Assembly: GCA_964412635.1 (NCBI GenBank)
Contig: CAYPPQ010000002.1
Location: 1 to 62,854 of the forward strand
Source of the DNA: an uncultured Planctomycetia bacterium
GTDB taxonomy: Bacteria > Planctomycetota > UBA8108 > UBA1146
Reading direction: 5' to 3'
DNA: 62,854 nt
Shown here: positions 1 through 62,854 of the stretch, piece by piece
Layout: every line of letters starts with the position of its first letter
How positions within the stretch are numbered: the first letter of the stretch is position 1
The notes under the pieces: model-generated
The model's input: only the letters and a program-made list of their open reading frames with translations
Told to the model about the DNA's origin: nothing
Databases searched by the model: none
Translations under genes and position numbers: made by a program

Positions 1-1
1 G

Positions 2-3000
2 CTGAAGCGAGCGGTCACAGAGGTCACTCACTCCGATAACGCCGACAAGATCGCAGTGATGGCCCAAAACAGCAGGGCCCGATTCCAGACTGAAGATCCC
101 CATCGAATCAGCATCATCGCCGCAGATACCTCCGAAGCAGCGGGACGTCTGCAGCAGGCGATCGATGGCATCGAGGCGGAGTCCTCCCCACGCTGGAGCC
201 TTCCGACAGGCATCGATCGGAATCATGGGCCCCGGCGCGGATCGCTCGCCATCCTGTTCCCCGGACAGGGCTCCCAGAAACTCGACATGCTGAGACCGAT
301 CGCCTGTCGCTTTCCGGAGATGATGGCGGTTCTCGATGACGCAGAAGGTGTCTTCTGGAGCCAACAGGAGGATCGTGGCCTGGCACGCTACATCTACCCA
401 CCTCGAAGCTGGAACGATACGATCCAGCAGCAACAGGACCAGTTGCGGATGACCGACATCGCACAACCCGCACTGGGGGCGGTGAGCCTCGGTCTCTACC
501 GGACCCTCAACAGGTTTGGTGTCACCGGCGACATCTTTGGAGGACACTCCTTCGGCGAACTCACTGCACTGGCTGCCGCAGGCAGGCTCGGCGATGCAGA
601 CTTCCATCAACTTGCCAACTTCCGTGGCCGATTGATGGCGAGAGCAGGCGGTCCCGATGCAGGTTCGATGCTCGCAGTCGCACTTCCGCTGAGCGAACTG
701 GAACGATTCGTCGCGCAGAATTGCCCGGACCTGGTCATCGCCAATCGTAATGCTCCACAGCAGGCGGTACTGTCCGGTACCGATGCGTCGATTCATCTGG
801 CAATGAACGTTCTGGAACAGCAGAGCATTCGCCATCGAAAGTTGCCGGTGGCTGCAGCTTTCCACTCTCCCGAGGTCGCTTCCGCGGCGGTCCCCTTTCA
901 AGAGGTTCTGGAGAGAGCGAGAATTCACCACTCGGCAGTACCGGTCTTCGCCAACAGCAGTGGCGGTGAGTACCCCTCGGATGAGTCTGAAGCGCGCCAG
1001 TTGCTGGCAAATCAGATTGCTCGACCGGTACAGTTCCTGGAGATGATCGAGGGGATGCTTCGTCGTGGGGCTGGCACCTTCCTCGAAGTCGGACCAGGGC
1101 AGGTACTGACAGGGCTCGTCGATGCCATCATCAAGGATTGCTCGTCAGATGCTTGTGCCTTCTCGATCGATCAGTCGAAACCGGATGGATCCGATCTCGC
1201 CCGTGCCATCGGCCGCCTGGCGGTGGAAGGTCATGAGGTCGATTTACGGGGCTGGGATCCCCACGTCCGTGAGGCTGACAACGCGATGGTGGTGATGATC
1301 GGTGGAGCCAATCTTCGACGGGAGCAAGCGCCAGCGGACGCTCCATCGGTGGCAGCTCCTGCTCCCGTCAAGGACAGCGTCGAGAGCGTAACTTCGCCGC
1401 TGCCCCGGGAGACGACACCGGCCTTGCAACGATCGCAGGAAGCGCTGATGGATGCCATCGAGAGTGCTCTGGAGATGCAGAAGAATCTCGCCGATGCGCA
1501 GAGTGCCGCAGAAAAGGTACTCGAATCGTCACTGGAAGATGTAAAGGCATCCGCGCACATCCCGGAGCCGAGGGAACTTCCCCTTGCCCCCGTCGTCGAA
1601 GAGGTCGCCTCGACCTCGGCGGAACTCCCCTCTCCATCGCAACCGTCCGGCCAGGCAGATGTGGAAATCGCAGCACTTTCTGCCGATCTCATCGAGGTGA
1701 TCGCCAGCAAGACAGGCTACCCGGCCACTGCCATAGGGACTCAACTCGATCTCGAGAGTGATCTGGGCATCGATAGCATCAAGCGGGTCGAAATCCTCTC
1801 TGCATTGCGAGAACGGCGACCCGATCTACAGGCGATCCCCCCCGAGATGCTCGGCACACTGCGAAGCATCGAGGAGATCGCCGGATGGTATGGCAACAGC
1901 AGCGAGCACACTTCCACGCCAGCTGAAGAGGTCGATCGAACCGCGCTGATGGAGGAACTACCGCCACCTGAGGAGGATCGAGATCCACTGCAACCAGTGA
2001 TCTGCCAGGTGGTCGCCGACAAGACCGGCTACCCCGTCGAGGCGATCGGATCGAACCTGGATCTTGAAGCGGATCTCGGCATCGACAGCATCAAGAGGGT
2101 GGAGATCCTCTCGGCTCTTCGAGAAGTACGCCCCGATCTCGACACCATTCCCCCCGAGATGCTGGGAACTCTGCGAACCATCGATTCCATCGTCGACTGG
2201 TATCAACAATCCTCACCAACTCCGGTTGCACAGGTCGAGAGTGATGCGAGCCCACTGCCTCGAGAAAGCGAGAGCACCGTGGATGCACCGGCTGCAGAAT
2301 CGGAGATGGAGTCGGTCACCCTCCTCGATCAGCAGATCGTCCAGGTAGTGGCTGACAAGACCGGCTATCCCGCCGAGGCGATCGGTAGTGATCTCGACCT
2401 GGAAGCGGATCTCGGTATCGACAGCATCAAGCGGGTCGAAATCCTCTCGGCATTGCGCGAAGGACGACCCGATCTGCCTACGATACCACCCGAGTTACTT
2501 GGCACCCTTCGTACCATCGACGCCATCGTCGCCTGGTTGATCGACTCCACGAGTACTGCAACCACGAAATCGCCAACGACTCCGACAGCGACCGATGATC
2601 TTGCACCTGCGACCACCATCGAAGATTCAGTTCACGAAGTTCCGTCACCAATCGTATCTCCGTCATCGCATCCTCAATCGCACGATTCGCAGCCTGTGGT
2701 GCTGCTCGAGGCGGAAGCGGTGGCACTGCCTGAAGGTGATTTCGTAGCGTCAGTTCCGTCAGCCGATACCGATTTCCCGTGGCAGATCGTCTGCGACGAC
2801 ACCGCTCTGGCATCGGAACTGGTCCAGAATCTCACCTCGAGGGGATTCACCAGCAATCATCTGCCGCTCGGGAACATCGAGGAGCCGTTCCCCAACATCT
2901 CAGACCGCAACATCTCGGGACTGATCATCATCATCGATGATCGATCCGCCACAGATGCTGCGGTGGCCAGTGCATTCCGCTGGCTGCGCGAATCTCGACA

Positions 3001-5158
3001 ACATCTTCAGCGATCGGAAACGGGCCAGACTCCTCGTGTCGCTCTGGTCCAGAGATTCGACGGACACTTCGGTCTCGGCAGTTCCTCTGTCACAACGGGA
3101 TCAGGGGATCCAGCGATGGCTGGAATTGCGGGTCTGGCGAAGTGTGCAGCCCGGGAGTGGCCGCAGATCGAGGTTCGATCGATCGATCTGTCGCCAACCA
3201 TCCCATCACCGAAGCAGGCCGCCTCGCTGCTGATCAGTGAACTGCTGGGAGGACAGGGCATCGAGGTGGGGCTGGCACCGGAGGGAAGAGTCGTCGTTCA
3301 ACTGAGGACCTCCCCCACTCGTGAACAGTTGTTTCCGCTGGTGCGCCCGGACGGACTGGTGGTGATCACCGGAGGAGCAAGAGGTGTGACTGCTGCCTGC
3401 GTCACCGAACTGGCTCACCGCTATCGCCCACCTCTTCTGCTTCTGGGCAGGACTCCAGCTCCCGGAAGCGAGCCGGATTGGGCTCGAGAGATTGCCGACG
3501 ATCAGCTGGAACAGCACCTCTTCCAGCGTCAACAGCCAGGACATACCCCGGCAAGCATCCGCAAGAAAGCCCAACTCATCCGCCAGAGTCGTGGCGTTGC
3601 AGCCGCCATCGAAGAACTGGAAGCGATCGGCTGTCGCGTCCTCTATCGATCTGTCGATGTGCGCGATCGAAGCGCGCTCGAGAAGGCCATCGAAGAGGCC
3701 CGAGGTCAACACGGCCCGGTGCGAGGGATCATGCACGGCGCAGGAGTCCTCGCCGATCACTGGATCGAGGACAAGAGCGACGAAGAATTTGCCCGGGTGT
3801 GGAGTACCAAGGTCGACCCTGCCCGCCATCTGATGGACATCTGCCGTCATGAAGAACTCGATTTCATCTCGTTCTTCTCATCGACCACGGCTCGCCTCGG
3901 TCGCAAGGGCCAGATCGATTACGCTGCTGCCAATGAATTCCTCAATCGTCTCGCCACCCTCGAGGCAGCACGACGTCCTGGGTGCCGCGTCCGTAGCATC
4001 GGATGGGGTCCCTGGGCTGGTGGCATGGTCGACGAGGGGCTACGCGATCTGTTCCATGCGGAGGGTATCGAACTGATCCCCCTGCGAGAGGGAGCGAAGC
4101 TATTTGTCGACAAGATGGAATCGGCCTTGCCACCACAGTGCATCGTCGTGGCTCCACTCGATCCAGACGACACCGATCTCGATCGATTCACCACCGATGA
4201 TCAACTCATCTCCTTCGCACCCGTTCCGATGCCACAGCAGAAGAAGTCGGACACACCCCAATCCTCTCCGCCGATCGATGCCACCGAGGTGGTCAGCGCA
4301 GGGGTGAAGGAAGTGCTGGAGACGGTCCAGACGATGCGACTCTCCACCTCCTCCATCCCGGCACTGAAGGATCATGTACTCGATGGAAGAGCAGTGGTTC
4401 CCGCCGCATTCCTTCTCGAGTGGTGTGCAGGTGCAGCGATCCACCGACATCCTGGTCTCGAGTTGCACGGTGTCGATCAGTTCAGGATTCTCAAGGGGAT
4501 CATTCTCGAGTCTCTCGAGGAGCGAGAGATCGTGCTGGCCACCGGCACACCTCGATCAGAGGGGTCACTGTTGAGGGTACCGGTACAGATCCAGGCAACC
4601 GGAGATGGAGGTCGTCTTCACGCCCGATCGGAGGTTTTGCTGGGGGTGCGACAGCCAGCTCGATCGGTGCTGGACTCGCCTCGCTATCAGGAAAATTGTG
4701 CTCCCGATTACTCCACCGATCTCTTCCATGGACCCAGTTTCCGCTCGATTCAGATGGTGTCTCCCATCGAATCGGACAGCATTTCCATCCGCTCGTCGGC
4801 TGCACCGACCATCAGCGAGTGGATCTCGGATACACACCATGCGCAGTGGATCATCGACCCGCTGCGAATCGATGCCGCCTTCCAGGCATTGATCCTGTGG
4901 TCCACTCATGCACATCAACAGCCATGCTTACCCTGTGCCATCTCCAGCCTGAGAGTGCACCAGCCCCTCGATTCGGGATTGCTGGAGACGCGAATTCGCA
5001 TCGACTGGCGAGAGGGATCTCTCGCCCGTGCCAGGGCCGAGATCCTCAATCGCTCCGGTTCCCCTGCCATCACCCTGGAAGGAATCGAAGTGGTCATCGA
5101 TGAATCACTGAGAAGTGCATTCCGCCGTGACCGGTTGACGGAAGAAGCCCACCCTTGA
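2..5158 (+). CDS. pfaA: PfaA-type iterative PKS/PUFA synthase subunit, 5'-truncated (MAT - 3xACP - KR - DH; KS presumably upstream of the window)
   Basis: The frame of ORF 56..5158 is open back to base 2, so the gene begins before the window. Motifs: MAT LFPGQGSQ, GHSFGE, AAFHS; three LGIDSIKRVEILS ACP cores; KR ITGGARGVT and DYAAAN; PKS-type DH HVLDGRAVVP and DAAFQ. Confidence 0.93.
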   Translation: MKRAVTEVTHSDNADKIAVMAQNSRARFQTEDPHRISIIAADTSEAAGRLQQAIDGIEAESSPRWSLPTGIDRNHGPRRGSLAILFPGQGSQKLDMLRPIACRFPEMMAVLDDAEGVFWSQQEDRGLARYIYPPRSWNDTIQQQQDQLRMTDIAQPALGAVSLGLYRTLNRFGVTGDIFGGHSFGELTALAAAGRLGDADFHQLANFRGRLMARAGGPDAGSMLAVALPLSELERFVAQNCPDLVIANRNAPQQAVLSGTDASIHLAMNVLEQQSIRHRKLPVAAAFHSPEVASAAVPFQEVLERARIHHSAVPVFANSSGGEYPSDESEARQLLANQIARPVQFLEMIEGMLRRGAGTFLEVGPGQVLTGLVDAIIKDCSSDACAFSIDQSKPDGSDLARAIGRLAVEGHEVDLRGWDPHVREADNAMVVMIGGANLRREQAPADAPSVAAPAPVKDSVESVTSPLPRETTPALQRSQEALMDAIESALEMQKNLADAQSAAEKVLESSLEDVKASAHIPEPRELPLAPVVEEVASTSAELPSPSQPSGQADVEIAALSADLIEVIASKTGYPATAIGTQLDLESDLGIDSIKRVEILSALRERRPDLQAIPPEMLGTLRSIEEIAGWYGNSSEHTSTPAEEVDRTALMEELPPPEEDRDPLQPVICQVVADKTGYPVEAIGSNLDLEADLGIDSIKRVEILSALREVRPDLDTIPPEMLGTLRTIDSIVDWYQQSSPTPVAQVESDASPLPRESESTVDAPAAESEMESVTLLDQQIVQVVADKTGYPAEAIGSDLDLEADLGIDSIKRVEILSALREGRPDLPTIPPELLGTLRTIDAIVAWLIDSTSTATTKSPTTPTATDDLAPATTIEDSVHEVPSPIVSPSSHPQSHDSQPVVLLEAEAVALPEGDFVASVPSADTDFPWQIVCDDTALASELVQNLTSRGFTSNHLPLGNIEEPFPNISDRNISGLIIIIDDRSATDAAVASAFRWLRESRQHLQRSETGQTPRVALVQRFDGHFGLGSSSVTTGSGDPAMAGIAGLAKCAAREWPQIEVRSIDLSPTIPSPKQAASLLISELLGGQGIEVGLAPEGRVVVQLRTSPTREQLFPLVRPDGLVVITGGARGVTAACVTELAHRYRPPLLLLGRTPAPGSEPDWAREIADDQLEQHLFQRQQPGHTPASIRKKAQLIRQSRGVAAAIEELEAIGCRVLYRSVDVRDRSALEKAIEEARGQHGPVRGIMHGAGVLADHWIEDKSDEEFARVWSTKVDPARHLMDICRHEELDFISFFSSTTARLGRKGQIDYAAANEFLNRLATLEAARRPGCRVRSIGWGPWAGGMVDEGLRDLFHAEGIELIPLREGAKLFVDKMESALPPQCIVVAPLDPDDTDLDRFTTDDQLISFAPVPMPQQKKSDTPQSSPPIDATEVVSAGVKEVLETVQTMRLSTSSIPALKDHVLDGRAVVPAAFLLEWCAGAAIHRHPGLELHGVDQFRILKGIILESLEEREIVLATGTPRSEGSLLRVPVQIQATGDGGRLHARSEVLLGVRQPARSVLDSPRYQENCAPDYSTDLFHGPSFRSIQMVSPIESDSISIRSSAAPTISEWISDTHHAQWIIDPLRIDAAFQALILWSTHAHQQPCLPCAISSLRVHQPLDSGLLETRIRIDWREGSLARARAEILNRSGSPAITLEGIEVVIDESLRSAFRRDRLTEEAHP
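1688..2540 (+). repeat. Three tandem near-identical ACP-coding repeats inside pfaA (about 1690-1890, 1995-2200, 2335-2540)
   Basis: Three copies of V(I/V)A(S/D)KTGYPxxAIGxxLDLE(S/A)DLGIDSIKRVEILSALRExRPDL, separated by Pro/Ser/Glu-rich linkers. Boundaries are approximate. Confidence 0.92.
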
Positions 5159-8100
5159 AAGCTGTGGCAGTTGTCGGATACGGCTTGCGATATCCGGAGG
5201 CTCCAGATCCGGATTCCTTCTGGAACGTGATCCGCAACGGGCGAGACACTTCCAGGCAGGTACCTGACGATCGCTGGACCCTGAACCGAACCGAGGCTCT
5301 CGGGGGTGCCCAGCCTGAATCGGATCGAGTCAGGTCAGACCGGGGTTGTTTCATCGACCCCCCGGAGGGCCCCCTCGGCTTCTTCGACCCGGAACTTGCC
5401 AGTGCCATCGATCCCTCGGCGCGACTTGCCGTGATCGCCGGAGTCGAAGCAGCAAGGAAACACCTCGATGTCCTCGATCGCGACAGGACCAGCGTGATTC
5501 TCGGGCAGTTGCTCTTACCCACCGATTCTTACTCCGCCATGGCGGAGGCGATCATCGGGGACACCCTGGAAGAACTGGTCCTCGATTCACAGGGTAGAGA
5601 AGATCGACGTCCACGGGGAACTGCTCGCTGTCATCCACTCGATCGGTTCGACGCAGCCCTGCCAGCAGCTGCACTTCAGCGAGCACTGCAGCTACGCGGT
5701 GGTGCTTATACCCTCGATGCCGCCTGCGCATCCTCTCTCTATGCCATCGCCCAGGCGTGTCGCGACCTCGATTCCGGTCGTTGCGATGCAGCCCTGGCAG
5801 GAGGAGTCTCTCGACCCGATTGCCTCTTTACCCAGATGGGGTTTTCACAGCTCAAGGCTCTCTCTCCAGAGGGACGATGCCGACCCTTCGACAGCAGAGG
5901 ACAGGGACTCATCGTCGGTGAAGGCGCGGGAGTTCTGCTCCTGAAACGCCTCGAAGATGCGGACCGGGATGGTGACACCGTACTCGGCGTGATTCGTGGT
6001 ATCGGTCTCTCCAATGACATGGCGGGTGGTTTGCTGGCCCCTTCCGGTGAGGGACAACTGCGGGCGATGCGCAGCGCATACGCAGATGCTGGATGGACCC
6101 CCGATCAGGTCGACTACATCGAGTGCCATGCCACCGGTACCCCGGTCGGCGATGCCACCGAACTGAGAAGTTTGATGCAACTGTGGGAAGGCCCTTCCTG
6201 GCGACCTGGACAGTGTGCCATCGGATCGGTGAAGGCCAATATCGGGCACACCCTCACCGCCGCCGGCGCTGCTGGAATCATCAAGGTGTTGCTTGCGATG
6301 GATCGCGAGGAGATCCCGTGTCACCCCGACCACCAATCGCCCCCCGAGGGGATCGAACTGGACTCTTCCCCCTTCCGGATTCCACGGCAGCCACAGGCGT
6401 GGTTGCGTCGCTCCGGTGCACCGAGGCGCGCCGCCGTGAGCGCATTCGGATTCGGAGGCATCAACGCCCACCTGCTGGTGGAAGAGGCGGTGAAACCCAC
6501 GACCCCTACCATCTCGGTCAGTACACCGGTAACGACTCCATCACCGATCGCCATCGTCGGAATCGGTGCCATCGCCGGTCGCCATCACCACCTTCATCAG
6601 GTGGCTCCTGCACTTCTTGGACAACCGATCGACAGCCCACCGCAACCACTGCCCGGTGACCTGGGAATCCCCGGAGCCCGCTGGGTCAAGGAACGACAGC
6701 TGGACTTCACCGGTGGAGAGAGTTGCGGAAGGCTGAGGGCATCCCCCGTCGAACTTCGAATTCCACCCACCGAGTTGAATGAGATGCTTCCGCAGCAGCT
6801 GGCACTACTGGACGTGGCACGAGAAGCGATTGCCGGTGCAAGGCTGGCTGACCTCGGTGAACGAGGTGGACTCTTCGTGGGACTGGGACTCGATCCTCGC
6901 AGTAGTTTCTTCCACCTGCGCTGGATGATGCCCGATCGTGCCCGACACTGGCTGCGTGAACTTGGAATCGATGCCGATCCAGATGAAGTGGACGAATGGA
7001 TCGAGCTTCTTCGTGATGAGACGGGCCCGCCACTCGATGCCAACAGGGTGATGGGTGCCCTCGGCAGCATCGCAGCGAGTCGCATCGCACGGGACCTGAA
7101 TGCCGGAGGCCCGGCACACACCGTCAGTTCTGAAGATTCATCGGGATATCGAGCGGTGGAGATGGCGGTCAGGGCATTGCAGGATGGCGTCGTCGACGTG
7201 GCGCTGGCTGCCTCCGCTGACCTGGGACTGGATATCCTCTCCCGCACCCTCGATGCCAACGAGTTCCTTCCCCCTCACACCGAATCTGCCGTGGCCTTCG
7301 TCCTCAAACGACTCGCTGATGTGACCGATGTCGATGGTCCGATCATCGCCACGATCGATGGGCTGGGCAGCGCATCCGGTGGCAACCTGGCGGCAGAGGA
7401 GTTTTCCTCCTCGATCAGGGAAACAGCTCGACTGAAGGCGCTTCGAGACGCTTCCATCACCGGCGACTGCATCGATCTCTTCTGCAACGACGAAATCAAC
7501 AGTCGCACTGGAGAACTGGCAGGGCGCCCCGGCTGGAAGGTGACCCTTCCCGCAACACTGGCCTCCTCCGGCTGCAGTTCCTTCCTGCTATCGATGCTCC
7601 AGGGAATCTGCGCAGCACACTGGAGCGTGCTCCCCGCTGATGATCAGCAGCCCCCGGTTCCATGGGTCCCCGATCGATCCGACCGAAGACGGATCCTCGT
7701 GGAAAACAGCGGAAGGCTCGGCGATTGCGGGGCGATGGTGATCTCTGCTGAAGAGCTGGTTCCCCGCCTCGAGACCGACGAGAAACCCCAGCTACGCTGC
7801 TGTGGGGAACCAACCCATGGTGTCATCAGTCTGGAAGGTGCCGATCCCCGTTCCATCGAATCCCTCGCCGATGAACTCTCCGAGATGCTTCCCTCATCTG
7901 CTGCAAGCAGTGCTTCCCTTGCCCGACAGTGGTTGGAGAATCATCCAAGGCTTCCACACGCTGCACGAGCAGTCACCATCGTCTTCAAGTCTCAAGATCA
8001 ACTGCCTGCGGCGATCGATTCGATACCAGCCTTGTTGCGTGGCAATGCAATCGAACTGAAGGGCCCAGGCTGGGAGATACACCGCTCGTCTGATCCCCCC

Positions 8101-11100
8101 CTCGGATACTCCGGTGATGTGACCTTTCTCTATCCAGGATCGGGAAGTCTCTATCCCGGCGCAGGAGCGCGGTTACTCGCTCGATACCCCGGCGCAACCG
8201 ACCACGGAGCACGAACCTCCGGTGACCTGTCTCGCTGGCTCGGAACTCCCGATTGCTGGCGCCCGGATGCACCGCTACCGCGTGATCCGAGGGATGCCAT
8301 CCTGGCGCAGGTCAACCTCGGCTGCATCGGTTCTGACCTGCTCTTCGGATGCGGAATAGTGCCACAACGTGCGGTCGGACACAGCCTCGGCGAGACCACC
8401 ATGCTATTTGCATTGCGTGCATGGCGAGATCGAATCCCGATGCAATTGCGCCTCGAGGATGATGATCTGTTCAGCCACTGGCTCGCTGGGGAGCACCGTG
8501 CAGCGGCGCGAGCGTGGAACCTCCCGGTCGGCAGTCGAGCCCCCTGGGGTGCAGCGGTGATCGATGCTCCTGCGGAGGAGATCAAGGCGGCCATCGAGGA
8601 GCACCCGAGGATCTACCTGCTGGTGGTCAACGCCGTGACAGAATCGGTGATCGGTGGAGATCCACAACAGGTGGAGATGCTGTGCCAAGAACGGGGGTGG
8701 ACTCCCATCTGGCTCCACGGAGTCACCTCCGTCCACTGTCCGCTGGTGTCGCAAGTTGCCAGCAGATACAGAGAACTGCACCACTGGCCTGTCCACCTTC
8801 CCTACCGTGGTGTGATCCTCCACTCCACCGCCACCGGAGAGGAATTGCCCGTAGACAGCGACGCCATCGCTGACTCACTACTGAAGCAGGCTACCGAGGG
8901 ATTTCACTTCCCCCATCTTCTCCAGAAGCTCTGGAAATCAGGGTCGAGGATCTTCATCGAGACGGGGCCAGGTGCATCCTGCTCGAGACTCGCCAGAAAA
9001 GCGCTGGCAGGATTGCCGCAGCGCACCCTTCCTCTCTTCTGGAGGGGAGAGGATGAGGAGTTGTCCCTCGCTCGCATCCTTGCGGTTTGCATCGCAGAAC
9101 GTGTGGCAGTGGATCTTCCTGCATTCCTCGGGACCTCCTCCCACTCGGCCACCTCCATCGACAGCCTGGAGATCGAGGACGGCCGGCATTCGATGATCGT
9201 GCCGCCCCTTCCTGCCACTCGACCGATCACGGCGATCCCTCCACTGCATCCTCGATCGGTCCCGAGTAGAGAAACGGCTGCGGTGAGTACCGAAACAGCA
9301 CCGCAGAGGGACCAGTCGATGGTCTCGCCGACCATCGAGCCGATCCCTGAAGCTGCCGTTGCTTCCCCCACCACCAGGATGTCTCTGCAGGGCCGACTAC
9401 ATCGAGCACGCCAGCTCCGCTCCGAACTCAGTGCCCGCTGGAAGGGTGATGTTCAGCAACCCACCGAATCGGTCGGCCACATCGAGATCGAACCACTTCA
9501 GCACGAAACTGAGGTTATAGATCCTCCTCTGATCGATCGGGACCAGTGCCTCGAATTCGCTCGTGGGCGAGTGGGACCGGTACTGGGGCCCGACCATGCC
9601 GCCGCCGATCACTTTCCATCGAGGGTGCGACTTCCCGACGAGCCGTTGATGCTGGTCGACCGCATCCTCGAACTGGAAGGGGAACCTCTTTCCCTGGGAC
9701 CGGGACGCATCGTCACCGCCCATGACATCCTGCCCGATGCCTGGTACCTGGATGCGGGAAGAATCCCCACCTGCATCGCGGTGGAGGCGGGACAGGCGGA
9801 CCTGTTCCTGTCGGCATACCTGGGGGCGGATCTTCATACCCGAGGCCTCTCCGTCTATCGACTCCTCGATGCCCAGGTCATCTTCCATGACGAGCTTCCT
9901 GGAGCCGGCAACACCATCATCTACGACATTCACATCGATGAGTTCTTTCGCCAGGACAAGACGCTTCTGTTTCGCTTTCATTTCGAGGGTTCGGTCGACG
10001 GAGTTCCCCTGATCTCGATGCGTGACGGATGTGCTGGTTTCTTTTCGGAAGAGGAACTCGCCTCGGGGCGGGGAATCGTTCACGCTCCCCATCGACCTCG
10101 AGCCAAGGCCATCTCTCCCGCCGGGTGGAATCCTCCCGCCGGAACTGACCACCGACGTCTCGCCGACCATGCTGTCGATGCGCTGCGCAAGGGTGACCTC
10201 GCCGGTGCCTACGGAAGCCGCTTCTCCCGACTCGATCTCCGATCGCCAGCAAGATTACCGGGTGGCAAGATGAGGCTACTGGATGAGGTGACGAGCCTGG
10301 AACCGTGTGGTGGTGATTGGGGACTGGGAAGAGTCGTCGCAGAACTCGCCATCCATCCCGACGACTGGTTTCTCACCTGCCACTTCAGTGATGATCCCGT
10401 GATGCCAGGGACCCTGATGTACGAGTGCTGTCTCCACACCCTGCGGACGCTTCTAGGCGCATGGGGCTGGGTCGGGGAAGATGACGAGGTGATTCCGATG
10501 CCTGTAACGGGAATCCCGGGTCGCCTGCGCTGCCGCGGACAGGTACTGCCAGAGACCGCCAGGGTCAGTTACGACGTGCAGGTGAAGGAGATCGGCTTCG
10601 AGCCGGAACCCTACGTCATCACCGATGCGACGATGCTCGCCGATGGGCGACCGATCGTCGAGATGGAGGGGATGTCGCTGAGACTTGTCGGTTTGACCCG
10701 GCAACGGATCGAGCAGATCTGGACCAGTGGTGCCGAGATCACGGAAGTTGCCAGCAGCGAGGAACAGCGGTCGATTCCCGAGTCCGCTGCCGGTGGTGGC
10801 GGCGACGCACCTGCAATCGGCTCGCAACTTGCGACACTGTACGATCATCAGCAGATTCTCGAGTTCGCAACAGGTCGTCCATCGAGGGCGTTCGGAGATC
10901 GCTACCTGCCCTTCGACGAAGATCGTTTCATCGCCAGATTACCCGGGCCTCCATATTGCTTCCTCGATCGCATCGTCGATGTCAAAGGTACGCCGTGGGT
11001 GATCGAACCTGGTGCAGCATGTACAGCGGAGTACCATGCTCCGCAAGACGCCTGGTACTTCGATGCAGGTGGCCAGGGAGAGATGCCCTTTGCCGTACTG

Positions 11101-11913
11101 CTCGAGATCGCACTCCAGCCCTGTGGTTGGCTGGCTGCCTACATCGGTTCTGCACTCACCGATGATGGTCCATTACAGTTCAGAAACCTCGGTGGAGATG
11201 GTCAGCAACTGAAAGCGATCGATCGAAGTACTGGATTGCTCACCACCGAGGTCAAGTTGACAAAGGCGGATTTCGCCGCCGGGATGTGGATCCAGCACTT
11301 CGATCTCGAGGTCCGGGATTCGACCGGGCCCATCTACAGTGGAACCACCTACTTCGGCTTCTTCCCACCGGAAGCACTGGCTCAACAGGTTGGTTTGCCC
11401 GGGGCAGTGGCCAGGACCATTCCACCTCGTGAAGCTCTGGCAGGAAAAGCGTTCCAGGTTCCGGTGCGAGATGATGGTCCCCGGCCCTCCTTCCGCATGG
11501 TCGAGGATGTCGAGTTCTACGCCCCACAGGGTGGGACGGCAGGCCTCGGTTTCATCCGTGGTGGAATCGACGTCAACCGAGATGCCTGGTTCTTCCGTGC
11601 CCATTTCCATGGTGATCCGGTGTGGCCCGGTAGCCTTGGACTGGAGTCGATGCTCCAGCTCCTGCAGGTGGTCGCCCGCGAACGATGGGGAGAGGGGTCC
11701 TGGCTGCCGAGAACTCTCGCTGTCGGTGTTCCCCATCGTTGGACTTATCGCGGGCAGGTGATCCCCGACCGCAAGAGGGTGGTGGTGGAAGCCAACATCA
11801 AGGAAGAAGATCCAGAGCGAGGAATCTTGCTGGCAGACGGGATGTTGCTCGTCGATGACCTGCCCATCTACTCGATGGAAGATTTCTCCGTACAGAAGAG
11901 GGAACTTCGATGA
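5155..11913 (+). CDS. pfaC: Fused PfaB/PfaC-type PUFA synthase subunit (KS - CLF - AT - two FabA-like DH didomains)
   Basis: KS triad DAACASS, ECHATGT, NIGHT. The second KS-like domain lacks the Cys (VSSEDSS), so it is a chain-length factor. AT GHSLGE. FabA-type DH motifs CHFSDDPVMPG and AHFHGDPVWPG. The TTG start overlaps the pfaA TGA (TTGA at 5155-5158). Confidence 0.92.
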   Translation: MKAVAVVGYGLRYPEAPDPDSFWNVIRNGRDTSRQVPDDRWTLNRTEALGGAQPESDRVRSDRGCFIDPPEGPLGFFDPELASAIDPSARLAVIAGVEAARKHLDVLDRDRTSVILGQLLLPTDSYSAMAEAIIGDTLEELVLDSQGREDRRPRGTARCHPLDRFDAALPAAALQRALQLRGGAYTLDAACASSLYAIAQACRDLDSGRCDAALAGGVSRPDCLFTQMGFSQLKALSPEGRCRPFDSRGQGLIVGEGAGVLLLKRLEDADRDGDTVLGVIRGIGLSNDMAGGLLAPSGEGQLRAMRSAYADAGWTPDQVDYIECHATGTPVGDATELRSLMQLWEGPSWRPGQCAIGSVKANIGHTLTAAGAAGIIKVLLAMDREEIPCHPDHQSPPEGIELDSSPFRIPRQPQAWLRRSGAPRRAAVSAFGFGGINAHLLVEEAVKPTTPTISVSTPVTTPSPIAIVGIGAIAGRHHHLHQVAPALLGQPIDSPPQPLPGDLGIPGARWVKERQLDFTGGESCGRLRASPVELRIPPTELNEMLPQQLALLDVAREAIAGARLADLGERGGLFVGLGLDPRSSFFHLRWMMPDRARHWLRELGIDADPDEVDEWIELLRDETGPPLDANRVMGALGSIAASRIARDLNAGGPAHTVSSEDSSGYRAVEMAVRALQDGVVDVALAASADLGLDILSRTLDANEFLPPHTESAVAFVLKRLADVTDVDGPIIATIDGLGSASGGNLAAEEFSSSIRETARLKALRDASITGDCIDLFCNDEINSRTGELAGRPGWKVTLPATLASSGCSSFLLSMLQGICAAHWSVLPADDQQPPVPWVPDRSDRRRILVENSGRLGDCGAMVISAEELVPRLETDEKPQLRCCGEPTHGVISLEGADPRSIESLADELSEMLPSSAASSASLARQWLENHPRLPHAARAVTIVFKSQDQLPAAIDSIPALLRGNAIELKGPGWEIHRSSDPPLGYSGDVTFLYPGSGSLYPGAGARLLARYPGATDHGARTSGDLSRWLGTPDCWRPDAPLPRDPRDAILAQVNLGCIGSDLLFGCGIVPQRAVGHSLGETTMLFALRAWRDRIPMQLRLEDDDLFSHWLAGEHRAAARAWNLPVGSRAPWGAAVIDAPAEEIKAAIEEHPRIYLLVVNAVTESVIGGDPQQVEMLCQERGWTPIWLHGVTSVHCPLVSQVASRYRELHHWPVHLPYRGVILHSTATGEELPVDSDAIADSLLKQATEGFHFPHLLQKLWKSGSRIFIETGPGASCSRLARKALAGLPQRTLPLFWRGEDEELSLARILAVCIAERVAVDLPAFLGTSSHSATSIDSLEIEDGRHSMIVPPLPATRPITAIPPLHPRSVPSRETAAVSTETAPQRDQSMVSPTIEPIPEAAVASPTTRMSLQGRLHRARQLRSELSARWKGDVQQPTESVGHIEIEPLQHETEVIDPPLIDRDQCLEFARGRVGPVLGPDHAAADHFPSRVRLPDEPLMLVDRILELEGEPLSLGPGRIVTAHDILPDAWYLDAGRIPTCIAVEAGQADLFLSAYLGADLHTRGLSVYRLLDAQVIFHDELPGAGNTIIYDIHIDEFFRQDKTLLFRFHFEGSVDGVPLISMRDGCAGFFSEEELASGRGIVHAPHRPRAKAISPAGWNPPAGTDHRRLADHAVDALRKGDLAGAYGSRFSRLDLRSPARLPGGKMRLLDEVTSLEPCGGDWGLGRVVAELAIHPDDWFLTCHFSDDPVMPGTLMYECCLHTLRTLLGAWGWVGEDDEVIPMPVTGIPGRLRCRGQVLPETARVSYDVQVKEIGFEPEPYVITDATMLADGRPIVEMEGMSLRLVGLTRQRIEQIWTSGAEITEVASSEEQRSIPESAAGGGGDAPAIGSQLATLYDHQQILEFATGRPSRAFGDRYLPFDEDRFIARLPGPPYCFLDRIVDVKGTPWVIEPGAACTAEYHAPQDAWYFDAGGQGEMPFAVLLEIALQPCGWLAAYIGSALTDDGPLQFRNLGGDGQQLKAIDRSTGLLTTEVKLTKADFAAGMWIQHFDLEVRDSTGPIYSGTTYFGFFPPEALAQQVGLPGAVARTIPPREALAGKAFQVPVRDDGPRPSFRMVEDVEFYAPQGGTAGLGFIRGGIDVNRDAWFFRAHFHGDPVWPGSLGLESMLQLLQVVARERWGEGSWLPRTLAVGVPHRWTYRGQVIPDRKRVVVEANIKEEDPERGILLADGMLLVDDLPIYSMEDFSVQKRELR

Positions 11914-12983
11914 CACCTACCAGACCCGACGCTGGATACGATGTTCATCTCGCTGCCATCGGCATCGAGATGGCACCGGTGGTGGTGACGAGCGATGAGA
12001 TCGAAACAAGACTGGCCCCCGCATGGAGTTCGATGGGGATCGCCCCGGGTCAGCTGGAACAACTGACCGGTGTTCGGGAGAGAAGATGGTGGCCCGAAGG
12101 TACCAGTATCTCCGAGATGTCTGCACGTGCCTGCCGGGTAGCGCTGGAGCGTGCAAACCTGGACCTCGAATCCATCGACCAGTTGACCTACACCGGTGTC
12201 TGCAGGGAGTCCTTCGAGCCTGCCACCGCCGCTGCCGTCGCTGCTCATCTCGAATTGCCACGGGATGTGCAGTTGCATGACATCTCGAATGCATGCCTTG
12301 GAGCCATGGACGGAATCGTACTGGCGGCCGATGCGATTCGACTGGGTCGGATCGACACGGCTCTGGTTGTGTGCTGTGAAAGTGCCCGGGACATCGTGAA
12401 GATTGCAGAGCAACGATTACTCGAGGAACCGACGATGGAACGATTTATTCCGTCCCTCGCCACTCTTACCGGAGGGTCGGGTGCAGCGGCGCTGCTACTG
12501 GTCTCGTCGAGAATCTCCAGCGACGGTCCCCGCTACCTGGGAAGCACCCAGGGTACCGATGCGCGCTGGTTCGACCTGTGTCGCTGGGGAGTGCGACGTG
12601 ACGAGGAGAGTGAAGATCTGGCGGCCCGCATCGAATACATGGAGACGGACTCGGTGGCGGTACTGCGTCACGGCGTCGAACTGGGTATTCGCACCTGGAA
12701 TCGCTTCCTGAGTCAACTGGACACCTCTCCTGCGGAGATTCACCGGACCATCTGCCACCAGGTAGGATCCTCCCACCGCGACGAAATCCTCCCCTCCCTC
12801 GGCCTGTCGGCGGATAACGATTTCATCTCGTACCCATTTCTGGGCAACATGGGTACTGTATCGATCCCGATGACCGCTGCCATCGCTGAGGAACGAGGCT
12901 TCCTGTCAGCACAGCAGCGAGTGGCTTTTCTTGGAATCGGTAGTGGCCTGGTCTGTCGGATGATCGGTTGGGAGTGGCGATGA
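11910..12983 (+). CDS. oleA: OleA thiolase-fold head-to-head acyl condensing enzyme
   Basis: GVRERRWW, ESFEPATA (catalytic Glu region), ISNACLG (Cys), ICHQVG (His), LGNMG (Asn), GIGSG. ATGA overlap with pfaC; followed by oleBCD. Confidence 0.9.
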   Translation: MTPTRPDAGYDVHLAAIGIEMAPVVVTSDEIETRLAPAWSSMGIAPGQLEQLTGVRERRWWPEGTSISEMSARACRVALERANLDLESIDQLTYTGVCRESFEPATAAAVAAHLELPRDVQLHDISNACLGAMDGIVLAADAIRLGRIDTALVVCCESARDIVKIAEQRLLEEPTMERFIPSLATLTGGSGAAALLLVSSRISSDGPRYLGSTQGTDARWFDLCRWGVRRDEESEDLAARIEYMETDSVAVLRHGVELGIRTWNRFLSQLDTSPAEIHRTICHQVGSSHRDEILPSLGLSADNDFISYPFLGNMGTVSIPMTAAIAEERGFLSAQQRVAFLGIGSGLVCRMIGWEWR

Positions 12984-13897
12984 CCCGTCTATTCGTCGAT
13001 GAGGAATTTCCGTTCAAGAGTCACTGGTATGACCGAGGTGAAGGTCATCGAATGCACTACATCGATGAAGGCGAGGGAGATCCCATCGTCTGTGTCCACG
13101 GGAACCCGACCTGGTCCTTCTTTTTTCGGCACCTGATCACCAGGATGTCGAGATCGAACAGGGTCATCGCAATCGACCACATCGGTTGCGGATTTTCCGA
13201 CAAGCCCTCGGCGCAGAACTATAACTATCGGCTCGCCAACAGAATCGATGATCTTGAAGGATTACTCGACCATCTCGACATTCGATCGGGAGCGACCCTT
13301 GTCGCACACGACTGGGGAGGAGCCATCGGATTCGGTGCCGCCGGACGCAATCCCGACAGATTCTCCTCGCTGGTGGCGATGAACACGGCAGCATTTTCAT
13401 TGCCCGCTGGAAAACCGTTTCCGTGGATCATCCGTCCCGCTCGTAGTTTTCTCGGCGAGTTCCTGGTCAGAGGTCTCGATGCATTTGTACTGGGAACCCT
13501 GTTCATCGGGACCAGCCGTCGCAAACTGTCCCGGGCAGATCGTGCCGGCTACAGGGCGCCATACAACAACTGGAACAACAGACTGGCGGTGCACCGTTTC
13601 GTGGAAGACATTCCGCTGCAACCAGGGGATCCATCGTGGGATACCCTCGCTGAAGTGGAGGCGGGTCTCGCTGCACTCTCCGAGCATCCCCTGCTACTCC
13701 TGTGGGGATCCCGAGATCCCGTCTTCGACGTCGACTTCCTGAAGGAGTGGCGCCGACGCTTTCCGACAGCTCACTGGCGTGAGTGGAGTGATTGCAGCCA
13801 CCTGCTCCTCGACGATGCCCCCGAGGAAGTGATCACGGAGATTCGTAACTTCCGGGAATCGGTCGCCAGAAAAAAGGTGAGCCGATGCCTGCTGTGA
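12980..13897 (+). CDS. oleB: OleB alpha/beta-hydrolase (beta-lactone decarboxylase, haloalkane-dehalogenase-like)
   Basis: HGNPTWSF, HDWGG (Asp nucleophile), C-terminal SHLL. The likely start is ATG 12980, which overlaps the oleA stop as ATGA; the ORF track starts at 12968. Confidence 0.9.
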   Translation: MTRLFVDEEFPFKSHWYDRGEGHRMHYIDEGEGDPIVCVHGNPTWSFFFRHLITRMSRSNRVIAIDHIGCGFSDKPSAQNYNYRLANRIDDLEGLLDHLDIRSGATLVAHDWGGAIGFGAAGRNPDRFSSLVAMNTAAFSLPAGKPFPWIIRPARSFLGEFLVRGLDAFVLGTLFIGTSRRKLSRADRAGYRAPYNNWNNRLAVHRFVEDIPLQPGDPSWDTLAEVEAGLAALSEHPLLLLWGSRDPVFDVDFLKEWRRRFPTAHWREWSDCSHLLLDDAPEEVITEIRNFRESVARKKVSRCLL

Positions 13898-15531
13898 TCG
13901 AATCCAATTCTCCAGCGATCGGAGTCGCCAGTCGGCTACGTACCCAGGCAAGAGAAAGACCGCATCAAGTTGCCGTGTGGGAACTCCAGCATCGGAACTG
14001 GCAAAAACGCACATTTCGGGAACTCGACCAGCTGGTCGACCGAACCTGCCATGCTCTTGTCCGTGCCGGCATCACCCGGGGGATGCGCACCGTATTGATG
14101 ATTCCTCCGGGGAGAGAATTCCTCGTCTGCACATTTGCCTTGATGCGAATCGGAGCTCCACCGGTGCTGGTCGATCCTGGAATGGGAATCGCTGGATTGG
14201 GACGCTGTCTCGGTCGCGCGAATCCGCAGGCCTTCATCGGTGTGCCCAGGGCTCACCGTGCTCGAGTACTCCTGCGCTGGGCATCATCATCCGTGAAGCA
14301 TCGAATCAGTGTCGGAAACGGCTGGATCCCACCATTTACCCGTAGACTGGAAAGACTGAGAGACGAGGAGGAGATGAACGTCCCCTTCACCGAGCCGGTC
14401 CTCGAGAGCGATGAAACCGCCGCGATCCTGTTCACGTCGGGGAGTACCGGTCCCGCCAAGGGCTCCATCTCTCATCAACGATTGATCGAGACCCAGGTCG
14501 ACTGGATCGCCAGGATTCATGGCATCGAGGCGGGAGAAGTTGACCTTCCCACCTTTCCCCTATTCGGTCTCTTCAGTGTCGCTCTGGGGATGACCTCGGT
14601 GGTACCCCGGATGGACTTCACTCGCCCCGCAGAAGCAGATCCTCAACACCTCCTCGATCTGATCGATAGATTCGAAGTGACCAGCCTCTTCGCCTCCCCT
14701 GCCCTGCTCGGAAACCTGTCGAGATACCTCCGTGAAAACTCGAGATCGATGTCGGGATTGAGGAGGATCATCAGCGCCGGCGCACCGGCCCGGCATGAGG
14801 AGATCGAACAACTGCTCCCCTCTCTCTCGGCACAGACACGGGTCGAAACTCCCTACGGCGCGACCGAAGCGATGCCACTGTGTTGCATCGGACATCAGGA
14901 GTTCCTCGACTCTCGTCGGGAGACCGACCTCGGCGCCGGTATCTGCGTCGGATCGGTGGTGCAAGGGGTTCAGATTCGAATCTGCCCGGAGGCCACCCCC
15001 CCACGACCCAGTTCCTGCGTCGCTGATGGAGAGGCCGGTGAAATCTGGGCCAGCGGAGATATCGTTTCCAGGAGTTACTTCGATGACTCCGTTGCAAATG
15101 AGATACACAAGTTCATCGACAGCGATGGAACTCACTGGCATCGCACAGGTGACCTCGGGAATTTCGACTCCACCGGTCGAATCTGGTTTCGAGGGCGCAA
15201 CAGCCAGGTGGTTCGCACCGCCTCTGGTGATCTGCACACCGTGGCCATCGAAAGGGTATTCGACGTCCATCCTTCGGTTCGACGCAGCGCACTGGTAGGA
15301 AGAGGAAAGAAGGGTCAACAGGTGCCAATCCTGTGCATCGAGAAGGCACCCTCCTCACCCATCGATGAGGCCCAGTTGATCAGGGAGTTGAAGAAGATCG
15401 GCAGCACGGTGAAGGGTGCCGATCAGATCGATCACTTCTTCTTTCCAGGCCCCTTCCCCGTCGACATTCGCCACAACGCCAAGATCGATCGGGAAGCCCT
15501 TGGAATCTCCGCAGGTGAGGTGTTTCGATGA
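13885..15531 (+). CDS. oleC: OleC AMP-dependent ligase (beta-lactone synthetase)
   Basis: LFTSGSTGPAKG, PYGATE, HRTGDLG, FPVDIRHNAKIDR. Overlaps the oleB end by 13 nt. Confidence 0.9.
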   Translation: MPAVIESNSPAIGVASRLRTQARERPHQVAVWELQHRNWQKRTFRELDQLVDRTCHALVRAGITRGMRTVLMIPPGREFLVCTFALMRIGAPPVLVDPGMGIAGLGRCLGRANPQAFIGVPRAHRARVLLRWASSSVKHRISVGNGWIPPFTRRLERLRDEEEMNVPFTEPVLESDETAAILFTSGSTGPAKGSISHQRLIETQVDWIARIHGIEAGEVDLPTFPLFGLFSVALGMTSVVPRMDFTRPAEADPQHLLDLIDRFEVTSLFASPALLGNLSRYLRENSRSMSGLRRIISAGAPARHEEIEQLLPSLSAQTRVETPYGATEAMPLCCIGHQEFLDSRRETDLGAGICVGSVVQGVQIRICPEATPPRPSSCVADGEAGEIWASGDIVSRSYFDDSVANEIHKFIDSDGTHWHRTGDLGNFDSTGRIWFRGRNSQVVRTASGDLHTVAIERVFDVHPSVRRSALVGRGKKGQQVPILCIEKAPSSPIDEAQLIRELKKIGSTVKGADQIDHFFFPGPFPVDIRHNAKIDREALGISAGEVFR

Positions 15532-16532
15532 AAATACTCGTCACCGGTGCAGGTGGATTCATCGGAGGAGTCCTCGCCACAAGACTGAAGAGCCTTGGGC
15601 ACGACATCATCACCCTTCAGCGAGGTGATTATCCTGCTCTGGAGACTGCTGGAATCGAGACGATTCGGGGTGATCTGACAGACCTTGCGACGGTTCAACG
15701 CGCCGCCAACGGTTGTGACGTCGTGTTTCATGTCGCAGCGCTGGCAGCTGTCTGGGGACCCGCCATCGATTTCCACCGTACCAATGTGATCGGCACCCGA
15801 AAAGTCAACCACGCCTGCCCCCTCGAGGGGCTGACACGAATCATCTACACCTCCACTCCCAGTCTCGTCTTAGACGGACACGATCAGGAGGGTATCGATG
15901 AGAAGACCCCTTATCCTGATAAGTTTCTCGCTCATTACCCCAGGACCAAGGCGATGGCAGAGAGAGAAGTCCTGGCGGCAAATGACACACAACTGTCGAC
16001 AGTTGCTCTCAGACCTCATCTGGTGTGGGGACCTGGAGATCGTCACCTGATCCCCAGGATCGCCGAGAGGGCCTGTGCGGGAACCCTGCGCTGGATCGAT
16101 CGGCCAGGTGTTCTCATCGATGCGACCTACATCGAGAATGCCATCGATGCTCATATCGCCGCCATGCAAGCACTTTTGACCAGTAAGGCATGTTGTGGGA
16201 AGGTGTATTTCATATCTAACGGAGAACCGACTCCACCCCGTGAACTGATCTCGGGTATCTTGTCGTCATTGAATATCCGGGATCAGTTTCCGTCGATTTC
16301 TCCAGGTTTGGCCTACGGAGTGGCTACCTTGCTGGAATGGATTCATAAGATCCCTGGAGTCCACGGGGAACCGTCACTCACTCGATTCAGCGCACGGCAG
16401 TTATCAACCAGTCACTGGTTTGATCTCTCCGCTGCGAAAAATGACCTGCACTGGGTGCCCAGGGTAACGACAGCAGAGGGAATAGAACAACTATGCAAGA
16501 ACCATTACCACGCTGCATCTCAGACGACATGA
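15528..16532 (+). CDS. oleD: OleD NAD(P)-dependent 2-alkyl-3-oxoalkanoate reductase (3-beta-HSD-like extended SDR)
   Basis: GAGGFIG, YTSTPS, YPRTK (YxxxK), LRPHLVWGPGD. ATGA overlap with oleC. Confidence 0.9.
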   Translation: MKILVTGAGGFIGGVLATRLKSLGHDIITLQRGDYPALETAGIETIRGDLTDLATVQRAANGCDVVFHVAALAAVWGPAIDFHRTNVIGTRKVNHACPLEGLTRIIYTSTPSLVLDGHDQEGIDEKTPYPDKFLAHYPRTKAMAEREVLAANDTQLSTVALRPHLVWGPGDRHLIPRIAERACAGTLRWIDRPGVLIDATYIENAIDAHIAAMQALLTSKACCGKVYFISNGEPTPPRELISGILSSLNIRDQFPSISPGLAYGVATLLEWIHKIPGVHGEPSLTRFSARQLSTSHWFDLSAAKNDLHWVPRVTTAEGIEQLCKNHYHAASQTT

Positions 16533-17254
16533 CCGTCGCCTCTCAGTTGAGCACACAAACCATCGACATCTGGCCCTTCCGCCTCGATGAATCGCCAAAT
16601 CGAATAGAGATGCTGACGGAGTGGCTCCCTCCACATGAAAAAACGATGCAATACCGTGGCGTCGTTCCCGAGATCGGCATCCGAGCGTCAGTCGCCCGTG
16701 CTGGCCTGCGCAGGATCCTCTCGCGCTACCTCGGGAAGGCCCCCAGTGCTCTGAACTTCGAAATCGGAGATCACGGGAAGCCTGGCCTCGGTTCGGAACC
16801 GATTTCCTTCAACCTGGCACACTCTGCTTCTCTTGCCATCGTCGTGGTTACCCTGGAGAACCGTATCGGCGTCGACCTGGAGTTGATCAGAGACTCCATC
16901 GCTGTCGATCAACTGGCAGTCCGCTGCTTCAGTGCAGGCGAACTGGAGCGATGGAAGAAACTCCCGGATTCTGAAAAGCTCCAGGTATTCTTCGATATCT
17001 GGACGAGAAAAGAAGCCTTCCTCAAGGCACTAGGCGACGGAATGTCGAAAGCGATGAACAGCATCGAGTGCGATCTTGAATCGGACTCTGGTTCTGGTTT
17101 GATCTCCATGAGTTACCCCGGCGAAACCCCAGAGAACTGGAATACCATCACGAAACTGATCGGTGGGCAAGCGCGGTACGCCATCTGCTGTGAAGGTCGC
17201 GATCACGTCACAACTCTCCGAGACTCTCGGGAAATTGGGCTCAATCGATGGTGA
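16529..17254 (+). CDS. pfaE: Sfp-type 4'-phosphopantetheinyl transferase (PfaE-like)
   Basis: FNLAHS, IGVDLE, WTRKEAFLKALG. The likely start is ATG 16529, overlapping the oleD stop as ATGA. Confidence 0.88.
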   Translation: MTVASQLSTQTIDIWPFRLDESPNRIEMLTEWLPPHEKTMQYRGVVPEIGIRASVARAGLRRILSRYLGKAPSALNFEIGDHGKPGLGSEPISFNLAHSASLAIVVVTLENRIGVDLELIRDSIAVDQLAVRCFSAGELERWKKLPDSEKLQVFFDIWTRKEAFLKALGDGMSKAMNSIECDLESDSGSGLISMSYPGETPENWNTITKLIGGQARYAICCEGRDHVTTLRDSREIGLNRW

Positions 17255-19058
17255 TGGTGAGGGTCCCTGAGCCGTACTCCAGCGATCCCCACCCTCCGAT
17301 GCGAATCAGATAACTCGCTCCTTCACTGACCAGTACATTCGATAATTCTGATGTGAAATTCGCACACCCGTCCCCATCTCCATTGCAGCCGATCTGAATC
17401 ATCGATCTACAGAAGCCCTCGTATACAACGATGTCGGAATCAAAAGAGACCTGGTCACAGAGTGAAAAGGTAGCCTGGCCACTGGCCGGGGCGACAAAAC
17501 TCAGCCAGATATCCTGCTCAACATCTCCGAGTAGTGAATCGGAGCACTGCCCTACGGTGAAGAGATCGGTAGAAGTGGTCATGCTGGTGGTGTCGAAGAT
17601 GGTATCTCCCATGCCGACAAGCGGAGCAGACTCACATTCATCTCCTTGAGTGTTTGCGTAACATGCTGGATCGGTACAGGGAACTGCGCATGGGAGAGAA
17701 TCAGCAGTTGGATCGATTCCAGGAAGAGGAAATGGAGGTGCAGGTTGTGGGCCAGCGATGAACAAAAAGGAGAGCAATGAAATCGCATCTCCAAGATCAA
17801 GAGAGCCGCTATCGTCGTGATCCGCAGCAGATGCACACGGTATCTCGCCCCCCAGGAACAGGTACTGAAGTGTGATCACTCCATCGGAGAGATCGAGTTG
17901 CCCATCTGAAGTTGTATCACCCCGTATGAAGACGACGGAGGGGTCCGGTGGTTCGATATCGACCTGACACGTAGCTGGCTGGCTGTCTTGTGAGCCCAGA
18001 GAACCGATCACTCCGTATTCAATCAGGCCTTCGAGGCCGATCCCGCTGTCGAGGTAACTGCTCGCAGTACCCGCTATCGTGGCAAGTGGATCCCCATCCC
18101 TCGTGATCATGATTACCTGGTAAGGAAGTGTGTTTTGCCAGCCGAGAAGAACACCGGAGCCGCTCTGGATACACGATATGCCAGCAGGTTGTTCAACGGC
18201 TCCGTCGATGGCCACCGTGCATTCCGTTGCCACTGATGGAGTCGTTCCTGAGACACCTCGGATACGGTAGTGAGCTTCCGAAGGGATGAGCAATCCCGAA
18301 TCCTCGAAGAGTTCCGTGGAACCCGCGACTTCACCGATGATCACTCCGTCTCTTTCGATCTGAACGGAATCGTAGGCACCTCCATCTTGCCACGAGAGAT
18401 ATGCAGTTCCGGCAGCTTCAGCACAGGTAAAGGCGATCGGCGGCGGCACATCACTGATCGTCAGCGTCAGCGTGTTTGAAATGGTAGGAAGCACCTCGCC
18501 AGCGGGGTCGGTGGTCAACGGTCCTAGCCAGCCGCACGCAAGATCGGGAACAGGTGCAGTGAGGACCGATTCGCCAGTCGTGGCAAAACTGTTCACTCTC
18601 ATGTGTAGGATTGCCAGCGTTGCTGAACTCCCGGTGAACTCACCATCGAGAACCAGACCGAGACTGAAGGCCTCGGTTCCCTGTCCATCCCACCACTGTG
18701 TACAACCGATGTCCCCACCGGGCCCCGCCGGCGGAGGGGCATTCCACGCCATCGCCAAGATGGGAGGGGCGGACGGAATCGCATCGGGGAGAGTCACGGA
18801 AAGTAACTGGAGAGTCGCTGCATCCCAGGAGATGACATGTTGAATCCCCTGGATAGACATCTGATCCAGATTCTCGAGGGAAATTTCCACATCGAACAGA
18901 TCGCCTGGCGCTTGAACGGAATCACTGGTCGATGTGCTCAGTCCAACCTGCTGCGCCTGTGCCACGACCGATGTGATCGCTAGCGATGACATCAAGATTG
19001 CGATCGCCATGACACCACTGTGCGTGGTAACTGACTTCATCCACAAGAACTTGTTCAT
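17241..19058 (-). CDS. Secreted multidomain protein: cohesin-like domain, two Ig/Fn3-like modules, dockerin-like (FIRGD) module, C-terminal Cys-containing beta-sandwich
   Basis: Signal-like N-terminus (MAIAILMSSLAITSVVAQA). Two repeats of xxCxxxxxxxxLxWQxxxxYxxxxIxRDG. Paired EF-hand-like loops FIRGDTTSDGQLDLSDG and AADHDDSGSLDLGDAI. The start is uncertain (19085, 19058 or later). Confidence 0.72.
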   Translation of the reverse strand: MNKFLWMKSVTTHSGVMAIAILMSSLAITSVVAQAQQVGLSTSTSDSVQAPGDLFDVEISLENLDQMSIQGIQHVISWDAATLQLLSVTLPDAIPSAPPILAMAWNAPPPAGPGGDIGCTQWWDGQGTEAFSLGLVLDGEFTGSSATLAILHMRVNSFATTGESVLTAPVPDLACGWLGPLTTDPAGEVLPTISNTLTLTISDVPPPIAFTCAEAAGTAYLSWQDGGAYDSVQIERDGVIIGEVAGSTELFEDSGLLIPSEAHYRIRGVSGTTPSVATECTVAIDGAVEQPAGISCIQSGSGVLLGWQNTLPYQVIMITRDGDPLATIAGTASSYLDSGIGLEGLIEYGVIGSLGSQDSQPATCQVDIEPPDPSVVFIRGDTTSDGQLDLSDGVITLQYLFLGGEIPCASAADHDDSGSLDLGDAISLLSFLFIAGPQPAPPFPLPGIDPTADSLPCAVPCTDPACYANTQGDECESAPLVGMGDTIFDTTSMTTSTDLFTVGQCSDSLLGDVEQDIWLSFVAPASGQATFSLCDQVSFDSDIVVYEGFCRSMIQIGCNGDGDGCANFTSELSNVLVSEGASYLIRIGGWGSLEYGSGTLTITID

Positions 19059-19180
19059 GGTGTACTCCCAGCCGGGAACTGACATCGATTCAGACTCCCG
19101 AATTCCCGGTATCTATCCCTGGATTCAAGGATATCACTGCCGGGAGTGTGTGCGAGATCCAGCGATCGAGATGACCTGGA

Positions 19181-21433
19181 TCAGGGCTTGAGAGTATTGA
19201 GAGCAGCGCCCTTCCAGAACCATTTCACCTGACTATCACTGAAAGTGTGACTGCAGGAGACACGATCGGAAGACCCGTCGCGATGCTGGAAGGTCACCAT
19301 GAATTCACTTCCTGGAGCAAACTCATCGAGCCCCTCGATGCTGATCACATCCCCCTCTTGAACCAGATCGTAGCTGGAGGCATCCACGAAGCGCAGCGCA
19401 AGGATTCCCTGCTTCTTGAGGTTTGTCTCGTGAATGCGCGCAAAGGAGCGAACGATCACTGCACCACAACCCATGAATCTGGGCGACATCGCGGCGTGCT
19501 CCCTGCTTGAACCCTCGCCATAGTTCTCATCGCCGACTGCAACCCAGCCACATCCCGAGTCCCTGTAATTCGCAGCAATCTCATGGAGCGCTGCGCTCGA
19601 ATCATCATTCAGGGCGTCATGACCGAGACCTGGAGAATCGTGGAACGAATTCACCACTCCTAGAAACATATTTCTCGAGATGTTCTCGAGGTGCCCACGG
19701 AATCGCAACCATGGCCCCGCAGGAGAGATGTGATCAGTCGTGCACTTCCCTCGCGCCTTGAAGAGCACTCTCATTCCAACGAATTCAGATTCTTCCCTGG
19801 GATTGAACGGTTGTAGCAGTTGTAACCGCTCACTGTCAGGGTCGACCTCGATCTCGATACCGGACCCTTCTGCAGGAGGTGCAACGAATCCACTCAGATC
19901 CGTCACGAATCCATCAGGAGGGAGACTGTCGCCGGTGGGTACCTTCAGCATGAAACTCTCACCATCTTCAGCCTCGACACGATCCACCAGCGGATTGAAA
20001 TCCAACCGACCGGTGATGGCGAATGCCGTGACGATCTCCGGACTGGCGATGAATGACAGTGTCTGCGCATTCCCGTCGTTACGTCCCGGGAAGTTTCGGT
20101 TGAAGGAACTCACGATGCTGTTGGAGTTGCCCTTTTCCATGTCATCCCTATGCCATTGACCGATGCAGGGACCACATGCATTGGCAAGGACTGTGCCGCC
20201 CAGTTTCTCGAAGGAGGCCGCCTGACCATCGCGCTCCACCGTTCGGAACACCTGGGTCGATCCCGGCGTGACGAGGAACCTGGTCCGGGCATCTACACCC
20301 GCCTCCGATGCCTGGTCTGCAATTGCAGAAGCTCGATCCATGTCCTCGTAGGAAGAATTGGTGCAGGAGCCGATCAATGCTGCACTGATCTCCAGTGGCC
20401 AGCCCTCTTCTCGAGCTTCATCTCCCAGTTCGGAGATGGGACGGGCTCGATCTGGTGAATGTGGTCCTACCACGTGTGGCTCCAGGGTGGAGAGATCAAT
20501 TTCCAGCACGTTGTCGTAGTAGGATCCTGGATCCGCCTCCACTTCAGGGTCGGGACGCAAGACATCCGCATGTTCCGTCGCCAGTTCGGCGAGATCCTGA
20601 CGCCCCGTGGCAGTCAGATAATTCGCCATCGCCTCATCAAACGGGAACACCGAGCAGGTCGCTCCGATCTCCGCACCCATGTTGGTGATCGTGGCCTTTC
20701 CGGTACAGGATATGCTCCTAGCACCTTCGCCGATGTACTCGACGATGGCTCCGGTTCCTCCCTTGACCGTCAACTCGCCGGCCACCTTGAGGATCACATC
20801 CTTTGGAGCTGTCCAGCCGGACAGGGTCCCCTTCAGGTGAACCGCAATGGCTCCGGGCCACTTGCTGTTCCAGGGTAATCCAGCCATGACATCCACAGCA
20901 TCTGCCCCACCGACTCCGATCGCCAGCATCCCGAGCCCACCGGCATTGGGGGTGTGACTGTCGGTTCCGATCATCAATCCACCAGGGAACGCGTAATTTT
21001 CGAGAACCACCTGATGGATGATGCCTGATCCAGGTTTCCAGAAGCCAATTCCATACTTCTCGGATGAACTTCGCAGGAATCGATACACCTCCGCATTCAC
21101 CTCTTCCGCAGTGGCAAGATCCTGATCCGCGTCGTGGCGTGCCTGGATGAGGTGATCGCAATGGACGGTGGAGGGCACCTGAACCTGATCGAGACCAGCC
21201 TGCATGAACTGCAAGATCGCCATCTGCGCGGTAGCATCCTGCATCGCAACTCGGTCTGGAAGGAGATCGCAGTACTCCTTTCCACGCTCGGGAAGAGCAA
21301 CCGGATTTCCACCGAGGTGAGCCAGCAACACCTTCTCGGCCAGGGTCAATCCACGTCCTATCGCTTGACGCATCTGCTCCTGTCGCAGAGCCGCACGACG
21401 ATAGAGATCACCAATTGATTGCAGATCCGACAT
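19181..21433 (-). CDS. acnA: Aconitate hydratase (mitochondrial/Bacteroidota-like type)
   Basis: DRVAMQDATAQMA, HCDHL, GTDSHT, IGSCTNSSYED, NACGPCIGQW, SFNRNF, TTDHISPAG, GEGSSREHAA. Likely start ATG 21433 after an AGGGAG RBS. Confidence 0.96.
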   Translation of the reverse strand: MSDLQSIGDLYRRAALRQEQMRQAIGRGLTLAEKVLLAHLGGNPVALPERGKEYCDLLPDRVAMQDATAQMAILQFMQAGLDQVQVPSTVHCDHLIQARHDADQDLATAEEVNAEVYRFLRSSSEKYGIGFWKPGSGIIHQVVLENYAFPGGLMIGTDSHTPNAGGLGMLAIGVGGADAVDVMAGLPWNSKWPGAIAVHLKGTLSGWTAPKDVILKVAGELTVKGGTGAIVEYIGEGARSISCTGKATITNMGAEIGATCSVFPFDEAMANYLTATGRQDLAELATEHADVLRPDPEVEADPGSYYDNVLEIDLSTLEPHVVGPHSPDRARPISELGDEAREEGWPLEISAALIGSCTNSSYEDMDRASAIADQASEAGVDARTRFLVTPGSTQVFRTVERDGQAASFEKLGGTVLANACGPCIGQWHRDDMEKGNSNSIVSSFNRNFPGRNDGNAQTLSFIASPEIVTAFAITGRLDFNPLVDRVEAEDGESFMLKVPTGDSLPPDGFVTDLSGFVAPPAEGSGIEIEVDPDSERLQLLQPFNPREESEFVGMRVLFKARGKCTTDHISPAGPWLRFRGHLENISRNMFLGVVNSFHDSPGLGHDALNDDSSAALHEIAANYRDSGCGWVAVGDENYGEGSSREHAAMSPRFMGCGAVIVRSFARIHETNLKKQGILALRFVDASSYDLVQEGDVISIEGLDEFAPGSEFMVTFQHRDGSSDRVSCSHTFSDSQVKWFWKGAALNTLKP

Positions 21434-21711
21434 GGAGCACTCCCTTTCTGATTCTACCCCGGTCTGAATCTTGAATCTGGAACGCCCCAACGACAAGTCC
21501 TCTCAGGAGGTCCTGTCAGGGCCTGTGGAGCGTGTATTTGCTCCACCCAGGTCAGCCAGGGTGCTTGAGCCTCGCTGCTAAGGGGTTATCATCAGGGGGA
21601 TGGCCTGCAATAGCACGGTGCTCAGGTCATCGTCAGTTTATCCGCTGGTATTCCTCAAGGTAGTAATTCTGGTGGATTGGAACCAAGCTTGCCCGCCTGG
21701 CTTCCGGGGGT

Positions 21712-22593
21712 GTGATGAATTTGCTCAGTTCGACCAATGACTGCGATCCGACCAGGGATTCCTCAACGGTTTTCTGCTACATCAGGCGATCGCTGCTATC
21801 GCTTCTGCTGACCAGCTGGATCCTGTGCGGTGTCGGCCAGGCGCAGGATACGATGCTCAGAGTCAGCACCATCCAGGTGGAACCGGGAAGCAGTTTCTCG
21901 CTCCCCGTCGAAGGAAACTGGGATGGACTGATCGGTGGGTACTCCTTCTCGATTGGATTCCCCTCCAGCGCGCCGATCAATAGCCTCGTCGTCGATGTCT
22001 ACGGAACCCTGGTAGGATCGATCGAGGCGGAATACGTACAGGAACAGGTAGACACCACTTCAGGAACCATCATCTGTGGAGTCCTGTTCGATGCGTACCC
22101 TCCCTTCGAAGGGCAAACAGTACCCTCTCTTGGATACCCTCAGGAAATCGCCTACCTCATCGGTGAGATCGACTCATCCGTAGATGAGCAGGACATTCCA
22201 TTTACTCCGCAAGACGGATTCGGCGATCCGCCTATCATGAATATGTTCGTATTCGGGACCAGTTCAGTGAATGTTGATGAGCTGCTCGAGGGAAAGATCG
22301 AGGTCCGAAATCCTCCTCCCCCTGAACCCATTTTCATCCGGGGTGATGTGAACATGGATTCACTGGTCGATCTCGCAGATGCCATCTTCCATCTGGACTA
22401 CACCTTTCTCGGTGGTCCTCTTCCGTCGTGCATGGATGCAGGAGACGCAAACGATGACGGTGTATCCGACATCTCCGATGCGATCTTCCTTCTGTACTAC
22501 TTTTTCCTCGACGGACCGGGACCGTGGGTCCCCTTCCCGGATGCGGGAATCGACTGGACAGATGACACCCTGGGATGCGCCGAGGGGCTTTGA
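21712..22593 (+). CDS. Secreted cohesin-like plus dockerin-like (FIRGD) protein
   Basis: Hydrophobic signal ending GVGQA. Beta-sandwich starting STIQVEPGSSFSLPV. Dockerin loops FIRGDVNMDSLVDLADAI and GDANDDGVSDISDAI. The true start may lie slightly downstream. Confidence 0.72.
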   Translation: MMNLLSSTNDCDPTRDSSTVFCYIRRSLLSLLLTSWILCGVGQAQDTMLRVSTIQVEPGSSFSLPVEGNWDGLIGGYSFSIGFPSSAPINSLVVDVYGTLVGSIEAEYVQEQVDTTSGTIICGVLFDAYPPFEGQTVPSLGYPQEIAYLIGEIDSSVDEQDIPFTPQDGFGDPPIMNMFVFGTSSVNVDELLEGKIEVRNPPPPEPIFIRGDVNMDSLVDLADAIFHLDYTFLGGPLPSCMDAGDANDDGVSDISDAIFLLYYFFLDGPGPWVPFPDAGIDWTDDTLGCAEGL

Positions 22594-22650
22594 CCTCCGG
22601 ACAACAGTTGTGCCGTTGACAGGACTGTAGCACCGAGCAGGAACTACGAG

Positions 22651-23580
22651 CTAACTGCACTCCCTGAACAGATCCAGGAAGCGATCTTCGTAGTCTTGAA
22701 ACACTCCAAGACGATCAAGTTCCTCCTTGAGTAACGGCGCGTTGGAACGGTTCAATTCTGCATCTCGAAACAACTTATCGACAAGGTCAGTTTCATCCAG
22801 GTTCAAGGATGGTCCTGGCGAAGCAGAGAATCGGTAATCTTCTGAAAGAGCCCTGTTCTCTCCGATCAACTTGGCTTGCACATCGAGCATGTGCTCCTGA
22901 ACCGCCTCGATCTGTCCATTCAGATCCTCGAGGTTAATGTTCACGCCAATCATCTTGCCGAAATGAGAGGTAAGTTCCTTCACCGTCTTTGGATTGACCA
23001 TCTGTAGCCCCAGAGTTGGAATCTCCGATACCAGACAGAAGGACGAAACACCGAGTTCCTGTGCAGCCAGCATCGTCAAGCCATTGAGCCCACGAATACT
23101 ACCGGAAGAAAAGGGAACCATGCCCCCTTTCCGCATCGTATCTGCCGTGGAAACACATGGGGTGCAATACTTCACCGGGGATGGCTCCCGCGGATCGATG
23201 GTGCTGTGAAGAGCTGCGAAGGATACCACTTTTCTGACGCCAAGGTTCAGCACTGAACTGATCACACGCTTGCACAGTTTCAGACCACCTTCGTCAGGGT
23301 GATGTGTGGTACGTAGGATCACCAGATCGTGTGCTCCCCCCGTTCTTGCCACGAAAAAGGACAGCCGTGGCAAGCTTCCAGGAAAGCAGATTCCCTTTCG
23401 TACCGTCACATCCTCGAGTTCCGCTTCAGGATCAGGGTCAGGCGTTCTTAGTAATTCAGATTCAAACTTCTTGATCAAAGTTTGAACCACTCCAGATGCC
23501 ACACCTCCGACTCCTGGCCATCCGACGATAAGCCACGGATCCTTGAGGTTTATTGCAGATGAATTGTGAAAAAATTCCAT
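22651..23580 (-). CDS. PAC2-family (proteasome assembly chaperone-like) protein
   Basis: PWLIVGWPGVGGVA, GVRKVVSFAA, IRGLNGL...CLVSEIP...NPK, and C-terminal LKEELDRLGVFQDYEDRFLDLF match the PAC2/ATP-grasp-like family as I recall it. GGAG RBS upstream. Confidence 0.78.
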   Translation of the reverse strand: MEFFHNSSAINLKDPWLIVGWPGVGGVASGVVQTLIKKFESELLRTPDPDPEAELEDVTVRKGICFPGSLPRLSFFVARTGGAHDLVILRTTHHPDEGGLKLCKRVISSVLNLGVRKVVSFAALHSTIDPREPSPVKYCTPCVSTADTMRKGGMVPFSSGSIRGLNGLTMLAAQELGVSSFCLVSEIPTLGLQMVNPKTVKELTSHFGKMIGVNINLEDLNGQIEAVQEHMLDVQAKLIGENRALSEDYRFSASPGPSLNLDETDLVDKLFRDAELNRSNAPLLKEELDRLGVFQDYEDRFLDLFRECS

Positions 23581-23901
23581 TCGTGCTCACTCCAAATAAC
23601 AATCAAACTCAAGCTGAAATAATGCGTCAGTAGAGCAGTTTGACTGCACCTATTCTAAATAATCAAGCACCGAACAACATCTGTCGATGCGGAAGCGTCT
23701 GGTTTGCTCCTGAGCAGTGTCTCTGACAAATATAAATCTCATCGATAACAATACAGCGGACTATATCTCGCCAGCTGACCGGCTGTCATTGTATGAAATG
23801 AAGCAGGAAAGATCAAGATCTGGAGGTTGAGATCGATGGCAACATTGGCTTTTCAAAACCCCTGGCGGATCGTGAGTACTTTCGGGACAAACCCAGCCCC
23901 C

Positions 23902-23934
23902 TTCCTGAATTTCCTGAATTTCCTGAATTTCCTG
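23902..23934. repeat. 9-bp tandem repeat TTCCTGAAT, 3 copies plus a partial TTCCTG
   Basis: Copies at 23902-23910, 23911-23919, 23920-23928 and a partial at 23929-23934; intergenic. Confidence 0.95.
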
Positions 23935-23978
23935 CCAGGCAACAGTCTCCATCGCATCCGTTCGGCAAGATTCTCATC

Positions 23979-24836
23979 TCACCAGCGAATGCTCGTCGCG
24001 ATCAAAATGCACCAGATGATCAATATCAGTTGGATCCATCTGGATTGTATAAAAAGTTCAACGGGCGACCGTCGATCCCTCTTGATCAGGATCAGGTACT
24101 GGTAATACCAGAGTCCAATCAAAACGGGGACCGGACTCCACCACCAACGCCCCGCGAGGAACCAGGGTGAAACCCAGCAATATTCCGCATACTCGAGGGC
24201 TATCAGGAATGCCAGTACCCGAATACAACTCGACATCGACTCCGCGCTGTACCAACTCAGAGATCGTCTGTGATCCCCACCCGGATCCACTTCCAGTTCA
24301 GCCCTTCTCTTGCCCATGGCCAGGAGCAAGGCAATCGAGGTACCGCAGAGTAACAGCCGAGGGCTGGCGATGACTGCCAGTAATGCGCACCCGAACAGAA
24401 TCCGCAATGAGAAAAAGGTACCGAGGAAAACGACATCAACGACGGGGACATCCCGGGCCCACAGCGAGTAAATGAGATTCAACAGCAGGTAAATCCCTGT
24501 AATCCACATCGCCTCCGGAGATCGGATCTCGGTGATCAGGATCAGCCAGGAAGTCGCCAGCAAGAACATGGCGAGATAGATCGCCTGCTTCCGACCGACC
24601 GAGCCACTCGCAATCGGGCGATGCATCTTGTCAGGATGTAGACGATCTCGACTCTCATCGACAACATCGTTGAGGCAATAGATCGAAGAGTTGATCAGGG
24701 AGAATGCAAAGAGACCCCACACGAATTGAACCCATGGCACCTCAGATCCTGACGCAATGGCGAATGGGACTGGCAGAACGATGAACAGGTTTTTCACCCA
24801 GTGGTGAACTCTGAGCAGCTTGAACATGTTCATCAT
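23979..24836 (-). CDS. UbiA-family polyprenyl-phosphate phosphoribosyltransferase (DPPR-synthase-like) membrane protein
   Basis: LLRVHHWVKN, YCLNDVVDESRDRLHPDKMHRPIASG, GKRRAEL, multiple TM segments. Likely start 24836 after a GGGAGG RBS. Confidence 0.87.
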   Translation of the reverse strand: MMNMFKLLRVHHWVKNLFIVLPVPFAIASGSEVPWVQFVWGLFAFSLINSSIYCLNDVVDESRDRLHPDKMHRPIASGSVGRKQAIYLAMFLLATSWLILITEIRSPEAMWITGIYLLLNLIYSLWARDVPVVDVVFLGTFFSLRILFGCALLAVIASPRLLLCGTSIALLLAMGKRRAELEVDPGGDHRRSLSWYSAESMSSCIRVLAFLIALEYAEYCWVSPWFLAGRWWWSPVPVLIGLWYYQYLILIKRDRRSPVELFIQSRWIQLILIIWCILIATSIRW

Positions 24837-24963
24837 TCTTCCTCCCTTCCTCATGTGCCGATAGGGTACCACCCCCACGGTAGTAATAGGTTTCTCCTCT
24901 CTTCGAAACAGATGTGATAGACTGGCCTTGCGCAGAACTTTCCAGTTTTCAGGGGGCAATCTC

Positions 24964-25917
24964 GTGGCGGATCCGGATTCCGGCGATAGTCAACTCGAGT
25001 CCACCAAACGATTGACCGAAGTTGCCCGTGAAATCGGCTTCTACTCCCTCGGTGTCGCAACGGCAGGTGCTTCCCCACGCGCCGACGTCTTCCTCGACTG
25101 GATCGACAAGAAAAGACACGCAACGATGGATTGGCTCACCAAGGATCTGTCGCGAAGGCTAGATCCCAGACTGTCGGTCAACGAAGCCAGGAGTGTCATC
25201 GTGGTCACCCTTCCGCATGACGATTCCGCAACAGAACACCCCGGAGAGGCCAGAATCGCCAGGTATGCCCTGGGACGTGATTACCACTGGGTGATGAAAC
25301 CGATGCTGGAAAAACTCGCTGACCATGTAGGAGAGAACTCCCGGTGGAAAACCTGGTACACCGTGGACAGTTCACCAATCGTCGAACGAGACTGGGCCGC
25401 TGCCAGCGGGATTGGCTGGGTGGGCAAAAATGGAATGGTCATCGACCAGGAGATCGGCAGTTACTTCTTTCTCGGATCGATCGTCACCGATCGCCCCTTC
25501 CAGCCCACTGAACCTCAGGCTGATCATTGCGGAACCTGCACCCGCTGCATCGATCTGTGTCCCACTTCTGCAATTGTGGAACCGGGTGTCCTCGACTCCA
25601 ACAGGTGCATTTCCTATCTGAATATCGAGCACAGGGGAGACCTTCCAGAAGATACACAACTCTTCGACTGGCTCCTCGGTTGTGACATCTGCCAGGAAGT
25701 TTGTCCCTGGAATACCAGACCGGCGAGAGTCGCACCGCCAGTGCATGAACAGCTGAAACCGCGAGATCTCCCCAAAGATCCACAGAAAATCGCCTCGATG
25801 AGTCGACAGGATTGGCTCGACAATTATGCTGGAACACCGGTGACTCGCACCGGATACGAGGGTCTGATCCGTAACGCCAGGAAGATTCTTGAGGAAAGAA
25901 GTCGCAAGCCTTCATGA
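24964..25917 (+). CDS. queG: tRNA epoxyqueuosine(34) reductase QueG
   Basis: IARYALGRDYH, VDSSPIVERDWA, CGTCTRCIDLCPT, CISYLNIE, GCDICQEVCPWN. Probable GTG start at 24964; the ORF track starts at 24928. Confidence 0.93.
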   Translation: MADPDSGDSQLESTKRLTEVAREIGFYSLGVATAGASPRADVFLDWIDKKRHATMDWLTKDLSRRLDPRLSVNEARSVIVVTLPHDDSATEHPGEARIARYALGRDYHWVMKPMLEKLADHVGENSRWKTWYTVDSSPIVERDWAAASGIGWVGKNGMVIDQEIGSYFFLGSIVTDRPFQPTEPQADHCGTCTRCIDLCPTSAIVEPGVLDSNRCISYLNIEHRGDLPEDTQLFDWLLGCDICQEVCPWNTRPARVAPPVHEQLKPRDLPKDPQKIASMSRQDWLDNYAGTPVTRTGYEGLIRNARKILEERSRKPS

Positions 25918-26489
25918 GGAATCCAGGGAGTCCAAGGCAGATCTTCAGGAGTTCGCTCCTGTTCCACGGTTCGATGGGACTCCTCTCGGTGTGCGCAATC
26001 GCCCTGTCGGACCGGCCCCTACCGATTCCCGACGATGGTCCGAGTATCCTGGTCGGATTTTCACTGGGGATCGGCATTGGCTGCGTGGTGGCCTGGTTAT
26101 CGTTATTGATACAGCGCTGGTGGGCTGCAGCACGACAGCTGGAAAAGGGGCTGGCGGACCTGTTCGAGGGATGCACTCCGATGGAGATTTTGATCCTCGC
26201 GCTGCTCTCCTCCTTCGCCGAGGAGTTGCTCTTCAGGGGGTTTCTGCAGCCGATCCTCGGGTGGTTCTTCACCAGTATCCTGTTCGGACTGGCTCACTGG
26301 ACCGGGGATCGCCGACTCTCCGCATGGCCCCTGATCGCCATCCTGGCCGGTGCAGCCCTGGGAGCCCTCGCTCTTTGGGACCTTTCAGGCCTTCCCGGAG
26401 CGATCGGAGCCCATCTGGCCGTCAACTGGATCGGATTGACCCGGCTGAGCCGCACCAAACCTTCAATCCCCCCCGAGCCCACGGGTTGA
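25914..26489 (+). CDS. CPBP/CAAX (Abi) family intramembrane glutamic endopeptidase
   Basis: AEELLFRG, FGLAH, GAHLAVN, several TM helices. ATGA overlap with queG. Confidence 0.88.
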   Translation: MRNPGSPRQIFRSSLLFHGSMGLLSVCAIALSDRPLPIPDDGPSILVGFSLGIGIGCVVAWLSLLIQRWWAAARQLEKGLADLFEGCTPMEILILALLSSFAEELLFRGFLQPILGWFFTSILFGLAHWTGDRRLSAWPLIAILAGAALGALALWDLSGLPGAIGAHLAVNWIGLTRLSRTKPSIPPEPTG

Positions 26490-26519
26490 CAGTCACCCCT
26501 TCCGGTCCGACGATGCACG

Positions 26520-26551
26520 GAGTAGGTAGAGGCTAGAGTAGGTAGAGGCTA
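26520..26551. repeat. 16-bp direct tandem repeat GAGTAGGTAGAGGCTA x2, with a degenerate GGTAGAGG at 26568
   Basis: Exact copies at 26520-26535 and 26536-26551; intergenic. Confidence 0.93.
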
Positions 26552-26599
26552 GGCGATGAGAGATTCGGGTAGAGGTCTGGAGGGGGAGGACTTCTCCAT

Positions 26600-26656
26600 G
26601 ACTCACCACGGATTCCTGGGGGACAGTTCTCGAGCAAGGTGGACTCACCAGGGATT
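26600..26656. promoter_or_regulatory. Pair of 15-bp direct repeats GACTCACCA(C/G)GGATT, 42 bp apart, upstream of the rhodanese gene; candidate operator
   Basis: 26600-26614 and 26642-26656 match at 14 of 15 positions. The regulatory role is inferred. Confidence 0.4.
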
Positions 26657-26724
26657 GTCTCGGCCACCTCGATCGTATTCCGCCGCCGCCTACACTGGCA
26701 TCAATAAAGCGAGGAGAGGCATTC

Positions 26725-27123
26725 ATGGGAGTGAAACGAATCGATCCAGATCGCGCCAACGAACTTCTCAACTCGGATCAACAGTACATCTATCTCGATG
26801 TCAGGATGCCGGAGGAGTTTTCTCAGGGGCACGTCCCCAATGCCAGGAACATTCCCGTGATGATTCGCGGAGAAGGCGGTGTCGGGATTCGCATGAATCC
26901 TGAATTCGTAGACAATGTCTGTGAATCTCTGGAACCCGATACAAGAATCATCCTGGGTTGTCAGAAGGGAGGAAGGTCGCAGAAGGCGGCAGACCTCCTC
27001 ACGGAACAAGGCTTCACCAATCTTCACGATATGCGTGGTGGCTTCATCGGTGAAACGGATGTCCTTGGAAACATCACCTTCCCCGGGTGGTCTTCGCGAG
27101 GCTTACCCACCACTCGTCGTTAG
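26725..27123 (+). CDS. Single-domain rhodanese-like sulfurtransferase
   Basis: YLDVRMPEEFSQGHVPNA, active loop GCQKGGRS, DMRGGF. GAGGAG RBS upstream. Confidence 0.92.
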   Translation: MGVKRIDPDRANELLNSDQQYIYLDVRMPEEFSQGHVPNARNIPVMIRGEGGVGIRMNPEFVDNVCESLEPDTRIILGCQKGGRSQKAADLLTEQGFTNLHDMRGGFIGETDVLGNITFPGWSSRGLPTTRR

Positions 27124-27908
27124 TCAATCTTTCGCATCAACGGTCGAAAGATCCGGCGAGAGATCGCTCCTACTATCGATCGTGGAACCCATCCCTGTAG
27201 CGTGAGTAGTATCTTGTTGCGTATCCCCGGGACGATCCTGGCACGGTTTTTCTCCAATCCACGCACGGCGATTTTTGCCACACTTGAAGCAGACATACTC
27301 CCTGATCGGACCAGTTCATCGGGAATCCCAGCAGATTGAAAGAATGAGGTACTGGTGATGCCTGGGGCCAGAAGACTGACCTGAACTCCACTACCATGAA
27401 GTTCCCATCGTAACCCCTCGGCGAAACGATTCACGAAGCCCTTGGTCGCCGAGTAAACGCACAACCCCGGGCCTCCGGCAACACCCGCCAGGGACCCGAC
27501 GAAGAGTAGATGTCCTCTACGACGAGCGATCATCCCCGGCAACCAGTGACGAGATAGATCGATGACGGATTTACAATTGAGATCGATCATTGCAGAAAGT
27601 CGATCAGGATCAGGATCCTGATGAAATACCCCACCGACACCGACCCCTGCATTGTTGATGAGTACATCCACCTGCACTGAATCGAGTCGTTGAAAGAGAT
27701 CCTGAACCTGCTCAGAACAGGTCAGATCCACCACCTCGATGCGTGTCTTCGATCGACAGCTGGCGGCAACCGACTTCAACCTGCCAACATCTCGACCGAG
27801 CAGGATCAACTGACCTGCTCCACGGGCATCGATTTCCAGAGCGAGTTCTCGCCCGATTCCATCGCTTGCACCGGTGATCAAGACGGTGAATTGAGACCAG
27901 TCCAGCAT
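27120..27908 (-). CDS. Classical SDR oxidoreductase
   Basis: TGASDGIG, NNAG, YSATK. Likely start ATG 27908. Confidence 0.9.
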   Translation of the reverse strand: MLDWSQFTVLITGASDGIGRELALEIDARGAGQLILLGRDVGRLKSVAASCRSKTRIEVVDLTCSEQVQDLFQRLDSVQVDVLINNAGVGVGGVFHQDPDPDRLSAMIDLNCKSVIDLSRHWLPGMIARRRGHLLFVGSLAGVAGGPGLCVYSATKGFVNRFAEGLRWELHGSGVQVSLLAPGITSTSFFQSAGIPDELVRSGSMSASSVAKIAVRGLEKNRARIVPGIRNKILLTLQGWVPRSIVGAISRRIFRPLMRKID

Positions 27909-28099
27909 CGTAGTTCCCCTTCTCACGTATCCGACATTAGCCCCAAGAAGGCCATCTCGCCACTGCAGTGCCATATATCCGAGCAGTGGAAGACCCCAGG
28001 GACTCTTGACAAATTTTGACACCTGCGAGATGCTGGATTCACGCCGACGGGAGAGATCACGGAAGTTTGTTTGAAATGCTGATCCCCTGGGAAAACGTG

Positions 28100-28771
28100 A
28101 TGTCCATCTTCACGCAGTTCCCGGCAATTTCTATGGCGGAAATCGCCAGCTGGTCCACCTTCCAGAATGCCTGGATGCAGTCGAACTGGATCGACCTCGT
28201 GGTGATCCTGGCACTCCTCTCCGGAATATTCACCGGAGTGGGGGTTGGATTTTACAGATCCACTGCGATTCTATTCGGCTCCGCTGCAGGGGTACTGCTT
28301 GCCGGTCAGTTTGCAGTACCACTTTCCCTGAACTCCATCTTCGATTCCGTGAGAGCGGATGTCGGTCCCCTCCCCACCCAGATCCTCGCCGGTGCACTGA
28401 TCTTCGGCACCTGCACAGGCGTTGCGTTTCTCAGTACCGTGATCCTCCGCTCCTTCTTCGACCGAACCCTGCGCTTTTGCGATAATGTTCTGGGAGGGCT
28501 GATGGGCACCTCCATCGCCATTTTGCTGATGGGAATCATCTTCCTCGGCGTCTTCCAGTGGCAAGACAGTCGCCTTCACAGGCCGATTCAGGAATCACTC
28601 AGCGGCCCCTCCATCACCAGTTGCACGCAACAACTCGGTCGGTTTTTCCCGGATGAATTCCGGGAGCGGTTCGACCTCTCCTCCAGGAGGATTCTCGAGA
28701 AACAGGCCGGTGACATCGCGGGTGTCCTGGCGACCTCGGGAGACCCTCCCCGTAGCGATCCTCGAGACTGA
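28100..28771 (+). CDS. CvpA (colicin V production) family membrane protein
   Basis: NWIDLVVILALLSG, four TM segments, DNVLGGLMG, then a C-terminal S-x-S helix. The start is uncertain (28016-28175). Confidence 0.78.
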   Translation: MSIFTQFPAISMAEIASWSTFQNAWMQSNWIDLVVILALLSGIFTGVGVGFYRSTAILFGSAAGVLLAGQFAVPLSLNSIFDSVRADVGPLPTQILAGALIFGTCTGVAFLSTVILRSFFDRTLRFCDNVLGGLMGTSIAILLMGIIFLGVFQWQDSRLHRPIQESLSGPSITSCTQQLGRFFPDEFRERFDLSSRRILEKQAGDIAGVLATSGDPPRSDPRD

Positions 28772-28849
28772 TCTCCCCTCGCTGCCTCCAATGCGATCAT
28801 CGTGTACCCTGAACCGGTGCCCGTGGCCCCACCGATAGGACGGTTTGAC

Positions 28850-30676
28850 ATGTCGATTCGTCTGCCCCTTGTCAGCACCTTCTTGCTCATCTCCTGGTTG
28901 GTCGCCGCCCCATTACCTGCTCAGCAGGAGGAGGTGGCGAACCCCGAACAGGCCGCTCTCCGTGCGCTGGATACGATCTACCAGGAATACTGGGATGAAC
29001 TTCTCGCCAACGATCCGCTTCTTGCCTCACGACATGGTCGACGGGAGGCGGATTTCCACCTCCCTTCGGTGGGAATCGCAAGGCTTCAACGCGACCTCAA
29101 ACTTCAGTTCACGATGCTCGATCACATCCGCTCGATCGATCTCTCCCTCGTCTCCAGTGAAGCACGTCAGCAGGCCCAGATGCTCGCTCGCATCTTCGAA
29201 ATCGAAATCGAAGGGGTTCGCATCGGATTGCAGTACACGCCCGTCAATCAGCGTCGAGGCCCTCAGGTGTGGCTACCGATGCTCGCCAGCAGGATGTCCT
29301 TCGATACTCCCCGCTCTTACGAGGCCTATCTCTCCCGCCTCCAACAGATTCCTCGAGTACTGGAAGAAACGATGGAGATGCTCCGCAAGGGTGTGGAGAT
29401 GGGGTTCCTGCCCGCCTCGGTGACACTGGATGGTGTCATCGATCAGATCGTCAGCCACACCGACACCGAACCGCATCAAACGCTCTTCTTCGAGCCGTTT
29501 CAGGAGTTCTCCTCGTTGGTTCCTCCTCAGCGCCAGGGACAGTTGAAGAAGGAAGCAATTCGCATCATCGGTGAGGAGATACAACCTGCGTTCAACCGAT
29601 TCAAGGAATACATGGAAGTGGAGTACATTCCACTGGCTCGCCAGACGTTTGCTTGCTTCTACTACCCGACCGGAGATGACTACTACGGACATTGCATCCG
29701 GCGTCACACCACCACTCACCGCACTGCACAGCAAATTCACCAGACGGGGATCCTCGAGGTACAGCGCATCCGTGGTGAGATGGATAAAATCATCGAAGAG
29801 GTTGGATTCGAGGGTGACTTCGCCGCATTCGTGCAGCACCTGAGAACCGATCCCACCTATTACCATGATGATCCCGAGGAACTTCTCAGGGGATACCGGG
29901 ATATCTGCAAGCGTGCCGATGCCATGCTTCCACGCCTCTTCGGCAGATTACCCCGAGCCCCCTACGGTGTCAGGGCAATACCCGCATTCGAGGCTGCCAG
30001 ATCCACCACTGCCTACTATCGTCCACCACCACCGGATGGGAGCCAGCCCGGCTGGTTCTACGCCAACACCCATGATCTAGACAGCCGTCCCATCTACGAG
30101 ATGGAAGCACTTGCACTGCACGAGGCGATGCCGGGCCACCATCTTCAACTCGCCATTCAGAGTGAACTGAAAGGTCTTCCTCGATGGCGAACGACTACCC
30201 ATTTCACGGCATACATCGAGGGTTGGGGGCTTTACTCCGAATCACTCGGCGAGGCGATGGGTTTCTACAAGGATCCCTACTCTCGCTTCGGGAAACTCTC
30301 CTACGAGATGTGGCGGGCCCTTCGACTGGTGGTCGACACCGGAATACATCAGCTCGGGTGGTCAAGAACACAGGCGATCGACCTGATGCTCGAAAACTCT
30401 GCGCTCACTCGCAAGAATGTCGAAGCAGAGGTCGATAGATACATCTCCTGGCCCGGTCAAGCACTCGCCTACAAGATCGGAGAACTGGAGATCCAGGATC
30501 TCGTCAAACAGTCTCGTACTCGTCTCGGAATCGCATTCGATATCCGCCAGTTTCATGATCATCTGCTGGCGGAAGGGTCGATGCCGCTCGATTTACTGCG
30601 CTTGCGTATGGAGGCATGGATCGAAGAACAACTGGCGAAGATTTCCTCCACCGACAAGGCAGATGAGGAGAACTGA
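28850..30676 (+). CDS. Secreted DUF885-family protein (putative metallopeptidase-like)
   Basis: Signal peptide ending AAPLPA; HEAMPGHHLQ, YIEGWGLYSE, RLVVDTGIH, EVDRYISWPGQALAYKIG. Confidence 0.92.
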   Translation: MSIRLPLVSTFLLISWLVAAPLPAQQEEVANPEQAALRALDTIYQEYWDELLANDPLLASRHGRREADFHLPSVGIARLQRDLKLQFTMLDHIRSIDLSLVSSEARQQAQMLARIFEIEIEGVRIGLQYTPVNQRRGPQVWLPMLASRMSFDTPRSYEAYLSRLQQIPRVLEETMEMLRKGVEMGFLPASVTLDGVIDQIVSHTDTEPHQTLFFEPFQEFSSLVPPQRQGQLKKEAIRIIGEEIQPAFNRFKEYMEVEYIPLARQTFACFYYPTGDDYYGHCIRRHTTTHRTAQQIHQTGILEVQRIRGEMDKIIEEVGFEGDFAAFVQHLRTDPTYYHDDPEELLRGYRDICKRADAMLPRLFGRLPRAPYGVRAIPAFEAARSTTAYYRPPPPDGSQPGWFYANTHDLDSRPIYEMEALALHEAMPGHHLQLAIQSELKGLPRWRTTTHFTAYIEGWGLYSESLGEAMGFYKDPYSRFGKLSYEMWRALRLVVDTGIHQLGWSRTQAIDLMLENSALTRKNVEAEVDRYISWPGQALAYKIGELEIQDLVKQSRTRLGIAFDIRQFHDHLLAEGSMPLDLLRLRMEAWIEEQLAKISSTDKADEEN

Positions 30677-31351
30677 TCAGCGCTGAAAGCTGAGACTCTC
30701 CCCGTTGTGTTGCGGCCCGATCGACAGCAGGAAATCAGCCGCCTCACGTGCCCACGACGACGGATCCACCGCCTGCGAAGCCTGTTGTGGTCCGAATGCC
30801 CTCGCCAGCATGGTGGTATCGACGACTCCTGGAGAGAGCGCAACTGCAACGACTCCCTCGGGGAGATCCTGGGATAGAGACCCCACCAACCCCTCCACGG
30901 CAAACTTGGATGCACAGTAGGGTGCAACACCTTCCGATGTCGAACGACCCCAGCCGGATGAGAGGGCCACGAAGACTCCTCCGCCGCTGGCAATCATCGA
31001 TGGTAGAAATGCTCGGGCAGTGTTGGCGACTCCCTTCACATTCACATCGACGACCAGGTCAAACTGGTCCGCTGAGATTTCCCACAGGGGAGCGGGCTCA
31101 TTGAGAACCCCCGCATTGGCGATGACCAGGTCGGGCACCTTGCCAGCCGATTCGAGATCACTGGCCCACTGTCGCATCGCTCGATCATCGGTGACATCGA
31201 GGGTTCGAAAGGAAGGATCGGAACCCAGTTCCTGCACCGCCGAAACACTTCGCGCGCACCCTGCAACGGAGATCCCCATCTCGATGAAGCGAGCGACCAG
31301 TGCCGCGCCGATTCCGCGGCTACATCCGGTGACGACAACTTCCCTCGACAT
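30677..31351 (-). CDS. SDR oxidoreductase
   Basis: TGCSRGIG, ANAG, SSGWGRS, YCASK. Confidence 0.9.
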   Translation of the reverse strand: MSREVVVTGCSRGIGAALVARFIEMGISVAGCARSVSAVQELGSDPSFRTLDVTDDRAMRQWASDLESAGKVPDLVIANAGVLNEPAPLWEISADQFDLVVDVNVKGVANTARAFLPSMIASGGGVFVALSSGWGRSTSEGVAPYCASKFAVEGLVGSLSQDLPEGVVAVALSPGVVDTTMLARAFGPQQASQAVDPSSWAREAADFLLSIGPQHNGESLSFQR

Positions 31352-31358
31352 CTTCCCC

Positions 31359-31985
31359 CTAATGCATCCGCGCTTCGAGTGGGTGCGACTCCAGCATACG
31401 TGCTTCGAGACGGGCCACCTCTTCGATCCTGTCGATCACTGCTGAAGGATTACAAAGGGTCATGGCCAGATCCCGGAACGACTCCCAGTGGCGCCACTCT
31501 GCTTCCGCCAATCGTCGGTAGAACTCCGACAGATCTCCCTCATCCGGTTTCAGCTCCGTCAGGATCTCAGCTAGCAGACGGAATCTTTCACAACTTCTCG
31601 CCTCGACGAAGGCGTTGAGGATCAGTTGATCCCCCACTCCACCGAGACCGCTTCCCTCGGCACAGACGAGAGTTCTCAATTTCTTGACATAGGGGTCGGC
31701 AGTGGGCGATCCAAGCTCCACACCTCTCTGCTCCAGCAGATCTGTCACCTGCCGAAAGTGCAGCATCTCCTCCTGGGCCAGTGCGATCATCGGACGGACG
31801 AGAGAGTGGTGTTCGGGAAATCTCGAGATCATCCCGAGACCTGCGCTGGCGGCCTTGAACTCACACCAGGCATGATCGACCAGCACCTGATCCAGCTTCG
31901 CGATGGCGATCTCTCCCCACTCCGGAGGGGTCTCACATAGCAACGGCAAACCGTCGAGCAGGTCCGTCATCTCATCGTCCTTCAC
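31359..31985 (-). CDS. miaE: tRNA-(ms2io6A37) hydroxylase MiaE (di-iron ferritin-like)
   Basis: DHAWCEFKAAS, EEMLHF, VEARSCERF, EWRHWESF di-iron ligand pattern. Confidence 0.88.
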   Translation of the reverse strand: MKDDEMTDLLDGLPLLCETPPEWGEIAIAKLDQVLVDHAWCEFKAASAGLGMISRFPEHHSLVRPMIALAQEEMLHFRQVTDLLEQRGVELGSPTADPYVKKLRTLVCAEGSGLGGVGDQLILNAFVEARSCERFRLLAEILTELKPDEGDLSEFYRRLAEAEWRHWESFRDLAMTLCNPSAVIDRIEEVARLEARMLESHPLEARMH

Positions 31986-32000
31986 CAGCGATAGGTTGCA

Positions 32001-34847
32001 TCACTTCGTCTCATCCCGAGAAAACCGGTATGCCTGAGGATCCCGCGCCAGCGGTCTAGGCAGTCCTCGTGGCCGGCGAATTCCACCGTGTTGCTCGGGG
32101 CTTGCAGGCCGCGCCATCTTCTTCCAGTTATGGTAGGCCTGCCGTGATCGCTGTGGATTCACCACCACATCGCCATATTGATCCTCTGCCGTTGCTTTCT
32201 TCAAGGTCACCTTCTGATGCCAGCAGTGCATCCCACTGACCGGATCGGTCTGTACCGGGAAGCACAGGTTCTGATGAACACCTGATTCATCCCACCAGGT
32301 TCTTTCCTTGTCGGGATCGCCACCACTCGCCGCGCCTTCGGCCGGGAGTTTTCTCATGCGAACGCTGCCGTCAGGCAAGTCCTCGAATCGAACCGTCGCA
32401 CTACCCCAGTTCTCTCCCGGTGAGTTTTCCAGTTTCCAGCGTCCCATGTGATGAGAGCAGGCAAGAACTCCCTGTCTCATCCCATCGGTCACCCTCGCCC
32501 TGTTGATGAAGTGACCGATCTCCGTCTCGAGTCTGATCAGCGAACCATCTTCAATTCCGTGATGGGTCGCATCGTCAGGATGGATCCACACCGGATTTGC
32601 ATGGGAGATCTCCATCAGATGTTTCGAATTGGCCGACCTCGAGTGGATCATGGTGGGTAATCGGAAGGTCGGGACCAGTACGAAGACCCCTGCAGCGGGG
32701 TCCAGTTGATCGGGTCCGACGTGGCTCTCGGGAGCACCGGGAAGGGCCATATCCTCGAATCCCCACTCCTCCAGCATGCTGGAGTAGACCTCAACGCGAC
32801 GACTGGCGGTGGGAAAGCCCTCCCGGATGGCACCATCCACGGCAATCCCCACCACCTTGCCATCGATGCTCGCCACCGAACTGGTGGAATCGACGGTGAC
32901 ACTCGCGGATGCGGGAATGTCGACGGGGGACTCGTGTTTCGCCAGCGTTGCTTCCGGAAGTTCGAAGGCTCCGATTCGCGACATGTATTCGAAGGGAGAC
33001 ATCCCCTTCTCGGCCGCCGCCTCTGGCAACCCCGGGATGTCATTTTCGAACATGTAACGATACTGCTCTTCTACCGTTACCTTCTCGCCAGGTCGATACG
33101 GCGACTCGAAGTGCTTTCGAATCCCGAGCTGGCCATCGGGGTCGATTCTCCAGGACAGTTCGATCCAGAACTCATCCTCTTCCCAGACATCGCCCGCGTT
33201 GAATCCGCGCGTATCTTCGCTCGGCTTTCCCTGCAGCCTGGCGAGAGCGCGGAAGACCGGCTGTCGGAAGGAGATCCACCTGCCTGAATGGGTTTCCTGA
33301 CTCTGAACATCGTGTCTCTCGGTGGAATGTCCCATCGGCAACACGAGGTCTGCAAAGAGTGCCGTTTCGTTCCAGGTCGGAGTCAAGGCGATGTGAAGTC
33401 CCACCTTCTCTTCATCCTTCAGCATATCCATCCACGACATCCCGTCGGGATAGGTCCAGACCGGATTGAAGACTCGCGTGAAGTAAACCCCGATCTTGCC
33501 GACTCCATCTTCCACCATGTGTGGCAGGAGGTGGCTCATCTCGTAGAAAGACATCGGGTACTGGCGTGGCCAGATCAGTTCATTCCAGCGCTTGCCATGA
33601 TCTGGCATCGAGAAAAAGGAAGGCTTCAACTTGTTCCAGCCCGCAGGAGACGTACCCCCTTCATGTCCGAGGGCACCGGTGAACGCGGTCAGCAACGCCA
33701 TCGATCTGGCGATCTGCCACCCTCCCAGGTTGCCACTGGCAGCACTTCTCCAGATGTGAGTTGCCAGCCTCGGCCCGGCCCTCTCGATCTCTTCCGCCAG
33801 TTTCCTGACACTGCCCTCCTCGATGTTCGCCAGTTGCTCCGCCATCTCCGGAGTGTACTGCTCCAGGTGCTGCGCAAATCTCTGCAGGAAGGTCTCCGCC
33901 GACAGTGGATCCCCTGGATGCAATTGCTGAAGATATCCACGCCAATCGATCCAGTCCTCGACAAACTTCATGTCGATACCACCGTTGACGATCAGCAGGC
34001 GAAGTGCCGCAAGGATCACTGCACCTTCGGTTCCTGGGCGTGTCGGTAACCACAGGTCTGCGCAGGCAGCGGTGTTCGACAGGCGTGGATCGATGCAGAT
34101 GATCCTGGCTCCCCGCTCCTTCGCCTCGATGATCCTCTGGGCATGAGGGTTGAAGTAATGACCCGATTCCAGGTGGGCACTGATCAGCAGGATCAACTGG
34201 GCATTCTCGTGATCGGGTGCGGGCCGATCGAATCCCCAGGTCAGTTGATAACCACAACGGGCCGATGCCGAGCAAACGGTGGTATGGCTATTGTGGCCGT
34301 CGACCCCCCACGCCTGCAGGACCCGCTCCATCGACCCCTCGTGACCGGGCCGACCGACATGGTACATCACCTCATCGTGACGCTGCTCCTGGAGCAGAGC
34401 TCGTATCTTCCCCGCGATGTCATCGAGTGCCTCGTCCCAGGAGATCGCCTCGAACTCACCGCCTCCACGGGTCCCGGTTCTCTTCATCGGCTGCAAGATC
34501 CGCTCCGGATCCTTCACCTGGTTGAGGGTCGCAGGGCCCTTGGCACAGTTGCGACCACGGCTCCCTGGGTGCAGTGGATTTCCCTCGATACGGACGATCT
34601 CCTGCTCTTCCACATCGATGGTTGCAAGCAATCCGCACCCAGCCTCGCAGTTAAAACAGGTGGTCGGGACCATCGCCATCTTGCGTGTCTTGCGACCGGC
34701 ATCCTGTTCTTCCAGATCGAGCCACTTCTCGAAGGGCGGGTACTTTCTCAGTTCTTCTTCATGTGAATCTGCCTCACCGGTGGAACTGCTACCGGGGACC
34801 AGCCCCAGTTTTGCGGCAAGACTCTCGATCCAGCTTTGCTTCGACAT
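32001..34847 (-). CDS. DMSO-reductase-family Mo-bisPGD oxidoreductase catalytic subunit (thiosulfate/polysulfide-reductase-like branch), no Tat signal
   Basis: FS0 motif TTCFNCEAGCG...RNCAKG; candidate Mo-ligand loop HNSHTTVCSAS; RPGTEGA; LPMGHSTER; C-terminal MIHSRS...WIHPDDA molybdopterin-binding domain. Confidence 0.88.
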   Translation of the reverse strand: MSKQSWIESLAAKLGLVPGSSSTGEADSHEEELRKYPPFEKWLDLEEQDAGRKTRKMAMVPTTCFNCEAGCGLLATIDVEEQEIVRIEGNPLHPGSRGRNCAKGPATLNQVKDPERILQPMKRTGTRGGGEFEAISWDEALDDIAGKIRALLQEQRHDEVMYHVGRPGHEGSMERVLQAWGVDGHNSHTTVCSASARCGYQLTWGFDRPAPDHENAQLILLISAHLESGHYFNPHAQRIIEAKERGARIICIDPRLSNTAACADLWLPTRPGTEGAVILAALRLLIVNGGIDMKFVEDWIDWRGYLQQLHPGDPLSAETFLQRFAQHLEQYTPEMAEQLANIEEGSVRKLAEEIERAGPRLATHIWRSAASGNLGGWQIARSMALLTAFTGALGHEGGTSPAGWNKLKPSFFSMPDHGKRWNELIWPRQYPMSFYEMSHLLPHMVEDGVGKIGVYFTRVFNPVWTYPDGMSWMDMLKDEEKVGLHIALTPTWNETALFADLVLPMGHSTERHDVQSQETHSGRWISFRQPVFRALARLQGKPSEDTRGFNAGDVWEEDEFWIELSWRIDPDGQLGIRKHFESPYRPGEKVTVEEQYRYMFENDIPGLPEAAAEKGMSPFEYMSRIGAFELPEATLAKHESPVDIPASASVTVDSTSSVASIDGKVVGIAVDGAIREGFPTASRRVEVYSSMLEEWGFEDMALPGAPESHVGPDQLDPAAGVFVLVPTFRLPTMIHSRSANSKHLMEISHANPVWIHPDDATHHGIEDGSLIRLETEIGHFINRARVTDGMRQGVLACSHHMGRWKLENSPGENWGSATVRFEDLPDGSVRMRKLPAEGAASGGDPDKERTWWDESGVHQNLCFPVQTDPVSGMHCWHQKVTLKKATAEDQYGDVVVNPQRSRQAYHNWKKMARPASPEQHGGIRRPRGLPRPLARDPQAYRFSRDETK

Positions 34848-34859
34848 GGTGGTCGCCCC

Positions 34860-36389
34860 TCAAGCCAGCGGGAGACGCTGCGGCGCCTCGACCCAGAGAT
34901 GTTCCCAGATGGCGATTCCCATCAGGGACAGCAGTGCTGCACAACCGTGGACCCATTCCCCACCGCCGGATAACCACAGCAGCAAGATCGGGAGCACACG
35001 TCCCGCACCGACGGCGCCCAGGTACAACCAAGCACCTCGAACTCCAACCGTCATCGAGTGGGCTGCACGACGCGCCGCCTCGGTGGAGTGCTTTCCGAAC
35101 ACCTCGAGCAGGATGAATGGGAGTTCGATGAGGAGTACCATCGCCAGGAATCCGCGGAGATCTCCCAGTACCGTCGGCTCCACCAGCAACAGCATGGCAG
35201 CGCCCGCCACCAGAGCCTGGAATCCAAGGTGGATGGGAGACAGTGCCGATTGCCACAGATCCCTCCCCTTCGCCTGGCCGAAGAGCCAGCCGGTATAGAT
35301 CGCCACGAAGGTGCCGCCGATTCCCCCGAGCCATAGCAACACCGTTGCCGCCGTCGAGTCGGAACTGGATCCCACCGACAGTGCGCCGATGGTGACCACC
35401 AGACCGTAGAAGCTGATGCCGTATGCCCCCCTCACCAGCCACGACGACCACTGAGGTCTGAGCATCACCCACAGGAATCTCTCGGGACGCTTCAGATCCG
35501 CCACCAGTAATACGCCCGTGAGCGCCAGGAAGATCAGTGCAATGATCCAACCGAGACCGAGGGAGGCATCGATCAACGATCTCCTCTCGAAGGGTGCCAG
35601 CAGTGCCGGAACCATCACCACTCCTGCAGCGATGGATTTCGTCCACAGGTATGCACTCACCTTCCAGCCCCAGCTGACCGCATGTCTCTGCTGGATGTCG
35701 TAGGTGCGGTGTGGAGCACCTCGTTCCAGTGCCGGCTCCATTCCCTCCGGAGGATCGGTCGCATCTCGGGGACGCTCGCCCCACAGGGTACGGACCGAAC
35801 GGTGACTGGAGAGCGGTTCGAGTGCTTCCCGATGCCCTTCGATGTAGTGAACCTTGGGACCGGTCCCCTTCTCCGGTTTTCTGACCATCGTCGGCTGCCT
35901 CGCCACCAGCGTGGCGATGGGACTCTCCGGGTCTGAAAGATCGCCGGTGATGATGGCATTGGCAGGACAGACGACGGCACACGCGGGTTCTCTGCCGGCA
36001 TCGACACGATGCGCGCAGTAATTACACTTGGTAGCGGTTCCCGTTTCAGGGTGGATGTCGATGGCATCGTAGGGACACGCCTGCATGCACGCCTTGCATC
36101 CGATGCAGCGACTCGAATCGAAATCGACGATGCCATCTTCTCGGACCGTCAGTGACGCGGTCGGACACATCTCCACGCATGGTGCGTTTTCGCAGTGATT
36201 ACAGCGCAATACGTGGAACGCCCGCTCGGTTCGGGGATGAACACCCTTCTCCAGATACTGGACCCAGGTCTTGTTGACCCCGACCGGATCGGAGTGCTCC
36301 GTCTTGCACGCCACGGTGCAGGCGTGGCATCCGATGCATCGGCGGTTATCTATCACGAAACCATAGGAGGGCGGATTCAGGGAACTCAT
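34860..36389 (-). CDS. Fused four-cluster ferredoxin (DmsB/NrfC-like) and NrfD/PsrC-type membrane anchor
   Basis: CIGCHACTVAC, CNHCENAPCVEMCP, CIGCKACMQACP, CNYC...PACAVVCP, followed by about 8 TM segments with WGWKVSAYL and LVADLKRPERF. Confidence 0.9.
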   Translation of the reverse strand: MSSLNPPSYGFVIDNRRCIGCHACTVACKTEHSDPVGVNKTWVQYLEKGVHPRTERAFHVLRCNHCENAPCVEMCPTASLTVREDGIVDFDSSRCIGCKACMQACPYDAIDIHPETGTATKCNYCAHRVDAGREPACAVVCPANAIITGDLSDPESPIATLVARQPTMVRKPEKGTGPKVHYIEGHREALEPLSSHRSVRTLWGERPRDATDPPEGMEPALERGAPHRTYDIQQRHAVSWGWKVSAYLWTKSIAAGVVMVPALLAPFERRSLIDASLGLGWIIALIFLALTGVLLVADLKRPERFLWVMLRPQWSSWLVRGAYGISFYGLVVTIGALSVGSSSDSTAATVLLWLGGIGGTFVAIYTGWLFGQAKGRDLWQSALSPIHLGFQALVAGAAMLLLVEPTVLGDLRGFLAMVLLIELPFILLEVFGKHSTEAARRAAHSMTVGVRGAWLYLGAVGAGRVLPILLLWLSGGGEWVHGCAALLSLMGIAIWEHLWVEAPQRLPLA

Positions 36390-36564
36390 GCCCAGAATCT
36401 ACCTCCCAAGGGGGTCCCAGGCCACGATGCTCCACGGGTTGACGCAGACTTCCTGAGACCGCACCTTTGGAACTGCTGTCAGGATGCGATCTGCGGAGCG
36501 TATCGTTCGACGGGAGATCCGCAACTTTTGCGGAGTTTTCAACGATTCAGGGGGGCTGAAGAGC

Positions 36565-39327
36565 GTGAAGCGGCGATTTCTAGGGGACGGACCCTTTCTC
36601 AGCGATGCGGCACAACTGCTCCTCTCCGGAGTAGAGCAGGGCGGCGACGGCCCCCTCGATCTGCGTGGACTGCTGGTGATCCTGCCGGGACGGGAGGCAG
36701 GGCGCCACCTCCGGCGCCTGCTGGTCGATGCGGCAGCGAAACGTGGCTACGGTCTACTCCCTCCTCGCATCGCCACCCATGGACGTCTGGAGGAGATCTG
36801 CGGCGCCTCACGGTACCCGCTCGCCTCCGGTCTGGAGGATCGAATCGCCTGGGTCCAGTCGATTCGTGAGTGTCCCGCCGATCTGCTGCCACTGCTGGGA
36901 CTCGATCCAGACAACCTCCCCACCTCGGCACTACTCCCCCTCGCCCAGCTGCTGGCTCATCTCAGCTACGAGCTGAGAAGAGACGGTGTGACGCTGGGCC
37001 AGGCCGCAGAACTGGCTGCCCCCCACGATCCGGCGGCAGCACTGAGACTGCGAGCGGTGGAGCGGATCGAGGCGTTGCGATCGGCACGATTGCAGGGCCA
37101 CGGCCTCACCGCAGCGGGAGCATTCGACTCCGATGGCTGCGACCTCGACCTGAAGGTGGTTCTCATCGGCATCCTGGAGGTCCCCTCCCGCATGAGGCAG
37201 TGGCTCCAGAAACTCGATTCCGTGGAGGTGTGGATCGACAATCGGGAACAGTATTCGGAGAGATATGATGACTTCGGATGTCCCATCCCGGAGCAGTGGG
37301 AGGCGCTTCCCTGTCCCGCCCCCGCAGACCTGCTGGTCGCCGATGAACCGCGCGCACTGGCCGCCACCTTGTTGCAGGAGATCGACCACAACTGCCCCGA
37401 CGGGGATCCCGATGGAGTCACCATCGGCCTCGTACACCAGGAAATGTTGCCGTGGTTACAGGAGAGTTTTCGCCATTGTGGGGTACCCCTTCACATCGCC
37501 GGAGGGACTCGTCACGCCTCGACCTCCTGCGGCAGGTTGCTCGTCGACCTGACAACCGCGGTGGAGTCGGGCTCCAGCCACAGCGTCGCAGCGATGGCAC
37601 GCCATCCAGCGATCCTCAGAAACCTCAGTGGAGACACCGATCGCCACGGCAAGGTCATCGATCCCCTCGAAAGCATCGACCGCTGGTCCTCCAGACGACA
37701 ACCGATCTCCGCTGATGATCCACAGGCTCCTGTGGCGGTGAAGACGATCGAGCAAGCACTGCAACCGCTGCGCACGGGCAACGGAAGTTGCACCGATCGC
37801 ATCGATCAACTGGTCGAGTGCCTCGGCCAGCTGGTCGGACTCGATGATTTCAAGCAACCAGCACTACCCCGCTCAGGTCTCGGCGAGTTGATCTCCGCTG
37901 TGGATCAGTTACGGGTCGCCGGCAAGTTCGATTCGCAGCCGATGTCGGGTGCTGATGTCATCGCCATCCTCGCCGACCTCCTCGATGAGACGCGGGTTGC
38001 AGACGGTCACGGTACCGATGGAGTTGCGGTGCTGGGCTGGCTTGAACTTCCTTTCGATCCCGCCGAGGTATTGATCGTGACCGGTCTCTCCGAGGGTCAG
38101 ATTTCCCCTGCCCCGCCTGGTGATTCATTGCTCCCTCACGGGGTTCGTGAAGAGCTGGGTCTGGCGGGACCTCGCCAGCAATATGCCAGGGACACCCACA
38201 TCCTGCATTCGCTGCTGAAGCCACGTCGCAAGACGATCATCGCCCTGTGCGCTCGTGATGGTGAAGGGAACCCGCTTCTCCCCAGTCGCTTGCTTCTCGA
38301 GGGTCCCGATGGACTCGACAGGCTTGCTCGATTCCTCGATCAGGATCAGCGTAGCCGCTTGCACCTTCCCGACCGTGGTGCGGTGACGGAGAGCCCTGAG
38401 TCGCTCGGAGTCCCGAAGGTGATCCTCGCCCCCGATCCACCCTCCATCGCCGTGACCGCCTTTTCCGACTACATCGAGGATCCAGCACTGTTCCATCTCA
38501 ACCGCCAGTTGAAGTTGAGGGAGTGCCACGATCGAGATCTGCAGTTGAATCGCCTCGAGTTCGGCAACCTGATCCATCACGTTCTGGAAGAATACGGGAA
38601 GGATCCTGCAGTCCGGGATCTCACCGACGAGGGTGACATCCGGGAAGTCCTTCACGCCCTGCTCGATCGTTACCGAGCGCAGCGAATTGCCACTCCCGCA
38701 CGGGCTGCGGTGGCGGTCCAGCTGGAACTGGCCAGAACTCGCCTCGATGCGTGGGCGACGAGCCAGGCTCAACAGCGAGCACTGGGCTGGCGAATCGTCG
38801 ATGCGGAGGTCGATCTCGACTCCGATCGATGTCGGATCACCGTTCCCGAGGGTGAACTGGGTGTGACCGGCCGCATCGATCGCATCGATTTTCATGAGCA
38901 AGATCGGCTCTGGAGACTGCTCGACTACAAGAGCGGCGACTCCGGGAAGCAACCCGATAAGGAGCACCGCAGGGGAACCAAGAACAACAAGAGATGGGTG
39001 AAATTGCAGTTGCCACTCTATCTCGAGTTCGCCGATCAACTGGGGATTCCTGGTCTCGATGAGAACTCGACGGTAGAGGTCGGCTACTTCCTGCTCCCCG
39101 ACACTGCCGCCCGCACCGGAGTGGAGATGGCTCACTGGACCGAAGACGACCTCGATGATGCCCGATCGCTGGCAAAGGAAGTGGTCTCGGGAATCCTCCA
39201 GGGGGGCGAAGTACAGTTATCGATGTTGAAAACCCCATGGGATCGCGCGCTGGCGGGAGTCACCGTCGAAGAAGCCGCCCGTCTCGATGGGATCAACGAG
39301 CAGCAGGATGAGGAGGATCCGAGATGA
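36565..39327 (+). CDS. addB: AddB-like PD-(D/E)xK nuclease subunit of a recombination helicase-nuclease
   Basis: Inactive helicase-like N-terminus (VILPGREAGRHL, GWLELPF); C-terminal GRIDRIDF...LDYKSG...QLPLY. Likely GTG start 36565; coupled to addA. Confidence 0.82.
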   Translation: MKRRFLGDGPFLSDAAQLLLSGVEQGGDGPLDLRGLLVILPGREAGRHLRRLLVDAAAKRGYGLLPPRIATHGRLEEICGASRYPLASGLEDRIAWVQSIRECPADLLPLLGLDPDNLPTSALLPLAQLLAHLSYELRRDGVTLGQAAELAAPHDPAAALRLRAVERIEALRSARLQGHGLTAAGAFDSDGCDLDLKVVLIGILEVPSRMRQWLQKLDSVEVWIDNREQYSERYDDFGCPIPEQWEALPCPAPADLLVADEPRALAATLLQEIDHNCPDGDPDGVTIGLVHQEMLPWLQESFRHCGVPLHIAGGTRHASTSCGRLLVDLTTAVESGSSHSVAAMARHPAILRNLSGDTDRHGKVIDPLESIDRWSSRRQPISADDPQAPVAVKTIEQALQPLRTGNGSCTDRIDQLVECLGQLVGLDDFKQPALPRSGLGELISAVDQLRVAGKFDSQPMSGADVIAILADLLDETRVADGHGTDGVAVLGWLELPFDPAEVLIVTGLSEGQISPAPPGDSLLPHGVREELGLAGPRQQYARDTHILHSLLKPRRKTIIALCARDGEGNPLLPSRLLLEGPDGLDRLARFLDQDQRSRLHLPDRGAVTESPESLGVPKVILAPDPPSIAVTAFSDYIEDPALFHLNRQLKLRECHDRDLQLNRLEFGNLIHHVLEEYGKDPAVRDLTDEGDIREVLHALLDRYRAQRIATPARAAVAVQLELARTRLDAWATSQAQQRALGWRIVDAEVDLDSDRCRITVPEGELGVTGRIDRIDFHEQDRLWRLLDYKSGDSGKQPDKEHRRGTKNNKRWVKLQLPLYLEFADQLGIPGLDENSTVEVGYFLLPDTAARTGVEMAHWTEDDLDDARSLAKEVVSGILQGGEVQLSMLKTPWDRALAGVTVEEAARLDGINEQQDEEDPR

Positions 39328-42300
39328 CCTTCTCACCTCATCTCCTGATTCGAGCCAGCGCCGGCTCTGGAAAAACTCATCAACTGACCAGCCGCTTCAT
39401 CGGATTGCTGGTGGCGGGGGAAGATCCCTCTGGAATCCTCGCCGTCACCTTCACTCGCCTCGCTGCCGGCGAGATCATGGAACGGGTGCTCATCCGGATG
39501 CTGCAGGCGATTGGAAACAAGGAGTCGCTGGAACAACTGCAACAATCTCTGGAGTCTGTCGGTTTTTCACGGCCCACCTCCGATGAAGTCGGAGCGGCAC
39601 TTCGAAGACTCCTCGAGAAGTTACACCTGTGCACCGTCTCCACCCTGGATGCTTTCTTTGCGAGGATCGCAACGGCTCATACCTTCGAGTGTGGGCTCAC
39701 GCCGGGCTGGACCATCCTCGATAATACTCAGCTCGATGCGGTACAGACCGGGGCGATTCAGAACCTGCTCTCGAACGGGACCGATGCCGATGCACGGATC
39801 TTGATGCACCGACTGAATCGAGGGAAATCTTCCAGCCAGGTGGCGGATCAACTGCAGGAAATCGTCTCCTTCGGCCACGCCAAGTACCTGGAATTTCCGC
39901 GAGATGCATGGCACAACCCGGAGCCGATCCCGGCCCCACCTCAAGCCGATCTTGACCAGGCACGACAACTGCTGCAATCGGTGGAATGTCCCAAAACAAA
40001 GACAGGAACCGATCACAAGAACTGGCGCAAAGCCCTCGATGGACTGTCGTACTGGTTCGAGGATCCACAACGCTTCGACCCCCTCGACCTGTTCGAATCC
40101 GGAATCGGCAAGGCGGTCCTTGCCGGTCAGGATCGATTCCATGGAGTCCCCATCTCCGGCGATCTGTTCACGGTGATGGAGTACGTTCAAGCGGTTGCCC
40201 GAGCGCAGATCTCCCGGATCATCCGGACCCAGAATGAGGCGACCGGAGAGTTACTCTCCAGGTTTGATCACTTCCGAAGCCTCGGTCTCCGGGCCCGGGG
40301 AGGGGTCGCATTTCAGGACATTCCTCAGGTACTGGTCATCGCCGGAGTCCTCGCATCGGCAAACACCATCCTCTATCGACTCGATGCCACGACCAAGCAT
40401 CTCCTCCTCGACGAGTTCCAGGACACCTCCTATCTCCAATTTGCTGCCATACGCCCACTTGTTGAGGAGATCGCCAGCGACTCCGCCGGCGGTCGTAGCA
40501 TCTTCTGCGTCGGAGATCCGAAGCAGGCGATCTATGGCTGGCGCGGAGGCCGTGCCGAGGTCCTTGATCACCTCGAGCAGTACCTGCTTCCCGGATCCGA
40601 TCAAACTCTCGAAGCTTCCTATCGCTCATCGCCGGAGATCCTCGAGGCGGTCAACTCGGTGTTCGGTACCTTGCCCTCGGCCGATTGGCTCGTTGCAGAC
40701 CGTGATGCGGTCTCCAGCTGGTGTGAGAACTTCCACGATCACTTCACCGCTACCGGTGGACCCGGTGACACTCCGGGACATGTGGTCCTGAAGGTCGCCC
40801 AGCACCATGAAGATCGAACCCGAGAAGCCGCCCCCTACATCGATGCCATCGAGGAGGTGGAACGGGTGCGAGGGATTGCCCCCGAGGCGACCATCGCGGT
40901 GCTGGTTCGCAAGAATCAGAACATCGCACGCCTGGTCGCTGCCCTGCGCGAACGAGGCATCGATGCCAGCGAAGAGGGAGGAAATCCGCTGGTCGATTCA
41001 CCGGCGGTGGGAAGAATCGTTGCTCTTCTGGAACTGGTGGAGCACCCCGGAGATGCCACCATGAGACTTGCTGTCGCCTCATCCCCCCTACCCGATATTG
41101 CCGCCAAGATCGGCGGATTCCCCGCCGCTGACTGGCTGCAGCGGGAGGTCGCAGTGGAGGTGGCTGAAACGCTTCGAAATCGCATCCATCAACAGGGTAT
41201 CTCCGACGCCATCGCTGGACTGGTGAGCGAACTGGCCCAATCGTGCGGCCCGGAGGATCGAACTCGTCTCCAGCAGATGATGGAACAGATCCGCATTCAC
41301 GATGCACGAGGAAGTCGCCTCGAAAACCTCATCCAGCACCTCAGGCAGCACCGCCTCGCCTCCCCTACCGGATCCACGGTTCAGGTGATGACGGTGCACC
41401 AGGCCAAGGGGCTTGGCCGAGATGTGGTGATCCTTCCCGAACTTGCCGCGGGTTGGTTCAAGGTGCTCCCCAAGTTGCTGGAACGATCTCAGGTCGACGA
41501 CACAACCGACTCGAAACTGATCAGTCGATACGTCGCCGAAGCACATCGCACGCTGCTCGGTTGCCCCTATCCGGAGATGCACAGAGAAGTGCGGCGATCT
41601 CGGTTACAGGAATCACTGAGTGTCCTGTACGTGGCGATGACCCGTGCCAGGCATTCCTTGACGATGATCATCCCCTCCGAGAAGAAGTTAACGGAGGCGT
41701 CCTCCGCCCACTTGCTCTGGAAAACTCTCGGACAGGAGGGATCGTTGACTGCTGGAACGATTCTCCACGAACAGGGAGACCCTCTCTCCATCAAAGGCGT
41801 CCAGGGAAAACAGCACCAGCCAGCGAAGGAAGTGAAGATCCCGAAGCTGACAGGTCGAGCCAAGGCTGCCTCGAAAACACCTTCGCATTCCACATCCTTC
41901 TTCACCACAGATGATTCGTTCCGTGCCCGCTCGATGGGGACACTCGCTCACCTGGCGATGGAACAGATCGAATGGGGAGCTGAAGAGCCCGATCAATTGC
42001 GGGAGGTGATGCTGAAAGAGGAACCACGCATCCAGCACTTCTTCGACGAGTCGATCGAAATCGTTCGCCATGCCCTTCAACAGGAATGCGTGAAGGATCT
42101 GTTCGATCTGCAGTCGGCGCGAAATCGACTGGGTTGCCAGGAGGGAGACGAGATCGTCGCTGAGCGGGAGATCCCCTTCAGTTGTGAGATGGACGGGGCA
42201 CTCTTCAGCGGAATCATCGATCGACTGGTACTACGGTTTCACGATCAACTGCCGGTGGCAGCGGAGGTGATCGATTTCAAGACTGACCGGATCGCTGGAG

Positions 42301-42440
42301 ATGCTGTCGAGACCGCTTCCAGGCACCGAGAGCAGCTCGAAAGCTACCGCCAGGCCGTGAACACCATCTGGAAGATCGATCCGCAACAGATCGACCTGAA
42401 GGTGGTCCTGATCCGTAGTGGTGACATCGTCTCCCTCTAG
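39324..42440 (+). CDS. addA: AddA-like UvrD helicase-nuclease
   Basis: ASAGSGKT, DEFQDT, VGDPKQAIYGWRG, SYRS, MTVHQAKGL, YVAMTRA; nuclease GIIDRL...DFKTD...QLESY. ATGA overlap with addB. Confidence 0.9.
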   Translation: MTFSPHLLIRASAGSGKTHQLTSRFIGLLVAGEDPSGILAVTFTRLAAGEIMERVLIRMLQAIGNKESLEQLQQSLESVGFSRPTSDEVGAALRRLLEKLHLCTVSTLDAFFARIATAHTFECGLTPGWTILDNTQLDAVQTGAIQNLLSNGTDADARILMHRLNRGKSSSQVADQLQEIVSFGHAKYLEFPRDAWHNPEPIPAPPQADLDQARQLLQSVECPKTKTGTDHKNWRKALDGLSYWFEDPQRFDPLDLFESGIGKAVLAGQDRFHGVPISGDLFTVMEYVQAVARAQISRIIRTQNEATGELLSRFDHFRSLGLRARGGVAFQDIPQVLVIAGVLASANTILYRLDATTKHLLLDEFQDTSYLQFAAIRPLVEEIASDSAGGRSIFCVGDPKQAIYGWRGGRAEVLDHLEQYLLPGSDQTLEASYRSSPEILEAVNSVFGTLPSADWLVADRDAVSSWCENFHDHFTATGGPGDTPGHVVLKVAQHHEDRTREAAPYIDAIEEVERVRGIAPEATIAVLVRKNQNIARLVAALRERGIDASEEGGNPLVDSPAVGRIVALLELVEHPGDATMRLAVASSPLPDIAAKIGGFPAADWLQREVAVEVAETLRNRIHQQGISDAIAGLVSELAQSCGPEDRTRLQQMMEQIRIHDARGSRLENLIQHLRQHRLASPTGSTVQVMTVHQAKGLGRDVVILPELAAGWFKVLPKLLERSQVDDTTDSKLISRYVAEAHRTLLGCPYPEMHREVRRSRLQESLSVLYVAMTRARHSLTMIIPSEKKLTEASSAHLLWKTLGQEGSLTAGTILHEQGDPLSIKGVQGKQHQPAKEVKIPKLTGRAKAASKTPSHSTSFFTTDDSFRARSMGTLAHLAMEQIEWGAEEPDQLREVMLKEEPRIQHFFDESIEIVRHALQQECVKDLFDLQSARNRLGCQEGDEIVAEREIPFSCEMDGALFSGIIDRLVLRFHDQLPVAAEVIDFKTDRIAGDAVETASRHREQLESYRQAVNTIWKIDPQQIDLKVVLIRSGDIVSL

Positions 42441-44494
42441 GGGCAGGTCGGATGATCATCGCAAGGGAAGAATGCCCCTGCCGGAATTATCCCGCAATCG
42501 GGGAATGGTGGCGGAGGTGCGGTGCCTCCCGCATAGAGATAGTAAAGCAGTGAAATACCATCACTGATGTCGAGAGAACCGTCGGCATTCGCATCCGCCG
42601 CTTCCAGGCAACCGGGGATCGAGTTCTCGCCGAACACTCTACCGATCAGTAACACGGCATCGGCGAGGCGGATCCCCTGCACCCCATCGGCATCTCCACG
42701 GATGAATCGGATCTCGCACTCATCGAGTTCACCGTTTCCGTTCACATCATTGCTGGGCATCTCCAGGTCACAGGAATCCGGAATGTGGTTACTGTTGCAA
42801 TCCAATGCGTTCCCGGCGAGGAAATCACAGGAGTCTGGAATCATATTTTCGTTGCAATCCGGATCGCAGGAATCGATGACGGCATTGTCGTCGCAATCTT
42901 CCTCGCTGCCTTCGAGAAGCTCGCAGCTATCGAGGAGGCCATCGGCATCACAATCGAGGGTTCCGTCCGATAGGATCTCACAGACATCGGGAATCAGGTT
43001 CTGGTTGCAGTCGACCTGGCACAGGTCCGGGATGCCGTTTCCATCACAATCCATAACCTGCCCCGCTGCAACTGCGCAGGAATCGGGAATGCCATCCCCG
43101 TCGCAATCGGCAACGATTCCATCCCGTGTCGTACAGAGGTCCGGGATTCCATCTCCGTCACAATCCTCGGAGACTCCCATCCCGATTCCACAACCGTCCG
43201 GAATCCCATCGAGATCACAATCTGAATCACTTCCTGCGGCGATGGAGCAGGCGTCTGAAACACCGTCCTGATCACAATCAGTATCTCCGTAGATCTTCAC
43301 GACGATATTGCCCCCCGCCGGAGCGTTGGTAGATGCGAAGGGCGCGCCGATCACGACGACACCTCGATGCACGGCCACGGAAGAACCGAGGAAGGAACTG
43401 GGATTCCCGACCTGGACATCGAGCAGTTGCCAGCCACCTTGCCAGCGGAAGATCGACGCCGAACCGGAGGGAAACGCCTCTGCTCCCGTATCGGTCGGAG
43501 CTCCGATCGACAGGAGATTGCCGTCCAGATCGAGGATGGCACCGAAGGCGCAGCCGCTGGCGCCGGAAGGGGGCAGAAGGTACGGCCCCAGGACCCACAC
43601 CTGGCCCTCGCGATGGTAATGAACCACCGCGCCGGCAGCACTTCCACCGAGGTCAGAATAGGGAGCTCCCAGCAGGATGTGGTCCTCCGACACTGCCACC
43701 GAGGTACCGAGACGATCCCCCGGGTTCGCTGCCCCTGAACCGATGGAGAACTCCTCGATCCAGCTGCCAGCGGTGCCCGTGAAGTAGTATGCAGCGCCGG
43801 TGTCGGGCCCGAGATGATCACGACCTGGGGCCCCCACGATCAGTCGATGAGGGCCATCCAGATCGAGAGCAGTTCCGAACTGATCACCGGGGACACGGTC
43901 AGAGGCGAGCAATCTGTCATGGAACTCCCACACTCCCGCGGAATCGAGTTTCCAGATCGTCACGCAACCGACCGGTCCTGCTCCGGTTTCAAAATTAGGT
44001 GATCCCACCACGAGGGTGTCACCTGCAAGTTTCACACTGCTTCCAAAGCCATCAGCGACCTGAGCTCCCGGATCAAAAAGTACCTGTACAGTCGTCCAGG
44101 TCTGCTGAACACGCTCGAAGATCACCACCGAGCCGTTTCCAGTGGCACCCGCTGCCATTCGATTTCCATCTACCGCCAGAGATGCCCCGAACTCGGAGGT
44201 CACTTCTCCTGTCAACAGCTGTTCCAGTTGATATCCGCTGCTGGACTTACGAAAGACCCTGACACTACCGCTGAGCATGCCTCCACTATCGTCTCCGATG
44301 GCACCGGCAAAGAGCCGCCCGCCCGAGATGGCGACCGATCTTCCAAGATAGTCACCACCGCTGACGCCAAATATCTCCACGGTCCCGGTGGCACACTGCC
44401 CCGGCAGTATTCCCGACAACAGGATGAGGAGAATCGGTACCGTGAGCCCCTGGTACAGAATTGAAAGAGATGAATTGTGGGGCGCAGCACGCAT
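42437..44494 (-). CDS. Secreted protein: 7 FG-GAP-like repeats (beta-propeller), about 11 Cys/Asp Ca-binding repeats, dockerin-like (FIRGD) module
   Basis: Signal ending SGILPGQC; seven (F/L)Gxx(V/L)x(I/V/L) blades; repeats of D-C-(D/N)-x-(D/N)-x4-D-x-C; FIRGDADG and AADANADGSLDISDG. Likely start 44494. Confidence 0.82.
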   Translation of the reverse strand: MRAAPHNSSLSILYQGLTVPILLILLSGILPGQCATGTVEIFGVSGGDYLGRSVAISGGRLFAGAIGDDSGGMLSGSVRVFRKSSSGYQLEQLLTGEVTSEFGASLAVDGNRMAAGATGNGSVVIFERVQQTWTTVQVLFDPGAQVADGFGSSVKLAGDTLVVGSPNFETGAGPVGCVTIWKLDSAGVWEFHDRLLASDRVPGDQFGTALDLDGPHRLIVGAPGRDHLGPDTGAAYYFTGTAGSWIEEFSIGSGAANPGDRLGTSVAVSEDHILLGAPYSDLGGSAAGAVVHYHREGQVWVLGPYLLPPSGASGCAFGAILDLDGNLLSIGAPTDTGAEAFPSGSASIFRWQGGWQLLDVQVGNPSSFLGSSVAVHRGVVVIGAPFASTNAPAGGNIVVKIYGDTDCDQDGVSDACSIAAGSDSDCDLDGIPDGCGIGMGVSEDCDGDGIPDLCTTRDGIVADCDGDGIPDSCAVAAGQVMDCDGNGIPDLCQVDCNQNLIPDVCEILSDGTLDCDADGLLDSCELLEGSEEDCDDNAVIDSCDPDCNENMIPDSCDFLAGNALDCNSNHIPDSCDLEMPSNDVNGNGELDECEIRFIRGDADGVQGIRLADAVLLIGRVFGENSIPGCLEAADANADGSLDISDGISLLYYLYAGGTAPPPPFPDCGIIPAGAFFPCDDHPTCP
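42720..43290 (-). repeat. About 11 thrombospondin-type-3-like DCxxxGIPDxC peptide repeats
   Basis: DCDQDGVSDAC, DCDLDGIPDGC, DCDGDGIPDLC, DCDGDGIPDSC, DCDGNGIPDLC, DCNQNLIPDVC, DCDADGLLDSC, DCDDNAVIDSC, DCNENMIPDSC, DCNSNHIPDSC, DVNGNGELDEC. Boundaries are approximate. Confidence 0.88.
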
Positions 44495-44643
44495 CGACAA
44501 GACTTTCGGAACGAGGGATGGAAACTCCCGGGGGAGGGAGTGGTCGATCTCCATCCATCCTTCCGTCCGCTACGATTCTGTCAATCCACCGCGAGGCCGC
44601 TCGATAGCGTTGGACAGGATTGCTAGTTTGGAATCGTTTTTAC

Positions 44644-46038
44644 CTAGAGAGGATCACCGAGTCGACGAGGCCAGTGATCATCAGGTACTTCCGGTTGCTC
44701 TTCACTTGCTGGACGGATGTGATCGAGGAGGCCTTCCTCGACCTTGTCGTACTGAATCTGACCATCGATCACGGCCCACCGAACGTGTGTCATGTATGAA
44801 AGGATATCCCCATCCAAGATGATGAAATCGGCATCTTTTCCCACTTCGATGGAACCGACTCGATCGGACACACCGAGGATCCTCGCGGGCTCGATGGTGA
44901 TCGCTTCGACAGCCACATCTTCTGCAAGACCACCCCTCACCGCAAAGGCAGCTTCAAGTGGTAAGTGAGCGAGGTCCCTGCCAGCCAATCCCCACATGGC
45001 GATCCCGGTCGACCCGGGGAGTATCACGATGGGAACGCCGTACTCGTGCAGGATTCGAGCGTTTTCGATACTGGTGCCACTGTCGGAACCGCGACTCTCA
45101 TCGCGATCTCTTCGTGCCCTCGGAGTCAGCACGACCGATGCTCCACAGCGTGCAATCACTCCGGGATCGATCCACGCCTCTTCTGCCCCCTCGATGACGA
45201 GGCTGAATCCGAATCGGCGAGCGAGCGTGCACATCTCCCGGATATCAAAGATCTTGCTGAGTCGAACGAGAGCGACCGTCTCTCCCAGGATGAGGCCCTT
45301 CGCTACCGAATAGACCCCGCGAATCCACTTCTCGTCCGGTGCCTTCGCATCCGGATTCTCCTTCTTCTCGACCTGGTGGCGCTCTAGCTCCCGCAGGTGT
45401 TCCTGAACTCGTTCCAGTGCCCTGCGAAACTCACGTTTCTTCAGTGGATTCCTGCTGCTGTAGGAGATCGATGTGAAACTCTTCCGGCGTAGCGTCAGGT
45501 CGGTTACCGATCCTCGGATCAGTTTGGTGACGCGACTGCCATTCCAGGTCGATGTGATTCCTGCGGCGAGACCCATGGCGGTTCCCAGCGAGAAGGGATC
45601 CTGCGTCTTTTCCGCTTCTCCCGATCCCACCAAACCACTCGAACGAAAAGCAACGAGACCAGGGTAGACATGGTACCCCTCGGCATCGATTCTCTCGGCG
45701 GACTCAGGTATCTGTACATCGACTCCAAAGGAGGAGATCTTTCCGTCCTTGCACAGGACCGTGCCCGCGACGATCACCGGTCCGGTGACGGTATGGATGG
45801 TTGCGCCTTCGATGGCGAGGTACTCACCACCCGGTTCCTCCGGTTCGATCTCCTCTTTCGGGGGCTCGGGAGCTGGCGGAGGAGGAGGAGGCCTCCTGCC
45901 ACGACGTCTGCGCTGCGGTGGATCCTGTGCTTCGGCAACGCCGGCGACCTGGAGTGAGAGCCGGGCACCGAACGGGATGTCCGTGACCAGGAACAGGACT
46001 GCCAGCACCAGTAGAGATGATTTCAGTTTCAGGTTCAT
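44644..46038 (-). CDS. Secreted amidohydrolase-fold protein 8 (metal ligands absent)
   Basis: Signal peptide; IEGATIHTVTG; PGLVAFRSS in place of HxH; C-terminal ITIEPARILGVSDRVGSIEVGKDADFII. Start 46038 is an ATGA overlap. Confidence 0.85.
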   Translation of the reverse strand: MNLKLKSSLLVLAVLFLVTDIPFGARLSLQVAGVAEAQDPPQRRRRGRRPPPPPPAPEPPKEEIEPEEPGGEYLAIEGATIHTVTGPVIVAGTVLCKDGKISSFGVDVQIPESAERIDAEGYHVYPGLVAFRSSGLVGSGEAEKTQDPFSLGTAMGLAAGITSTWNGSRVTKLIRGSVTDLTLRRKSFTSISYSSRNPLKKREFRRALERVQEHLRELERHQVEKKENPDAKAPDEKWIRGVYSVAKGLILGETVALVRLSKIFDIREMCTLARRFGFSLVIEGAEEAWIDPGVIARCGASVVLTPRARRDRDESRGSDSGTSIENARILHEYGVPIVILPGSTGIAMWGLAGRDLAHLPLEAAFAVRGGLAEDVAVEAITIEPARILGVSDRVGSIEVGKDADFIILDGDILSYMTHVRWAVIDGQIQYDKVEEGLLDHIRPASEEQPEVPDDHWPRRLGDPL

Positions 46039-47372
46039 CGGCGATCCTCTCGATCCCATACGACCTCACCGGCGATGATCGTCTTCATCACCCTGGCACC
46101 CGGTTGTAGCGGATCCGCATCGAAGAGTACGAAGTGAGCCTGCTTGCCCGGCTCCACCGTACCCATCTCCTTCTCGAGACCGAGGAATCTGGCCGGTTCC
46201 GCTGTCACCGACGCGATGGCCTTCTCTGCGCTGAGCCCGTACCTCACCATCTCGGCGAGTTTCCCGGGGATCTCCTGCATCCCTGCGAGGTTGTCACTCC
46301 TCGGCAGGGTTATCAATCTGCAACCACTTCGAGAGAATGCCACTGGCATGTGGATTCTCGTATACGTGTCCGGAAGTGCACTCAGGCCCGAAGGCATCAA
46401 GAGAGTGGCTTCTCGTTCCGACAGGAGTTCGATCACTTCGTGAAATACTCCTCGACTGGTCGACAGCACGAAGCGATCGAGTGGATCCCGATCCTTCAAC
46501 TCTTCCACCCTGGAAAGTGCAGAGTCGAGATGCAGGATCAGTCCCGGCGTCGACGCCTCGAAGACGATCGGCAATGCATCGCTCTTCTCCTCGATGATCT
46601 TGACCAGTTCGAGGACTGCAGGGTTCATGGGAGGAGCAGTGAACTCCTTCTTCTCTGGCTTCTTGTCGTCCTTCTCTGGATTCTCCGCAGCAGCGTCGTC
46701 AGGCTTCTTCTTGGCCTCTTCCTCCGCTTTTTTCTTCGCTTCTTCCTGCTCCTTGTCCCACTTCTCCCGCGCTTTCTTGACCTTTTCGATCTCGCCGCGG
46801 GCGGCACCAAAAGCCTTATCGACGGAGGAGTAGATCCCGGAAGAACTTCTCCCTGAAAGTGGCAGGTACGCAGCCTTTTTCAGGACCCGGTCGCTGCTCT
46901 CCTGTGCGGTATGAACCACCACGGCATGCCCCGGGAATCCGGATCCACTGGGAATCAGCGTGGTGGCGACGAATCCGCACTCCAGGAAATCCTCCCAGGG
47001 CATCTCCGATTCGCGTAACTGGCGAAGTGGTGACCAGTCGCAGTGAGTACCATTGCGGGAGATGGGAGCGAGTCCGTAGGTCGACTTGGCGAGGATCATG
47101 CCGGCCATCAGGGTCTGGTTCCCCGCATCGATGACATCGGCGTTACTGGGATATTCAAGCTGGTTGCCGACCAGAGTGATCTTCCCCTCCTCGACGATCA
47201 CCTCACCTGGCTCGAGGATCTCACCGGTACCGGTGATGACCCGCCCAGCCCGAATCACGATGACTCGATCTTCGTCCGCCTGAACCGGTGGCGTTGATCC
47301 GGGTAGAGTCGCCGCCGAGACGAGAAGCAACAGTGCCAGGCAGTAGCAACGCTTCAGGGTGAAGTGGATCAT
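46035..47372 (-). CDS. Secreted amidohydrolase-fold protein 7 (metal ligands absent)
   Basis: Signal ending PPVQA; IRAGRVITGTG; AGMILAKST in place of HxH; VTAEPARFLG...GTVEPGKQAHFV. Start 47372 is a TGATG overlap. Confidence 0.85.
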   Translation of the reverse strand: MIHFTLKRCYCLALLLLVSAATLPGSTPPVQADEDRVIVIRAGRVITGTGEILEPGEVIVEEGKITLVGNQLEYPSNADVIDAGNQTLMAGMILAKSTYGLAPISRNGTHCDWSPLRQLRESEMPWEDFLECGFVATTLIPSGSGFPGHAVVVHTAQESSDRVLKKAAYLPLSGRSSSGIYSSVDKAFGAARGEIEKVKKAREKWDKEQEEAKKKAEEEAKKKPDDAAAENPEKDDKKPEKKEFTAPPMNPAVLELVKIIEEKSDALPIVFEASTPGLILHLDSALSRVEELKDRDPLDRFVLSTSRGVFHEVIELLSEREATLLMPSGLSALPDTYTRIHMPVAFSRSGCRLITLPRSDNLAGMQEIPGKLAEMVRYGLSAEKAIASVTAEPARFLGLEKEMGTVEPGKQAHFVLFDADPLQPGARVMKTIIAGEVVWDREDRR

Positions 47373-48622
47373 CAAAAGACTCTCTTCCCGCTGGCATCGT
47401 AGGTCACCTTGCCGTCGATCACCGTCAGTTCACAGGCGGATCGAGGATCGATGGGATCCCCGGTCCACAGGCAGAAATCTGCGTCGAGACCGACCGTGAT
47501 ACTTCCAAGACGATGATCCATCATCAGAGCCTCTGCAGGGATTCTGGTCACTCCCTTGAGGGCCTCGTACGGCGTCCAGCCGTAGTAGCAAGCCATCGAA
47601 GCCTGGTAGAACAGTTCCTCCTGGGGAATCACCGGCGAATCGGTATTGATCCCCAGTTGCCTGACCCCACCTTGCCACCAGCGTGCGGCGTTACCCATGA
47701 TGCGACGCTGAGTGCGATCGAAGTGGATCTGGCGCGGCCCATTGATGGTGTAGATCGATTCGTTCTCGTTGACGAGGGGAGCGACCTTCCACGCGTCGAA
47801 GGTGGAGTGATCGAGCACCGTTCGAATCCCGAAATCGCCTGCGACCATCTTCACCGTGGTCATCAGGACCTGATACATCTGGGTGTGAACCGAAGCGACC
47901 GTCTCCCTGCGAAAGAGTGGTCTGAACTCCTCCCAGTGAAGATCCTTGGGCGGTTCTACTTCGATCTCTCCCGCTTCCCATGCGGTGCGGGCGAGATGGT
48001 AATCCTGTGCCTTTTGCAGCGTCTGACGGGTGTTGAAATTCATGAAGGAACGACCGACCCCGTAGAAGTACCGTTCCGGATTACCTGCCTGGGCGATCTT
48101 CAGCGAGCCGGGGGCCTTCAACACCGCTTCCTCGACGGTACCGGTTCCAGCTGTCTTCAGGATCGTACCGAAGCCTGACATGTTGTTTCCACTACCTGGA
48201 ATCGTCAGAACCGTCGTCACTCCGCCGGCCCGTGCCCGCTCCATCTCGATCCCATCGGGAACGATCGACTCGAGAGTGCGCAGTCCAGGATTGGTCAGGT
48301 ACACGTAATCGTGAAGATCGGGACTCGATCCACCGGTGTGGTTGTGGCACTCCACCATTCCGGGGACCAGCCACAGATCGGGTTTCGAGATCACGGTGGC
48401 CCCGTCGGGAATCACCACATCCTTGTGAGATCCCAGCGCAGTGATCTTGCCATCGACGACGATGACCACTGCGTTGTTGATCACGCGGTCCTCGGCATCC
48501 ATCGTGACCACCTTGCCGACCCGGAACGCCATCGTCTCCGCAGCGACAGCCTCCCCCAGCGGCAGGAAGCCGGTCGCACCACAGAGCAATACGGTGAGTA
48601 AGTACATCGTGCAATTCCTCAT
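47372..48622 (-). CDS. Secreted amidohydrolase 6, the only paralogue with a full binuclear metal-site motif set
   Basis: PGMVECHNH (HxH), SLKIAQAGNP (Lys), SVHTQ (His), LDHST (His), INTDSP (Asp); GSITVGLDADF. ATGA overlap with the upstream gene. Confidence 0.9.
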   Translation of the reverse strand: MRNCTMYLLTVLLCGATGFLPLGEAVAAETMAFRVGKVVTMDAEDRVINNAVVIVVDGKITALGSHKDVVIPDGATVISKPDLWLVPGMVECHNHTGGSSPDLHDYVYLTNPGLRTLESIVPDGIEMERARAGGVTTVLTIPGSGNNMSGFGTILKTAGTGTVEEAVLKAPGSLKIAQAGNPERYFYGVGRSFMNFNTRQTLQKAQDYHLARTAWEAGEIEVEPPKDLHWEEFRPLFRRETVASVHTQMYQVLMTTVKMVAGDFGIRTVLDHSTFDAWKVAPLVNENESIYTINGPRQIHFDRTQRRIMGNAARWWQGGVRQLGINTDSPVIPQEELFYQASMACYYGWTPYEALKGVTRIPAEALMMDHRLGSITVGLDADFCLWTGDPIDPRSACELTVIDGKVTYDASGKRVF

Positions 48623-51345
48623 CGAGGAACCTCCTCTCCACCGATGAATACCCTCTTGAGACGACTTCCTGTCTCCATCGGGTGTCCATCCCAGATCAAC
48701 AGATCCGCATCCAGGCCCTTCTCGATGGAGCCGACGGTGTCGGAACTCCCCAGCGCCTCCGCTGCGCCGGTGGTCAGGGCTCGAAGTGCCTGATCAGCAC
48801 CCATACCCCGTTCCACCGCCTCCAGTGCTTTCCTCGGCAAGATCCTGGCACCGTCCGCCGCCACACTCTGGAAGGCGACATTGATCCCGCTTCTACTGAG
48901 AAAGGAACCGGGCGCAAATTCTTCATCCTTCAGGGAGTTGGTCGCCGCCGGCGGCAGGATCACCGACACCGATTTCTCTGCGAGCATCTCCCTGTAATAG
49001 AACATGTCCGCTCCGAGGCGCACCGTCAGTGGAATCTTGTTCTCGGCAAAGAAATCGATCACCGCTGCCGCAACGTCGAGGCCACTCGGTGTCACCACGA
49101 CGGGAATCTCCTTCTGGAGAACCGCTCTCACAGGTTCCAGTGCGAGATTCACCCGTGGAGGATTGGGACGGCCATCCTCGTCGCGCTTCTTGCGACGCTC
49201 GACCTTGAAAGCCTTCGCCTCCTTGCTGGTCCGGGTGCCGACCACATCAGCATTGAACTGCAAGATGGAGATGGTGCCGGTGAGAGAGTCTTCTCCCGTC
49301 AACTCGGCATTGATCCTCGGCTTCTCGGGGAGCACCCCATCTTCCACCTCGATGGATCCCTCGATGGTGGTTCCCGAGAGGGTTCCCACGACCCGCACCG
49401 GGATCGGAGGCGCAGGGTCGATGACCCTCCCCTCGAAATTGTCGCCTTGCAAGGTGATGGAGAGTTTCACCTCCTCCGGTTCCGGTATCGGACCACCACT
49501 GATGGACAGTTCCCAGATTCCGGTGAGAGGATCGGGGCCGCTCTCTTCGACGACCGTTTCCTCCACCTCCTCCTTCTTCTCGATCTTCTCCCCCGCAGCT
49601 TTCTTTTTCTTCCATTCCGCGAGGTCTTTCTCGTACTTGGTCCACGAATCGAGGTACTTCTTACCCTGTCCCAGCAACATCTTCACTCGATCGAGTGCAT
49701 CGTCTGGATGACCACCAACCTCGAGAAGCAGGGCCGTGACATCGCTACCGATCCTGTCGGAGCGAGTGCGCCCGGCGGTCTTCACCATCACTCCGGTGCC
49801 CGCCCCACGCTGCAATCGCTTGGGGGTCAGCAACTGGGAGGTCACGCCCGCCCTGGCGACACGATGTTCCGGCGCATCGGCGGCTCCGATGATCCGGCCA
49901 AGTCGATCTCCGGTTCCCGCCGAGGCCTGGTCTCCGCGCAACCCGAGGTGTCCGTAACTGTCGATGAAACCGGGAACGATGAATCCATCAGGACCGGCGT
50001 CCACCACCCTCGAATGGGGTGGATGGGGAACTCGATGACCGACCGCAGCGATCTTGCCATCTTCCATCAGCACCTCACCATCCTCGATCCGCTGATCTGG
50101 CGAGATCCAGATGGTTCCACCACGGATCACCGTGGCAGTTTCCTGGCGAGGAACCCATGCACGAAGACCATCGGCATAGACCGCCATCGGCTGGGCAGAG
50201 AGATTCCATGGTCCACGATTCCAGATGACGAGATCTGCGTCGCAACCCTCTTTCAGTTCTCCTACACGGTCTGCCACCCCGAGGATCCGTGCCGGATGCG
50301 AGGTGACCAGTGGAATCGAGTCGTTTGGATCCTCCATGTGGGCGGCGACTTCCATCAGTGCCCAGCGCAGTTGCCCGAGATCATTGCCTGGTGGTGCCAA
50401 GGCCACCATCGCATCCGCTCCCAGCAGAGGCCATCTGTCGAGCCCTTCAACCGGCTCATCGTTGAAACCGACATCTCCCTTGGGAGCAGCAACTCGAAGC
50501 ACCAGAGGAATCCCGGCGGCCGTCACAGCCGACGCAACCTCCTGGATCTCCTCACCTCCAACGATGTATCCGGGACGATCCTTGCCACGCATGAAGGAGA
50601 TCGCAGCCAGAATCTCGGCGGCCCGGGAAGCGACCATCCGCAACGGCAGGTCGGAAGCCCAGGCGGTGGCGAGGATCTCGTGCTCTGCTGGATCCTTCTG
50701 CGCCGCTCCGATCGCCTCACTCAGTGCCAGCAATCTTCCGATGCGACTGCGCGGCCTCTGAGGAGTGGGAGCGTTGATGGCTACATCACTGGATGCGGGG
50801 AAGGGAATCTCGAGCAGCGGCCTGGGATTGTCGACCGCATCGGTAATCGACAGGGACAGATCGGCCGTGCGACTCAGGATTCGCTGATGTGCGCTACCGA
50901 CCAGCTTGACCACGGCACCCTGTCCACTGAGAAGCCGATGCTCTCCAGGACTGATGTGTGCGCTGGTCACACCCGTTTCCAGCTGTGGGCGATAGTCCCC
51001 GTAGCGATCGAAACCATCCGCTGCCTGGAACGCAGCAGAGACATTTTCCGGTGCGGTATGGGGAGCGACGATGGAACTGGAAGCGGCAACCCAGCCCGGT
51101 GTCACGTAGGCATCCGGCCAGTGAATCAGCGGCAGATCGAACAGCATCTCGTCTTCGGATAACTGTTGCCACGGTCCGCTACGCACCACCTTGCCGTCGC
51201 GAACCGCCACCGCTCCATCGACGATGACATCGGTTCCAGTGTGGACGGTGCCCGCGCGGATCAGGAACCCATCGGCTGCCTGAGCCGATTGCACGGGCTG
51301 AACCAGGAGCAGTAAGATCCCCGTCAGGATCACAGGTAAACGCAT
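48619..51345 (-). CDS. Secreted amidohydrolase-fold protein 5: two tandem degenerate domains, with a beta-rich insert in the second
   Basis: Signal MRLPVILTGILLLLVQPVQSAQA at ATG 51345; the track's 51618 start runs into the upstream gene. Domain a has PGWVAASSS; domain b has PGFIDSYGH. Both end in GxLKEGxDAD/GSIEKGLDAD. Confidence 0.85.
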   Translation of the reverse strand: MRLPVILTGILLLLVQPVQSAQAADGFLIRAGTVHTGTDVIVDGAVAVRDGKVVRSGPWQQLSEDEMLFDLPLIHWPDAYVTPGWVAASSSIVAPHTAPENVSAAFQAADGFDRYGDYRPQLETGVTSAHISPGEHRLLSGQGAVVKLVGSAHQRILSRTADLSLSITDAVDNPRPLLEIPFPASSDVAINAPTPQRPRSRIGRLLALSEAIGAAQKDPAEHEILATAWASDLPLRMVASRAAEILAAISFMRGKDRPGYIVGGEEIQEVASAVTAAGIPLVLRVAAPKGDVGFNDEPVEGLDRWPLLGADAMVALAPPGNDLGQLRWALMEVAAHMEDPNDSIPLVTSHPARILGVADRVGELKEGCDADLVIWNRGPWNLSAQPMAVYADGLRAWVPRQETATVIRGGTIWISPDQRIEDGEVLMEDGKIAAVGHRVPHPPHSRVVDAGPDGFIVPGFIDSYGHLGLRGDQASAGTGDRLGRIIGAADAPEHRVARAGVTSQLLTPKRLQRGAGTGVMVKTAGRTRSDRIGSDVTALLLEVGGHPDDALDRVKMLLGQGKKYLDSWTKYEKDLAEWKKKKAAGEKIEKKEEVEETVVEESGPDPLTGIWELSISGGPIPEPEEVKLSITLQGDNFEGRVIDPAPPIPVRVVGTLSGTTIEGSIEVEDGVLPEKPRINAELTGEDSLTGTISILQFNADVVGTRTSKEAKAFKVERRKKRDEDGRPNPPRVNLALEPVRAVLQKEIPVVVTPSGLDVAAAVIDFFAENKIPLTVRLGADMFYYREMLAEKSVSVILPPAATNSLKDEEFAPGSFLSRSGINVAFQSVAADGARILPRKALEAVERGMGADQALRALTTGAAEALGSSDTVGSIEKGLDADLLIWDGHPMETGSRLKRVFIGGEEVPR

Positions 51346-51346
51346 C

Positions 51347-52939
51347 CTAGCGACCTCCCCCCGCCGGCTGATCCGTGGAACTGCCATCCGGTTCCTTCGC
51401 TGGCGGATCCTCGTCGGACTGATCCTTCTTTTCCGAACTCTCCTGGATCGGTTCCCCACTATCGCCCGATTTCTCTTCATCGCCGGGGACGGTTTCACCC
51501 TCTCCAGCACCCTCTCCCTCGGAGTCAGCTCCTTCTTCGGCTGCTGCCTCACCATCGAGAGGAGTCGGCGGCGTCGGCTCTTCTTCCACCTCGGGGAACA
51601 ACTTCTCGAGGCGTGCATCTTTTTCGCGGTCGTAGGCGAGGATTCCCTCGACGTACACCTTTTGCACCCACGAGTTGAAGTCGAGAGGATTGCCGGTCCA
51701 CATCACCAGGTTGGCGATCTTTCCCGACTCGATGGAACCGTATTGCTTGGCGATCCCGCACACCTCTGCGGCACCCAGGGTGATCTTGCGCAGTGCCTTT
51801 TGCGGATCGAGACCGGCGCGGACCAGGCGAGCCGCCTGGTAACCGAGGAATCTCTCCGGCATGGCATTGGAACGAGCCGGCTGAATCGCAAATTTCACCC
51901 CGGCCTTCATGTAGACCGCTGGAATGAAGGTCTCCTTCACGTCACTGGTGATGGGATCACGCTTGCGGAAGATCATCTCGGCACCGAGAACCACCGGCAA
52001 GTCCGCCTCGGCGATTTCTTCCACGGCAAGGTGAGAATCCCCTCCCATGACGAGGACTGCCCGTCCCTGCCACTGACGATCCTCGATCAGAGCCACAGCA
52101 GGAGCCACATCGGTGGCAGCTCCGCAGTAAATCCACGCTCCCAGCCTACCGTCTTCGAGATAGGAGAGATGCCGGTGTGCATCGTCCAGATCCTCGTCCT
52201 CGATCAGTTCCATCCCCTTGCTCCGCGCCTCTTCAGGAGGCAGTGGATCGACATCGTCTTCCTTCTCTGCGTGCATCTCGTACTTTGTCTCGGCGAGATC
52301 TTGTCGCCAGCGATCGAGTTCGTGGAACACCTCGCGCAACTCTGCAAGCTGGCGCTGTCTCTCGTATCCCGTCCTGGGAGTCGTTGACATTTTCAGCGCC
52401 ATACCAGGCATACTCGTCATCTCATCCGGGGAAAGACCGATGGGGTGGACGACTCGACTGACCCCACCGACCACGCAGTTATTGCCCTGCATGACATGGA
52501 TGGTAGTGACCCCATTGCGCAGAGAATCCTCGAAGAAGAAACGAGAGGGATCGATGGCGTCATAGACATCGACGAAGGGGGCTGAGGGAAGATTTTCGTT
52601 GGGTACATCTAGCCCGTCAGCACTGTGTGGATCGACAAACCCCGGTGCCAGGGTCATGCCGGTGCAATCGACCTCCATCGCATCGTAGGGAATCGCCATT
52701 GCCCCATCGCCGACGGCGGTGATGATTCCATTCTCCACCAGAACCACGCCACCCTCGATGGTCGGTCCCGAGACGGTGATCACCGTACCTCCGGTGAATG
52801 CGACCTTCGAGCCCCTTTCCGTCGCCTCGGCGGCGGACAGGGTGACGAAAATGGTGACCAAAACGGCAATCACCAGTGGGAGTGTCTTCATGTTATTCAG
52901 CTTCATCGCTTGCTTGCCTCCAGGGATCCTCATGATCAT
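51347..52939 (-). CDS. Secreted amidohydrolase-fold protein 4 (partial ligands) with a long acidic disordered C-tail
   Basis: Signal ending SAAEA; PGFVDPHSA keeps one His; ALKMS keeps the Lys; later His/His/Asp are replaced; GSIESGKIANLV. Start is 52939 (ATGA overlap) or 52906. Confidence 0.85.
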   Translation of the reverse strand: MIMRIPGGKQAMKLNNMKTLPLVIAVLVTIFVTLSAAEATERGSKVAFTGGTVITVSGPTIEGGVVLVENGIITAVGDGAMAIPYDAMEVDCTGMTLAPGFVDPHSADGLDVPNENLPSAPFVDVYDAIDPSRFFFEDSLRNGVTTIHVMQGNNCVVGGVSRVVHPIGLSPDEMTSMPGMALKMSTTPRTGYERQRQLAELREVFHELDRWRQDLAETKYEMHAEKEDDVDPLPPEEARSKGMELIEDEDLDDAHRHLSYLEDGRLGAWIYCGAATDVAPAVALIEDRQWQGRAVLVMGGDSHLAVEEIAEADLPVVLGAEMIFRKRDPITSDVKETFIPAVYMKAGVKFAIQPARSNAMPERFLGYQAARLVRAGLDPQKALRKITLGAAEVCGIAKQYGSIESGKIANLVMWTGNPLDFNSWVQKVYVEGILAYDREKDARLEKLFPEVEEEPTPPTPLDGEAAAEEGADSEGEGAGEGETVPGDEEKSGDSGEPIQESSEKKDQSDEDPPAKEPDGSSTDQPAGGGR

Positions 52940-54483
52940 TTCAATCCTCCACCTGCATTGAAGGAAATCACTCCTTCATGGAGAACTTTTTCAACTCTTG
53001 AGAGGGACGAGAACGGAGTTCCGCTCCAGACAACCAGGTCCGCCTTCTTTCCTGCTTCAATCGTTCCCACCATCGTCTCGATACCGAGTAAACGAGCAGG
53101 ATTCTGTGTCACCAGTTGGAGTGCTTGGCGCGGATCAACCCCGTGGCGGATGGCGAGCATCACCTGGCGGGCGAGACCCTCCTCACCCCTCAGATCCTGA
53201 GCACTCAGCGACACCTCTACCTCGGATTCGATCAGATCCCGGAGGGTACTGAGTCGGGAATCACGACTCTCGTTGGTACCTGCCAGGATGCCGCTGGGGC
53301 TGTCGTAAACGGGACCGAACACCACATCGACATCACGACTGGCGAGCAGGTCGACTCGTTTCCAGGCCTCGACCGGATCTTCCAGTATGAAGTTCAGACC
53401 GAACTCTCCGCTGAGCCGGAACGCGGTCTCGATGTCGGGAGCGGTTCGTGCCTGGATGCGCAGAGGGATCTCCCCGGCGAGCACCTGCGACAGAACCCGC
53501 GACGCTTCAGGGCTCGACGTGTCTGCACCGGTGGGGTCGATTCCATTGGCTCGCAGGAATGCGTCGTGAAACGCCTTCCGGAAGACCCACGCCACTCCCA
53601 TGCGGCTGTCGGGTCTGCGGGTGTAGACACTCACGATGTTGCGGAACGGACTTCGATTTCGCGATCCGTAGCGATAGGCATCGCTGCCCAGCACGCCCTT
53701 GACCGCGCCCGCTCCGATGTATCGGGATGCGAGTGGTCCCCCCGTCTTCAACATCGATCCTCGACTGCCGATCACCGCCGACGAATCGGGGCTGACATAG
53801 ACGGTGGTCACACCTTCACGCAGCAGCCGATCGAAATCGTCCGATCCCTGATCGAGGGCATCGAGAACTTCGAACTGCGGGACCACCTCACTCGATTGCT
53901 CGTTGACAACTCCACTGGGCGCTGGCACTCCGGCAGCTCGATTTCCGCTGACCAGGCTCTCGATCATCTCCTCGGTCGGATCATGCGGATGGGGATCGTG
54001 GTCTGGCCAGCCACAGTAGAGACACATCTCTTCCTCGACGTGCAAGGTCAGTGCTGGACAGACGGTTCCACAGGGGCACACGTCACCACCGTGATAGTGT
54101 TTCTCCAGCCCCATCGCCTTGAGAATCTGCAGTCGAGGACTCTCTCCCGGAAAATCGATGGCATCCGCCACATCGATGCGGGCGTTGGCATCGATCATTC
54201 CCGGCGTGATGTCGGAAACCCGGAGAATCGTGGCACCTTCAGGGGCGGTCGCCCCCGCCTGCACGCTCTGGATGGTTCCATCCTTGATGGTGATCAGTGC
54301 TTGCTCGACGACGGAGCCATCACCGATATGGGCCCGCTCCGCCAGGATGACCACATCACGGATCAACTCTTCTTCCGATGCGACGGCGCTCCCCACCAGA
54401 CAGAAGAGAGCCAGCATCGGCAGGAGCAACTGCCAGCTGCGATTGTTCAGCAAGGATCTCCGCCTCGGGACTGTACTGTTCAT
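52936..54483 (-). CDS. Secreted amidohydrolase-fold protein 3 (ligands absent) with a Cys/His-rich insert
   Basis: Signal with RRRSLL, ending SAVA; PGMIDANAR; GVTTVYVSP; AVKGVLG; VTQNPARLLG...GTIEAGKKADLV. Confidence 0.87.
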   Translation of the reverse strand: MNSTVPRRRSLLNNRSWQLLLPMLALFCLVGSAVASEEELIRDVVILAERAHIGDGSVVEQALITIKDGTIQSVQAGATAPEGATILRVSDITPGMIDANARIDVADAIDFPGESPRLQILKAMGLEKHYHGGDVCPCGTVCPALTLHVEEEMCLYCGWPDHDPHPHDPTEEMIESLVSGNRAAGVPAPSGVVNEQSSEVVPQFEVLDALDQGSDDFDRLLREGVTTVYVSPDSSAVIGSRGSMLKTGGPLASRYIGAGAVKGVLGSDAYRYGSRNRSPFRNIVSVYTRRPDSRMGVAWVFRKAFHDAFLRANGIDPTGADTSSPEASRVLSQVLAGEIPLRIQARTAPDIETAFRLSGEFGLNFILEDPVEAWKRVDLLASRDVDVVFGPVYDSPSGILAGTNESRDSRLSTLRDLIESEVEVSLSAQDLRGEEGLARQVMLAIRHGVDPRQALQLVTQNPARLLGIETMVGTIEAGKKADLVVWSGTPFSSLSRVEKVLHEGVISFNAGGGLK

Positions 54484-55688
54484 CGGTTTCCTCCCAGTTC
54501 GCTGATGGCTTCCGTGGAACGGATGGGAAGGCGCTCGCCTGCCACCCAGACCTTGAGAACCCGTGCTCCCGGATCGAGGGGATCGGTGCTGAAGAGCACC
54601 AGGTCTGCCCTCGCTCCCGGAGCGATGACACCGGTGTTACTCGCCTCGACAGCCCGCGCGGGATTGCTGAAGAGCGCTCTCCGCGCTGCGGCCGGGTCGA
54701 GTCCAGCCGCCACGGCGATGGCTGCGCTGCGTCTGAGGTGATCGGAATCGTGGCGCGGCAACCCTCCACGAAATGCCAGTTCGACCCCCACCTCGGCGGC
54801 TCGAACTGCAGTATCTACCGCTGCGGAATCAGCCCCTTCCTGGAAGGGGCCCACCACCATCAACGCATCGGTGCGAGCGGCGAGACGATCGATGGGAGAT
54901 CGTGCATCTCCGTCGTGGATCAGTACCGGAAGCGTTCCCCAGTTACCTTCTGATACACCGTTGGCTGCTACCGGTAACTGTCCCCAACCGGCATCGAGGG
55001 CCTGCCTCAAGTCGATCGCTTCGGGACAGTAGAGGAACCCGGGGTTGCTGCGGATGGTGTGGCTCGTCGTGCTCGTATCGTAGTGCAGCGCAGTTTTCCA
55101 CCGGGCGACCATCGACACCCGGGAGGTGGGCTCACGGGAGGAATCGAGAACCGAACCGGAGAGGGCGAAGAAGGGCAGATCAGTGCCGAGCGATACCGCT
55201 GCGGCATTCGACTGACACAGGAAGGTCGCCGTCTTGCCGTTGACCAGCCCGCTGGGAGCAGCGGCGATGGTGGTGTAGAGGATTCCCTCCCTGGCCGCCT
55301 GGCCCAGGTGGGGATCGGTCGGATCGAACCCCTCACTGGCAGACAATCCCCAGTCCCACAGCTTGGTCCCCGCCTGCAACGATCCGCGACCTCCAAGGGA
55401 GCCGAACAGATCGTGTAATCCGGGAGCGAGAATCGCTCCAGCGGGTGCTTGCACGGTGCGGAACTCATCACCATCCACCTGATCGGAGGGGATCACCCCC
55501 TCGATGTTTCCGTCGGCACCGACCACCACTGCCATTCCGGGACAGATGCTACCGTCCCCTGAAACCACCCCGACATCGGTGATGACGAGAGACTTCAGCG
55601 GCGCTGAAGAACCATGACCGGTTTGCCAGAAAGCCGTCGCCAACAGCGACGAGAAGAGCAACAGAATCACCGTCGAAAGATGCCGCAT
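54480..55688 (-). CDS. Secreted amidohydrolase-fold protein 2 (ligands absent)
   Basis: Signal MRHLSTVILLLFSSLLATA; PGLHDLFGS; LFSNPARAV...GVIAPGARADLV. Start 55688 is a TGATG overlap. Confidence 0.83.
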   Translation of the reverse strand: MRHLSTVILLLFSSLLATAFWQTGHGSSAPLKSLVITDVGVVSGDGSICPGMAVVVGADGNIEGVIPSDQVDGDEFRTVQAPAGAILAPGLHDLFGSLGGRGSLQAGTKLWDWGLSASEGFDPTDPHLGQAAREGILYTTIAAAPSGLVNGKTATFLCQSNAAAVSLGTDLPFFALSGSVLDSSREPTSRVSMVARWKTALHYDTSTTSHTIRSNPGFLYCPEAIDLRQALDAGWGQLPVAANGVSEGNWGTLPVLIHDGDARSPIDRLAARTDALMVVGPFQEGADSAAVDTAVRAAEVGVELAFRGGLPRHDSDHLRRSAAIAVAAGLDPAAARRALFSNPARAVEASNTGVIAPGARADLVLFSTDPLDPGARVLKVWVAGERLPIRSTEAISELGGNR

Positions 55689-57076
55689 CAGAAACTCCCT
55701 TCCCGGGTACCGGCAGGTCGCTGCCACAGCACCTTGCCGTTGATGATCACCCGTTCCGGACGAGCTGCCGGATCTACCGCCGGGTTACCGCTCCACAGCA
55801 CGACCTCGTTGCTGCCCCGGCGCAGCCAGCCTCCAGCGCGCCCCTGACTTCCCTGGCGGATGCCCAGCTGCAGCGGATTGGTGTCGGGGTCTGCCCCCGC
55901 TCTCTGCTGAAAGACTCTCCACAGGGAGGTGCTCTCGCCGCCACTACCCAGCGACCACGGGATCTCCGCCTCGTCGAGTCGGCTCAGCAGCGAGGGATCG
56001 TGACGAGGAGTGGCTCCTCGCTGGAACTGTCCGCTCCCTCCATCGAGGAGCAACTCGACATCTTCCAGTTCCTGGAGCTCTTCCAGCAGCAGGTGAGCCT
56101 CGTCCGCGCCGTGGATGATCGCCTTCAGCTGAAATTCCTCGATGAGGTCGATGGCATTCTGTATATCCTCGCTCCTGCGAGCGGTGATCAGCACCGGCAG
56201 ATCGTGATCGAGAGCCTTGAGAACCAGTTCACCAGCGGGATTTCTTCCCGGACGACCCGGCTTCTCGGGCCCCTTCTCCTCTTCAGCGTCCCCGTCCTTC
56301 TCGGACTCGTCCGCCTTCTTGTCATCCCCCTCTTCTCCCTCTTTCTCCTTCTTCTCCGCCGCTTCTTTCAGAGCTTCCAGATACTCCTCGAGATCTTCCG
56401 AGTAATCATCGGACTGATCGCGAAGATCTCGCGCCGAGATGAATTCCTTGCGCAGGCTCTCGTAGGTGCGAATCCTCTGGATGGAGCCTCCGACGCTGAG
56501 ATCGATGTGAAGCGCCACATCGTCATCGCTCGGCTTTCCGAAGCCACCATTGTCGCGCGCCTGTAGCGACACGGAGGTGACGCGACCGACGATTCCGGCG
56601 GATCCCTTCGGTACCAGGTGGACCCGGGTGATCCCCGAGGCGAGTACCTGCAGGATCTGTTTCGAATCGAAGCGGTCAAATCCATCCCAGGCCCTGTGGA
56701 TCGCTCCCCCCTTCGAGGTCGGCGTCAGGGTCAGTGACGAGGAGAGATCGGTCAGCCCTGCGGTGGCGTAGAGTCCACCCACCTTGGGCTTCCGAGCCAT
56801 CATGTTGCCCTCTGCGTCACTTCCGATCGCCTGGATGCGGCCCTGGCGCAAGACGATATTGATCCCCTCGGCGACGGTGCCGTCTGGCCGAGGCACGTGG
56901 ACCCCTTCCAGAACTACATCCCTGGCAAAGAACCCCTGTGCCAGCAGCGACGTGGAAGAACCACACAGCAGCATTAGCAGCAGACAGACCCTGGAGAGAT
57001 GGCATCCAGCGCGGACAGGAGATCCCCTGCCGACGCGCAACGGGAGAGAACAGTTGAGCTTCATCTTCGTCATCAT
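55688..57076 (-). CDS. Secreted amidohydrolase-fold protein 1 (ligands absent; C-terminal motif eroded)
   Basis: Signal ending STSLLA; AGLTDLSSS; SGITRVHLVP; LITARRSEDI; IHGADEAH. Likely start 57076 after an AGAGGG RBS. Confidence 0.8.
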   Translation of the reverse strand: MMTKMKLNCSLPLRVGRGSPVRAGCHLSRVCLLLMLLCGSSTSLLAQGFFARDVVLEGVHVPRPDGTVAEGINIVLRQGRIQAIGSDAEGNMMARKPKVGGLYATAGLTDLSSSLTLTPTSKGGAIHRAWDGFDRFDSKQILQVLASGITRVHLVPKGSAGIVGRVTSVSLQARDNGGFGKPSDDDVALHIDLSVGGSIQRIRTYESLRKEFISARDLRDQSDDYSEDLEEYLEALKEAAEKKEKEGEEGDDKKADESEKDGDAEEEKGPEKPGRPGRNPAGELVLKALDHDLPVLITARRSEDIQNAIDLIEEFQLKAIIHGADEAHLLLEELQELEDVELLLDGGSGQFQRGATPRHDPSLLSRLDEAEIPWSLGSGGESTSLWRVFQQRAGADPDTNPLQLGIRQGSQGRAGGWLRRGSNEVVLWSGNPAVDPAARPERVIINGKVLWQRPAGTREGSF

Positions 57077-57215
57077 TTTCCCTCTGATTTTCGGCCTGTT
57101 GACTGATTTTTGCAGATCCACCGCATCTCCACGCGGATCTCCTGTCCGCGGAAGAACGAGTACATCAGGGGCTCCCTGATCGGTCATGGTATCGCGAGAC
57201 GACCATCCGGCTCTC

Positions 57216-57234
57216 ACCCGCAGGTCCTGCGGGT
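57216..57234. promoter_or_regulatory. Perfect 9-1-9 inverted repeat ACCCGCAGG-T-CCTGCGGGT in the divergent amidohydrolase-operon/pdxS intergenic region
   Basis: The palindrome is read directly from the sequence; an operator role is inferred. Confidence 0.45.
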
Positions 57235-57467
57235 CTGCCAACAAAAAATAGGTCCCCATCTCCGAAAAATCCGGAAACTTCCCCAGGCACCTTGGATACT
57301 TCCCCAATGCAATCCGGCAGTTCTGACGTCAGGGTATCCTCTCCAATGGTTCCCTGAAAGTACTGTCTGGGCATCGATCCACTCGCATCCAGCACCCCGA
57401 GAAGGCAAGATCTGGTTTGATGCCAACAGGCGGGATCTCGATCCACCCGCCGGGAGAGGACCATACC

Positions 57468-58385
57468 GTGAACGATCACCGATCAGCACCGATGCGGGGC
57501 ACCGGCTCCAGTGAAGAATTCCGTACCAAGGTGGGTCTCGCAGAGATGCTCCGTGGTGGTGTCATCATGGATGTCACCAGCGCAGAAGAGGCCAGCATCG
57601 CACAGTCCGCAGGGGCTGTGGCGGTGATGGCTCTCGAGAGGGTCCCTTCCGACATCCGCAGAGACGGTGGCGTCGCCCGCATGTCTCCCGTCGACAAGGT
57701 GCGAGAGATCCAGCAAACAGTCACCATCCCGGTGATGGCCAAGGCGCGCATCGGACACTTCGTCGAAGGTGAAATCTTGCAGGCGCTGGAGGTCGACTTC
57801 ATCGACGAATCGGAAGTTCTGACCCCCGCCGATCACGCCCATCACATCGAGAAGAGTCGCTTCAAGGTTCCGTTCGTGTGCGGTGCTACCAACCTCGGAG
57901 AAGCACTGCGCCGCATCGGTGAGGGTGCAGCGATGCTTCGAACCAAGGGAGAAGCGGGTACCGGAGATGTTACGGAAGCGGTCCGCCACCTTCGATTGAT
58001 CCATCAGCAGATCCGCAATCTCACGCTGGTTCCTTCGGAAGAGTGGATGAGCATCGCGAAGGAACTTGGAGCTCCCTACGATCTGGTGTGCCAGGTCGCA
58101 CGAGATGGCCGATTGCCGGTTCCCAACTTCGCTGCAGGAGGAGTGGCAACACCCGCCGACGCAGCGCTGGTGATGCGCCTCGGTGCGGAAGCGGTATTCG
58201 TCGGATCCGGTATCTTCAAGTCGGAAGATCCGCTGAAAACAGCGCACGCCATCGTCCATGCCACCGCCCACCATGACGACGCACAGCAACTGGTCGAGGC
58301 TTCGAGTGGCCTGGGCGAAGCGATGCCTGGCATCGATGCAGCCAAGCTCCCGGATGAAGAGCGACTCCAGGTTCGAGGCTGGTAA
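57468..58385 (+). CDS. pdxS: Pyridoxal 5'-phosphate synthase lyase subunit PdxS
   Basis: [73 protein letters not shown]. Likely GTG start 57468 after GGGAGAGG. Confidence 0.97.
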
Positions 58386-58386
58386 A

Positions 58387-58959
58387 TTGTCTGTAAATTC
58401 GGTGGCAGTTCTGGCACTGCAGGGATCGGTCGAACCACATATGCGAGCGCTGCTCGATGCGGGAGCGAACCCTGTCGAACTGCGCCGACCGGAGCAACTC
58501 GACGGGATCTCCCATCTGGTCATCCCGGGCGGTGAGAGCACCACTCTCAGGCACCTTCTCGACCTCCACGATCTCTCGGAGAGGATCCCGCAACAGGTGG
58601 CCACGGGAGAACTTGCCCTGCTGGGAACCTGTGCCGGGGCGATCCTGATGGGCAGTCACTCCGAGGATGCACCGCAGCGCTGGAATCTCATCGACATCGA
58701 GGTGCAGCGCAACGGCTATGGCCGTCAGCTCGACTCCTTCATCGGTCCCGTCGAGTGGGTCTCCGGACCGACCGCCGGAGATGCCGAGGGGGTATTCATC
58801 CGTGCTCCCCGGATGCTCGATCCCTCCGACTCGGTGGAGGTGCTCGCTCGCAGGGGCTCGGAGGTGGTGGCGGTTCGTCAGGAGCGATGCGTGGCCTGCA
58901 CCTTCCACCCCGAATTGACCGCAGATAGGCGATTACACCGCTGGTTTCTGGCTCTATGA
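58387..58959 (+). CDS. pdxT: Pyridoxal 5'-phosphate synthase glutaminase subunit PdxT
   Basis: VLALQGS, PGGESTT, GTCAG (Cys), RNGYGRQLDSF, FIRAP, FHPEL. TTG start 2 nt after the pdxS stop. Confidence 0.95.
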   Translation: MSVNSVAVLALQGSVEPHMRALLDAGANPVELRRPEQLDGISHLVIPGGESTTLRHLLDLHDLSERIPQQVATGELALLGTCAGAILMGSHSEDAPQRWNLIDIEVQRNGYGRQLDSFIGPVEWVSGPTAGDAEGVFIRAPRMLDPSDSVEVLARRGSEVVAVRQERCVACTFHPELTADRRLHRWFLAL

Positions 58960-58970
58960 GGGACCGGAGG

Positions 58971-58998
58971 CATCGGCGAGTGACCTCGATCGCCGATG
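58971..58998 (+). terminator. 9-bp GC-rich hairpin downstream of pdxT (possible terminator or stabiliser, no U-tract)
   Basis: CATCGGCGA (58971-58979) pairs with TCGCCGATG (58990-58998). Confidence 0.4.
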
Positions 58999-59068
58999 GA
59001 ATCTCACCGTAAGATTGCTATCTTCCCATCCTGGATCGGCGAAGATGTGTGCATGAAATGAGGCTCGG

Positions 59069-60682
59069 GTGAACACCCAACAAGCAAAGAGTGGCCGCAG
59101 AGTGGGAATCTTTGGCTGGGGACTCGTCTCCCCAGGGTGTCCCGACATCGATACCTTCCGCCACCGTCTATACGAGGGTGGATCGTGGCTGGAACCGTTC
59201 GAGGATTTCGGCCCCAGCAATTTTCTTGTCGGTCAGCCTCAGTTCGAATTCGAGAAGTACCACGAGTGGGTCGACGAGAGATTCCCTCCCAGCCGCTTCT
59301 CGCAACTACAGTCGAAGATGGGAGGCCCGACACTCTACGCGGTCGGAGCCTTCATCCAGTCGCTACAACAGAATCCTGGCATCGAGACTGCGCTTCAACA
59401 GATGGGTTCGGCAGCACACGTATACGTGGGAACCGGGCTCGGAGATCTCCCGACCATCTCCGAGGTCTCCTTGCAGGCGGACCGAGCTCAGCGTGAATGG
59501 GACGCCTTCTGGTCTCACCCCGAGCGTTGCCCCGCGCGCGCAGCCTTCGAGGCGGGGGATTCCTCCCCGGAGTTGCAACAATCTGCGCCGCCAGCCCCGG
59601 ACCAGTTGCCGGAGAGTGAGCGGGAAGAGGCTCGACGTGTCTGGAACAGTTTCTGGGCATCCCACTCGGCACCGCTGCTGGAGTACCTGTCGGCATTACG
59701 TGAGATCGAGAACCTGAGCGTCGAGGGAGAGGTGGAGGCGGGCAAATCGGCAGTACTCCGCGAGAAGATGAAACGCTCCGCCAGGTTGAGAAAGGACTGG
59801 GGCGCACCCACCGAACCGTGGGCAGCCATCAGTTCCAATGTGCTGTGGAATATTCACAGCGCTCCCGCCACCCAGATCACCATGATGGGCAAGATCACCG
59901 GCCCTTCCTTCGCCCCCGTTGCAGCCTGCTCCACCTTCGGGGTGGCTCTCAAGCTGGGACTCGACTCCATCGAACGAGGAGAAGCGGAAGCGGTGGTGAT
60001 CGGTGCGACCGATCCCGCCCCCTGTCCCCTCACCGTCGGGGCGTTCAGTGCCGCCAAGGTGCTCTCCAGTGACGGAACCGTTTCCAAGCCCCTCACCGGT
60101 CTGCGCGGAACCCACGTCAGTGGTGGATCGTGCGTGTGGATCATCGGGGATCTGGAAAAGATGAAAGCTCGCGGATTCGAGCCGCTGGGAATGGAGCCGA
60201 TCTCGGTTGGCCTCACTTCCGATGCCGACCACATCATCACTCCCAGTGAAGAGGGCCCGCAGGCTGCCATCGAGATGGCACTTTCCAGTGCCGGGGCAAG
60301 CCCGCAGGAGATCGCCACCTGGGATCTACACTGCACCGCGACCCCTGGAGATTACCTGGAGGTGGAAAACACCCGCAGGTTGTTACCGGAATCGGTGCTG
60401 ATGACGGCAAGGAAGGGGACTTTCGGACATGGAATGGGAACCTGCGGAGGCTGGGAGTTGACCGCTCAGATGCTCGCTTCCGAAAGCAGTTCCGTTCCCC
60501 CAACCGACCTGACCGAACCGGAGTTGAACCAGGAAATCGCCAGGGTTCACGACAACTTTGTCGGAGATACGCCATCACCCCTACCGGCAGGATACGCCGG
60601 AAAGCTCTCGATGGGGGTGGGCGGAATCAATGCCTGCGTCATCTCCCGACCGTGGAGTGAAGAAGACCGAGGTTCCAGGTAG
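59069..60682 (+). CDS. Stand-alone beta-ketoacyl synthase (FabB/FabF fold) with an internal insertion of about 110 aa
   Basis: Cys-His-His triad PVAACSTFG, WDLHCTATPGD, TFGHGMG; C-terminal KLSMGVGGINA. At 537 aa it is longer than a typical FabF of about 410 aa. Confidence 0.85.
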   Translation: MNTQQAKSGRRVGIFGWGLVSPGCPDIDTFRHRLYEGGSWLEPFEDFGPSNFLVGQPQFEFEKYHEWVDERFPPSRFSQLQSKMGGPTLYAVGAFIQSLQQNPGIETALQQMGSAAHVYVGTGLGDLPTISEVSLQADRAQREWDAFWSHPERCPARAAFEAGDSSPELQQSAPPAPDQLPESEREEARRVWNSFWASHSAPLLEYLSALREIENLSVEGEVEAGKSAVLREKMKRSARLRKDWGAPTEPWAAISSNVLWNIHSAPATQITMMGKITGPSFAPVAACSTFGVALKLGLDSIERGEAEAVVIGATDPAPCPLTVGAFSAAKVLSSDGTVSKPLTGLRGTHVSGGSCVWIIGDLEKMKARGFEPLGMEPISVGLTSDADHIITPSEEGPQAAIEMALSSAGASPQEIATWDLHCTATPGDYLEVENTRRLLPESVLMTARKGTFGHGMGTCGGWELTAQMLASESSSVPPTDLTEPELNQEIARVHDNFVGDTPSPLPAGYAGKLSMGVGGINACVISRPWSEEDRGSR

Positions 60683-60723
60683 CGGTGAGTAGTGACCCCG
60701 TTGACCCGTACCACCGGCGGTGA

Positions 60724-61059
60724 TCAGTGCCAACCCTTGTGGGCAATCGAACGGCTGTCGAGATACTCCCGTACAGATCCGACATGATCACCTTGCAGTT
60801 CGATGGAACCTTCCTTGACGGTTCCCCCGGTGGCACAGCGCTTCTTCAACTCCTTCAAACACTCCTTCAGCATTGCGCCTGTCAGTGGGATCTCTGCGAT
60901 GACGGTGATCGTCTTCCCTCTTCGTTTCTCTAGCCGCAGCCGTGCCGGCCCCATCGCGGAGTTACCGCCGCACGAGCCGTCATGAATCTGACCACAGCTG
61001 GTGCAGATGGGCCGATGGGAATCGTCCCCTGCAGAACTCCACACCACCTTTCGGGCCAT
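60724..61059 (-). CDS. yciH: SUI1/eIF1-family translation factor YciH
   Basis: N-terminal CTSC...C; RRGKTITVI; LKKRCATGGTVKEGSIELQGDH. Likely start 61059. Confidence 0.92.
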   Translation of the reverse strand: MARKVVWSSAGDDSHRPICTSCGQIHDGSCGGNSAMGPARLRLEKRRGKTITVIAEIPLTGAMLKECLKELKKRCATGGTVKEGSIELQGDHVGSVREYLDSRSIAHKGWH

Positions 61060-61350
61060 TTTTCTCCCTCTCATCTCGTCGCCAAGGTTTCCGTGCCATC
61101 CCCTTGTCCCCGCTCGAGTCCCCGTTGTCGAGTTGCTTGCCTCAGGACCTCCCGTATTTTGCAAATTTCGACGCTGTGGAACCTTTCCGCCCGTTACTGC
61201 GTCTTTCCGGATTCCACCCGATGGGGTATCTTTACAGTTCTTGACAATCCACCGGATAGCGATTCCTGATCCTGGGAGTCCTGGTGGCCACTGGTTACCC
61301 GTACCGATAGCCCTGGTTCCCCAGCGGTTCGAGTCGTAAGGAGAAAACTG

Positions 61351-62304
61351 ATGTCGATACTGATCCTGTCCACCCTGCTCGCCTTGTCACCCGTGATCAT
61401 CGGGGATGAACCGGAGGCTCCCGCTGCTGAGCAGGGATTGCCGTGGGTGATGGATATCGCCAAGGCCAAGGAGATGGCTCGCCTCGAGGGTAAGGATATC
61501 CTCATCAACTTCACTGGCAGCGACTGGTGTGGCTGGTGCAAGCGCCTCGATGAAGAGGTGTTCGTCCACTCCATCTTCAATGAAAATGCCGGAAAGCAAT
61601 ACGTCTACCTGTACCTCGATTTTCCTCGCAGCGAGGAGGCCAAGGCCAAGGTGATCGATGAAGCCCTCAACATGGAGGCGCGAGTCGCCATGGGCGTCGA
61701 TGGTTTCCCCACCATCATCCTGGCCGATGCCGAGTTACGACCCTACGCCCGAACCGGCTACCAGGCGGGTGGTCCCGAGAAATACCTCGAGCACATCGCC
61801 GAGTTGCGTACCGGTGGTGACAAGATCAAGGCGCTGCTCTCCGCCGAGGAGGCGGATCAGGCCAAGATGCTCGAGGGTGCATTCGAGGTCCTCGTCTCAC
61901 AGGAGTTGCTGGGACATCCGGCCTTCTCCAAGTTCCTCGACATGGCGGAAAAATCCGAGAATCCTGAACTCGCCAAGAAGGTCAAAGCTCACCGCAACAA
62001 TGCGGCACTGAAAGCGCTCCTCAACACCGAAGAGCCGGACTACAAGGCACTGGTTGGATTCCTCAAGGAACACCCCGACATGCAGGGTCCGGAGGTGCTC
62101 AACGCACTGTGGTTCAGCCAGGACTGGCTGGCAAAGCAGGGCGAAAAGGACGACGCAAAGGCATTCCTGCAACGGATGCTGAAGGATCCGCTCGTCAGCG
62201 GCAATGAGCGTGGAAAGAAGATGATCGAGGATGCCCTCCATGGAATCGACCATGATGCCGGCGATGGACATGATCACGATGGAGACGGGGTTCCCGATCA
62301 CTAG
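61351..62304 (+). CDS. Exported thioredoxin-fold protein (CGWC) with a helical extension and a His/Asp-rich tail
   Basis: Signal peptide; NFTGSDWCGWCKRL; GFPT cis-Pro loop; tail HGIDHDAGDGHDHDGDGVPDH. Confidence 0.85.
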   Translation: MSILILSTLLALSPVIIGDEPEAPAAEQGLPWVMDIAKAKEMARLEGKDILINFTGSDWCGWCKRLDEEVFVHSIFNENAGKQYVYLYLDFPRSEEAKAKVIDEALNMEARVAMGVDGFPTIILADAELRPYARTGYQAGGPEKYLEHIAELRTGGDKIKALLSAEEADQAKMLEGAFEVLVSQELLGHPAFSKFLDMAEKSENPELAKKVKAHRNNAALKALLNTEEPDYKALVGFLKEHPDMQGPEVLNALWFSQDWLAKQGEKDDAKAFLQRMLKDPLVSGNERGKKMIEDALHGIDHDAGDGHDHDGDGVPDH

Positions 62305-62344
62305 ATGACGGACCGGTAACGACCGGCTCGATCACAGAACTATT

Positions 62345-62390
62345 GAAGGGGTAGCCCGGCTGATATGCCCGGCTACCCCTTCTCTCTTGC
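62345..62390 (+). terminator. Intrinsic terminator-like hairpin after the thioredoxin gene
   Basis: 12-bp stem GAAGGGGTAGCC (62345-62356) / GGCTACCCCTTC (62371-62382), followed by pyrimidine-rich TCTCTTGC. Confidence 0.7.
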
Positions 62391-62391
62391 T

Positions 62392-62450
62392 ACCGTGCTG
62401 TTATCACCGTGCTGTTATCACCGTGCTGTTTTCACCGTGCTGTCGCTACC
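62392..62450. repeat. 14-bp tandem repeat ACCGTGCTGTTATC, 4 copies (last two variant)
   Basis: Copies start at 62392, 62406, 62420 (ending TTTTC) and 62434 (ending TCGCT), plus ACC at 62448. Confidence 0.95.
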
Positions 62451-62537
62451 AGGGAGAAGCGGCCGGCGACGGAAGCGACACGGTACAGTTCATCACGGGG
62501 CTTCCTGTGGATATGATCAGGGCGACGGGGGGATCGA

Positions 62538-62854
62538 TTGTCGAGGGATGTCAGCAGCAAGAAGGGGTGTGAAGAGACGCGGCGGCCGGCCCACAAGGTT
62601 CCCGGTCGATCGGGGCGCCGTCGTGCCATCGCCCTGGCGTCGGTACACCTGCTCATCGGTTTACACCTGCTCCACTGGACGATCACCGGCACCACCCTGT
62701 CCCCACTGGAACCGTCCGAGTCGATGTACACCCTCGAAAATGGTCAGGTGAATGCCGGATTCATCTTCTTCATCGTGGCGATCCTGACCACTGCGTTGCT
62801 CGGTCGCTGGTTTTGCGGTTGGGCCTGCCACATGGTTGCTCTGCAGGATCTGTG
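62538..62854 (+). CDS. 3'-truncated NapH/FixG-like 4Fe-4S-binding membrane protein (absent from the ORF track)
   Basis: Manual translation from TTG 62538 after a G-rich RBS: LSRDVSSKKG...RRRAIALASVHLLIGLHLLHWTITGTTLSPLEPSESMYTLENGQVNAGFIFFIVAILTTALLGRWFCGWACHMVALQDL. It has TM helices and the GRxFCGWxC motif and is open to the window end. Confidence 0.85.
   Translation, partial: MSRDVSSKKGCEETRRPAHKVPGRSGRRRAIALASVHLLIGLHLLHWTITGTTLSPLEPSESMYTLENGQVNAGFIFFIVAILTTALLGRWFCGWACHMVALQDL

Follow-up and report, generated by a model that had tools for sequence, protein, structure and literature searches.

The locus poses the question of what is made by a polyunsaturated fatty acid (Pfa) synthase whose genes run directly into a set of olefin (ole) genes. 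The window, which is the whole 62,854-nucleotide stretch of DNA from an uncultured Planctomycetia bacterium that was analysed, contains seven such genes on the + strand at positions 2-17254. They encode the C-terminal part of PfaA (2..5158), a PfaB/C fusion (5155..11913), OleA (11910..12983), OleB (12980..13897), OleC (13885..15531), OleD (15528..16532), and an Sfp-type 4'-phosphopantetheinyl transferase (PPTase, 16529..17254). We conclude, with a probability of about 0.8, that they belong to one operon, pfaD-pfaA-pfaBC-oleABCD-pfaE, whose most likely product is a polyunsaturated olefin of very long chain length, probably hentriacontanonaene (C31:9). A preliminary description of the sequence had assigned the same gene identities, which were borne out by Pfam, NCBIfam, and motifs, and the catalytic motifs that it had called intact could all be located.

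The cluster is cut by the left edge of the window. The KS domain of PfaA and the enoyl reductase gene pfaD lie upstream and were read from a metagenome contig locus, L007, which is 99.8 % identical to the window across 21.9 kb. This upstream context came from an exact-sequence look-up of the window OleA; exact-sequence look-ups with the window PfaBC and OleD gave no match. In L007, pfaD is positioned directly upstream of pfaA, and the two genes share an ATGA junction. The L007 PfaD scores 568 bits on TIGR02814 (cut-off 449), and the full-length PfaA scores 1394.7 bits on TIGR02813 (omega_3_PfaA), above the cut-off of 1010.1, which the window fragment misses with 778.8 bits because it is truncated. 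The full gene order is pfaD-pfaA-pfaBC-oleA-oleB-oleC-oleD-pfaE, spanning about 22 kb, the first about 4.8 kb of which are outside the window. The extent of the cluster given in the preliminary description was thus correct for the seven genes of the window but not complete, since pfaD is also part of the operon.

The synthase has a Type I layout. The 3' 5.2 kb of pfaA (2..5158) encode the C-terminal 1718 of about 2220 residues, as identified by Pfam, NCBIfam, and motifs. This part contains a MAT domain with the motif GHSFG (nt 542-556), three tandem ACPs with LGIDS motifs (nt 1763, 2075, and 2411), a KR domain (aa 1118-1339), and a PS-DH domain with the motif HxxxGxxxxP (nt 4373-4402). With the KS read in L007 and the remainder in the window, PfaA has the KS-MAT-tandem ACP-KR-DH architecture of Type I clusters. 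The 2252-residue PfaBC (5155..11913) has the domain order KS-CLF-AT-DH-DH, which is based on Pfam, NCBIfam, motifs, and gene calls in relatives. Pfam detects ketoacyl-synt twice and FabA twice. The Cys, His, and His residues of the KS are present in the motifs DAACASS (nt 5716-5736), HATGT, and NIGH, and the CLF lacks the active-site Cys. The AT, with the motif GHSLG (nt 8377-8391, aa 1075), follows the CLF and precedes the two FabA-type DH domains, both of which retain the His motif HFxxDPVxPG (nt 10381-10410 and 11602-11631). TIGR02816 (pfaB_fam) matches residues 987-1280 with 57 bits, under its whole-protein cut-off of 144. PfaBC therefore carries the fusion of the pfaB acyltransferase into pfaC that is the hallmark of Type I, as well as the KS-CLF and two FabA-type dehydratase/isomerase domains of a Type I PfaC.

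The four ole genes are contiguous and co-oriented, and their arrangement is kept in relatives. OleA (357 aa, 11910..12983) belongs to the thiolase-fold head-to-head Claisen condensing enzymes. Its Cys129 (NACLG), His283 (CHQVG), Asn313 (LGNMGT), and the Glu of CRESFEPAT are invariant in alignment A1. The protein scores 391.7 bits on NCBIfam PRK09258 (cut-off 285) and 92.7 bits on the best FabH-type (KAS III) model. Its best PDB matches are structures of OleA from Xanthomonas campestris (3ROW, 3S21, and others; E 6e-47), followed by the next family at 6e-14. The Cys-His-Asn triad with a Glu base and these scores place it nearer to OleA than to FabH. OleB (305 aa, 12980..13897) is an alpha/beta-hydrolase of the haloalkane-dehalogenase type, a putative beta-lactone decarboxylase, with the Asp nucleophile in HDWGG (nt 13307-13321) and the C-terminal His in CSH (nt 13793-13801). 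In both PDB and NCBIfam it matches haloalkane dehalogenases best, with scores under their cut-offs, as is usual for OleB. The OleC protein (548 aa, 13885..15531) is a member of the ANL superfamily of AMP-dependent ligases, a putative olefin beta-lactone synthetase, with the motifs TSGSTGPAKG, YGATE, and TGD. It passes PRK09274 (571 bits, cut-off 478), and its best specific matches, NF045786 (483 bits) and NF045785 (463 bits), remain under narrow cut-offs of 900 and 850. OleD (334 aa, 15528..16532) is an NAD(P)H-dependent extended SDR, a putative 2-alkyl-3-oxoalkanoate reductase, with the motifs GAGGFIG (GxxGxxG) and YPRTK (YxxxK) and the Pfam domains 3Beta_HSD and Epimerase; NF042422 (375 bits) and NF042423 (359 bits) are its top matches, under their cut-off of 580. 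The NCBIfam equivalog models whose cut-offs OleC and OleD miss are narrow ones from Xanthomonas and Shewanella. The last gene of the cluster (16529..17254) encodes a pfaE-like PPTase of the Sfp/HetI type with 241 residues, or 253 from ATG 16493. It contains PF01648 and the motifs GVDLE and WTRKEAFLK, and its best NCBIfam match is HetI with 129 bits, under the equivalog cut-off.

The junctions listed in the preliminary description agree with the sequence. The overlaps are TTGA for pfaA/pfaBC (5155-5158), ATGA for pfaBC/oleA (11910-11913) and oleA/oleB (12980-12983), 13 nt for oleB/oleC (13885-13897), and ATGA for oleC/oleD (15528-15531) and oleD/PPTase (16529-16532). Three of the starts are ambiguous. 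The pfaBC gene may start at TTG 5155, which gives the TTGA overlap, or at GTG 5164, and each was picked by different gene callers; for oleC, both ATG 13885 and GTG 13894 are possible starts, the latter producing a GTGA overlap; and the PPTase gene was called from both ATG 16529 and ATG 16493. Neighbouring genes abut or overlap under every alternative start. We considered the overlaps as an unusual feature and rejected this, since 4-nt overlaps are frequent at other same-strand junctions of the window (39324-39327, 47372-47375, 48619-48622, 52936-52939, and 54480-54483). Because such overlaps are common in the genome, those described here mark an operon and are nothing special. The pfa-ole genes are probably co-transcribed and translationally coupled. 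A scan of positions 1-19500 for sigma-70-like promoters identified no site, and terminator-like sites in the same region were at background level without excess; both scans are uninformative for a planctomycete. Read mapping of three metatranscriptomes and searches of RNA runs gave no read or contig matching the locus. The convergent neighbour orf614 was rejected as a member of the cluster; its product is secreted and without a lipid-related domain, and its synteny is confined to the marine clade described below.

The arrangement is widely conserved. Our survey covered the 80 loci with the best OleA matches among species-representative genomes, with the testable loci as denominators. A PfaC-like gene is located directly upstream of oleA on the same strand in 58 of 67 loci, oleBCD follow oleA in 49 of 62, and a PPTase is present in 35 of 57. 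The related OleA loci cover at least eight phyla. Those without pfaC upstream include L016, L019, L027, L051, L056, L064, L071, and L080. Genomes of Isosphaeraceae and Schlesneria (L033, L060, L075, and L074) contain PfaA-PfaBC-OleABCD in the same order, and the Geobacteraceae loci L079, L081, and L087 share the gene order of the window. The window OleA belongs to a clade of nine marine Planctomycetota species (100/100 support) with a long stem of 0.87 changes per site, and this lineage has been recovered in many seawater metagenomes. OleA of the clade shares only about 50 % identity with its counterparts in known C31:9 producers and with all other OleAs, OleB is 60-77 % identical within the clade, and PfaBC is 37-59 % identical to relatives outside it. 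All junctions in the clade are short overlaps; in the eight relatives they measure 4 nt, apart from a single overlap of 19 nt in L015, and in the window one measures 13 nt.

Based on characterised families, the following pathway can be proposed. The PPTase would prime the three ACPs of PfaA. The iterative Pfa-type synthase, with KS, MAT, three ACPs, KR, and DH in PfaA, KS-CLF, AT, and two FabA-type DH domains in PfaBC, and the ER of PfaD, would assemble a methylene-interrupted polyenoyl chain from malonyl units. The Shewanella counterpart of this chain is 16:4(n-3) (PMC6463001, PMC4882568). OleA would join two polyenoyl chains head-to-head into a 2-alkyl-3-keto acid, which OleD would reduce with NADPH. 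OleC would close the OleD product into a beta-lactone using ATP, and OleB would decarboxylate the lactone to a cis-olefin that presumably partitions into the membrane. The proposal of the preliminary description that a Pfa synthase feeds OleABCD to give a polyene hydrocarbon is supported by the gene order and C31:9 production of Geobacter bemidjiensis (PMC4882568), by the suggestion of Shulse and Allen that Type I pfa-like clusters are a source of olefin precursors, with ole genes "often linked" (PMC3098273), and by n-C31:9 being "often present in planctomycetes" and characteristic of Gemmataceae (PMC6995999, PMC7397252). We infer both the length of the chain and that the synthase is "dedicated", serving the hydrocarbon route alone.

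The length or unsaturation of the chain could differ, given the long OleA stem and about 50 % identity. The rival that survives best keeps the same pathway and assumes a polyunsaturated olefin or ketone that deviates from C31:9 in one of these properties, which is possible, although we find it unlikely. The well-supported stem of the marine OleA clade and the divergence of both OleA and PfaBC are in its favour, and sequence alone does not reveal chain length. However, the products determined for Pfa-linked Ole systems, in Shewanella, G. bemidjiensis, and several planctomycete families, are all C31:9 (PMC3098273, PMC4882568, PMC7397252, PMC6995999), and the domain set of the window is the same as theirs. 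We speculate, more tentatively still, that the polyene hydrocarbon of the marine clade may not be C31:9, or that the polyenoyl chain may be handed from the PfaA ACPs directly to OleA without a thioesterase or CoA step. Such a hand-off would be compatible with an operon whose eight genes all overlap and include none for a thioesterase. If either is true, the clade would represent an unrecognised source of a polyunsaturated hydrocarbon biomarker in the water column.

It is rather improbable that the Pfa synthase mainly supplies EPA- or DHA-like fatty acids to phospholipids, with OleABCD siphoning off a shorter intermediate. Such dual use is established in Shewanella and Photobacterium, where one Pfa synthase yields EPA or DHA together with the 16:4 precursor of C31:9 (PMC6463001, PMC4882568), and the full-length PfaA passes the omega_3_PfaA model. 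Since the Shewanella synthase serves both EPA and hydrocarbon, that of the window may not be exclusively dedicated. The operon and the 45 kb downstream, however, contain neither an AGPAT domain nor a PfaT-type thioesterase, and the junction of PfaBC with oleA is kept in most related loci. The published fatty-acid tables of cultured planctomycetes that contain C31:9 list no polyunsaturated fatty acids, neither EPA nor DHA (PMC7397252, PMC6995999).

A beta-lactone end product, the alternative raised in the preliminary description, would require OleB to be inactive or to have another role. OleA, OleC, and OleD are indeed the common core of beta-lactone pathways, but such products were assigned to oleACD clusters characteristically lacking oleB (PMC7064751). 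The oleB gene of the window overlaps both its neighbours, its product retains the Asp and His residues, and it is conserved in the clade. We reject this end product as very improbable because OleB is intact. An equally poor explanation is that the adjacency is coincidental, with OleABCD acting on ordinary FAS II acyl-CoAs, as the Ole systems of Xanthomonas and Micrococcus do with fatty acyl-CoAs (PMC7064751), and the pfa genes making an unrelated lipid; a few related OleA loci do lack pfaC upstream, but same-strand adjacency recurs across the surveyed phyla, start and stop codons overlap in the marine clade, and oleD is followed by the gene of a PPTase that would serve the PfaA ACPs.

With the probable synthesis of a C31:9-type olefin by one pfa-ole operon, an uncultured lineage of marine planctomycetes joins the organisms for which such polyunsaturated hydrocarbons are predicted. 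The pfaD-A-BC-oleABCD-pfaE cassette is widely kept as one unit, in at least eight phyla, which is useful for annotation and for reading long-chain polyene hydrocarbons in marine particulate matter. Linked pfa-ole clusters are, as had been pointed out, already known (PMC3098273, PMC4882568).

Comparison with known systems defines the place of the operon among them. The biochemically and structurally characterised OleABCD of X. campestris shares the OleA fold, the Cys, His, Asn, and Glu residues, and the four-step pathway proposed here. It differs in drawing on FAS II acyl-CoAs, in lacking a Pfa synthase, and in its neighbouring genes (PMC7064751). Shewanella oneidensis MR-1 possesses both enzyme systems, pfaEABCD and oleABCD, and its Pfa synthase is genetically required for C31:9, which is built from 16:4(n-3) (PMC3098273, PMC6463001, PMC4882568). 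There, however, the pfa and ole loci are separate, pfaB is a gene of its own, the order is pfaEABCD, and the synthase also makes EPA. In Photobacterium, pfa and ole genes are physically linked as in the window (PMC6463001), but they are split into two operons, separated by a gene for a hot-dog thioesterase, whereas the window has one overlapping operon without a thioesterase. Cultured planctomycetes with n-C31:9 (Gemmataceae and Lacipirellula parvula), and Gemmata obscuriglobus with its Type I cluster, belong to the same phylum, among whose cultured members the hydrocarbon routinely serves as a chemotaxonomic lipid. The window comes from a different, uncultured marine clade, which comprises nine species-level genomes and whose OleA has a long stem. 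The closest counterpart is Geobacter (Citrifermentans) bemidjiensis Bem, a C31:9 producer whose pfaD, A, B, C, oleA, B, C, D, and pfaE genes follow one another in tandem (PMC4882568), corresponding to the Type I secondary lipid synthase of Shulse and Allen (PMC3098273). The operon of the window matches this published layout: the genes come in an identical order, with the PPTase gene following oleD, and they encode an identical set of domains, among them an AT that is fused into PfaC. The window differs in its origin (Planctomycetota of the marine water column), in protein sequence (OleA about 50 % and PfaBC about 42-52 % identical), and in junctions that all overlap, whereas Geobacteraceae loci often have intergenic gaps. 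The operon is an ordinary copy of this described gene cluster and represents no new mechanism or kind of system.

Seven co-directional ORFs occupy positions 2–17254 of the forward strand of the window. The first (2–5158), open at the window edge, encodes the C-terminal 1718 residues of PfaA, with a malonyl-acyltransferase (GHSFG), three tandem ACPs (each with LGIDS), KR and PKS-type DH domains. The second, pfaBC (5155–11913), encodes a 2252-residue PfaB/C fusion containing a KS (motifs DAACASS, HATGT and NIGH), a CLF that lacks the active-site Cys, an AT bearing GHSLG, and a pair of FabA-type dehydratase/isomerase domains, both of which carry HFxxDPVxPG. The ORFs called as oleA (11910–12983), oleB (12980–13897), oleC (13885–15531) and oleD (15528–16532) precede the final gene, pfaE (16529–17254), which encodes an Sfp/HetI-type PPTase. 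The junction of pfaA with pfaBC reads TTGA, oleB and oleC overlap by 13 nt, and the other four junctions are ATGA, all in full agreement with the preliminary description, whose observation of pfa, oleABCD and PPTase genes with overlapping junctions is confirmed by ORFs, domains and motifs. Alternative starts exist for pfaBC (GTG 5164), oleC (GTG 13894, giving a GTGA overlap) and the PPTase (ATG 16493), and public gene callers place two of these three differently; with any choice of starts, neighbouring genes overlap or sit a few bases apart. Other parts of the window also have frequent four-nucleotide overlaps (those at 39324, 47372, 48619, 52936 and 54480 are examples); such overlaps point to a compact operon without being unusual by themselves. 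RNA runs searched for the pfa–ole locus gave no match.

One metagenome contig that carries the identical OleA protein, L007, matches the window at 99.8% identity across 21.9 kb and reaches 4.8 kb further upstream. It supplies the PfaA KS absent from the window, and the full-length PfaA of 2220 residues scores 1394.7 bits on TIGR02813 (cut-off 1010). The gene upstream of pfaA is pfaD, encoding an enoyl reductase that scores 568 bits on TIGR02814 (cut-off 449); its stop overlaps the pfaA start in ATGA, and 189 nt of non-coding sequence lie 5' of it. Therefore, the unit is pfaD-pfaA-pfaBC-oleA-oleB-oleC-oleD-pfaE; it comprises eight genes in about 22 kb, and all seven junctions between them are overlaps. 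On the 3' side, a gene encoding a secreted protein runs towards pfaE, and the stops of the two genes overlap by 14 nt; aconitase and then unrelated housekeeping genes follow. This convergent 614-residue ORF (17241–19085, reverse strand) has an N-terminal signal/TM segment, no match in Pfam or NCBIfam, and two DxDxSGxLDLxD repeats that appear dockerin-like by eye. Each of the eight relatives in the marine clade (L008–L015, 44–57% identity) has both the ORF and its overlap, which do not recur outside the clade.

Elsewhere, the window encodes a stand-alone 537-residue ketoacyl-synthase-like protein (59069–60682, forward strand), not linked to the operon, whose first ~257 residues have no Pfam match. 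A molybdopterin oxidoreductase (948 residues) adjoins a single 509-residue ORF in which a 4Fe-4S dicluster protein is fused to an NrfD-type membrane subunit (32001–36389, reverse strand), and the two genes of an AddB/AddA-like nuclease-helicase pair (36484–42440, forward strand; PD-(D/E)XK, and UvrD helicase plus PD-(D/E)XK) overlap in ATGA.

OleA scores 391.7 bits on NCBIfam PRK09258 (cut-off 285), and its closest solved structures are those of Xanthomonas campestris OleA (E 6e-47), with FabH well behind (6e-14). Its relatives keep Cys129, His283, Asn313 and the Glu in CRESFEPAT without exception. The best specific matches of OleC and OleD are the Xanthomonas/Shewanella equivalogs, with scores under those narrow cut-offs; the general motifs of both are intact.

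Based on these protein families, a pathway can be proposed. The PPTase would prime the PfaA ACPs, the Pfa synthase would provide a polyenoyl chain, and OleA would join two chains by condensation. The keto acid would be reduced by OleD and converted to a beta-lactone by OleC, which OleB would decarboxylate to a cis-olefin. The product is probably a Pfa-fed long-chain polyunsaturated olefin (probability about 0.8), and the earlier interpretation of a Pfa synthase feeding OleABCD to make a polyene hydrocarbon is supported. We somewhat favour C31:9 (hentriacontanonaene) as the specific product: n-C31:9 is reported to characterise Gemmataceae and to be "often present in planctomycetes" (PMC7397252, PMC6995999). 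An olefin of another chain length, formed by the same pathway, is unlikely. Less likely still is one synthase serving both PUFA and hydrocarbon production; neither the operon nor the 45 kb downstream of it contains a thioesterase or an acyltransferase that would load phospholipids, and the fatty-acid tables in which n-C31:9 makes up 2–3% of lipids are without EPA or DHA (PMC7397252, PMC6995999). That the pathway ends at the beta-lactone is very improbable: the clusters producing beta-lactones are those without oleB (PMC7064751), and the OleB here, a hydrolase resembling haloalkane dehalogenases, has both HDWGG and the C-terminal His.

An OleA alignment was used to scan one genome per species, and all eight proteins were then searched by tblastn on the 80 best loci. 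Among these, oleA is immediately preceded by a co-oriented PfaC-like gene in 58 of the 67 loci with enough upstream sequence, and a merely coincidental adjacency of pfa and ole is highly unlikely, even with a minority of OleA genes lacking it. Downstream of oleA, oleB, oleC and oleD are present in 49 of 62 loci, and a PPTase follows oleD in 35 of 57. Carriers include Planctomycetota (among them Isosphaeraceae, Schlesneria, Phycisphaerae and Uabimicrobium), Geobacteraceae, Desulfuromonadales, gammaproteobacterial MAGs, Verrucomicrobiota, Elusimicrobiota, Acidobacteriota, Gemmatimonadota and Sumerlaeota. The OleA relatives point to uncultured marine Planctomycetota as host, and the identical protein occurs on contigs of at least 23 marine metagenome assemblies. 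In the OleA tree the window belongs to a nine-species clade of marine Planctomycetota that has full support and a long stem (0.87 changes per site). Every junction in this clade is a short overlap, 4 nt throughout the eight relatives except for one of 19 nt (L015), and with a single 13-nt overlap in the window; intergenic gaps or insertions are often present in other lineages.

No PfaC-like gene lies within 8–10 kb upstream in L016, L019, L051, L056, L080, L064, L071 and L027. These loci hold a minority of the closely related OleA genes and come from some Phycisphaeraceae, Schlesneria and Desulfuromonadales; therefore, the pfa–ole linkage has been broken several times, and the tree requires at least nine changes. 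Gammaproteobacterial pfa–ole loci contain extra DNA between oleA and oleB (about 1.3 kb in L031, L037 and L041, 4 kb in L047 and 8.6 kb in L044). Their OleA and that of Phycisphaeraceae share an insertion of ~45 residues (399 versus ~350 residues; OleA protein alignment A1).

Both the pfa–ole arrangement and the product it probably makes have been described before, including within Planctomycetota. Geobacter bemidjiensis, a C31:9 producer, has pfaD, A, B, C, oleA, B, C, D and pfaE in this same tandem order (PMC4882568). The Type I cluster of Shulse and Allen (2011, PMC3098273), found in Deltaproteobacteria and Gemmata, has a pfaBC fusion, is frequently linked to ole genes, and was proposed as the source of olefin precursors. 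Photobacterium profundum has adjacent pfa and ole operons, with a 16:4(n-3) precursor (Allemann et al. 2019, PMC6463001).

Follow-up and report, generated by a model that had tools for sequence, protein, structure and literature searches.

The locus described here raises the question of what an uncultured planctomycete does with eight diverged genes of one enzyme fold kept together in a single operon. An earlier sequence-only reading of the window, the whole 62,854-nucleotide stretch of DNA that was analyzed, had proposed that the products form a multi-subunit complex. We consider it fairly probable, though well short of certain, that the eight genes are one operon for an exported pseudo-symmetric hetero-oligomer, in which eight dead scaffold domains surround one live subunit type.

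Organization of the operon and predicted export

The operon comprises eight back-to-back minus-strand ORFs at 44644-57076, encoding nine amidohydrolase-fold domains (Table 1). This composition, claimed in the sequence-only reading, was confirmed by the ORFs, by Pfam (g2-g8), and by hhalign (g1). Neighbouring genes of the operon overlap by 4 nt or 1 nt or are separated by a single nucleotide, exactly as had been claimed: read directly from the sequence, g1/g2 and g6/g7 overlap at TGATG, and g2/g3, g3/g4, g5/g6, and g7/g8 overlap at ATGA. The g4/g5 junction is TAG-g-ATG. A GGAGG-like motif lies 6-10 nt upstream at each junction, within the preceding gene, and a Shine-Dalgarno-like GAGGG lies 5 nt before the ATG of g1 at 57076. 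The pdxS gene (PF01680) starts at 57417 on the plus strand. In the window's clade, the gene that comes next after the operon encodes an FG-GAP repeat protein, and such a gene is close by in locus L097. The flanks differ from clade to clade (pdxS/FG-GAP, lpxA-like/AhpC, or HEAT-VWA), and no transporter, regulator, or non-paralogous pathway enzyme was found within the operon.

Table 1. Features of the operon in window coordinates
Feature	Position	Strand	Description
g1	55688-57076	-	462 aa; predicted exported, catalytically dead; most eroded paralogue, K/E/D-rich insert
g2	54480-55688	-	402 aa; predicted exported, catalytically dead paralogue
g3	52936-54483	-	515 aa; predicted exported, catalytically dead; Cys/His-rich insert after strand 1
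g4	51347-52939	-	530 aa; predicted exported, degenerate; acidic disordered C-terminal tail
g5	48619-51345	-	908 aa; predicted exported; two catalytically dead domains of the amidohydrolase fold fused in one protein
g6	47372-48622	-	416 aa; by its residues the only catalytically intact subunit; predicted exported, 3OOQ-like binuclear-metal amidohydrolase
g7	46035-47372	-	445 aa; predicted exported, catalytically dead; K/E-rich insert
g8	44644-46038	-	464 aa; predicted exported, dead; Pro/Arg-rich linker after signal, conserved C-terminal tail
g1/pdxS divergent intergenic region	57077-57416	.	presumed operon promoter region

The eight proteins are predicted to be exported by heuristic signal-peptide criteria only. 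In agreement with the hydrophobic signal noticed earlier on each protein, all eight N-termini combined a basic n-region with a hydrophobic core of 11 residues (Kyte-Doolittle 2.15-3.39) and a small-residue c-region (e.g., AVA/S, AQA/A, AVA/A, and AEA/Q). The heuristic scan detected no further TM-like segments in the eight proteins. The N-terminus of the cytoplasmic protein of PDB 3OOQ aligns at about residue 28 of g6, just past the predicted AVA/A cleavage site.

Fold and catalytic residues

Pfam Amidohydro_1/3 models matched g2-g8, mostly over the final 60-100 residues only and in two stretches of g5, and gave no match to g1. Amidohydro_1 was found in g3 (1.7e-14), g4 (2.4e-11), g7 (5e-11), and g8 (1.1e-12), and g2 showed weak Amidohydro_1/3 matches at its C-terminus. 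By profile-profile alignment with hhalign, all nine domains aligned in full length with the g6 family profile at probabilities of 99.8-100%, including g1 and g2 (99.8% each). The paralogues share 24-32% identity in long local alignments and are as divergent as had been noted.

PDB 3OOQ, an uncharacterized Thermotoga maritima amidohydrolase from structural genomics, is the closest solved relative, by sequence or fold, of the five proteins tested (g1, g3, g5, g6, and g8). It was the best sequence match for g1 (4.6e-4; top phmmer match and the only credible PDB one), g3 (1.5e-35), g8 (1.3e-16), and g6 (7.8e-38 across the full length). The AF2 model of g6 matched 3OOQ with a TM of 0.75-0.80, and that of g5 (pLDDT 86.5, pTM 0.73) with a TM of 0.75 and an E value of 7e-22, the next best being 1e-10; for both models, 3OOQ ranked far ahead of other amidohydrolases. 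A helical insert that lies between strands 4 and 5 is another feature shared with 3OOQ, and the HxH/K/H/H/D set is common to 3OOQ and g6. The domains of g5 span approximately aa 26-397 (g5a) and 404-901 (g5b). Residues 552-583 of g5b form a long helix, and a beta domain of eight strands is inserted at 609-707 (window ~49225-49521). This two-domain form is kept down to 29% identity.

Judged by residues, g6 alone keeps the metal and catalytic set, and the other eight domains are dead by residue loss; the eight amidohydrolases of the sequence-only reading are therefore not eight in the catalytic sense. In g6, these residues are H93, H95, K175, H246, H272, and D328, without variation in 35/35 orthologues; of the g6-like copies in other operon variants, 154/157 have the full set. 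Every other domain retains three of the six at most. Only H105, K183, and H255 are kept in g4 (29/31 orthologues), only H282 and D361 in g7, only H466 in g5b, and none in g5a or g8. HxH, K, and D are gone from g2, and g3 reads PGMIDANAR in place of PGxxxxHxH, with Q in place of the beta5 His, D/E in place of the beta6 His, and A in place of the beta8 Asp. The erosion ascribed to g1 was borne out, with 0/6 catalytic positions kept. Some of the ligands survive in g4 (H, K, H), g7 (H, D), and g5b (H), so these may still bind a metal or ligand.

Purifying selection acts on all eight genes, which have dN/dS values of 0.06-0.33 (g1, 0.10; g2, the least constrained, 0.33; g6, 0.056). Residues conserved at ≥95% make up 33% of g6, whereas the other genes have 8-18% invariant residues and evolve much faster. 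The most constrained gene, g6, is also the one duplicated, which suggests that the function centres on catalysis.

Conservation of gene order and copy number

The canonical order g1-g2-g3-g4-g5-g6-g7-g8 holds throughout the 152 planctomycete loci surveyed (complete in 87, canonical but cut off at contig ends in 58, and disturbed by labelling artefacts only in 7), with g1 first and g8 last in every complete locus. The arrangement recurs in about 150 other uncultured planctomycete genomes and is thus not a chance one. The seven non-catalytic genes are single-copy throughout. The g6-like gene is the only one of varying copy number, with 1-5 per operon, always between g5 and g7. Through fusions and these catalytic copies, operon size ranges from 7 to 12 genes; the synteny expected by the sequence-only reading therefore held for order but not for a fixed number of eight. 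Because the total number of domains varies between clades, from 9 to about 13, one stoichiometry for every lineage is impossible.

Overlaps are kept at the g5/g6 junction in 79/86 loci, at g7/g8 in 76/85, and at g1/g2 in 55/69. Many genomes have looser spacing at g3/g4 and at g6/g7. In other lineages, g1-g2-g3 are fused into a single protein (P0443, P0492, P0502, and P0503; locus L179), as are g7-g8 (P0378 and P0389; locus L180), and the g5a-g5b fusion is present everywhere. Conserved order and fusions are also seen among merely functionally linked pathway enzymes. Fusions, tight junctions, and the 10-chain dihedral relative 3OOQ are evidence favouring co-assembly. No carrier outside uncultured Planctomycetota, and no cultured carrier, has been found so far. 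No description of such an eight-gene operon or particle was found in the published literature.

Comparison with known systems and possible functions

The 3OOQ entry has 10 chains and is listed, in a benchmark set of 10- to 30-chain assemblies, as a homomeric complex of dihedral symmetry. It is a one-gene product without a signal peptide in which every subunit is catalytically intact, whereas the operon encodes nine diverged domains, eight of them dead, and all predicted to be exported. The COG1228/MEROPS M38-like set (the Xaa-Arg/Lys carboxypeptidases Cc2672 and Sgx9260b/c, prolidases, ochratoxinase, and long-chain aminoacylases) belongs to the same superfamily branch as g6, with a binuclear metal centre and carboxylated Lys, and many of its PDB entries have 8 chains (3BE7, 4C60, and 8IHQ). 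Its chemistry, hydrolysis of C-terminal amide or peptide bonds, is the kind that g6 would most likely perform. The relation is nevertheless much more distant (TM ~0.5, E 1e-14 to 1e-16; the NCBIfam Xaa-Pro dipeptidase model, whose cut-off is 500 bits, gave only 69), and all of these enzymes are homo-oligomers of active subunits.

Inactive proteins of the amidohydrolase fold serve as structural partners in the CRMP/DRP family, which forms hetero-tetramers and is related to dihydropyrimidinase, and in Pseudomonas PyrC', an inactive dihydroorotase of the ATCase complex. Like the dead paralogues, these kept the fold, lost the metal ligands, and survive as oligomerization or scaffold partners; however, they are one or few cytoplasmic paralogues of the dihydropyrimidinase/dihydroorotase branch, not an operon of eight dead domains around a live one. 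The analogy to the 20S proteasome and CCT drawn in the sequence-only reading is paralleled by the active/inactive split of the domains. There, a homo-oligomeric ancestor gave rise to a ring-type particle with diverged paralogues in fixed positions, and only some beta subunits of the eukaryotic proteasome are still active. Their fold and chemistry are unrelated and their particles experimentally established, whereas the present particle is inferred from genes of a bacterial operon whose active-subunit copy number varies by lineage. Relatives of the operon proteins also include predicted exported stand-alone proteins of ~1300-1570 aa with pseudo-catalytic-pseudo domains (e.g., P0392) and two-domain g6-pseudo proteins. 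They share 3OOQ-like domains, a signal peptide, and dead plus live domains with the operon, some including a g5b-like beta-domain insert, but are single polypeptides of 2-3 domains with no paralogue operon around them (L181). No characterization of them was found.

These relatives indicate that units of two or three domains can suffice, and the dead paralogues might instead be periplasmic ligand-binding or substrate-delivery modules, chaperones, or regulators that act transiently or in small alternative heterodimers with g6, without a single particle. Catalytic loss under purifying selection fits binding proteins equally, and the varying g6-like gene number suggests modularity. We regard this as unlikely, since seven single-copy scaffold genes in invariant order across ~150 genomes exceed what independent binders need, dead domains are fused to one another (g1-g2-g3, g7-g8, and g5a-g5b) and not to g6 alone, and 3OOQ, the nearest protein of solved structure, is a homo-oligomer of 10 chains.

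It is highly improbable that the fold serves to build a lattice in the periplasm or at the cell surface, or a structure associated with pores, with g6 only maturing or remodelling an envelope amide bond. The predicted export signals of all eight proteins, the long charged K/E-rich inserts of g1, g5b, g7, and g8, the acidic tail of g4, the Pro/Arg-rich stalk of g8, the FG-GAP neighbour, and confinement to a phylum of unusual envelope would suit such a role; however, the clade-dependent flanks include no envelope-biogenesis gene as a conserved neighbour, and g6 is the most constrained gene and the one duplicated. About as improbable is a multi-step catabolic pathway of independent hydrolases, in which the eight "dead" domains have non-canonical active sites. 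Pfam and NCBIfam do assign the proteins to the amidohydrolase superfamily, some members of which have mononuclear sites or variant ligand sets, and a few of the ligands survive in g4, g7, and g5b. Nonetheless, no dead domain has more than 3/6 ligands and g1, g2, g5a, and g8 have essentially none, the residues found instead show no conserved motif of another kind, the dead genes evolve much faster than g6, and the operon lacks a transporter, regulator, or non-paralogous pathway enzyme.

The complex proposed in the sequence-only reading thus finds partial support. The hetero-oligomer is favoured by invariant order, fusions, tight junctions, the 3OOQ oligomer, and the active/inactive split; export, physical co-assembly, stoichiometry, and substrate class are what we infer. 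The ancestor would have been a large homo-oligomer like 3OOQ, and after duplication the subunits would have ceased to be interchangeable. The products would co-assemble outside the cytoplasm in fixed ratios as a pseudo-symmetric hetero-oligomer, with the dead domains serving as a scaffold or a gate and g8 perhaps tethering it to a membrane. The putatively Sec-exported, 3OOQ-like g6, of the COG1228/M38-like kind, would supply the sole chemistry, amide-bond hydrolysis, probably of peptide or N-acyl-amino-acid type. In lineages with 2-5 g6-like genes, these may provide exchangeable catalytic isoforms on the same scaffold.

Gene organization, export signals and fold

ORF reading and domain analysis agreed with the sequence-only reading that eight consecutive minus-strand paralogous genes, encoding nine domains, occupy positions 44644-57076 (g1-g8 in transcription order, with two domains, g5a and g5b, in g5). 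The junctions it had listed were also recovered, namely TGATG at g1/g2 and g6/g7, ATGA at g2/g3, g3/g4, g5/g6 and g7/g8, and TAG-g-ATG, which leaves a 1-nt gap, at g4/g5. Every junction carries a GGAGG-like motif located within the upstream neighbour gene. The paralogues are highly divergent, as had been claimed, with pairwise identities of 24-32%, and no additional paralogue was identified in the rest of the window. A consensus scan for an operon promoter and terminator was uninformative, because the matches were at or below chance.

Features of the operon and of other genes in the window (aa, residues of the named protein; other positions are those of the window)
Feature	Position	Strand	Length	Canonical catalytic positions kept, or description
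g1	55688-57076	-	462 aa	Essentially none
g2	54480-55688	-	402 aa	Essentially none
g3	52936-54483	-	515 aa	
g4	51347-52939	-	530 aa	H105, K183, H255
g5	48619-51345	-	908 aa	g5a, essentially none; g5b, H466
g6	47372-48622	-	416 aa	H93, H95, K175, H246, H272, D328 (35/35 orthologues)
g7	46035-47372	-	445 aa	H282, D361
g8	44644-46038	-	464 aa	Essentially none
g3 insert	aa ~128-165 (~53989-54102)			Cys/His-rich, HYHGGDVCPCGTVCPALTLHVEEEMCLYCGWPDHDPHPHDP
g4 tail	aa ~450-530 (51347-51590)		~80 residues	Acidic, low complexity, C-terminal, not conserved
g5 insert	aa 609-707 (~49225-49521)			8-strand beta domain in the second half
g8 linker	aa 38-70			Pro/Arg-rich, QDPPQRRRRGRRPPPPPPAPEPP, right behind the signal
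FG-GAP repeat protein	42437-44554	-	705 aa	Signal/anchor-like N-terminus; 90 nt downstream of g8
AddB-like and AddA-like genes	36484-42440	+	947 and 1038 aa	PD-(D/E)XK nuclease overlapping UvrD helicase-nuclease; pair convergent with the FG-GAP gene
Molybdopterin oxidoreductase genes	32001-36389	-	948 and 509 aa	Catalytic subunit adjoining a fusion of 4Fe-4S dicluster and NrfD/PsrC-type membrane domains
PAC2-family protein	22651-23580	-		Bacterial; domain related to proteasome assembly chaperone 2
pfa-type and oleABCD-like genes	56-16532	+		Polyunsaturated fatty-acid synthase, then oleABCD-like set
pfa-type ORF		+	1700 aa	AT, several ACPs, KR, DH
pfa-type ORF		+	2252 aa	KS/CLF and two FabA-like DH domains
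oleABCD-like set		+		Directly behind the pfa-type ORFs; thiolase/KAS III, alpha/beta hydrolase, AMP-ligase, 3-beta-HSD-type reductase

Heuristic n/h/c analysis identified a basic n-region, a hydrophobic core and a small-residue c-region with AXA-like sites at all eight N-termini, and a heuristic scan detected no second TM-like segment in any of the eight proteins. The products are predicted to be exported through Sec with cleavable signals, although that of g8 may be a signal-anchor in place of a cleavable peptide. A distant g8 orthologue (L097_p9) shares the Pro-rich character of the g8 N-terminus.

Amidohydrolase superfamily members consist of a (beta/alpha)8 barrel and a composite beta-sandwich domain formed by the N- and C-termini. 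The Pfam models Amidohydro_1 (PF01979) and Amidohydro_3 (PF07969) bore out this assignment for g2-g8, matching g5 twice, at or above the gathering threshold (g2 borderline), and failed for g1, for which the Pfam search returned no match. The matches lay almost wholly in the final 60-100 residues of each protein and in the composite strand at the N-terminus. When per-gene orthologue alignments from related loci were compared profile against profile, all nine domains, g1 included, aligned full-length to the g6 family profile at 99.8-100% probability. The nine domains are thus one family that belongs to the amidohydrolase superfamily by fold; g6 is a member of the superfamily and of its 3OOQ-like branch, and the other eight, which fail on catalytic residues, belong to the superfamily through their fold only.

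The closest solved relative, by sequence for the four proteins tested and by fold for g5 and g6, is a Thermotoga maritima amidohydrolase (PDB 3OOQ), which ranked first among PDB sequences for g6 (7.8e-38), g3 (1.5e-35), g8 (1.3e-16) and g1 (4.6e-4). Structure models cover g6 and g5, and the fold of the other proteins rests on profiles. The AF2 model of g6 (pLDDT 78.5, pTM 0.79) matched 3OOQ with a TM of 0.75-0.80 (E value, 2e-29), and the runner-up family was Cc2672 (TM 0.51). That of g5 (pLDDT 86.5, pTM 0.73) showed two amidohydrolase-fold halves and matched 3OOQ with a TMt of 0.75 (E value, 7e-22; next match, 1e-10). Identification of g6 as a Cc2672-type Xaa-Pro or Xaa-Arg/Lys dipeptidase was rejected, as it scored 69 bits against the curated 500-bit equivalog cut-off of NCBIfam NF051886 (other proteins, 19-63 bits).

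Several additional elements decorate this fold. The beta domain inserted in g5b (pLDDT ~80, AF2) lies behind a 32-residue helix, and G-x-W...G-x-I-x-G repeats like those of this insert occur in triple-domain relatives (P0404, P0419, and P0484). The g3 insert, directly past the expected HxH position, shows only moderate conservation across orthologues and may form a metal or disulfide module. Pfam returned no matches for either insert. Long K/E-rich inserts are present in g1, g5b, g7 and g8 at the position of the 3OOQ helical insert.

Catalytic residues, selection and operon conservation

In active members of the superfamily, an HxH motif follows strand 1, strand 4 bears Lys/Glu, strands 5 and 6 each bear His, and strand 8 bears Asp. 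Mapping of these ligands through profile alignments revealed the complete set in g6, whereas each domain of g1-g5, g7 and g8 retained no more than three of these six, and direct motif reading after the PG motif concurred. In g3, the direct reading gave N..R without a conserved HxH; the HxH placement returned by global hhalign is unreliable and probably misplaced. The full set was also found in 154 of 157 g6-like copies of other operons, the remaining three being N-terminally truncated.

The genes with incomplete sets are nevertheless maintained. Every gene from g1 to g8 was intact in all genomes examined (~150), and dN/dS values against locus L007 (89-98% identical) were 0.08-0.33 for these genes and 0.056 for g6. 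Residues at least 95% invariant made up 33% of g6 versus 8-18% of the other genes. These features, namely fold and purifying selection kept and catalytic residues lost, place the products of the seven genes in the pseudoenzyme type as judged from sequence, and the best-supported prediction is that g6 supplies the only active site among the nine domains. In all-against-all profile comparison, g6 was the outlier and the pseudoenzyme domains were nearer to one another than to g6, forming the loose groups {g1, g3, g5a} and {g4, g5b, g7, g8}. Alternating A and B domain types derived from duplication of an ancestral pair were suggested by these scores but not demonstrated, as g2 was ambiguous and g7 fell on the wrong side.

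The window sequence occurs exactly in marine metagenome assemblies. Among the matches listed in genome scans, carriers were MAGs of Planctomycetota (Pirellulales/Pirellulaceae, Planctomycetales/Planctomycetaceae, Phycisphaerae, UBA1146 and similar) together with a few labelled as other phyla, and a g6 relative with two conserved motifs was detected in at least 482 species-level genomes. All matches listed in genome scans and protein searches were MAG or metagenome records, with no cultured carrier among them. No such cluster was visible in the accessible part of a Planctopirus Tn-seq supplement (PMC10632474). Copies assigned to Bacillota, Vicinamibacteraceae, Flavobacteriales, Myxococcota, Chlamydiales and Paceibacteria share 60-85% identity with those of planctomycetes and, for this reason, are probably from mis-binned or mis-scaffolded public MAGs. 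Loci L012, L061, L138, and L157 are among these suspect copies. An apparent exception in a complete-chromosome MAG labelled "Gemmatimonadota" (L036), with g4-g8 only, was dismissed as a scaffolding artefact because the piece is bounded by runs of 100 N (5548-5647 and 13656-13755).

Every ORF of 152 loci was labelled with nine domain HMMs. Complete operons in the order g1-g2-g3-g4-g5-g6-g7-g8 were found in 87 loci; 58 were partial, in canonical order and cut by contig or locus ends, and the seven that deviated did so through labelling artefacts only. Loci L047-L158 had been absent from HMM building and therefore constitute an independent test of the order. The survey confirmed a conserved order and did not confirm a fixed gene number, since g6-like copies range from one to five. 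This is the only real variation among the operons, and the copies always lie between g5 and g7. The clade of the window has a single copy (66 complete operons), another clade has two (20 complete operons, with nine genes and ten domains), and a third has three, four or five. Tight junctions were kept at g5/g6 (79/86 loci), g7/g8 (76/85) and g1/g2 (55/69), and g3/g4 and g6/g7 were looser.

Flanking genes vary from clade to clade, which indicates that the operon is a self-contained unit; neighbouring genes were accordingly dropped as a clue to function. The FG-GAP gene beside g8 is kept in the window's clade (51-89% identity), occurs also in locus L033 beyond a gap of ~1 kb, and is absent from this place in Pirellulales- and Phycisphaerae-type loci. 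It may encode an accessory specific to the clade, or its position may be coincidental. In L097, a different FG-GAP protein is encoded directly upstream of the nine-gene operon. Farther away in the window, the pfa-type and oleABCD-like genes look like a long-chain polyunsaturated olefin locus.

Gene fusions and stand-alone relatives

An exhaustive phmmer search with g8 against 1.84 billion representatives yielded 8863 relatives at E <= 1e-3, of which 227 reached E <= 1e-30. The 150 best of the 8863 were labelled by domain, which identified g7-g8 as one protein (P0378 and P0389), g1-g2-g3 as one protein (P0443, P0492, P0502, and P0503), and the g5a-g5b fusion. The fusions follow the gene order and replace separate genes in otherwise canonical operons, as in L179 ([g1g2g3] g4 g5...) and in L180 (g1 g2 g3 g4 g5 g6 [g7g8]), where g6 is intact. 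By the Rosetta-stone argument, fusion of neighbouring genes suggests that their products act together 1:1 and are probably in contact. A single uninterrupted 1472-aa ORF spanning g4 and g5 was also observed in a UBA1146 MAG (L020, 5801-10222), which may reflect either a natural fusion or, at the TAG-g-ATG junction, an assembly error of a single base.

The search also uncovered an exported stand-alone family of ~1300-1570 aa, in which an intact 3OOQ-like catalytic domain is placed between two inactive ones (P0392, P0396, P0397, P0404, and others). These proteins are encoded by single genes outside paralogue operons (for example, L181, 8001-12428), and the family is apparently uncharacterized so far. 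Two-domain relatives of ~830-920 aa combine a g6-like catalytic domain with an inactive one.

A putative exported assembly and its implications

Inactive amidohydrolase-fold partners are already on record, such as CRMPs and PyrC'. The best-supported reading of the operon is that a homo-oligomer resembling 3OOQ gave rise to an exported hetero-oligomer, in which seven genes would provide eight inactive scaffold domains and g6 the active site. Physical co-assembly in a defined stoichiometry is supported indirectly by the invariant order, the conserved overlaps and the fusions g1-g2-g3, g7-g8 and g5a-g5b. Descent of the paralogous subunits from a homo-oligomeric ancestor is supported by the mutual homology of the domains and by a homo-oligomeric nearest relative. 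It is also possible that the inactive paralogues act independently as binders or regulators of g6, which we consider unlikely, since this would account less well for the invariant seven-gene scaffold and for fusions joining two inactive domains. The same observations are poorly explained by a structural envelope assembly, which seems improbable, and by a pathway in which the apparently inactive domains are non-canonical enzymes, which seems slightly more improbable still.

In the exported hetero-oligomer, lineage-specific duplication of g6 would add catalytic isoforms. The best guess for the g6 substrate is an amide of the dipeptide or N-acyl-amino-acid type, because relatives of known function cleave dipeptides, N-acyl amino acids and ochratoxin.

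The 3OOQ entry contains 10 chains and is included in the homomeric, dihedral, 10-30-chain class of a docking benchmark (bioRxiv 10.64898/2026.08.06.736029), from which a D5 decamer is inferred. Full-text literature searches yielded no account of its function. A speculative extension, which we regard as rather doubtful, is a periplasmic pseudo-D5 hetero-decamer on this homodecamer plan, with the eight inactive domains at fixed places as the neighbouring-gene pairs g1.g2, g3.g4, g5a.g5b and g7.g8, and with two live positions. In the window's clade, these two would be taken by a g6 homodimer, and in the nine-gene variant by a g6/g6' pair. An arrangement of eight scaffold and two catalytic domains fits the ten-domain variant, and also the operon of the window provided that g6 contributes two subunits. 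A strict rule of ten encoded domains per decamer was rejected, as clades with 9, 11, 12 or 13 domains exist; the totals of 9-13 reflect the varying g6 copy number. Where a clade has three to five g6 genes, a strict decamer would need exchangeable isoforms, and such lineages would interchange their catalytic subunits on a single unchanging scaffold. Such a particle would be an extracytoplasmic bacterial counterpart of the logic of constitutive and immuno-proteasomes, and we know of none of that sort on the amidohydrolase fold.

Particles of paralogous subunits, some active and some inactive, are known, as in the proteasome. To our knowledge, no operon-encoded exported assembly with eight inactive domains and one live domain has been described. 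A search of the full-text literature found no description of the g1-g8 operon, in line with the claim that an eight-gene version was undescribed. If the products assemble, they would form the first hetero-oligomeric particle of amidohydrolase-fold paralogues. Work on how homo-oligomers evolve into assemblies with inactive subunits has otherwise centred on the proteasome, CCT and a few ferritins, and in that case the operon would be an exceptionally clear bacterial example of such an enzyme becoming an obligate assembly of mostly inactive subunits.

The operon bears on planctomycete biology as well as on the evolution of protein complexes. Approximately 1,200 genes annotated as "amidohydrolase family protein" in carrier genomes almost certainly encode non-enzymes. 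Planctomycetota are thought to process macromolecules inside an enlarged periplasm, and a particle located there may thus bear on the harvest of organic nitrogen. If the proposed assembly is correct, it would represent a conserved extracytoplasmic machine of abundant uncultured Planctomycetota in marine, freshwater and sediment environments.

Follow-up and report, generated by a model that had tools for sequence, protein, structure and literature searches.

Pseudoenzymes that partner active paralogs are known, usually one at a time. In the eukaryotic 20S proteasome and other paralog-differentiated rings, a homo-oligomeric ancestor gave rise to a complex that may have a distinct paralog at each position, a minority of which are catalytic. 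The Lys/Arg carboxypeptidases Cc2672 and Sgx9260 and the cog1228 Xaa-Pro dipeptidases are amidohydrolases that bind two Zn ions and carry a carboxylated lysine. The solved structure closest to the proteins described here is 3OOQ, a structural-genomics entry for an amidohydrolase of Thermotoga maritima MSB8, function unknown. The entry has 10 chains and is labelled dihedral in a benchmark of 10-30-chain complexes; from this chain number and label, 3OOQ is apparently a homo-oligomeric D5 decamer. An inactive member of the amidohydrolase superfamily, pDHO (PyrC'), is required structurally in the ATCase dodecamer of Pseudomonas (PMC7053772).

The window (the whole stretch of 62,854 nucleotides analysed here) encodes, on the minus strand at 44644-57076, eight tightly abutting genes that specify nine amidohydrolase domains (Table 1). 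All seven gene junctions are overlaps or gaps of no more than 1 nt. We predict, with a probability of roughly 0.6, that this conserved, translationally coupled operon encodes an exported, obligately hetero-oligomeric hydrolase of the periplasm in which gene 6 is catalytic and the eight degenerate domains are architectural. No literature on this operon was found. The public database labels for its proteins, which read only "amidohydrolase family protein" or "imidazolonepropionase-like", conceal the loss of catalytic residues.

Table 1. Coordinates of the amidohydrolase genes and of selected features within them (positions in the window).
Feature	Coordinates	Strand	Description
Gene 1	55688..57076	-	462 aa from ATG 57076; most divergent degenerate amidohydrolase paralog
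Gene 2	54480..55688	-	402 aa; degenerate paralog; start overlaps gene 1 stop by 1 nt
Gene 3	52936..54483	-	515 aa; degenerate paralog; start overlaps gene 2 stop by 4 nt
Gene 3 Cys/His-rich insert, HxH loop	53968..54102	-	aa 128-172: KHYHGGDVCPCGTVCPALTLHVEEEMCLYCGW...
Gene 4	51347..52939	-	530 aa; degenerate paralog
Gene 5, domain 5a	50140..51345	-	degenerate; signal peptide
Gene 5, domain 5b	48619..50139	-	degenerate; fused to 5a
5b beta-rich insert, ~100 aa	49225..49521	-	gene 5 aa 609-707
Gene 6	47372..48622	-	416 aa; signal peptide; complete binuclear-metal ligand set; presumed catalytic subunit
Gene 6 HxH codons (H93-N94-H95)	48338..48346	-	aligned with 3OOQ
Gene 6 K175 codon	48098..48100	-	bridging (carboxylatable) lysine position; alignment with 3OOQ family
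Gene 6 H246/H272/D328 span	47639..47887	-	H246 47885-47887; H272 47807-47809; D328 47639-47641
Gene 7	46035..47372	-	445 aa; degenerate paralog
Gene 8	44644..46038	-	464 aa from ATG 46038; degenerate paralog

Gene models and family placement

The start of gene 5 is likely the ATG at 51345, not that at 51618, which gives a product of 908 aa. An RBS-like GGGGGGAGG (a GGAGG-like site) lies upstream of 51345, and the 999-aa ORF was rejected as over-extended.

Matches to Pfam Amidohydro_1 or Amidohydro_3 above cutoff were identified for six of the eight proteins and seven of the nine domains. Gene 2 falls just short, scoring 24.9 bits where the cutoff is 25 and 26.7 bits where it is 29.7, and the Pfam scan of gene 1 returned no match. 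Comparison of each orthologue family with the gene 6 family by hhalign gave probabilities of 99.9-100% over 355-396 columns (99.93% over 385 columns for gene 1, 100% for gene 2). Together, the Pfam and hhalign results place all nine domains in the amidohydrolase superfamily, and AF2 models of genes 5 and 6 match amidohydrolase structures (pLDDT 89.3 for domain 5a and 87.5 for gene 6; pTM 0.77 for 5a-5b).

The top phmmer match of gene 6 (E-value 8e-38), gene 4 (1.5e-30, covering the full length), gene 5 (1.6e-24) and gene 8 (1.3e-16) is 3OOQ. Foldseek matched the gene 6 model to 3OOQ with an E-value of 8e-33 and a TM of 0.85, the next entry being at 1e-16. As the closest relative by sequence and fold, and the best such match for every domain tested, 3OOQ defines the subfamily to which the proteins belong; it shares with the window domains a helical insertion (strands 4-5). 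Judged from sequence, all nine domains are 3OOQ-type paralogs, and they would have arisen by serial duplication from a binuclear-metal amidohydrolase of this type.

One liganded domain and eight degenerate domains

Gene 6 contains the motifs VECHNHT, SLKIAQ, SVHTQ, LDHS and INTDS. Its residues H93, H95, K175, H246, H272 and D328, which are all six ligands of the binuclear-metal amidohydrolase set (HxH, Lys, His, His, Asp), align ligand-for-ligand with 3OOQ, where the same six are found. These columns are invariant in an alignment of gene 6 orthologues with the 3OOQ family. The full set is present in 80 of 81 gene 6 orthologues; the remaining one has gaps at both HxH columns and is probably an incomplete sequence.

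We predict from the intact site that gene 6 encodes the catalytic subunit. Its most likely reaction is the periplasmic hydrolysis of a peptide-like amide bond (a presumed substrate class), since the closest relatives of known function, Cc2672 among them, are Zn-dependent carboxypeptidases and dipeptidases. The best NCBIfam match of gene 6 is NF051886 (Xaa-Pro dipeptidase / Lys-Arg carboxypeptidase equivalog), and equivalog status was rejected at 69 bits against a curated cutoff of 500 bits. The JGI annotation names these proteins imidazolonepropionase HutI. This identity was also rejected (TIGR01224; 34.8 bits for gene 6 and 70.6 for gene 5, cutoff 298). None of the neighbouring genes examined around the loci is conserved and points to a substrate.

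The other eight domains in the window (genes 1-5, 7 and 8) keep zero to two of the six ligands and lack the binuclear set. At the HxH equivalent they read DLSSS (gene 1), DLFGS (gene 2), DANAR (gene 3), DPHSA (gene 4), AASSS (5a), DSYGH (5b), LAKST (gene 7) and AFRSS (gene 8); these strings are assigned to the HxH loop because profile-profile alignment to the gene 6 family places them there. Across the eight families (45-76 sequences each), no member exceeds four of the six ligands, and zero to two is usual. An earlier note on this DNA had listed these strings and had claimed that gene 6 alone holds the full ligand set. All strings are present in the translations of the genes it named, the gene 6 motifs and their near-universal retention bear out the second claim, and the canonical binuclear metal site that it described as missing from eight domains is absent here as well as from all orthologues examined. 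The later His/His/Asp positions, which it gave as substituted, are not uniformly so: gene 7 keeps H281 (75/76) and D360 (71/76), and in gene 2 the beta-6 His (H258) is the only conserved ligand (46 of 63 sequences).

Several families conserve very little at the former site. The N-terminus of gene 1 is signal-like, and the protein contains a low-complexity loop rich in K and E; its ligand columns hold S, S, H, T, G and E, and 38 of the 45 family sequences have Cys where the Lys ligand would be. In 5a, the one canonical ligand that is conserved is His96, at the position of the second HxH column, and the beta-6 and beta-8 columns are gaps. Domain 5b conserves H64 (5b numbering), the second His of HxH, and no other ligand; HxH is present in 16 of 76 orthologues, and none of the 76 exceeds four of the six ligands. 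Following a long helix and a K/E-rich linker, 5b carries a beta-rich insert for which AF2 predicts eight strands (pLDDT about 80-88) and for which no Pfam or PDB sequence match was identified. Gene 8, with a Pro/Arg-rich stretch after its signal peptide, has no canonical ligand in 63 of 76 orthologues and one in the rest, and is ~47% identical to distant orthologues.

Genes 3, 4 and 7 conserve polar residues at the old site: N/K/Q/(E,D), H/K/Y/R and R/R/H/D, respectively. The gene 3 columns are N100, K262, Q344, D/E369 and A/S425, each conserved in the family. Gene 3 has a possible twin-arginine-like N-terminus (PRRRSLL), and the pattern of its Cys/His-rich insert (CxCG..C..H..CxxCG) is kept in most, though not all, orthologues. 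The insert, which had no match in a Pfam scan, may hold a structural metal or form disulfides. The gene 4 columns are H105, A107, K183, Y271 and R293, so that the first HxH His is kept together with the Lys that gene 3 also keeps; the protein ends in an acidic, low-complexity tail. In gene 7, which has a long K/E-rich loop, Arg is conserved at both HxH columns, and the Lys and beta-6 His are lost. Because of these conserved polar residues and the gene 3 insert, several degenerate domains may bind ligands, or metal at a non-canonical site.

It is also conceivable, but quite unlikely, that some degenerate domains are still enzymes with remodelled sites (mononuclear or Cys/His in gene 3, H/K/Y/R in gene 4, R/R/H/D in gene 7), giving the operon several activities. 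The conserved replacement residues and the gene 3 insert fit this explanation, as does the HxH retained in some gene 2 and 5b orthologues. However, none of the recognised ligand subtypes of amidohydrolases survives in any family, the insert is absent from several gene 3 orthologues, and genes 1, 5a and 8 conserve almost nothing at the site.

Conservation, fusions and copy number

Genes 1 to 8 are colinear at 55 of the 80 species loci, which span the Planctomycetia and Phycisphaerae, and most of the remaining 25 loci hold only part of the operon. A gene 6 relative is present in 329 species. Gene 6 is 56-67% identical to its orthologues across both classes, and its dN/dS is lowest or near-lowest in most genome pairs. 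For all eight genes, dN/dS is 0.02-0.33 over 11 genome pairs (0.07-0.28 for gene 1, 0.07-0.33 for gene 2 and 0.02-0.16 for gene 8). Because their frames are intact, these ratios are low and gene order is conserved across two classes, we conclude that the degenerate genes are kept under purifying selection and are not decaying, which upholds what had been argued earlier from the frames. Loss of the ligands combined with purifying selection fits a set of enzyme and pseudoenzyme paralogs.

The window has 58-63% G+C and contains long spurious antisense ORFs, as might be expected if the degenerate genes were annotation artefacts of long GC-rich ORFs; decaying duplicates (pseudogenes in the making) would be a related explanation. 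Both have negligible probability and are refuted by synteny (the same order of orthologues in 55 or more species), by the fold profile matches and by dN/dS far below 1, along with eight intact frames and a high-confidence AF2 model.

The eight degenerate families are constant, whereas active gene 6 paralogs number one to three per lineage. Beside the same eight families, two fully liganded paralogs were identified in loci L084 and L085 and three in L091. Thus, the single active subunit of the earlier note is a feature of the window's lineage and does not extend to these others. Domain totals are exactly 10 in L084 and L085, 9 in the window and L090, and 11 in L091.

The 5a-5b fusion is found in all full-length homologues (about 900-1050 aa, down to 29% identity), and adjacent genes are occasionally fused in other lineages (g1-g2-g3, g6-g7 and g7-g8). 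With A for a domain that has all six ligands and p for a degenerate one, the multi-domain proteins among the best 150 representative homologues are pAp (33), Ap (24), pA (2), pp (10) and ppp (6); none of these 150 has two liganded domains in one protein. The pAp and Ap fusions are exported relatives of the window proteins. One pAp protein is encoded by a single gene standing alone, so that here one active and two degenerate domains make up a complete unit.

Shared assembly of the other eight domains with gene 6 is indirectly supported, in that the junctions are tight, 5a and 5b are fused, fusions occur elsewhere and the nearest solved homologue is oligomeric. An alternative is that the products are independent periplasmic proteins, gene 6 acting alone and the others serving as separate binding or chaperone-like proteins for related substrates; a common pathway would then be the sole reason for their co-transcription. 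We consider this unlikely, given that gene order is fixed across two classes with overlapping start and stop codons, that 5a is always joined to 5b and other lineages fuse neighbouring genes, that single-chain pAp and Ap fusions recur, and that the solved homologue is apparently homo-oligomeric. Consistent with independence, however, each protein has its own signal peptide, the number of gene 6-type genes differs between lineages, and several degenerate families conserve polar residues of their own where the active site used to be, as proteins that bind a ligand would.

Proposed assembly and comparison with known systems

In the hetero-oligomer that we favor, the eight domains without a metal site most likely fill fixed positions in one particle with gene 6. 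The origin of this particle would lie in a homo-oligomer, by analogy with the eukaryotic proteasome, whose rings combine catalytic and non-catalytic paralogs. The degenerate domains would build its framework and, through conserved residues of the former active sites and through charged loops, would probably also bind or gate substrate. We infer physical assembly, stoichiometry, substrate and the roles of the degenerate domains (scaffolding, allostery).

A specific form of this assembly, which we offer tentatively, is a fully differentiated pseudo-D5 hetero-decamer with eight fixed non-catalytic positions (genes 1-4, 5a, 5b, 7 and 8) and two gene 6-type slots, filled by two copies of gene 6 or, in other lineages, by gene 6 and its paralogs. 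The five domains through 5a would form one ring and the five from 5b onward the other, so that gene order would mirror architecture and the 5a-5b fusion would bridge the rings. Totals of 10 domains fit "8 fixed plus 2 active slots", as they do other stoichiometries; totals of 9, 10 and 11 across lineages and the three-domain pAp proteins argue against a fixed decameric stoichiometry. Such a decamer would be a self-compartmentalised hydrolase, with catalysis confined to one or two sites. It would also be a bacterial case of a differentiation from homomer to heteromer for which the proteasome and CCT of eukaryotes are otherwise the known examples.

Eight inactive paralog families and one active family are held in fixed order across two classes of Planctomycetota, a phylum noted for macromolecule uptake and digestion. 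In other exported proteins of the clade, simpler single-chain versions, in which one or two degenerate domains accompany an active one, have appeared repeatedly and independently. Should the proteins form one complex, the operon would provide a tractable bacterial model for the differentiation of a homomeric enzyme into a complex heteromer, would reveal which positions must remain catalytic, and would suggest that the periplasm of this phylum contains a large hydrolase yet to be characterised.

Gene 6's nearest characterised relatives are Cc2672, Sgx9260 and the cog1228 Xaa-Pro dipeptidases (PDB 3MTW, 3N2C and 2QS8). Its Foldseek TM to these enzymes is about 0.56, against 0.85 to 3OOQ, and their substrate specificity cannot be transferred to gene 6. 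Members of the 3OOQ family are single genes of ~385 aa in Thermotogota, Dictyoglomota and Clostridia, whereas the window encodes nine exported paralogous domains; a signal-peptide-like N-terminus was found in 0 of 120 family members, and no genomic context is conserved in the family. The apparent homo-decamer of 3OOQ also differs from a set in which eight of nine domains lack the ligands.

Like the degenerate domains, pDHO is an inactive member of the amidohydrolase superfamily, with a hetero-oligomer that is demonstrated for pDHO and predicted here. It is, however, a single type of pseudo-subunit, cytoplasmic, and partnered with an unrelated enzyme (ATCase), whereas the window encodes, for export from the cytoplasm, eight distinct pseudo-paralogs and an active paralog that shares their fold. 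The 20S proteasome is similarly differentiated into paralogs with few catalytic members; it has another fold and chemistry, and the window genes form one bacterial operon, whose products are predicted to assemble. Complexes of enzymes with pseudoenzyme paralogs are a known kind, of which the predicted window complex would be an unusually extreme case.

Organisation of the operon and its common fold

Eight open reading frames, g1 to g8, are read on the minus strand from 57076 down to 44644, with gene starts placed at the first in-frame start after a purine-rich, ribosome-binding-like site. A 999-aa version of g5 starting at 51618 was rejected as over-extended, given that it reaches back into g4. 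From g1 to g8, the stop and start codons at each junction overlap by 1 or 4 nt or are separated by 1 nt, and by sequence this is the spacing pattern of translationally coupled genes. A scan for promoters and terminators was uninformative because the counts fell below shuffle expectation. All eight translations begin with basic residues followed by a hydrophobic stretch, an arrangement typical of export signals; these stretches appear as low-confidence N-terminal helices in the AF2 models.

Features of the operon and of the surrounding contig (aa, residues of the protein named)
Feature	Position	Strand	Description
g1	55688-57076	minus	
g2	54480-55688	minus	
g3	52936-54483	minus	
g4	51347-52939	minus	
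g5	48619-51345	minus	908 aa; fused domains 5a and 5b
g6	47372-48622	minus	
g7	46035-47372	minus	
g8	44644-46038	minus	
g3 Cys/His-rich insert	53968-54102 (g3 aa 128-172)	minus	CxCG..C..H..CxxCG, then HDPHPHD run
5b beta insert	49225-49521 (g5 aa 609-707)	minus	~100 aa, eight strands
Low-complexity segments	g1 aa ~237-266; g4 aa ~224-253 and C-terminal tail aa ~440-530; g5 aa ~572-605; g7 aa ~194-250; g8 aa ~40-75		
Antisense ORF	48682-51162	plus	826 aa, opposite g5
Antisense ORF	53116-54741	plus	541 aa, opposite g2/g3
PUFA/PKS-like cluster	56-16532	plus	polyunsaturated-fatty-acid / polyketide-synthase-like
Molybdopterin oxidoreductase	32001-36389	minus	adjoins fused 4Fe-4S/NrfD membrane subunit
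Nuclease and helicase	36484-42440	plus	AddB/AddA-type PD-(D/E)XK nuclease and UvrD helicase, converging on FG-GAP gene
FG-GAP repeat protein	42437-44554	minus	705 aa, 90 nt downstream of g8
PdxS and PdxT	57417-58959	plus	pyridoxal-phosphate synthase, divergent from operon

Low-complexity segments, either highly charged (K/E/D) or Pro/Arg-rich, are present in several domains, mostly around the helix that lies between strands 4 and 5 of the barrel. They also occur in distant orthologues such as those of locus L084, where they are often longer. The two long antisense ORFs have low-complexity translations unlike real proteins, and are thus most likely shadow ORFs of GC-rich coding sequence rather than genes.

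Six of the eight proteins exceed the Pfam Amidohydro_1/3 cutoffs, mostly via the C-terminal part of the fold; g2 is just under the cutoffs and g1 has no match to these families. No NCBIfam equivalog comes close to its cutoff for the operon proteins. The g6 protein fails the cutoffs for Xaa-Pro dipeptidase and for HutI, so the label "imidazolonepropionase-like" should not be taken as its function. We gathered 80 species loci from genome assemblies and built one orthologue alignment per gene. When compared profile to profile with the g6 family, each of the other eight domain families, g1 among them, aligned over 355-396 columns at 99.9-100% probability. The best solved relative of g4, g5, g6 and g8 in PDB sequence searches is always 3OOQ, an uncharacterised amidohydrolase of Thermotoga. 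This structure is also far ahead of other matches to the AF2 models of g5 (pLDDT 89.3, pTM 0.77) and g6 (pLDDT 87.5, pTM 0.87; TM 0.85 to 3OOQ). Each family is 20-31% identical to the 3OOQ family, about as close as to its sister families, which points to radiation from a 3OOQ-like ancestor. Judged from these alignments, the nine domains are paralogs from a single amidohydrolase subfamily.

Every full-length g5 homologue, down to 29% identity, has 5a and 5b fused, and the pTM of the g5 model suggests that the two barrels pack in a defined way. In 5b, the beta insert is preceded by a long helix and a K/E-rich linker, and had no match in Pfam and PDB sequence searches. A similar G-[TI]-W...beta segment lies between domains of the three-domain protein P0453.

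Metal ligands, selection and genomic context

In the alignment with 3OOQ, the HxH, Lys, His, His and Asp ligands of g6 are all in register, and none of the six columns varies when g6 orthologues are aligned together with 3OOQ-family proteins. By sequence, g6 qualifies as a 3OOQ-type binuclear amidohydrolase. We transferred the six positions to the other families via profile alignments, and the HxH-loop strings quoted in the earlier note match exactly at the mapped positions. The other eight domains of the window keep only 0-2 canonical ligands; as read from these alignments, they belong to the fold yet fail the ligand test. All six ligands are present in 80 of 81 g6 orthologues (the exception has gaps at both HxH columns and is probably incomplete), and no sequence of any other family has more than four, with g1 and g8 usually having none. 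The mapping and the orthologues thus bear out the claim that g6 is the sole domain of this genome with the full set. The companion claim, that the later His/His/Asp positions are substituted elsewhere, holds for ligand loss overall, but replacement is not uniform: g7 keeps conserved His and Asp ligands, and g2 keeps one ligand His. The ligand Lys is kept in g3 and g4, and remnants of HxH persist as the first His in g4 and the second His in 5b. Conserved substitutes occupy the former site in g3 (N/K/Q/(D,E)), g4 (H/K/Y/R) and g7 (R/R/H/D), and the Lys column of g1 holds a conserved Cys.

The Cys/His-rich insert of g3 is positioned exactly in the loop that bears HxH in active enzymes and may be a structural metal or disulfide site; Pfam and PDB sequence searches with it gave no match. 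It could take part in a non-canonical activity retained by some degenerate domains, an alternative we regard as improbable; the insert is conserved in most g3 orthologues, but is missing in some (e.g., L027, L037 and L055).

In 55 of the 80 loci the genes run colinearly from g1 to g8, and most of the remainder have only part of the operon; the loci span Planctomycetia and Phycisphaerae. At the distance between these two classes, identity to the window is ~60% for g6, ~47% for g4 and g8, ~40% for g3 and g5, and ~30% for g1, g2 and g7. Nei-Gojobori dN/dS over 11 genome pairs is 0.02-0.33 for every gene, usually lowest in g6 and highest in g1 and g2. The comparison with orthologues proposed in the earlier note thus finds purifying selection on every gene. 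Decay of the degenerate genes, or their being ORF artefacts, is excluded by the colinear order, these ratios and the profile matches of 99.9-100% to the g6 family, in line with the earlier argument from intact reading frames.

Three loci that carry the operon are labelled Bacillota (L009), Gemmatimonadota (L042) and Vicinamibacteraceae (L054); the Gemmatimonadota-labelled locus lies on a 5.5-Mb chromosome (CP070666.1), and only g4-g8 are recognised there. These labels reflect either mis-binning or mislabelling, or spread outside Planctomycetota.

Neighbouring genes were rejected as a clue to function, as no context is shared between near and distant loci. The FG-GAP, UvrD/AddA and PdxS/T neighbours are syntenic in the near clade only, and at distant loci the adjoining genes are LpxA-like, M28 peptidase or others, so context is not evidence of function. 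3OOQ-type singletons likewise have no conserved genomic context. The FG-GAP gene, on the same strand as g8, is syntenic in ~25 loci of nearer clades and not in Phycisphaerae, and is thus probably outside the core unit. In the PUFA/PKS-like cluster, the first protein comprises AT, tandem ACPs, KR and DH and the next KS and two FabA-like domains, followed by genes for a KS-III-like protein, an alpha/beta hydrolase, an AMP-binding enzyme and a 3-beta-HSD-like reductase.

Catalytic copy number and multi-domain relatives

In more distant lineages the eight degenerate families recur in unchanged order, and what differs is the number of g6-type genes. Locus L090 has one, like the window; L084 and L085 each have two adjacent g6 paralogs (o6 and o7; nine genes, ten domains), and L091 has three (o6, o7 and o8; ten genes, eleven domains). 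Every copy has the full HHKHHD ligand set. Because the copy number varies, "only one of nine" holds for this genome and its relatives, and the general rule read from these loci is that eight degenerate domains stay constant, accompanied by one to three catalytic paralogs. The earlier interpretation of pseudo-enzymes around one active subunit is borne out in part: the canonical site is lost and the genes are under purifying selection, assembly and the roles of the domains are proposed, and the number "one" applies to this lineage specifically.

A g6 search run exhaustively over 1.8 billion representative proteins found 7478 relatives, and, for those of the best 150 that have several domains, the ligand columns were scored in each domain. 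If A denotes a domain with all six ligands and p a degenerate one, the architectures are pAp (33), Ap (24), pA (2), pp (10) and ppp (6); none of these proteins has two A domains. The pAp (~1350-1570 aa; e.g., P0392, P0403 and P0453) and Ap (~840 aa; e.g., P0396 and P0399) proteins, with locus L089, form a large set of exported single chains in which one or two degenerate domains flank a single liganded domain of 3OOQ type; they are found in Planctomycetota and Aminicenantes. P0392 is encoded by a lone gene in its locus, and this one chain is therefore a self-sufficient unit with one active domain and two degenerate ones. An attempt to map the domains of these fusions one-to-one onto operon families failed. 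Their active domains are nearer to 3OOQ than to g6, so they appear to be independent lineages and not operon precursors. Fusions of operon neighbours also exist (g1-g2-g3, g6-g7 and g7-g8). None of 120 3OOQ-type singletons has a signal-like N-terminus, compared with 54 of 73 multi-domain forms and the majority of operon proteins; thus, degenerate partners go with export.

Predicted assembly and precedents

The single 3OOQ entry contains ten chains, and a benchmark limited to complexes of 10-30 chains lists it as dihedral; together these point to a D5 homodecamer. We infer that the operon most likely encodes an exported hetero-oligomeric hydrolase. Bearing on such a common assembly are the overlapping start and stop codons, the constant 5a-5b fusion, the single chains that combine one liganded domain with degenerate ones, the fusions between operon neighbours, the export signals that accompany degenerate partners, and the ten chains of 3OOQ. 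In this assembly g6 would contribute the catalytic binuclear-metal site, and the eight degenerate domains would be obligate non-catalytic subunits with oligomer interfaces inherited from the ancestor. PDB sequence matches of g4, g5, g6 and g8 comprise 3OOQ and distant amidohydrolases, with no solved hetero-complex among them. It is unlikely that the products are instead independent, non-assembling periplasmic proteins.

The nearest characterised relatives of g6 are, at low scores, Zn carboxypeptidases/dipeptidases (Cc2672 and Sgx9260), so a peptide-like amide is our best, though tentative, guess of the substrate. In several domains, K/E-rich disordered loops surround the long helix lying between strands 4 and 5 of the barrel. 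These loops, the extra beta domain of 5b and the polar residues conserved where g3, g4 and g7 formerly had active sites suggest possible roles in substrate capture or gating.

A strict decamer of ten genes for ten positions is weakened by the variants with 9, 10 and 11 domains. All of these variants would be accommodated by a decamer in which eight positions are fixed and two slots are catalytic, and such a particle would also match the five-plus-five split of domains around the 5a-5b fusion; we consider it doubtful, because the three-domain pAp proteins misfit a ten-position particle.

Full-text searches on planctomycete, pseudoenzyme, 3OOQ and heterodecamer topics found no literature on this operon, and the main text and part of the tables of the Planctopirus essential-gene paper contain no relevant mention. 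The system is of high interest for the evolution of pseudoenzymes and protein complexes. The proteasome, a complex of differentiated paralogs, is the closest architectural precedent. The closest functional precedent within the superfamily for the degenerate domains is the inactive dihydroorotase-like chain required by Pseudomonas ATCase (PMC7053772).

Follow-up and report, generated by a model that had tools for sequence, protein, structure and literature searches.

The closest solved relative of the protein described here is PDB entry 3OOQ, an amidohydrolase of Thermotoga maritima deposited as a structural-genomics entry which, being uncharacterised, offers no clue to the substrate. It combines a composite beta-sandwich with a TIM barrel, carries a helical insert after beta3, and keeps the HxH pair, the beta5 His, the beta6 His and the beta8 Asp of the canonical metal site. 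The Raushel-type carboxypeptidases and prolidases (Cc2672 3MTW; Sgx9260 3MKV, 3FEQ, 3N2C; NF051886) belong to the same superfamily branch, and the dihydropyrimidinase-related proteins (CRMP/DRP) exemplify an amidohydrolase fold that has lost its metal ligands and serves in a scaffold or binding role, although these are eukaryotic, cytosolic proteins that lack any Cys knuckle and are not encoded in an operon together with a catalytic paralogue. Many other proteins contain structural Cys knuckles, and the zinc-ribbon and rubredoxin-type examples (L37e/eL37, the rubredoxin-like domain of rubrerythrin, and HMBD, PF19335) share a plan of two knuckles, the second of which reads CPxCG or CxxCG[FYW]P, with an aromatic residue or His conserved between them. 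Nothing relevant emerged from literature searches on 3OOQ or on exported knuckle domains.

The window analysed, a stretch of 62,854 nucleotides from an uncultured Planctomycetia bacterium, contains at positions 52936–54483 (minus strand, as for every feature given below) a 515-residue ORF, gene D or 'paralogue 3', the product of which reads as an exported amidohydrolase-fold pseudoenzyme of the 3OOQ type. Direct inspection of the sequence located a Shine-Dalgarno-like GGAGG (54490–54494) 6 nt upstream of the ATG of gene D, which itself overlaps the stop codon of the upstream gene E (ATGA); the spacing of GGAGG, six bases and ATG, in combination with this overlap, means that the start codon is well supported and hence that the N-terminus MNSTVPRRRSLLNNRSWQLLLPMLALFCLVGSAVASEEE is real. 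Matches to Pfam Amidohydro_1 and Amidohydro_3 (PF01979 and PF07969) scored 54.3 and 40.5 bits respectively, both above the cut-offs, and a profile of 121 gene D orthologues matched 3OOQ with an E value of 3e-63. The AF2 model prepared with the same number of sequences exhibited a confident core, with 318 residues at a pLDDT of at least 90, and its Foldseek comparison with 3OOQ yielded an E value of 4e-31 and a TM score of 0.84 over the target. By fold, a (beta/alpha)8 barrel and composite beta-sandwich with the helical insert after beta3 seen in 3OOQ, as well as by homology, D belongs to the 3OOQ-like branch of the amidohydrolase superfamily. Equivalent comparisons with the Raushel-type enzymes gave weak matches at segments of the N-terminal sandwich and the C-terminal barrel, at a score far below the family cut-off (58 bits as against 500), and the D profile also matched the dihydropyrimidinase-related proteins weakly.

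When each ligand position was judged in alignments with 3OOQ and paralogue A, the canonical metal ligands proved to have all been replaced in gene D: HxH by ANA, the beta5 His by Q or R, the beta6 His by D or E, and the beta8 Asp by Q. The degenerate HxH site, D98-A99-N100-A101 (54181–54192), is located at the end of barrel strand beta1 and aligns with DAHSH in 3OOQ and ECHNH in paralogue A, such that gene D reads PGMIDANARID where 3OOQ has PGFVDAHSHIG and paralogue A has PGMVECHNH, the pattern in relatives being PG..D.H.H. Within this IDANA site A99 was invariant in the 121 orthologues, with D98 and N100 each kept in at least 90% of them. The loss of all the canonical ligands makes D a member of the superfamily by descent but a pseudoenzyme with respect to its standard chemistry, and, as judged from these alignments, gene D codes for a catalytically dead amidohydrolase-fold protein. 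Its lack of every catalytic ligand distinguishes D from the Raushel-type enzymes, which for their part are without the Cys-rich loop, and recalls the dihydropyrimidinase-related proteins.

Strand beta1 is followed in D by a hypervariable loop (residues 102–190; 53914–54180) that extends to a conserved A-G-V...EQSSEVVPH element. This loop is the most variable part of the D family, ranging from 28 to 187 residues in length across the orthologues, and its 89 residues in D compare with some 12 in 3OOQ, which also lacks the Cys knuckle. Within it lies the Cys/His-rich stretch KHYHGGDVCPCGTVCPALTLHVEEEMCLYCGWPDHDPHPHD (residues 128–168; 53980–54102), a peptide to which attention had been drawn by an initial annotation of this DNA, and which was recovered exactly as quoted there, with the approximate limits then given (53975–54105) only marginally wider. 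The five Cys (C136, C138, C142, C154 and C157) and six His that had been claimed for it were all counted, its location just after the lost HxH site was borne out by its position in the loop that follows beta1 and PGMIDANARID, and it is indeed unique to paralogue 3, since none of the eight remaining amidohydrolase-like domains of the window has an insert at the D position. In the mature protein all five Cys fall within 22 residues and six of the ten His within the same 41-residue stretch. A Cys span of 22 residues or fewer occurred in 1 of 20000 shuffles, and the combination of 11 Cys plus His in 41 residues in 0 of 20000, counts which place the clustering far beyond chance.

Three elements can be recognised in the stretch. 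The first, C142-x5-H148-x5-C154-x2-C157 followed by G158 (54013–54060), is a candidate Cys3-His metal site; the second, C136-P-C138 (54070–54078), is an accessory knuckle represented by CC or CxxC in other clades; and the third is a His/Asp/Pro-rich tail, HDPHPHD (residues 162–168; 53980–54000), restricted to the closest clade, in which the core is flanked by His both upstream (HYH) and downstream (HDPHPH).

These elements differed greatly in their conservation. When 44 representative Cys-bearing segments with 42–94% overall identity to the query were aligned, C142, H148, C154 and C157 were the sole invariant positions (44/44), G158 was kept in at least 90%, and the resultant consensus for the core was C-x5-H-x5-8-C-x2-C-G. 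This core was present in 67 of the 121 orthologues and stably inherited in large clades down to approximately 42% identity; among the 54 orthologues without it was one large clade that included sequences labelled Pirellulales. Some three changes sufficed to explain its distribution on a neighbour-joining tree for all 121 sequences, drawn up from the core alignment, and an invariant core with so few gains or losses is a selected unit of the kind that metal knuckles typically present. The number of Cys in the loop was bimodal and all-or-none, with 0 in 42 orthologues, 3 in 12, 5 in 38 and 6 in 16. The equivalents of C136 and C138, by way of contrast, varied in spacing (CxC, CC or CxxC) and were missing from the 3-Cys clade, while the HDPHPHD tail was found only in the window protein and orthologues P0001–P0013. 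Conservation of the Cys/His pattern thus holds for the C142/H148/C154/C157 core in 67 of 121 orthologues and fails for the His-rich tail, which is confined to the nearest clade.

Two further aspects of this distribution bear on function. H148 was kept in 109 of the 121 orthologues, Cys-less examples included (e.g. MHVDPEED and LHVGPPDDE), so that its conservation is not explained by a role as ligand alone, and it may not be a ligand of the core site. The lack of the motif from 54 of 121 orthologues implies, in addition, that whatever the motif does is dispensable for the core function of the family. The suggestion that the subunit had replaced its barrel metal site with the new loop is contradicted by the same data: the barrel ligands are lost in all the orthologues, including the 54 with no Cys motif, and since the one loss is universal and the Cys module is not, the two events are uncoupled.

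The arrangement in D of CPCGxxCP followed by CxxCG, conserved as a unit, corresponds to a Cys-knuckle pattern of two knuckles, and a CPxCG knuckle with a conserved Gly is, as known from rubredoxins and zinc ribbons, a typical signature of metal knuckles. The combination of Cys that are present as a set or not at all, an invariant Cys3-His and a second knuckle of the CPxCG type with its Gly is what small tetrahedral metal sites usually display. Searches of the orthologue inserts against Pfam (E of 10 or less) found no significant match to a metal-binding family, the best E values of 0.008–0.3 all being below the cut-offs; the sub-threshold matches comprised Prok-RING_1 (0.008), Ribosomal_L37e (0.016), RUBY_RBDX (0.05) and HMBD (0.15). 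Against PDB sequences, searched to the same E value, the best match was to ribosomal protein L37 (E 0.4), the alignment spanning CxxCG...H...CxxCG[YW]P with Cys and His in register. Such sub-threshold resemblances may be taken as a lead rather than as family membership, and the D module also departs from the zinc-ribbon and rubredoxin-type knuckles in its invariant Cys3-His set, its C-x5-H spacing, and its occurrence solely in the D amidohydrolase family, inside an exported protein.

Structural models of the insert were less informative than those of the core. In the full-length AF2 model (121 sequences) the insert stretch exhibited pLDDT values of 43–73, with residues 132–143 below 50. Modelled on its own, the insert was compact, and the best of five models reached a pLDDT of 80.6 with the other four at around 65; Foldseek comparison of this insert-only model with the PDB gave 0 matches. 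The low confidence of the insert in the full-length model and in four of the five insert-only models, the lack of a structural neighbour in the PDB and the lack of a significant metal-binding family match are points that count against a metal knuckle; the pLDDT of the best insert-only model and the sub-threshold knuckle resemblances count in its favour.

When an insert profile was run against 1.84 billion proteins it found D-family proteins, the other matches being mainly eukaryotic C2H2 repeat proteins, with one SLH repeat protein and two proteins without a Pfam domain. A mobile domain shared with other families was consequently rejected, the matches to repeat proteins being attributable to repeated, composition-driven knuckles, and the module is considered specific to the D amidohydrolase family. 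A c-type haem site was also rejected, because the motif is CxxCG (CLYCG) as opposed to CxxCH, G158 being shared by at least 90% of the Cys-bearing segments in the alignment.

The route of export bears on the nature of any bound cofactor. The signal peptide of D (residues 1–36; 54376–54483) consists of an n-region, MNSTVPRRRSLLNNRSWQ, and an h-region, LLLPMLALFCLVG, with likely cleavage at AVA|SEEE. The supposed twin-arginine is part of RRR (residues 7–9; 54457–54465), in the context P-R-R-R-S-L-L-N, and the resemblance to a Tat motif reported in the initial annotation stands to the extent that the RR pair with two hydrophobic residues two positions on (RRSLL) is a loose fit to RRxhh. The strict form, [ST]-R-R-x-F-L-K, is not matched, there being no S or T before the RR and no Lys thereafter, and nine mostly polar residues (SLLNNRSWQ) separate the RR from the h-region, whereas in Tat signal peptides the RR abuts a weakly hydrophobic h-region, often followed by a basic residue in the c-region. 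The h-region of D is highly hydrophobic (mean Kyte-Doolittle value of 2.87 in the best 12-residue window), no basic residue is near the cleavage site, and the mature protein has an acidic start. Among the 119 orthologues with complete N-termini, 116 possessed a hydrophobic N-terminal segment, whereas RR before the h-region was found in 26, a loose RRxhh beside the h-region in 8, and the strict Tat motif in none. Of the 67 orthologues with the Cys motif 50 lacked RR, and no association between the two was apparent (Fisher p = 0.37 and 0.55). A scan of the N-termini of six paralogues, that of D taken as 45 residues, with Pfam and NCBIfam models (E of 10 or less) gave no match to the Tat models TIGR01409 and PF10518, although the speed filters of HMMER may drop very weak matches. 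With RR not conserved, the h-region strongly hydrophobic and no Tat model matched, the claim that D is exported by Tat fails, and its signal is most likely of the Sec type, as would be general in the family.

Given that the family is overwhelmingly Sec-type, Fe-S clusters and other cofactors assembled in the cytoplasm are unlikely, leaving either Zn or Cu acquired after export, or disulfides. The mini-loop with its Cys3-His set, plus two further Cys, probably contains either a metal ion in a structural role or disulfides, and from the motif patterns described above we infer, with good motive, that it may bind metal.

The reading preferred here, to which a probability of roughly 0.5 is assigned, is that the loop contains a structural Cys3-His metal knuckle, probably binding zinc, that would rigidify the lid loop in an amidohydrolase subunit which is dead and exported by Sec. 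D would thereby constitute an inactive 3OOQ-type component, exported via Sec, of a conserved eight-gene periplasmic amidohydrolase operon of marine Planctomycetota, and its long, fast-evolving post-beta1 loop would, on the basis of the fold, cover the entrance to the former active site. In many lineages the loop carries a module in which an amphipathic helix and a turn rich in His precede the accessory Cys pair and then the invariant C-x5-H-x5-8-C-x2-C-G core, of which the three Cys and one His would bind a single metal ion, most probably Zn(II), picked up after export. The bound metal would then pin the shape of the loop, allowing it to form part of a ligand-binding or subunit-contact surface. 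So construed, the loop would be neither a Tat-dependent cofactor site nor a requirement for the metallation of A.

Export of D makes a disulfide staple a serious rival to the metal site, and it is entertained here as a tentative alternative. Oxidation of the Cys by Dsb after Sec export would mean that disulfides, and not metal, rigidify the loop, with the His acting as bystanders or serving some other purpose. The signal-like segments in D and in 116 of the 119 orthologues place the folding of the loop in an oxidising compartment, the number of Cys is even (six) in sixteen orthologues, and the insert matches no metal-binding family or fold; zinc sites coordinated by Cys are, moreover, seldom encountered in the periplasm, an oxidising environment in which a CxxC pair usually ends up as a disulfide. 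However, odd numbers of Cys are the most frequent (38 orthologues have 5 and 12 have 3), one thiol of the invariant Cys3-His set would stay free if only disulfides formed, and a CPxCG knuckle with conserved Gly is more in keeping with metal. The minimal form of the motif has exactly three Cys and a His, and with this odd number of Cys a four-ligand metal site provides a better fit than do disulfides.

It is unlikely that the loop functions as a redox- or metal-responsive switch, in which the Cys3-His set would reversibly bind Cu(I) or Zn, or become oxidised, and the consequent shift of the loop would gate access of ligand or the activity of a complex. Because the loop follows beta1, the HxH strand in active relatives, it should by the known fold overlie the mouth of the former active site, extra flanking His are available in the nearest clade, and Sco-type proteins provide a precedent for Cys2-His copper sites in the periplasm. 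These flanking His are nevertheless unconserved outside the near clade, and whole clades are without the motif.

The setting of gene D proved to be larger than the numbering of paralogues in the initial annotation implied. The operon, F-E-D-C-B-A-H-G (44644–57307), consists of eight tandem genes which, B being a double domain, encode nine amidohydrolase-fold domains, and all eight products possess N-terminal signal-like hydrophobic segments. No description of an eight-gene amidohydrolase operon was found in literature searches. Gene A (47372–48622) is the only paralogue with an intact HxH (ECHNH), beta5 and beta6 His, and beta8 Asp; it aligns over its full length with 3OOQ (E 8e-38), and alone in the operon it looks catalytic. 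Its HxH was kept in every genome examined, including those (L024 and L026–L028) in which D is without the Cys motif, which means that A does not depend on the D module as an obligatory donor of metal. We infer that the eight proteins of the operon may form a complex.

A more elaborate possibility, and an improbable one, is that the operon encodes a periplasmic hetero-oligomeric amidohydrolase machine, derived from a homo-oligomeric enzyme and consisting of a live A and seven dead paralogues, in which the D Cys3-His loop would serve as an exchangeable Zn/Cu or redox site that gates access to, or regulates, the sole active centre; such a metal- or redox-controlled pseudoenzyme subunit would have no described counterpart. 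Very improbable is the original proposal of a Tat-exported D that acquires Zn, Fe or Cu while still in the cytoplasm and serves the complex as sensor or donor of metal, perhaps carrying partners through Tat: notwithstanding the loose fit of RRSLL, the conservation of the Cys/His motif in many orthologues and the fact that only A has a canonical metal site in need of loading, it is opposed by the signal-peptide data already described and by the retention of HxH in A where D has no Cys, the eight signal-like N-termini obviate any need for partner subunits to hitch-hike, and beyond the position of the loop nothing was found in support of a sensor or donor role.

Considered alone, the D loop is a modest finding, namely a lineage-restricted Cys3-His knuckle on the lid loop of a dead amidohydrolase, the chief value of which is as a way into the surrounding eight-gene, nine-domain operon, the more striking object. 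Should the encoded proteins assemble, they would illustrate clearly, for bacteria, the diversification of a homo-oligomeric enzyme into a mostly-pseudoenzyme hetero-oligomer, and the D loop would be among the few subunit-specific features open to mutation and to metal, thiol and assembly assays.

The gene order of the operon was found to be fixed in about 30 species-level Planctomycetota genomes, including members of the Phycisphaerae and Pirellulales. Gene A was by far the best conserved component, with 56–66% identity where D exhibited 42–47% and E, F and H approximately 30%. The nearest relative of the window was an uncultured marine Planctomycetota MAG, with a value of 93% for D.

The eight tandem minus-strand genes F-E-D-C-B-A-H-G (44644-57307) constitute an operon coding for nine amidohydrolase-fold domains, B being a double-domain protein, and signal-like N-termini were located on all eight products. 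Among these amidohydrolase-fold paralogues the canonical metal ligands are retained in A only, and A is also the most highly conserved across the operon genes. The same gene order is common to around 30 Planctomycetota species; no account of the operon turned up in literature searches.

PDB entries for relatives of the operon proteins contain either 8 or 16 chains (3MKV, 8IHS, 9L6P and 3FEQ), or 10 in the case of 3OOQ, the Thermotoga maritima amidohydrolase that is the closest solved relative of D, and these counts suggest that the relatives are homo-oligomers. The eight genes of the operon might together specify a hetero-oligomeric counterpart.

In D, the exported pseudoenzyme of the operon, His148 (54040-54042, minus strand), a member of the Cys3-His core of the variable loop, is retained in orthologues, being present in 109 of the 121 including clades devoid of loop Cys residues. 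In those Cys-less clades the histidine is followed by acidic residues, as in MHVDPEED and LHVGPPDDE.

The whole operon is present in QNYK01000079.1, from a metagenome-assembled genome labelled 'Bacillota bacterium', the D of which shares 79% identity with that of the window, and this contig is probably mis-binned or mislabelled. A Gemmatimonadota chromosome (CP070666.1) carries only a partial cluster, consisting of a 173-aa C-like fragment, E, a Cys-less D and a 230-aa C fragment, from which B, A, H and G are absent; operon decay or partial transfer could account for this arrangement.

Within the window, the operon is preceded upstream by the divergent plus-strand genes for PdxS (SOR_SNZ) and PdxT (SNO) at 57417-58959, next to which lies a ketoacyl-synthase-like gene (59069-60682). 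On the opposite side the operon is flanked by genes for an AddAB-like helicase-nuclease pair (36484-42440) together with one for an FG-GAP repeat protein (42437-44554). The start of the window is occupied by two very long plus-strand ORFs of 1700 and 2252 aa (56-11913).

Among the minus-strand paralogues B (48619-51309), C (51347-52939), F (55688-57076) and H (46035-47375), several bear Lys/Glu-rich charged inserts at the same fold position, as exemplified in F by EKKEKEGEEGDDKKADESEKD. An additional insert of about 110 residues, beginning GPDPLTGIWELSISGG, occurs in the second domain of B, and the C-terminus of C is formed by an acidic tail some 100 residues long. Downstream of its signal segment, G (44644-46059, minus strand) contains a low-complexity Arg/Pro-rich stretch, PPQRRRRGRRPPPPPPAPEPPKEEIEPEEP.
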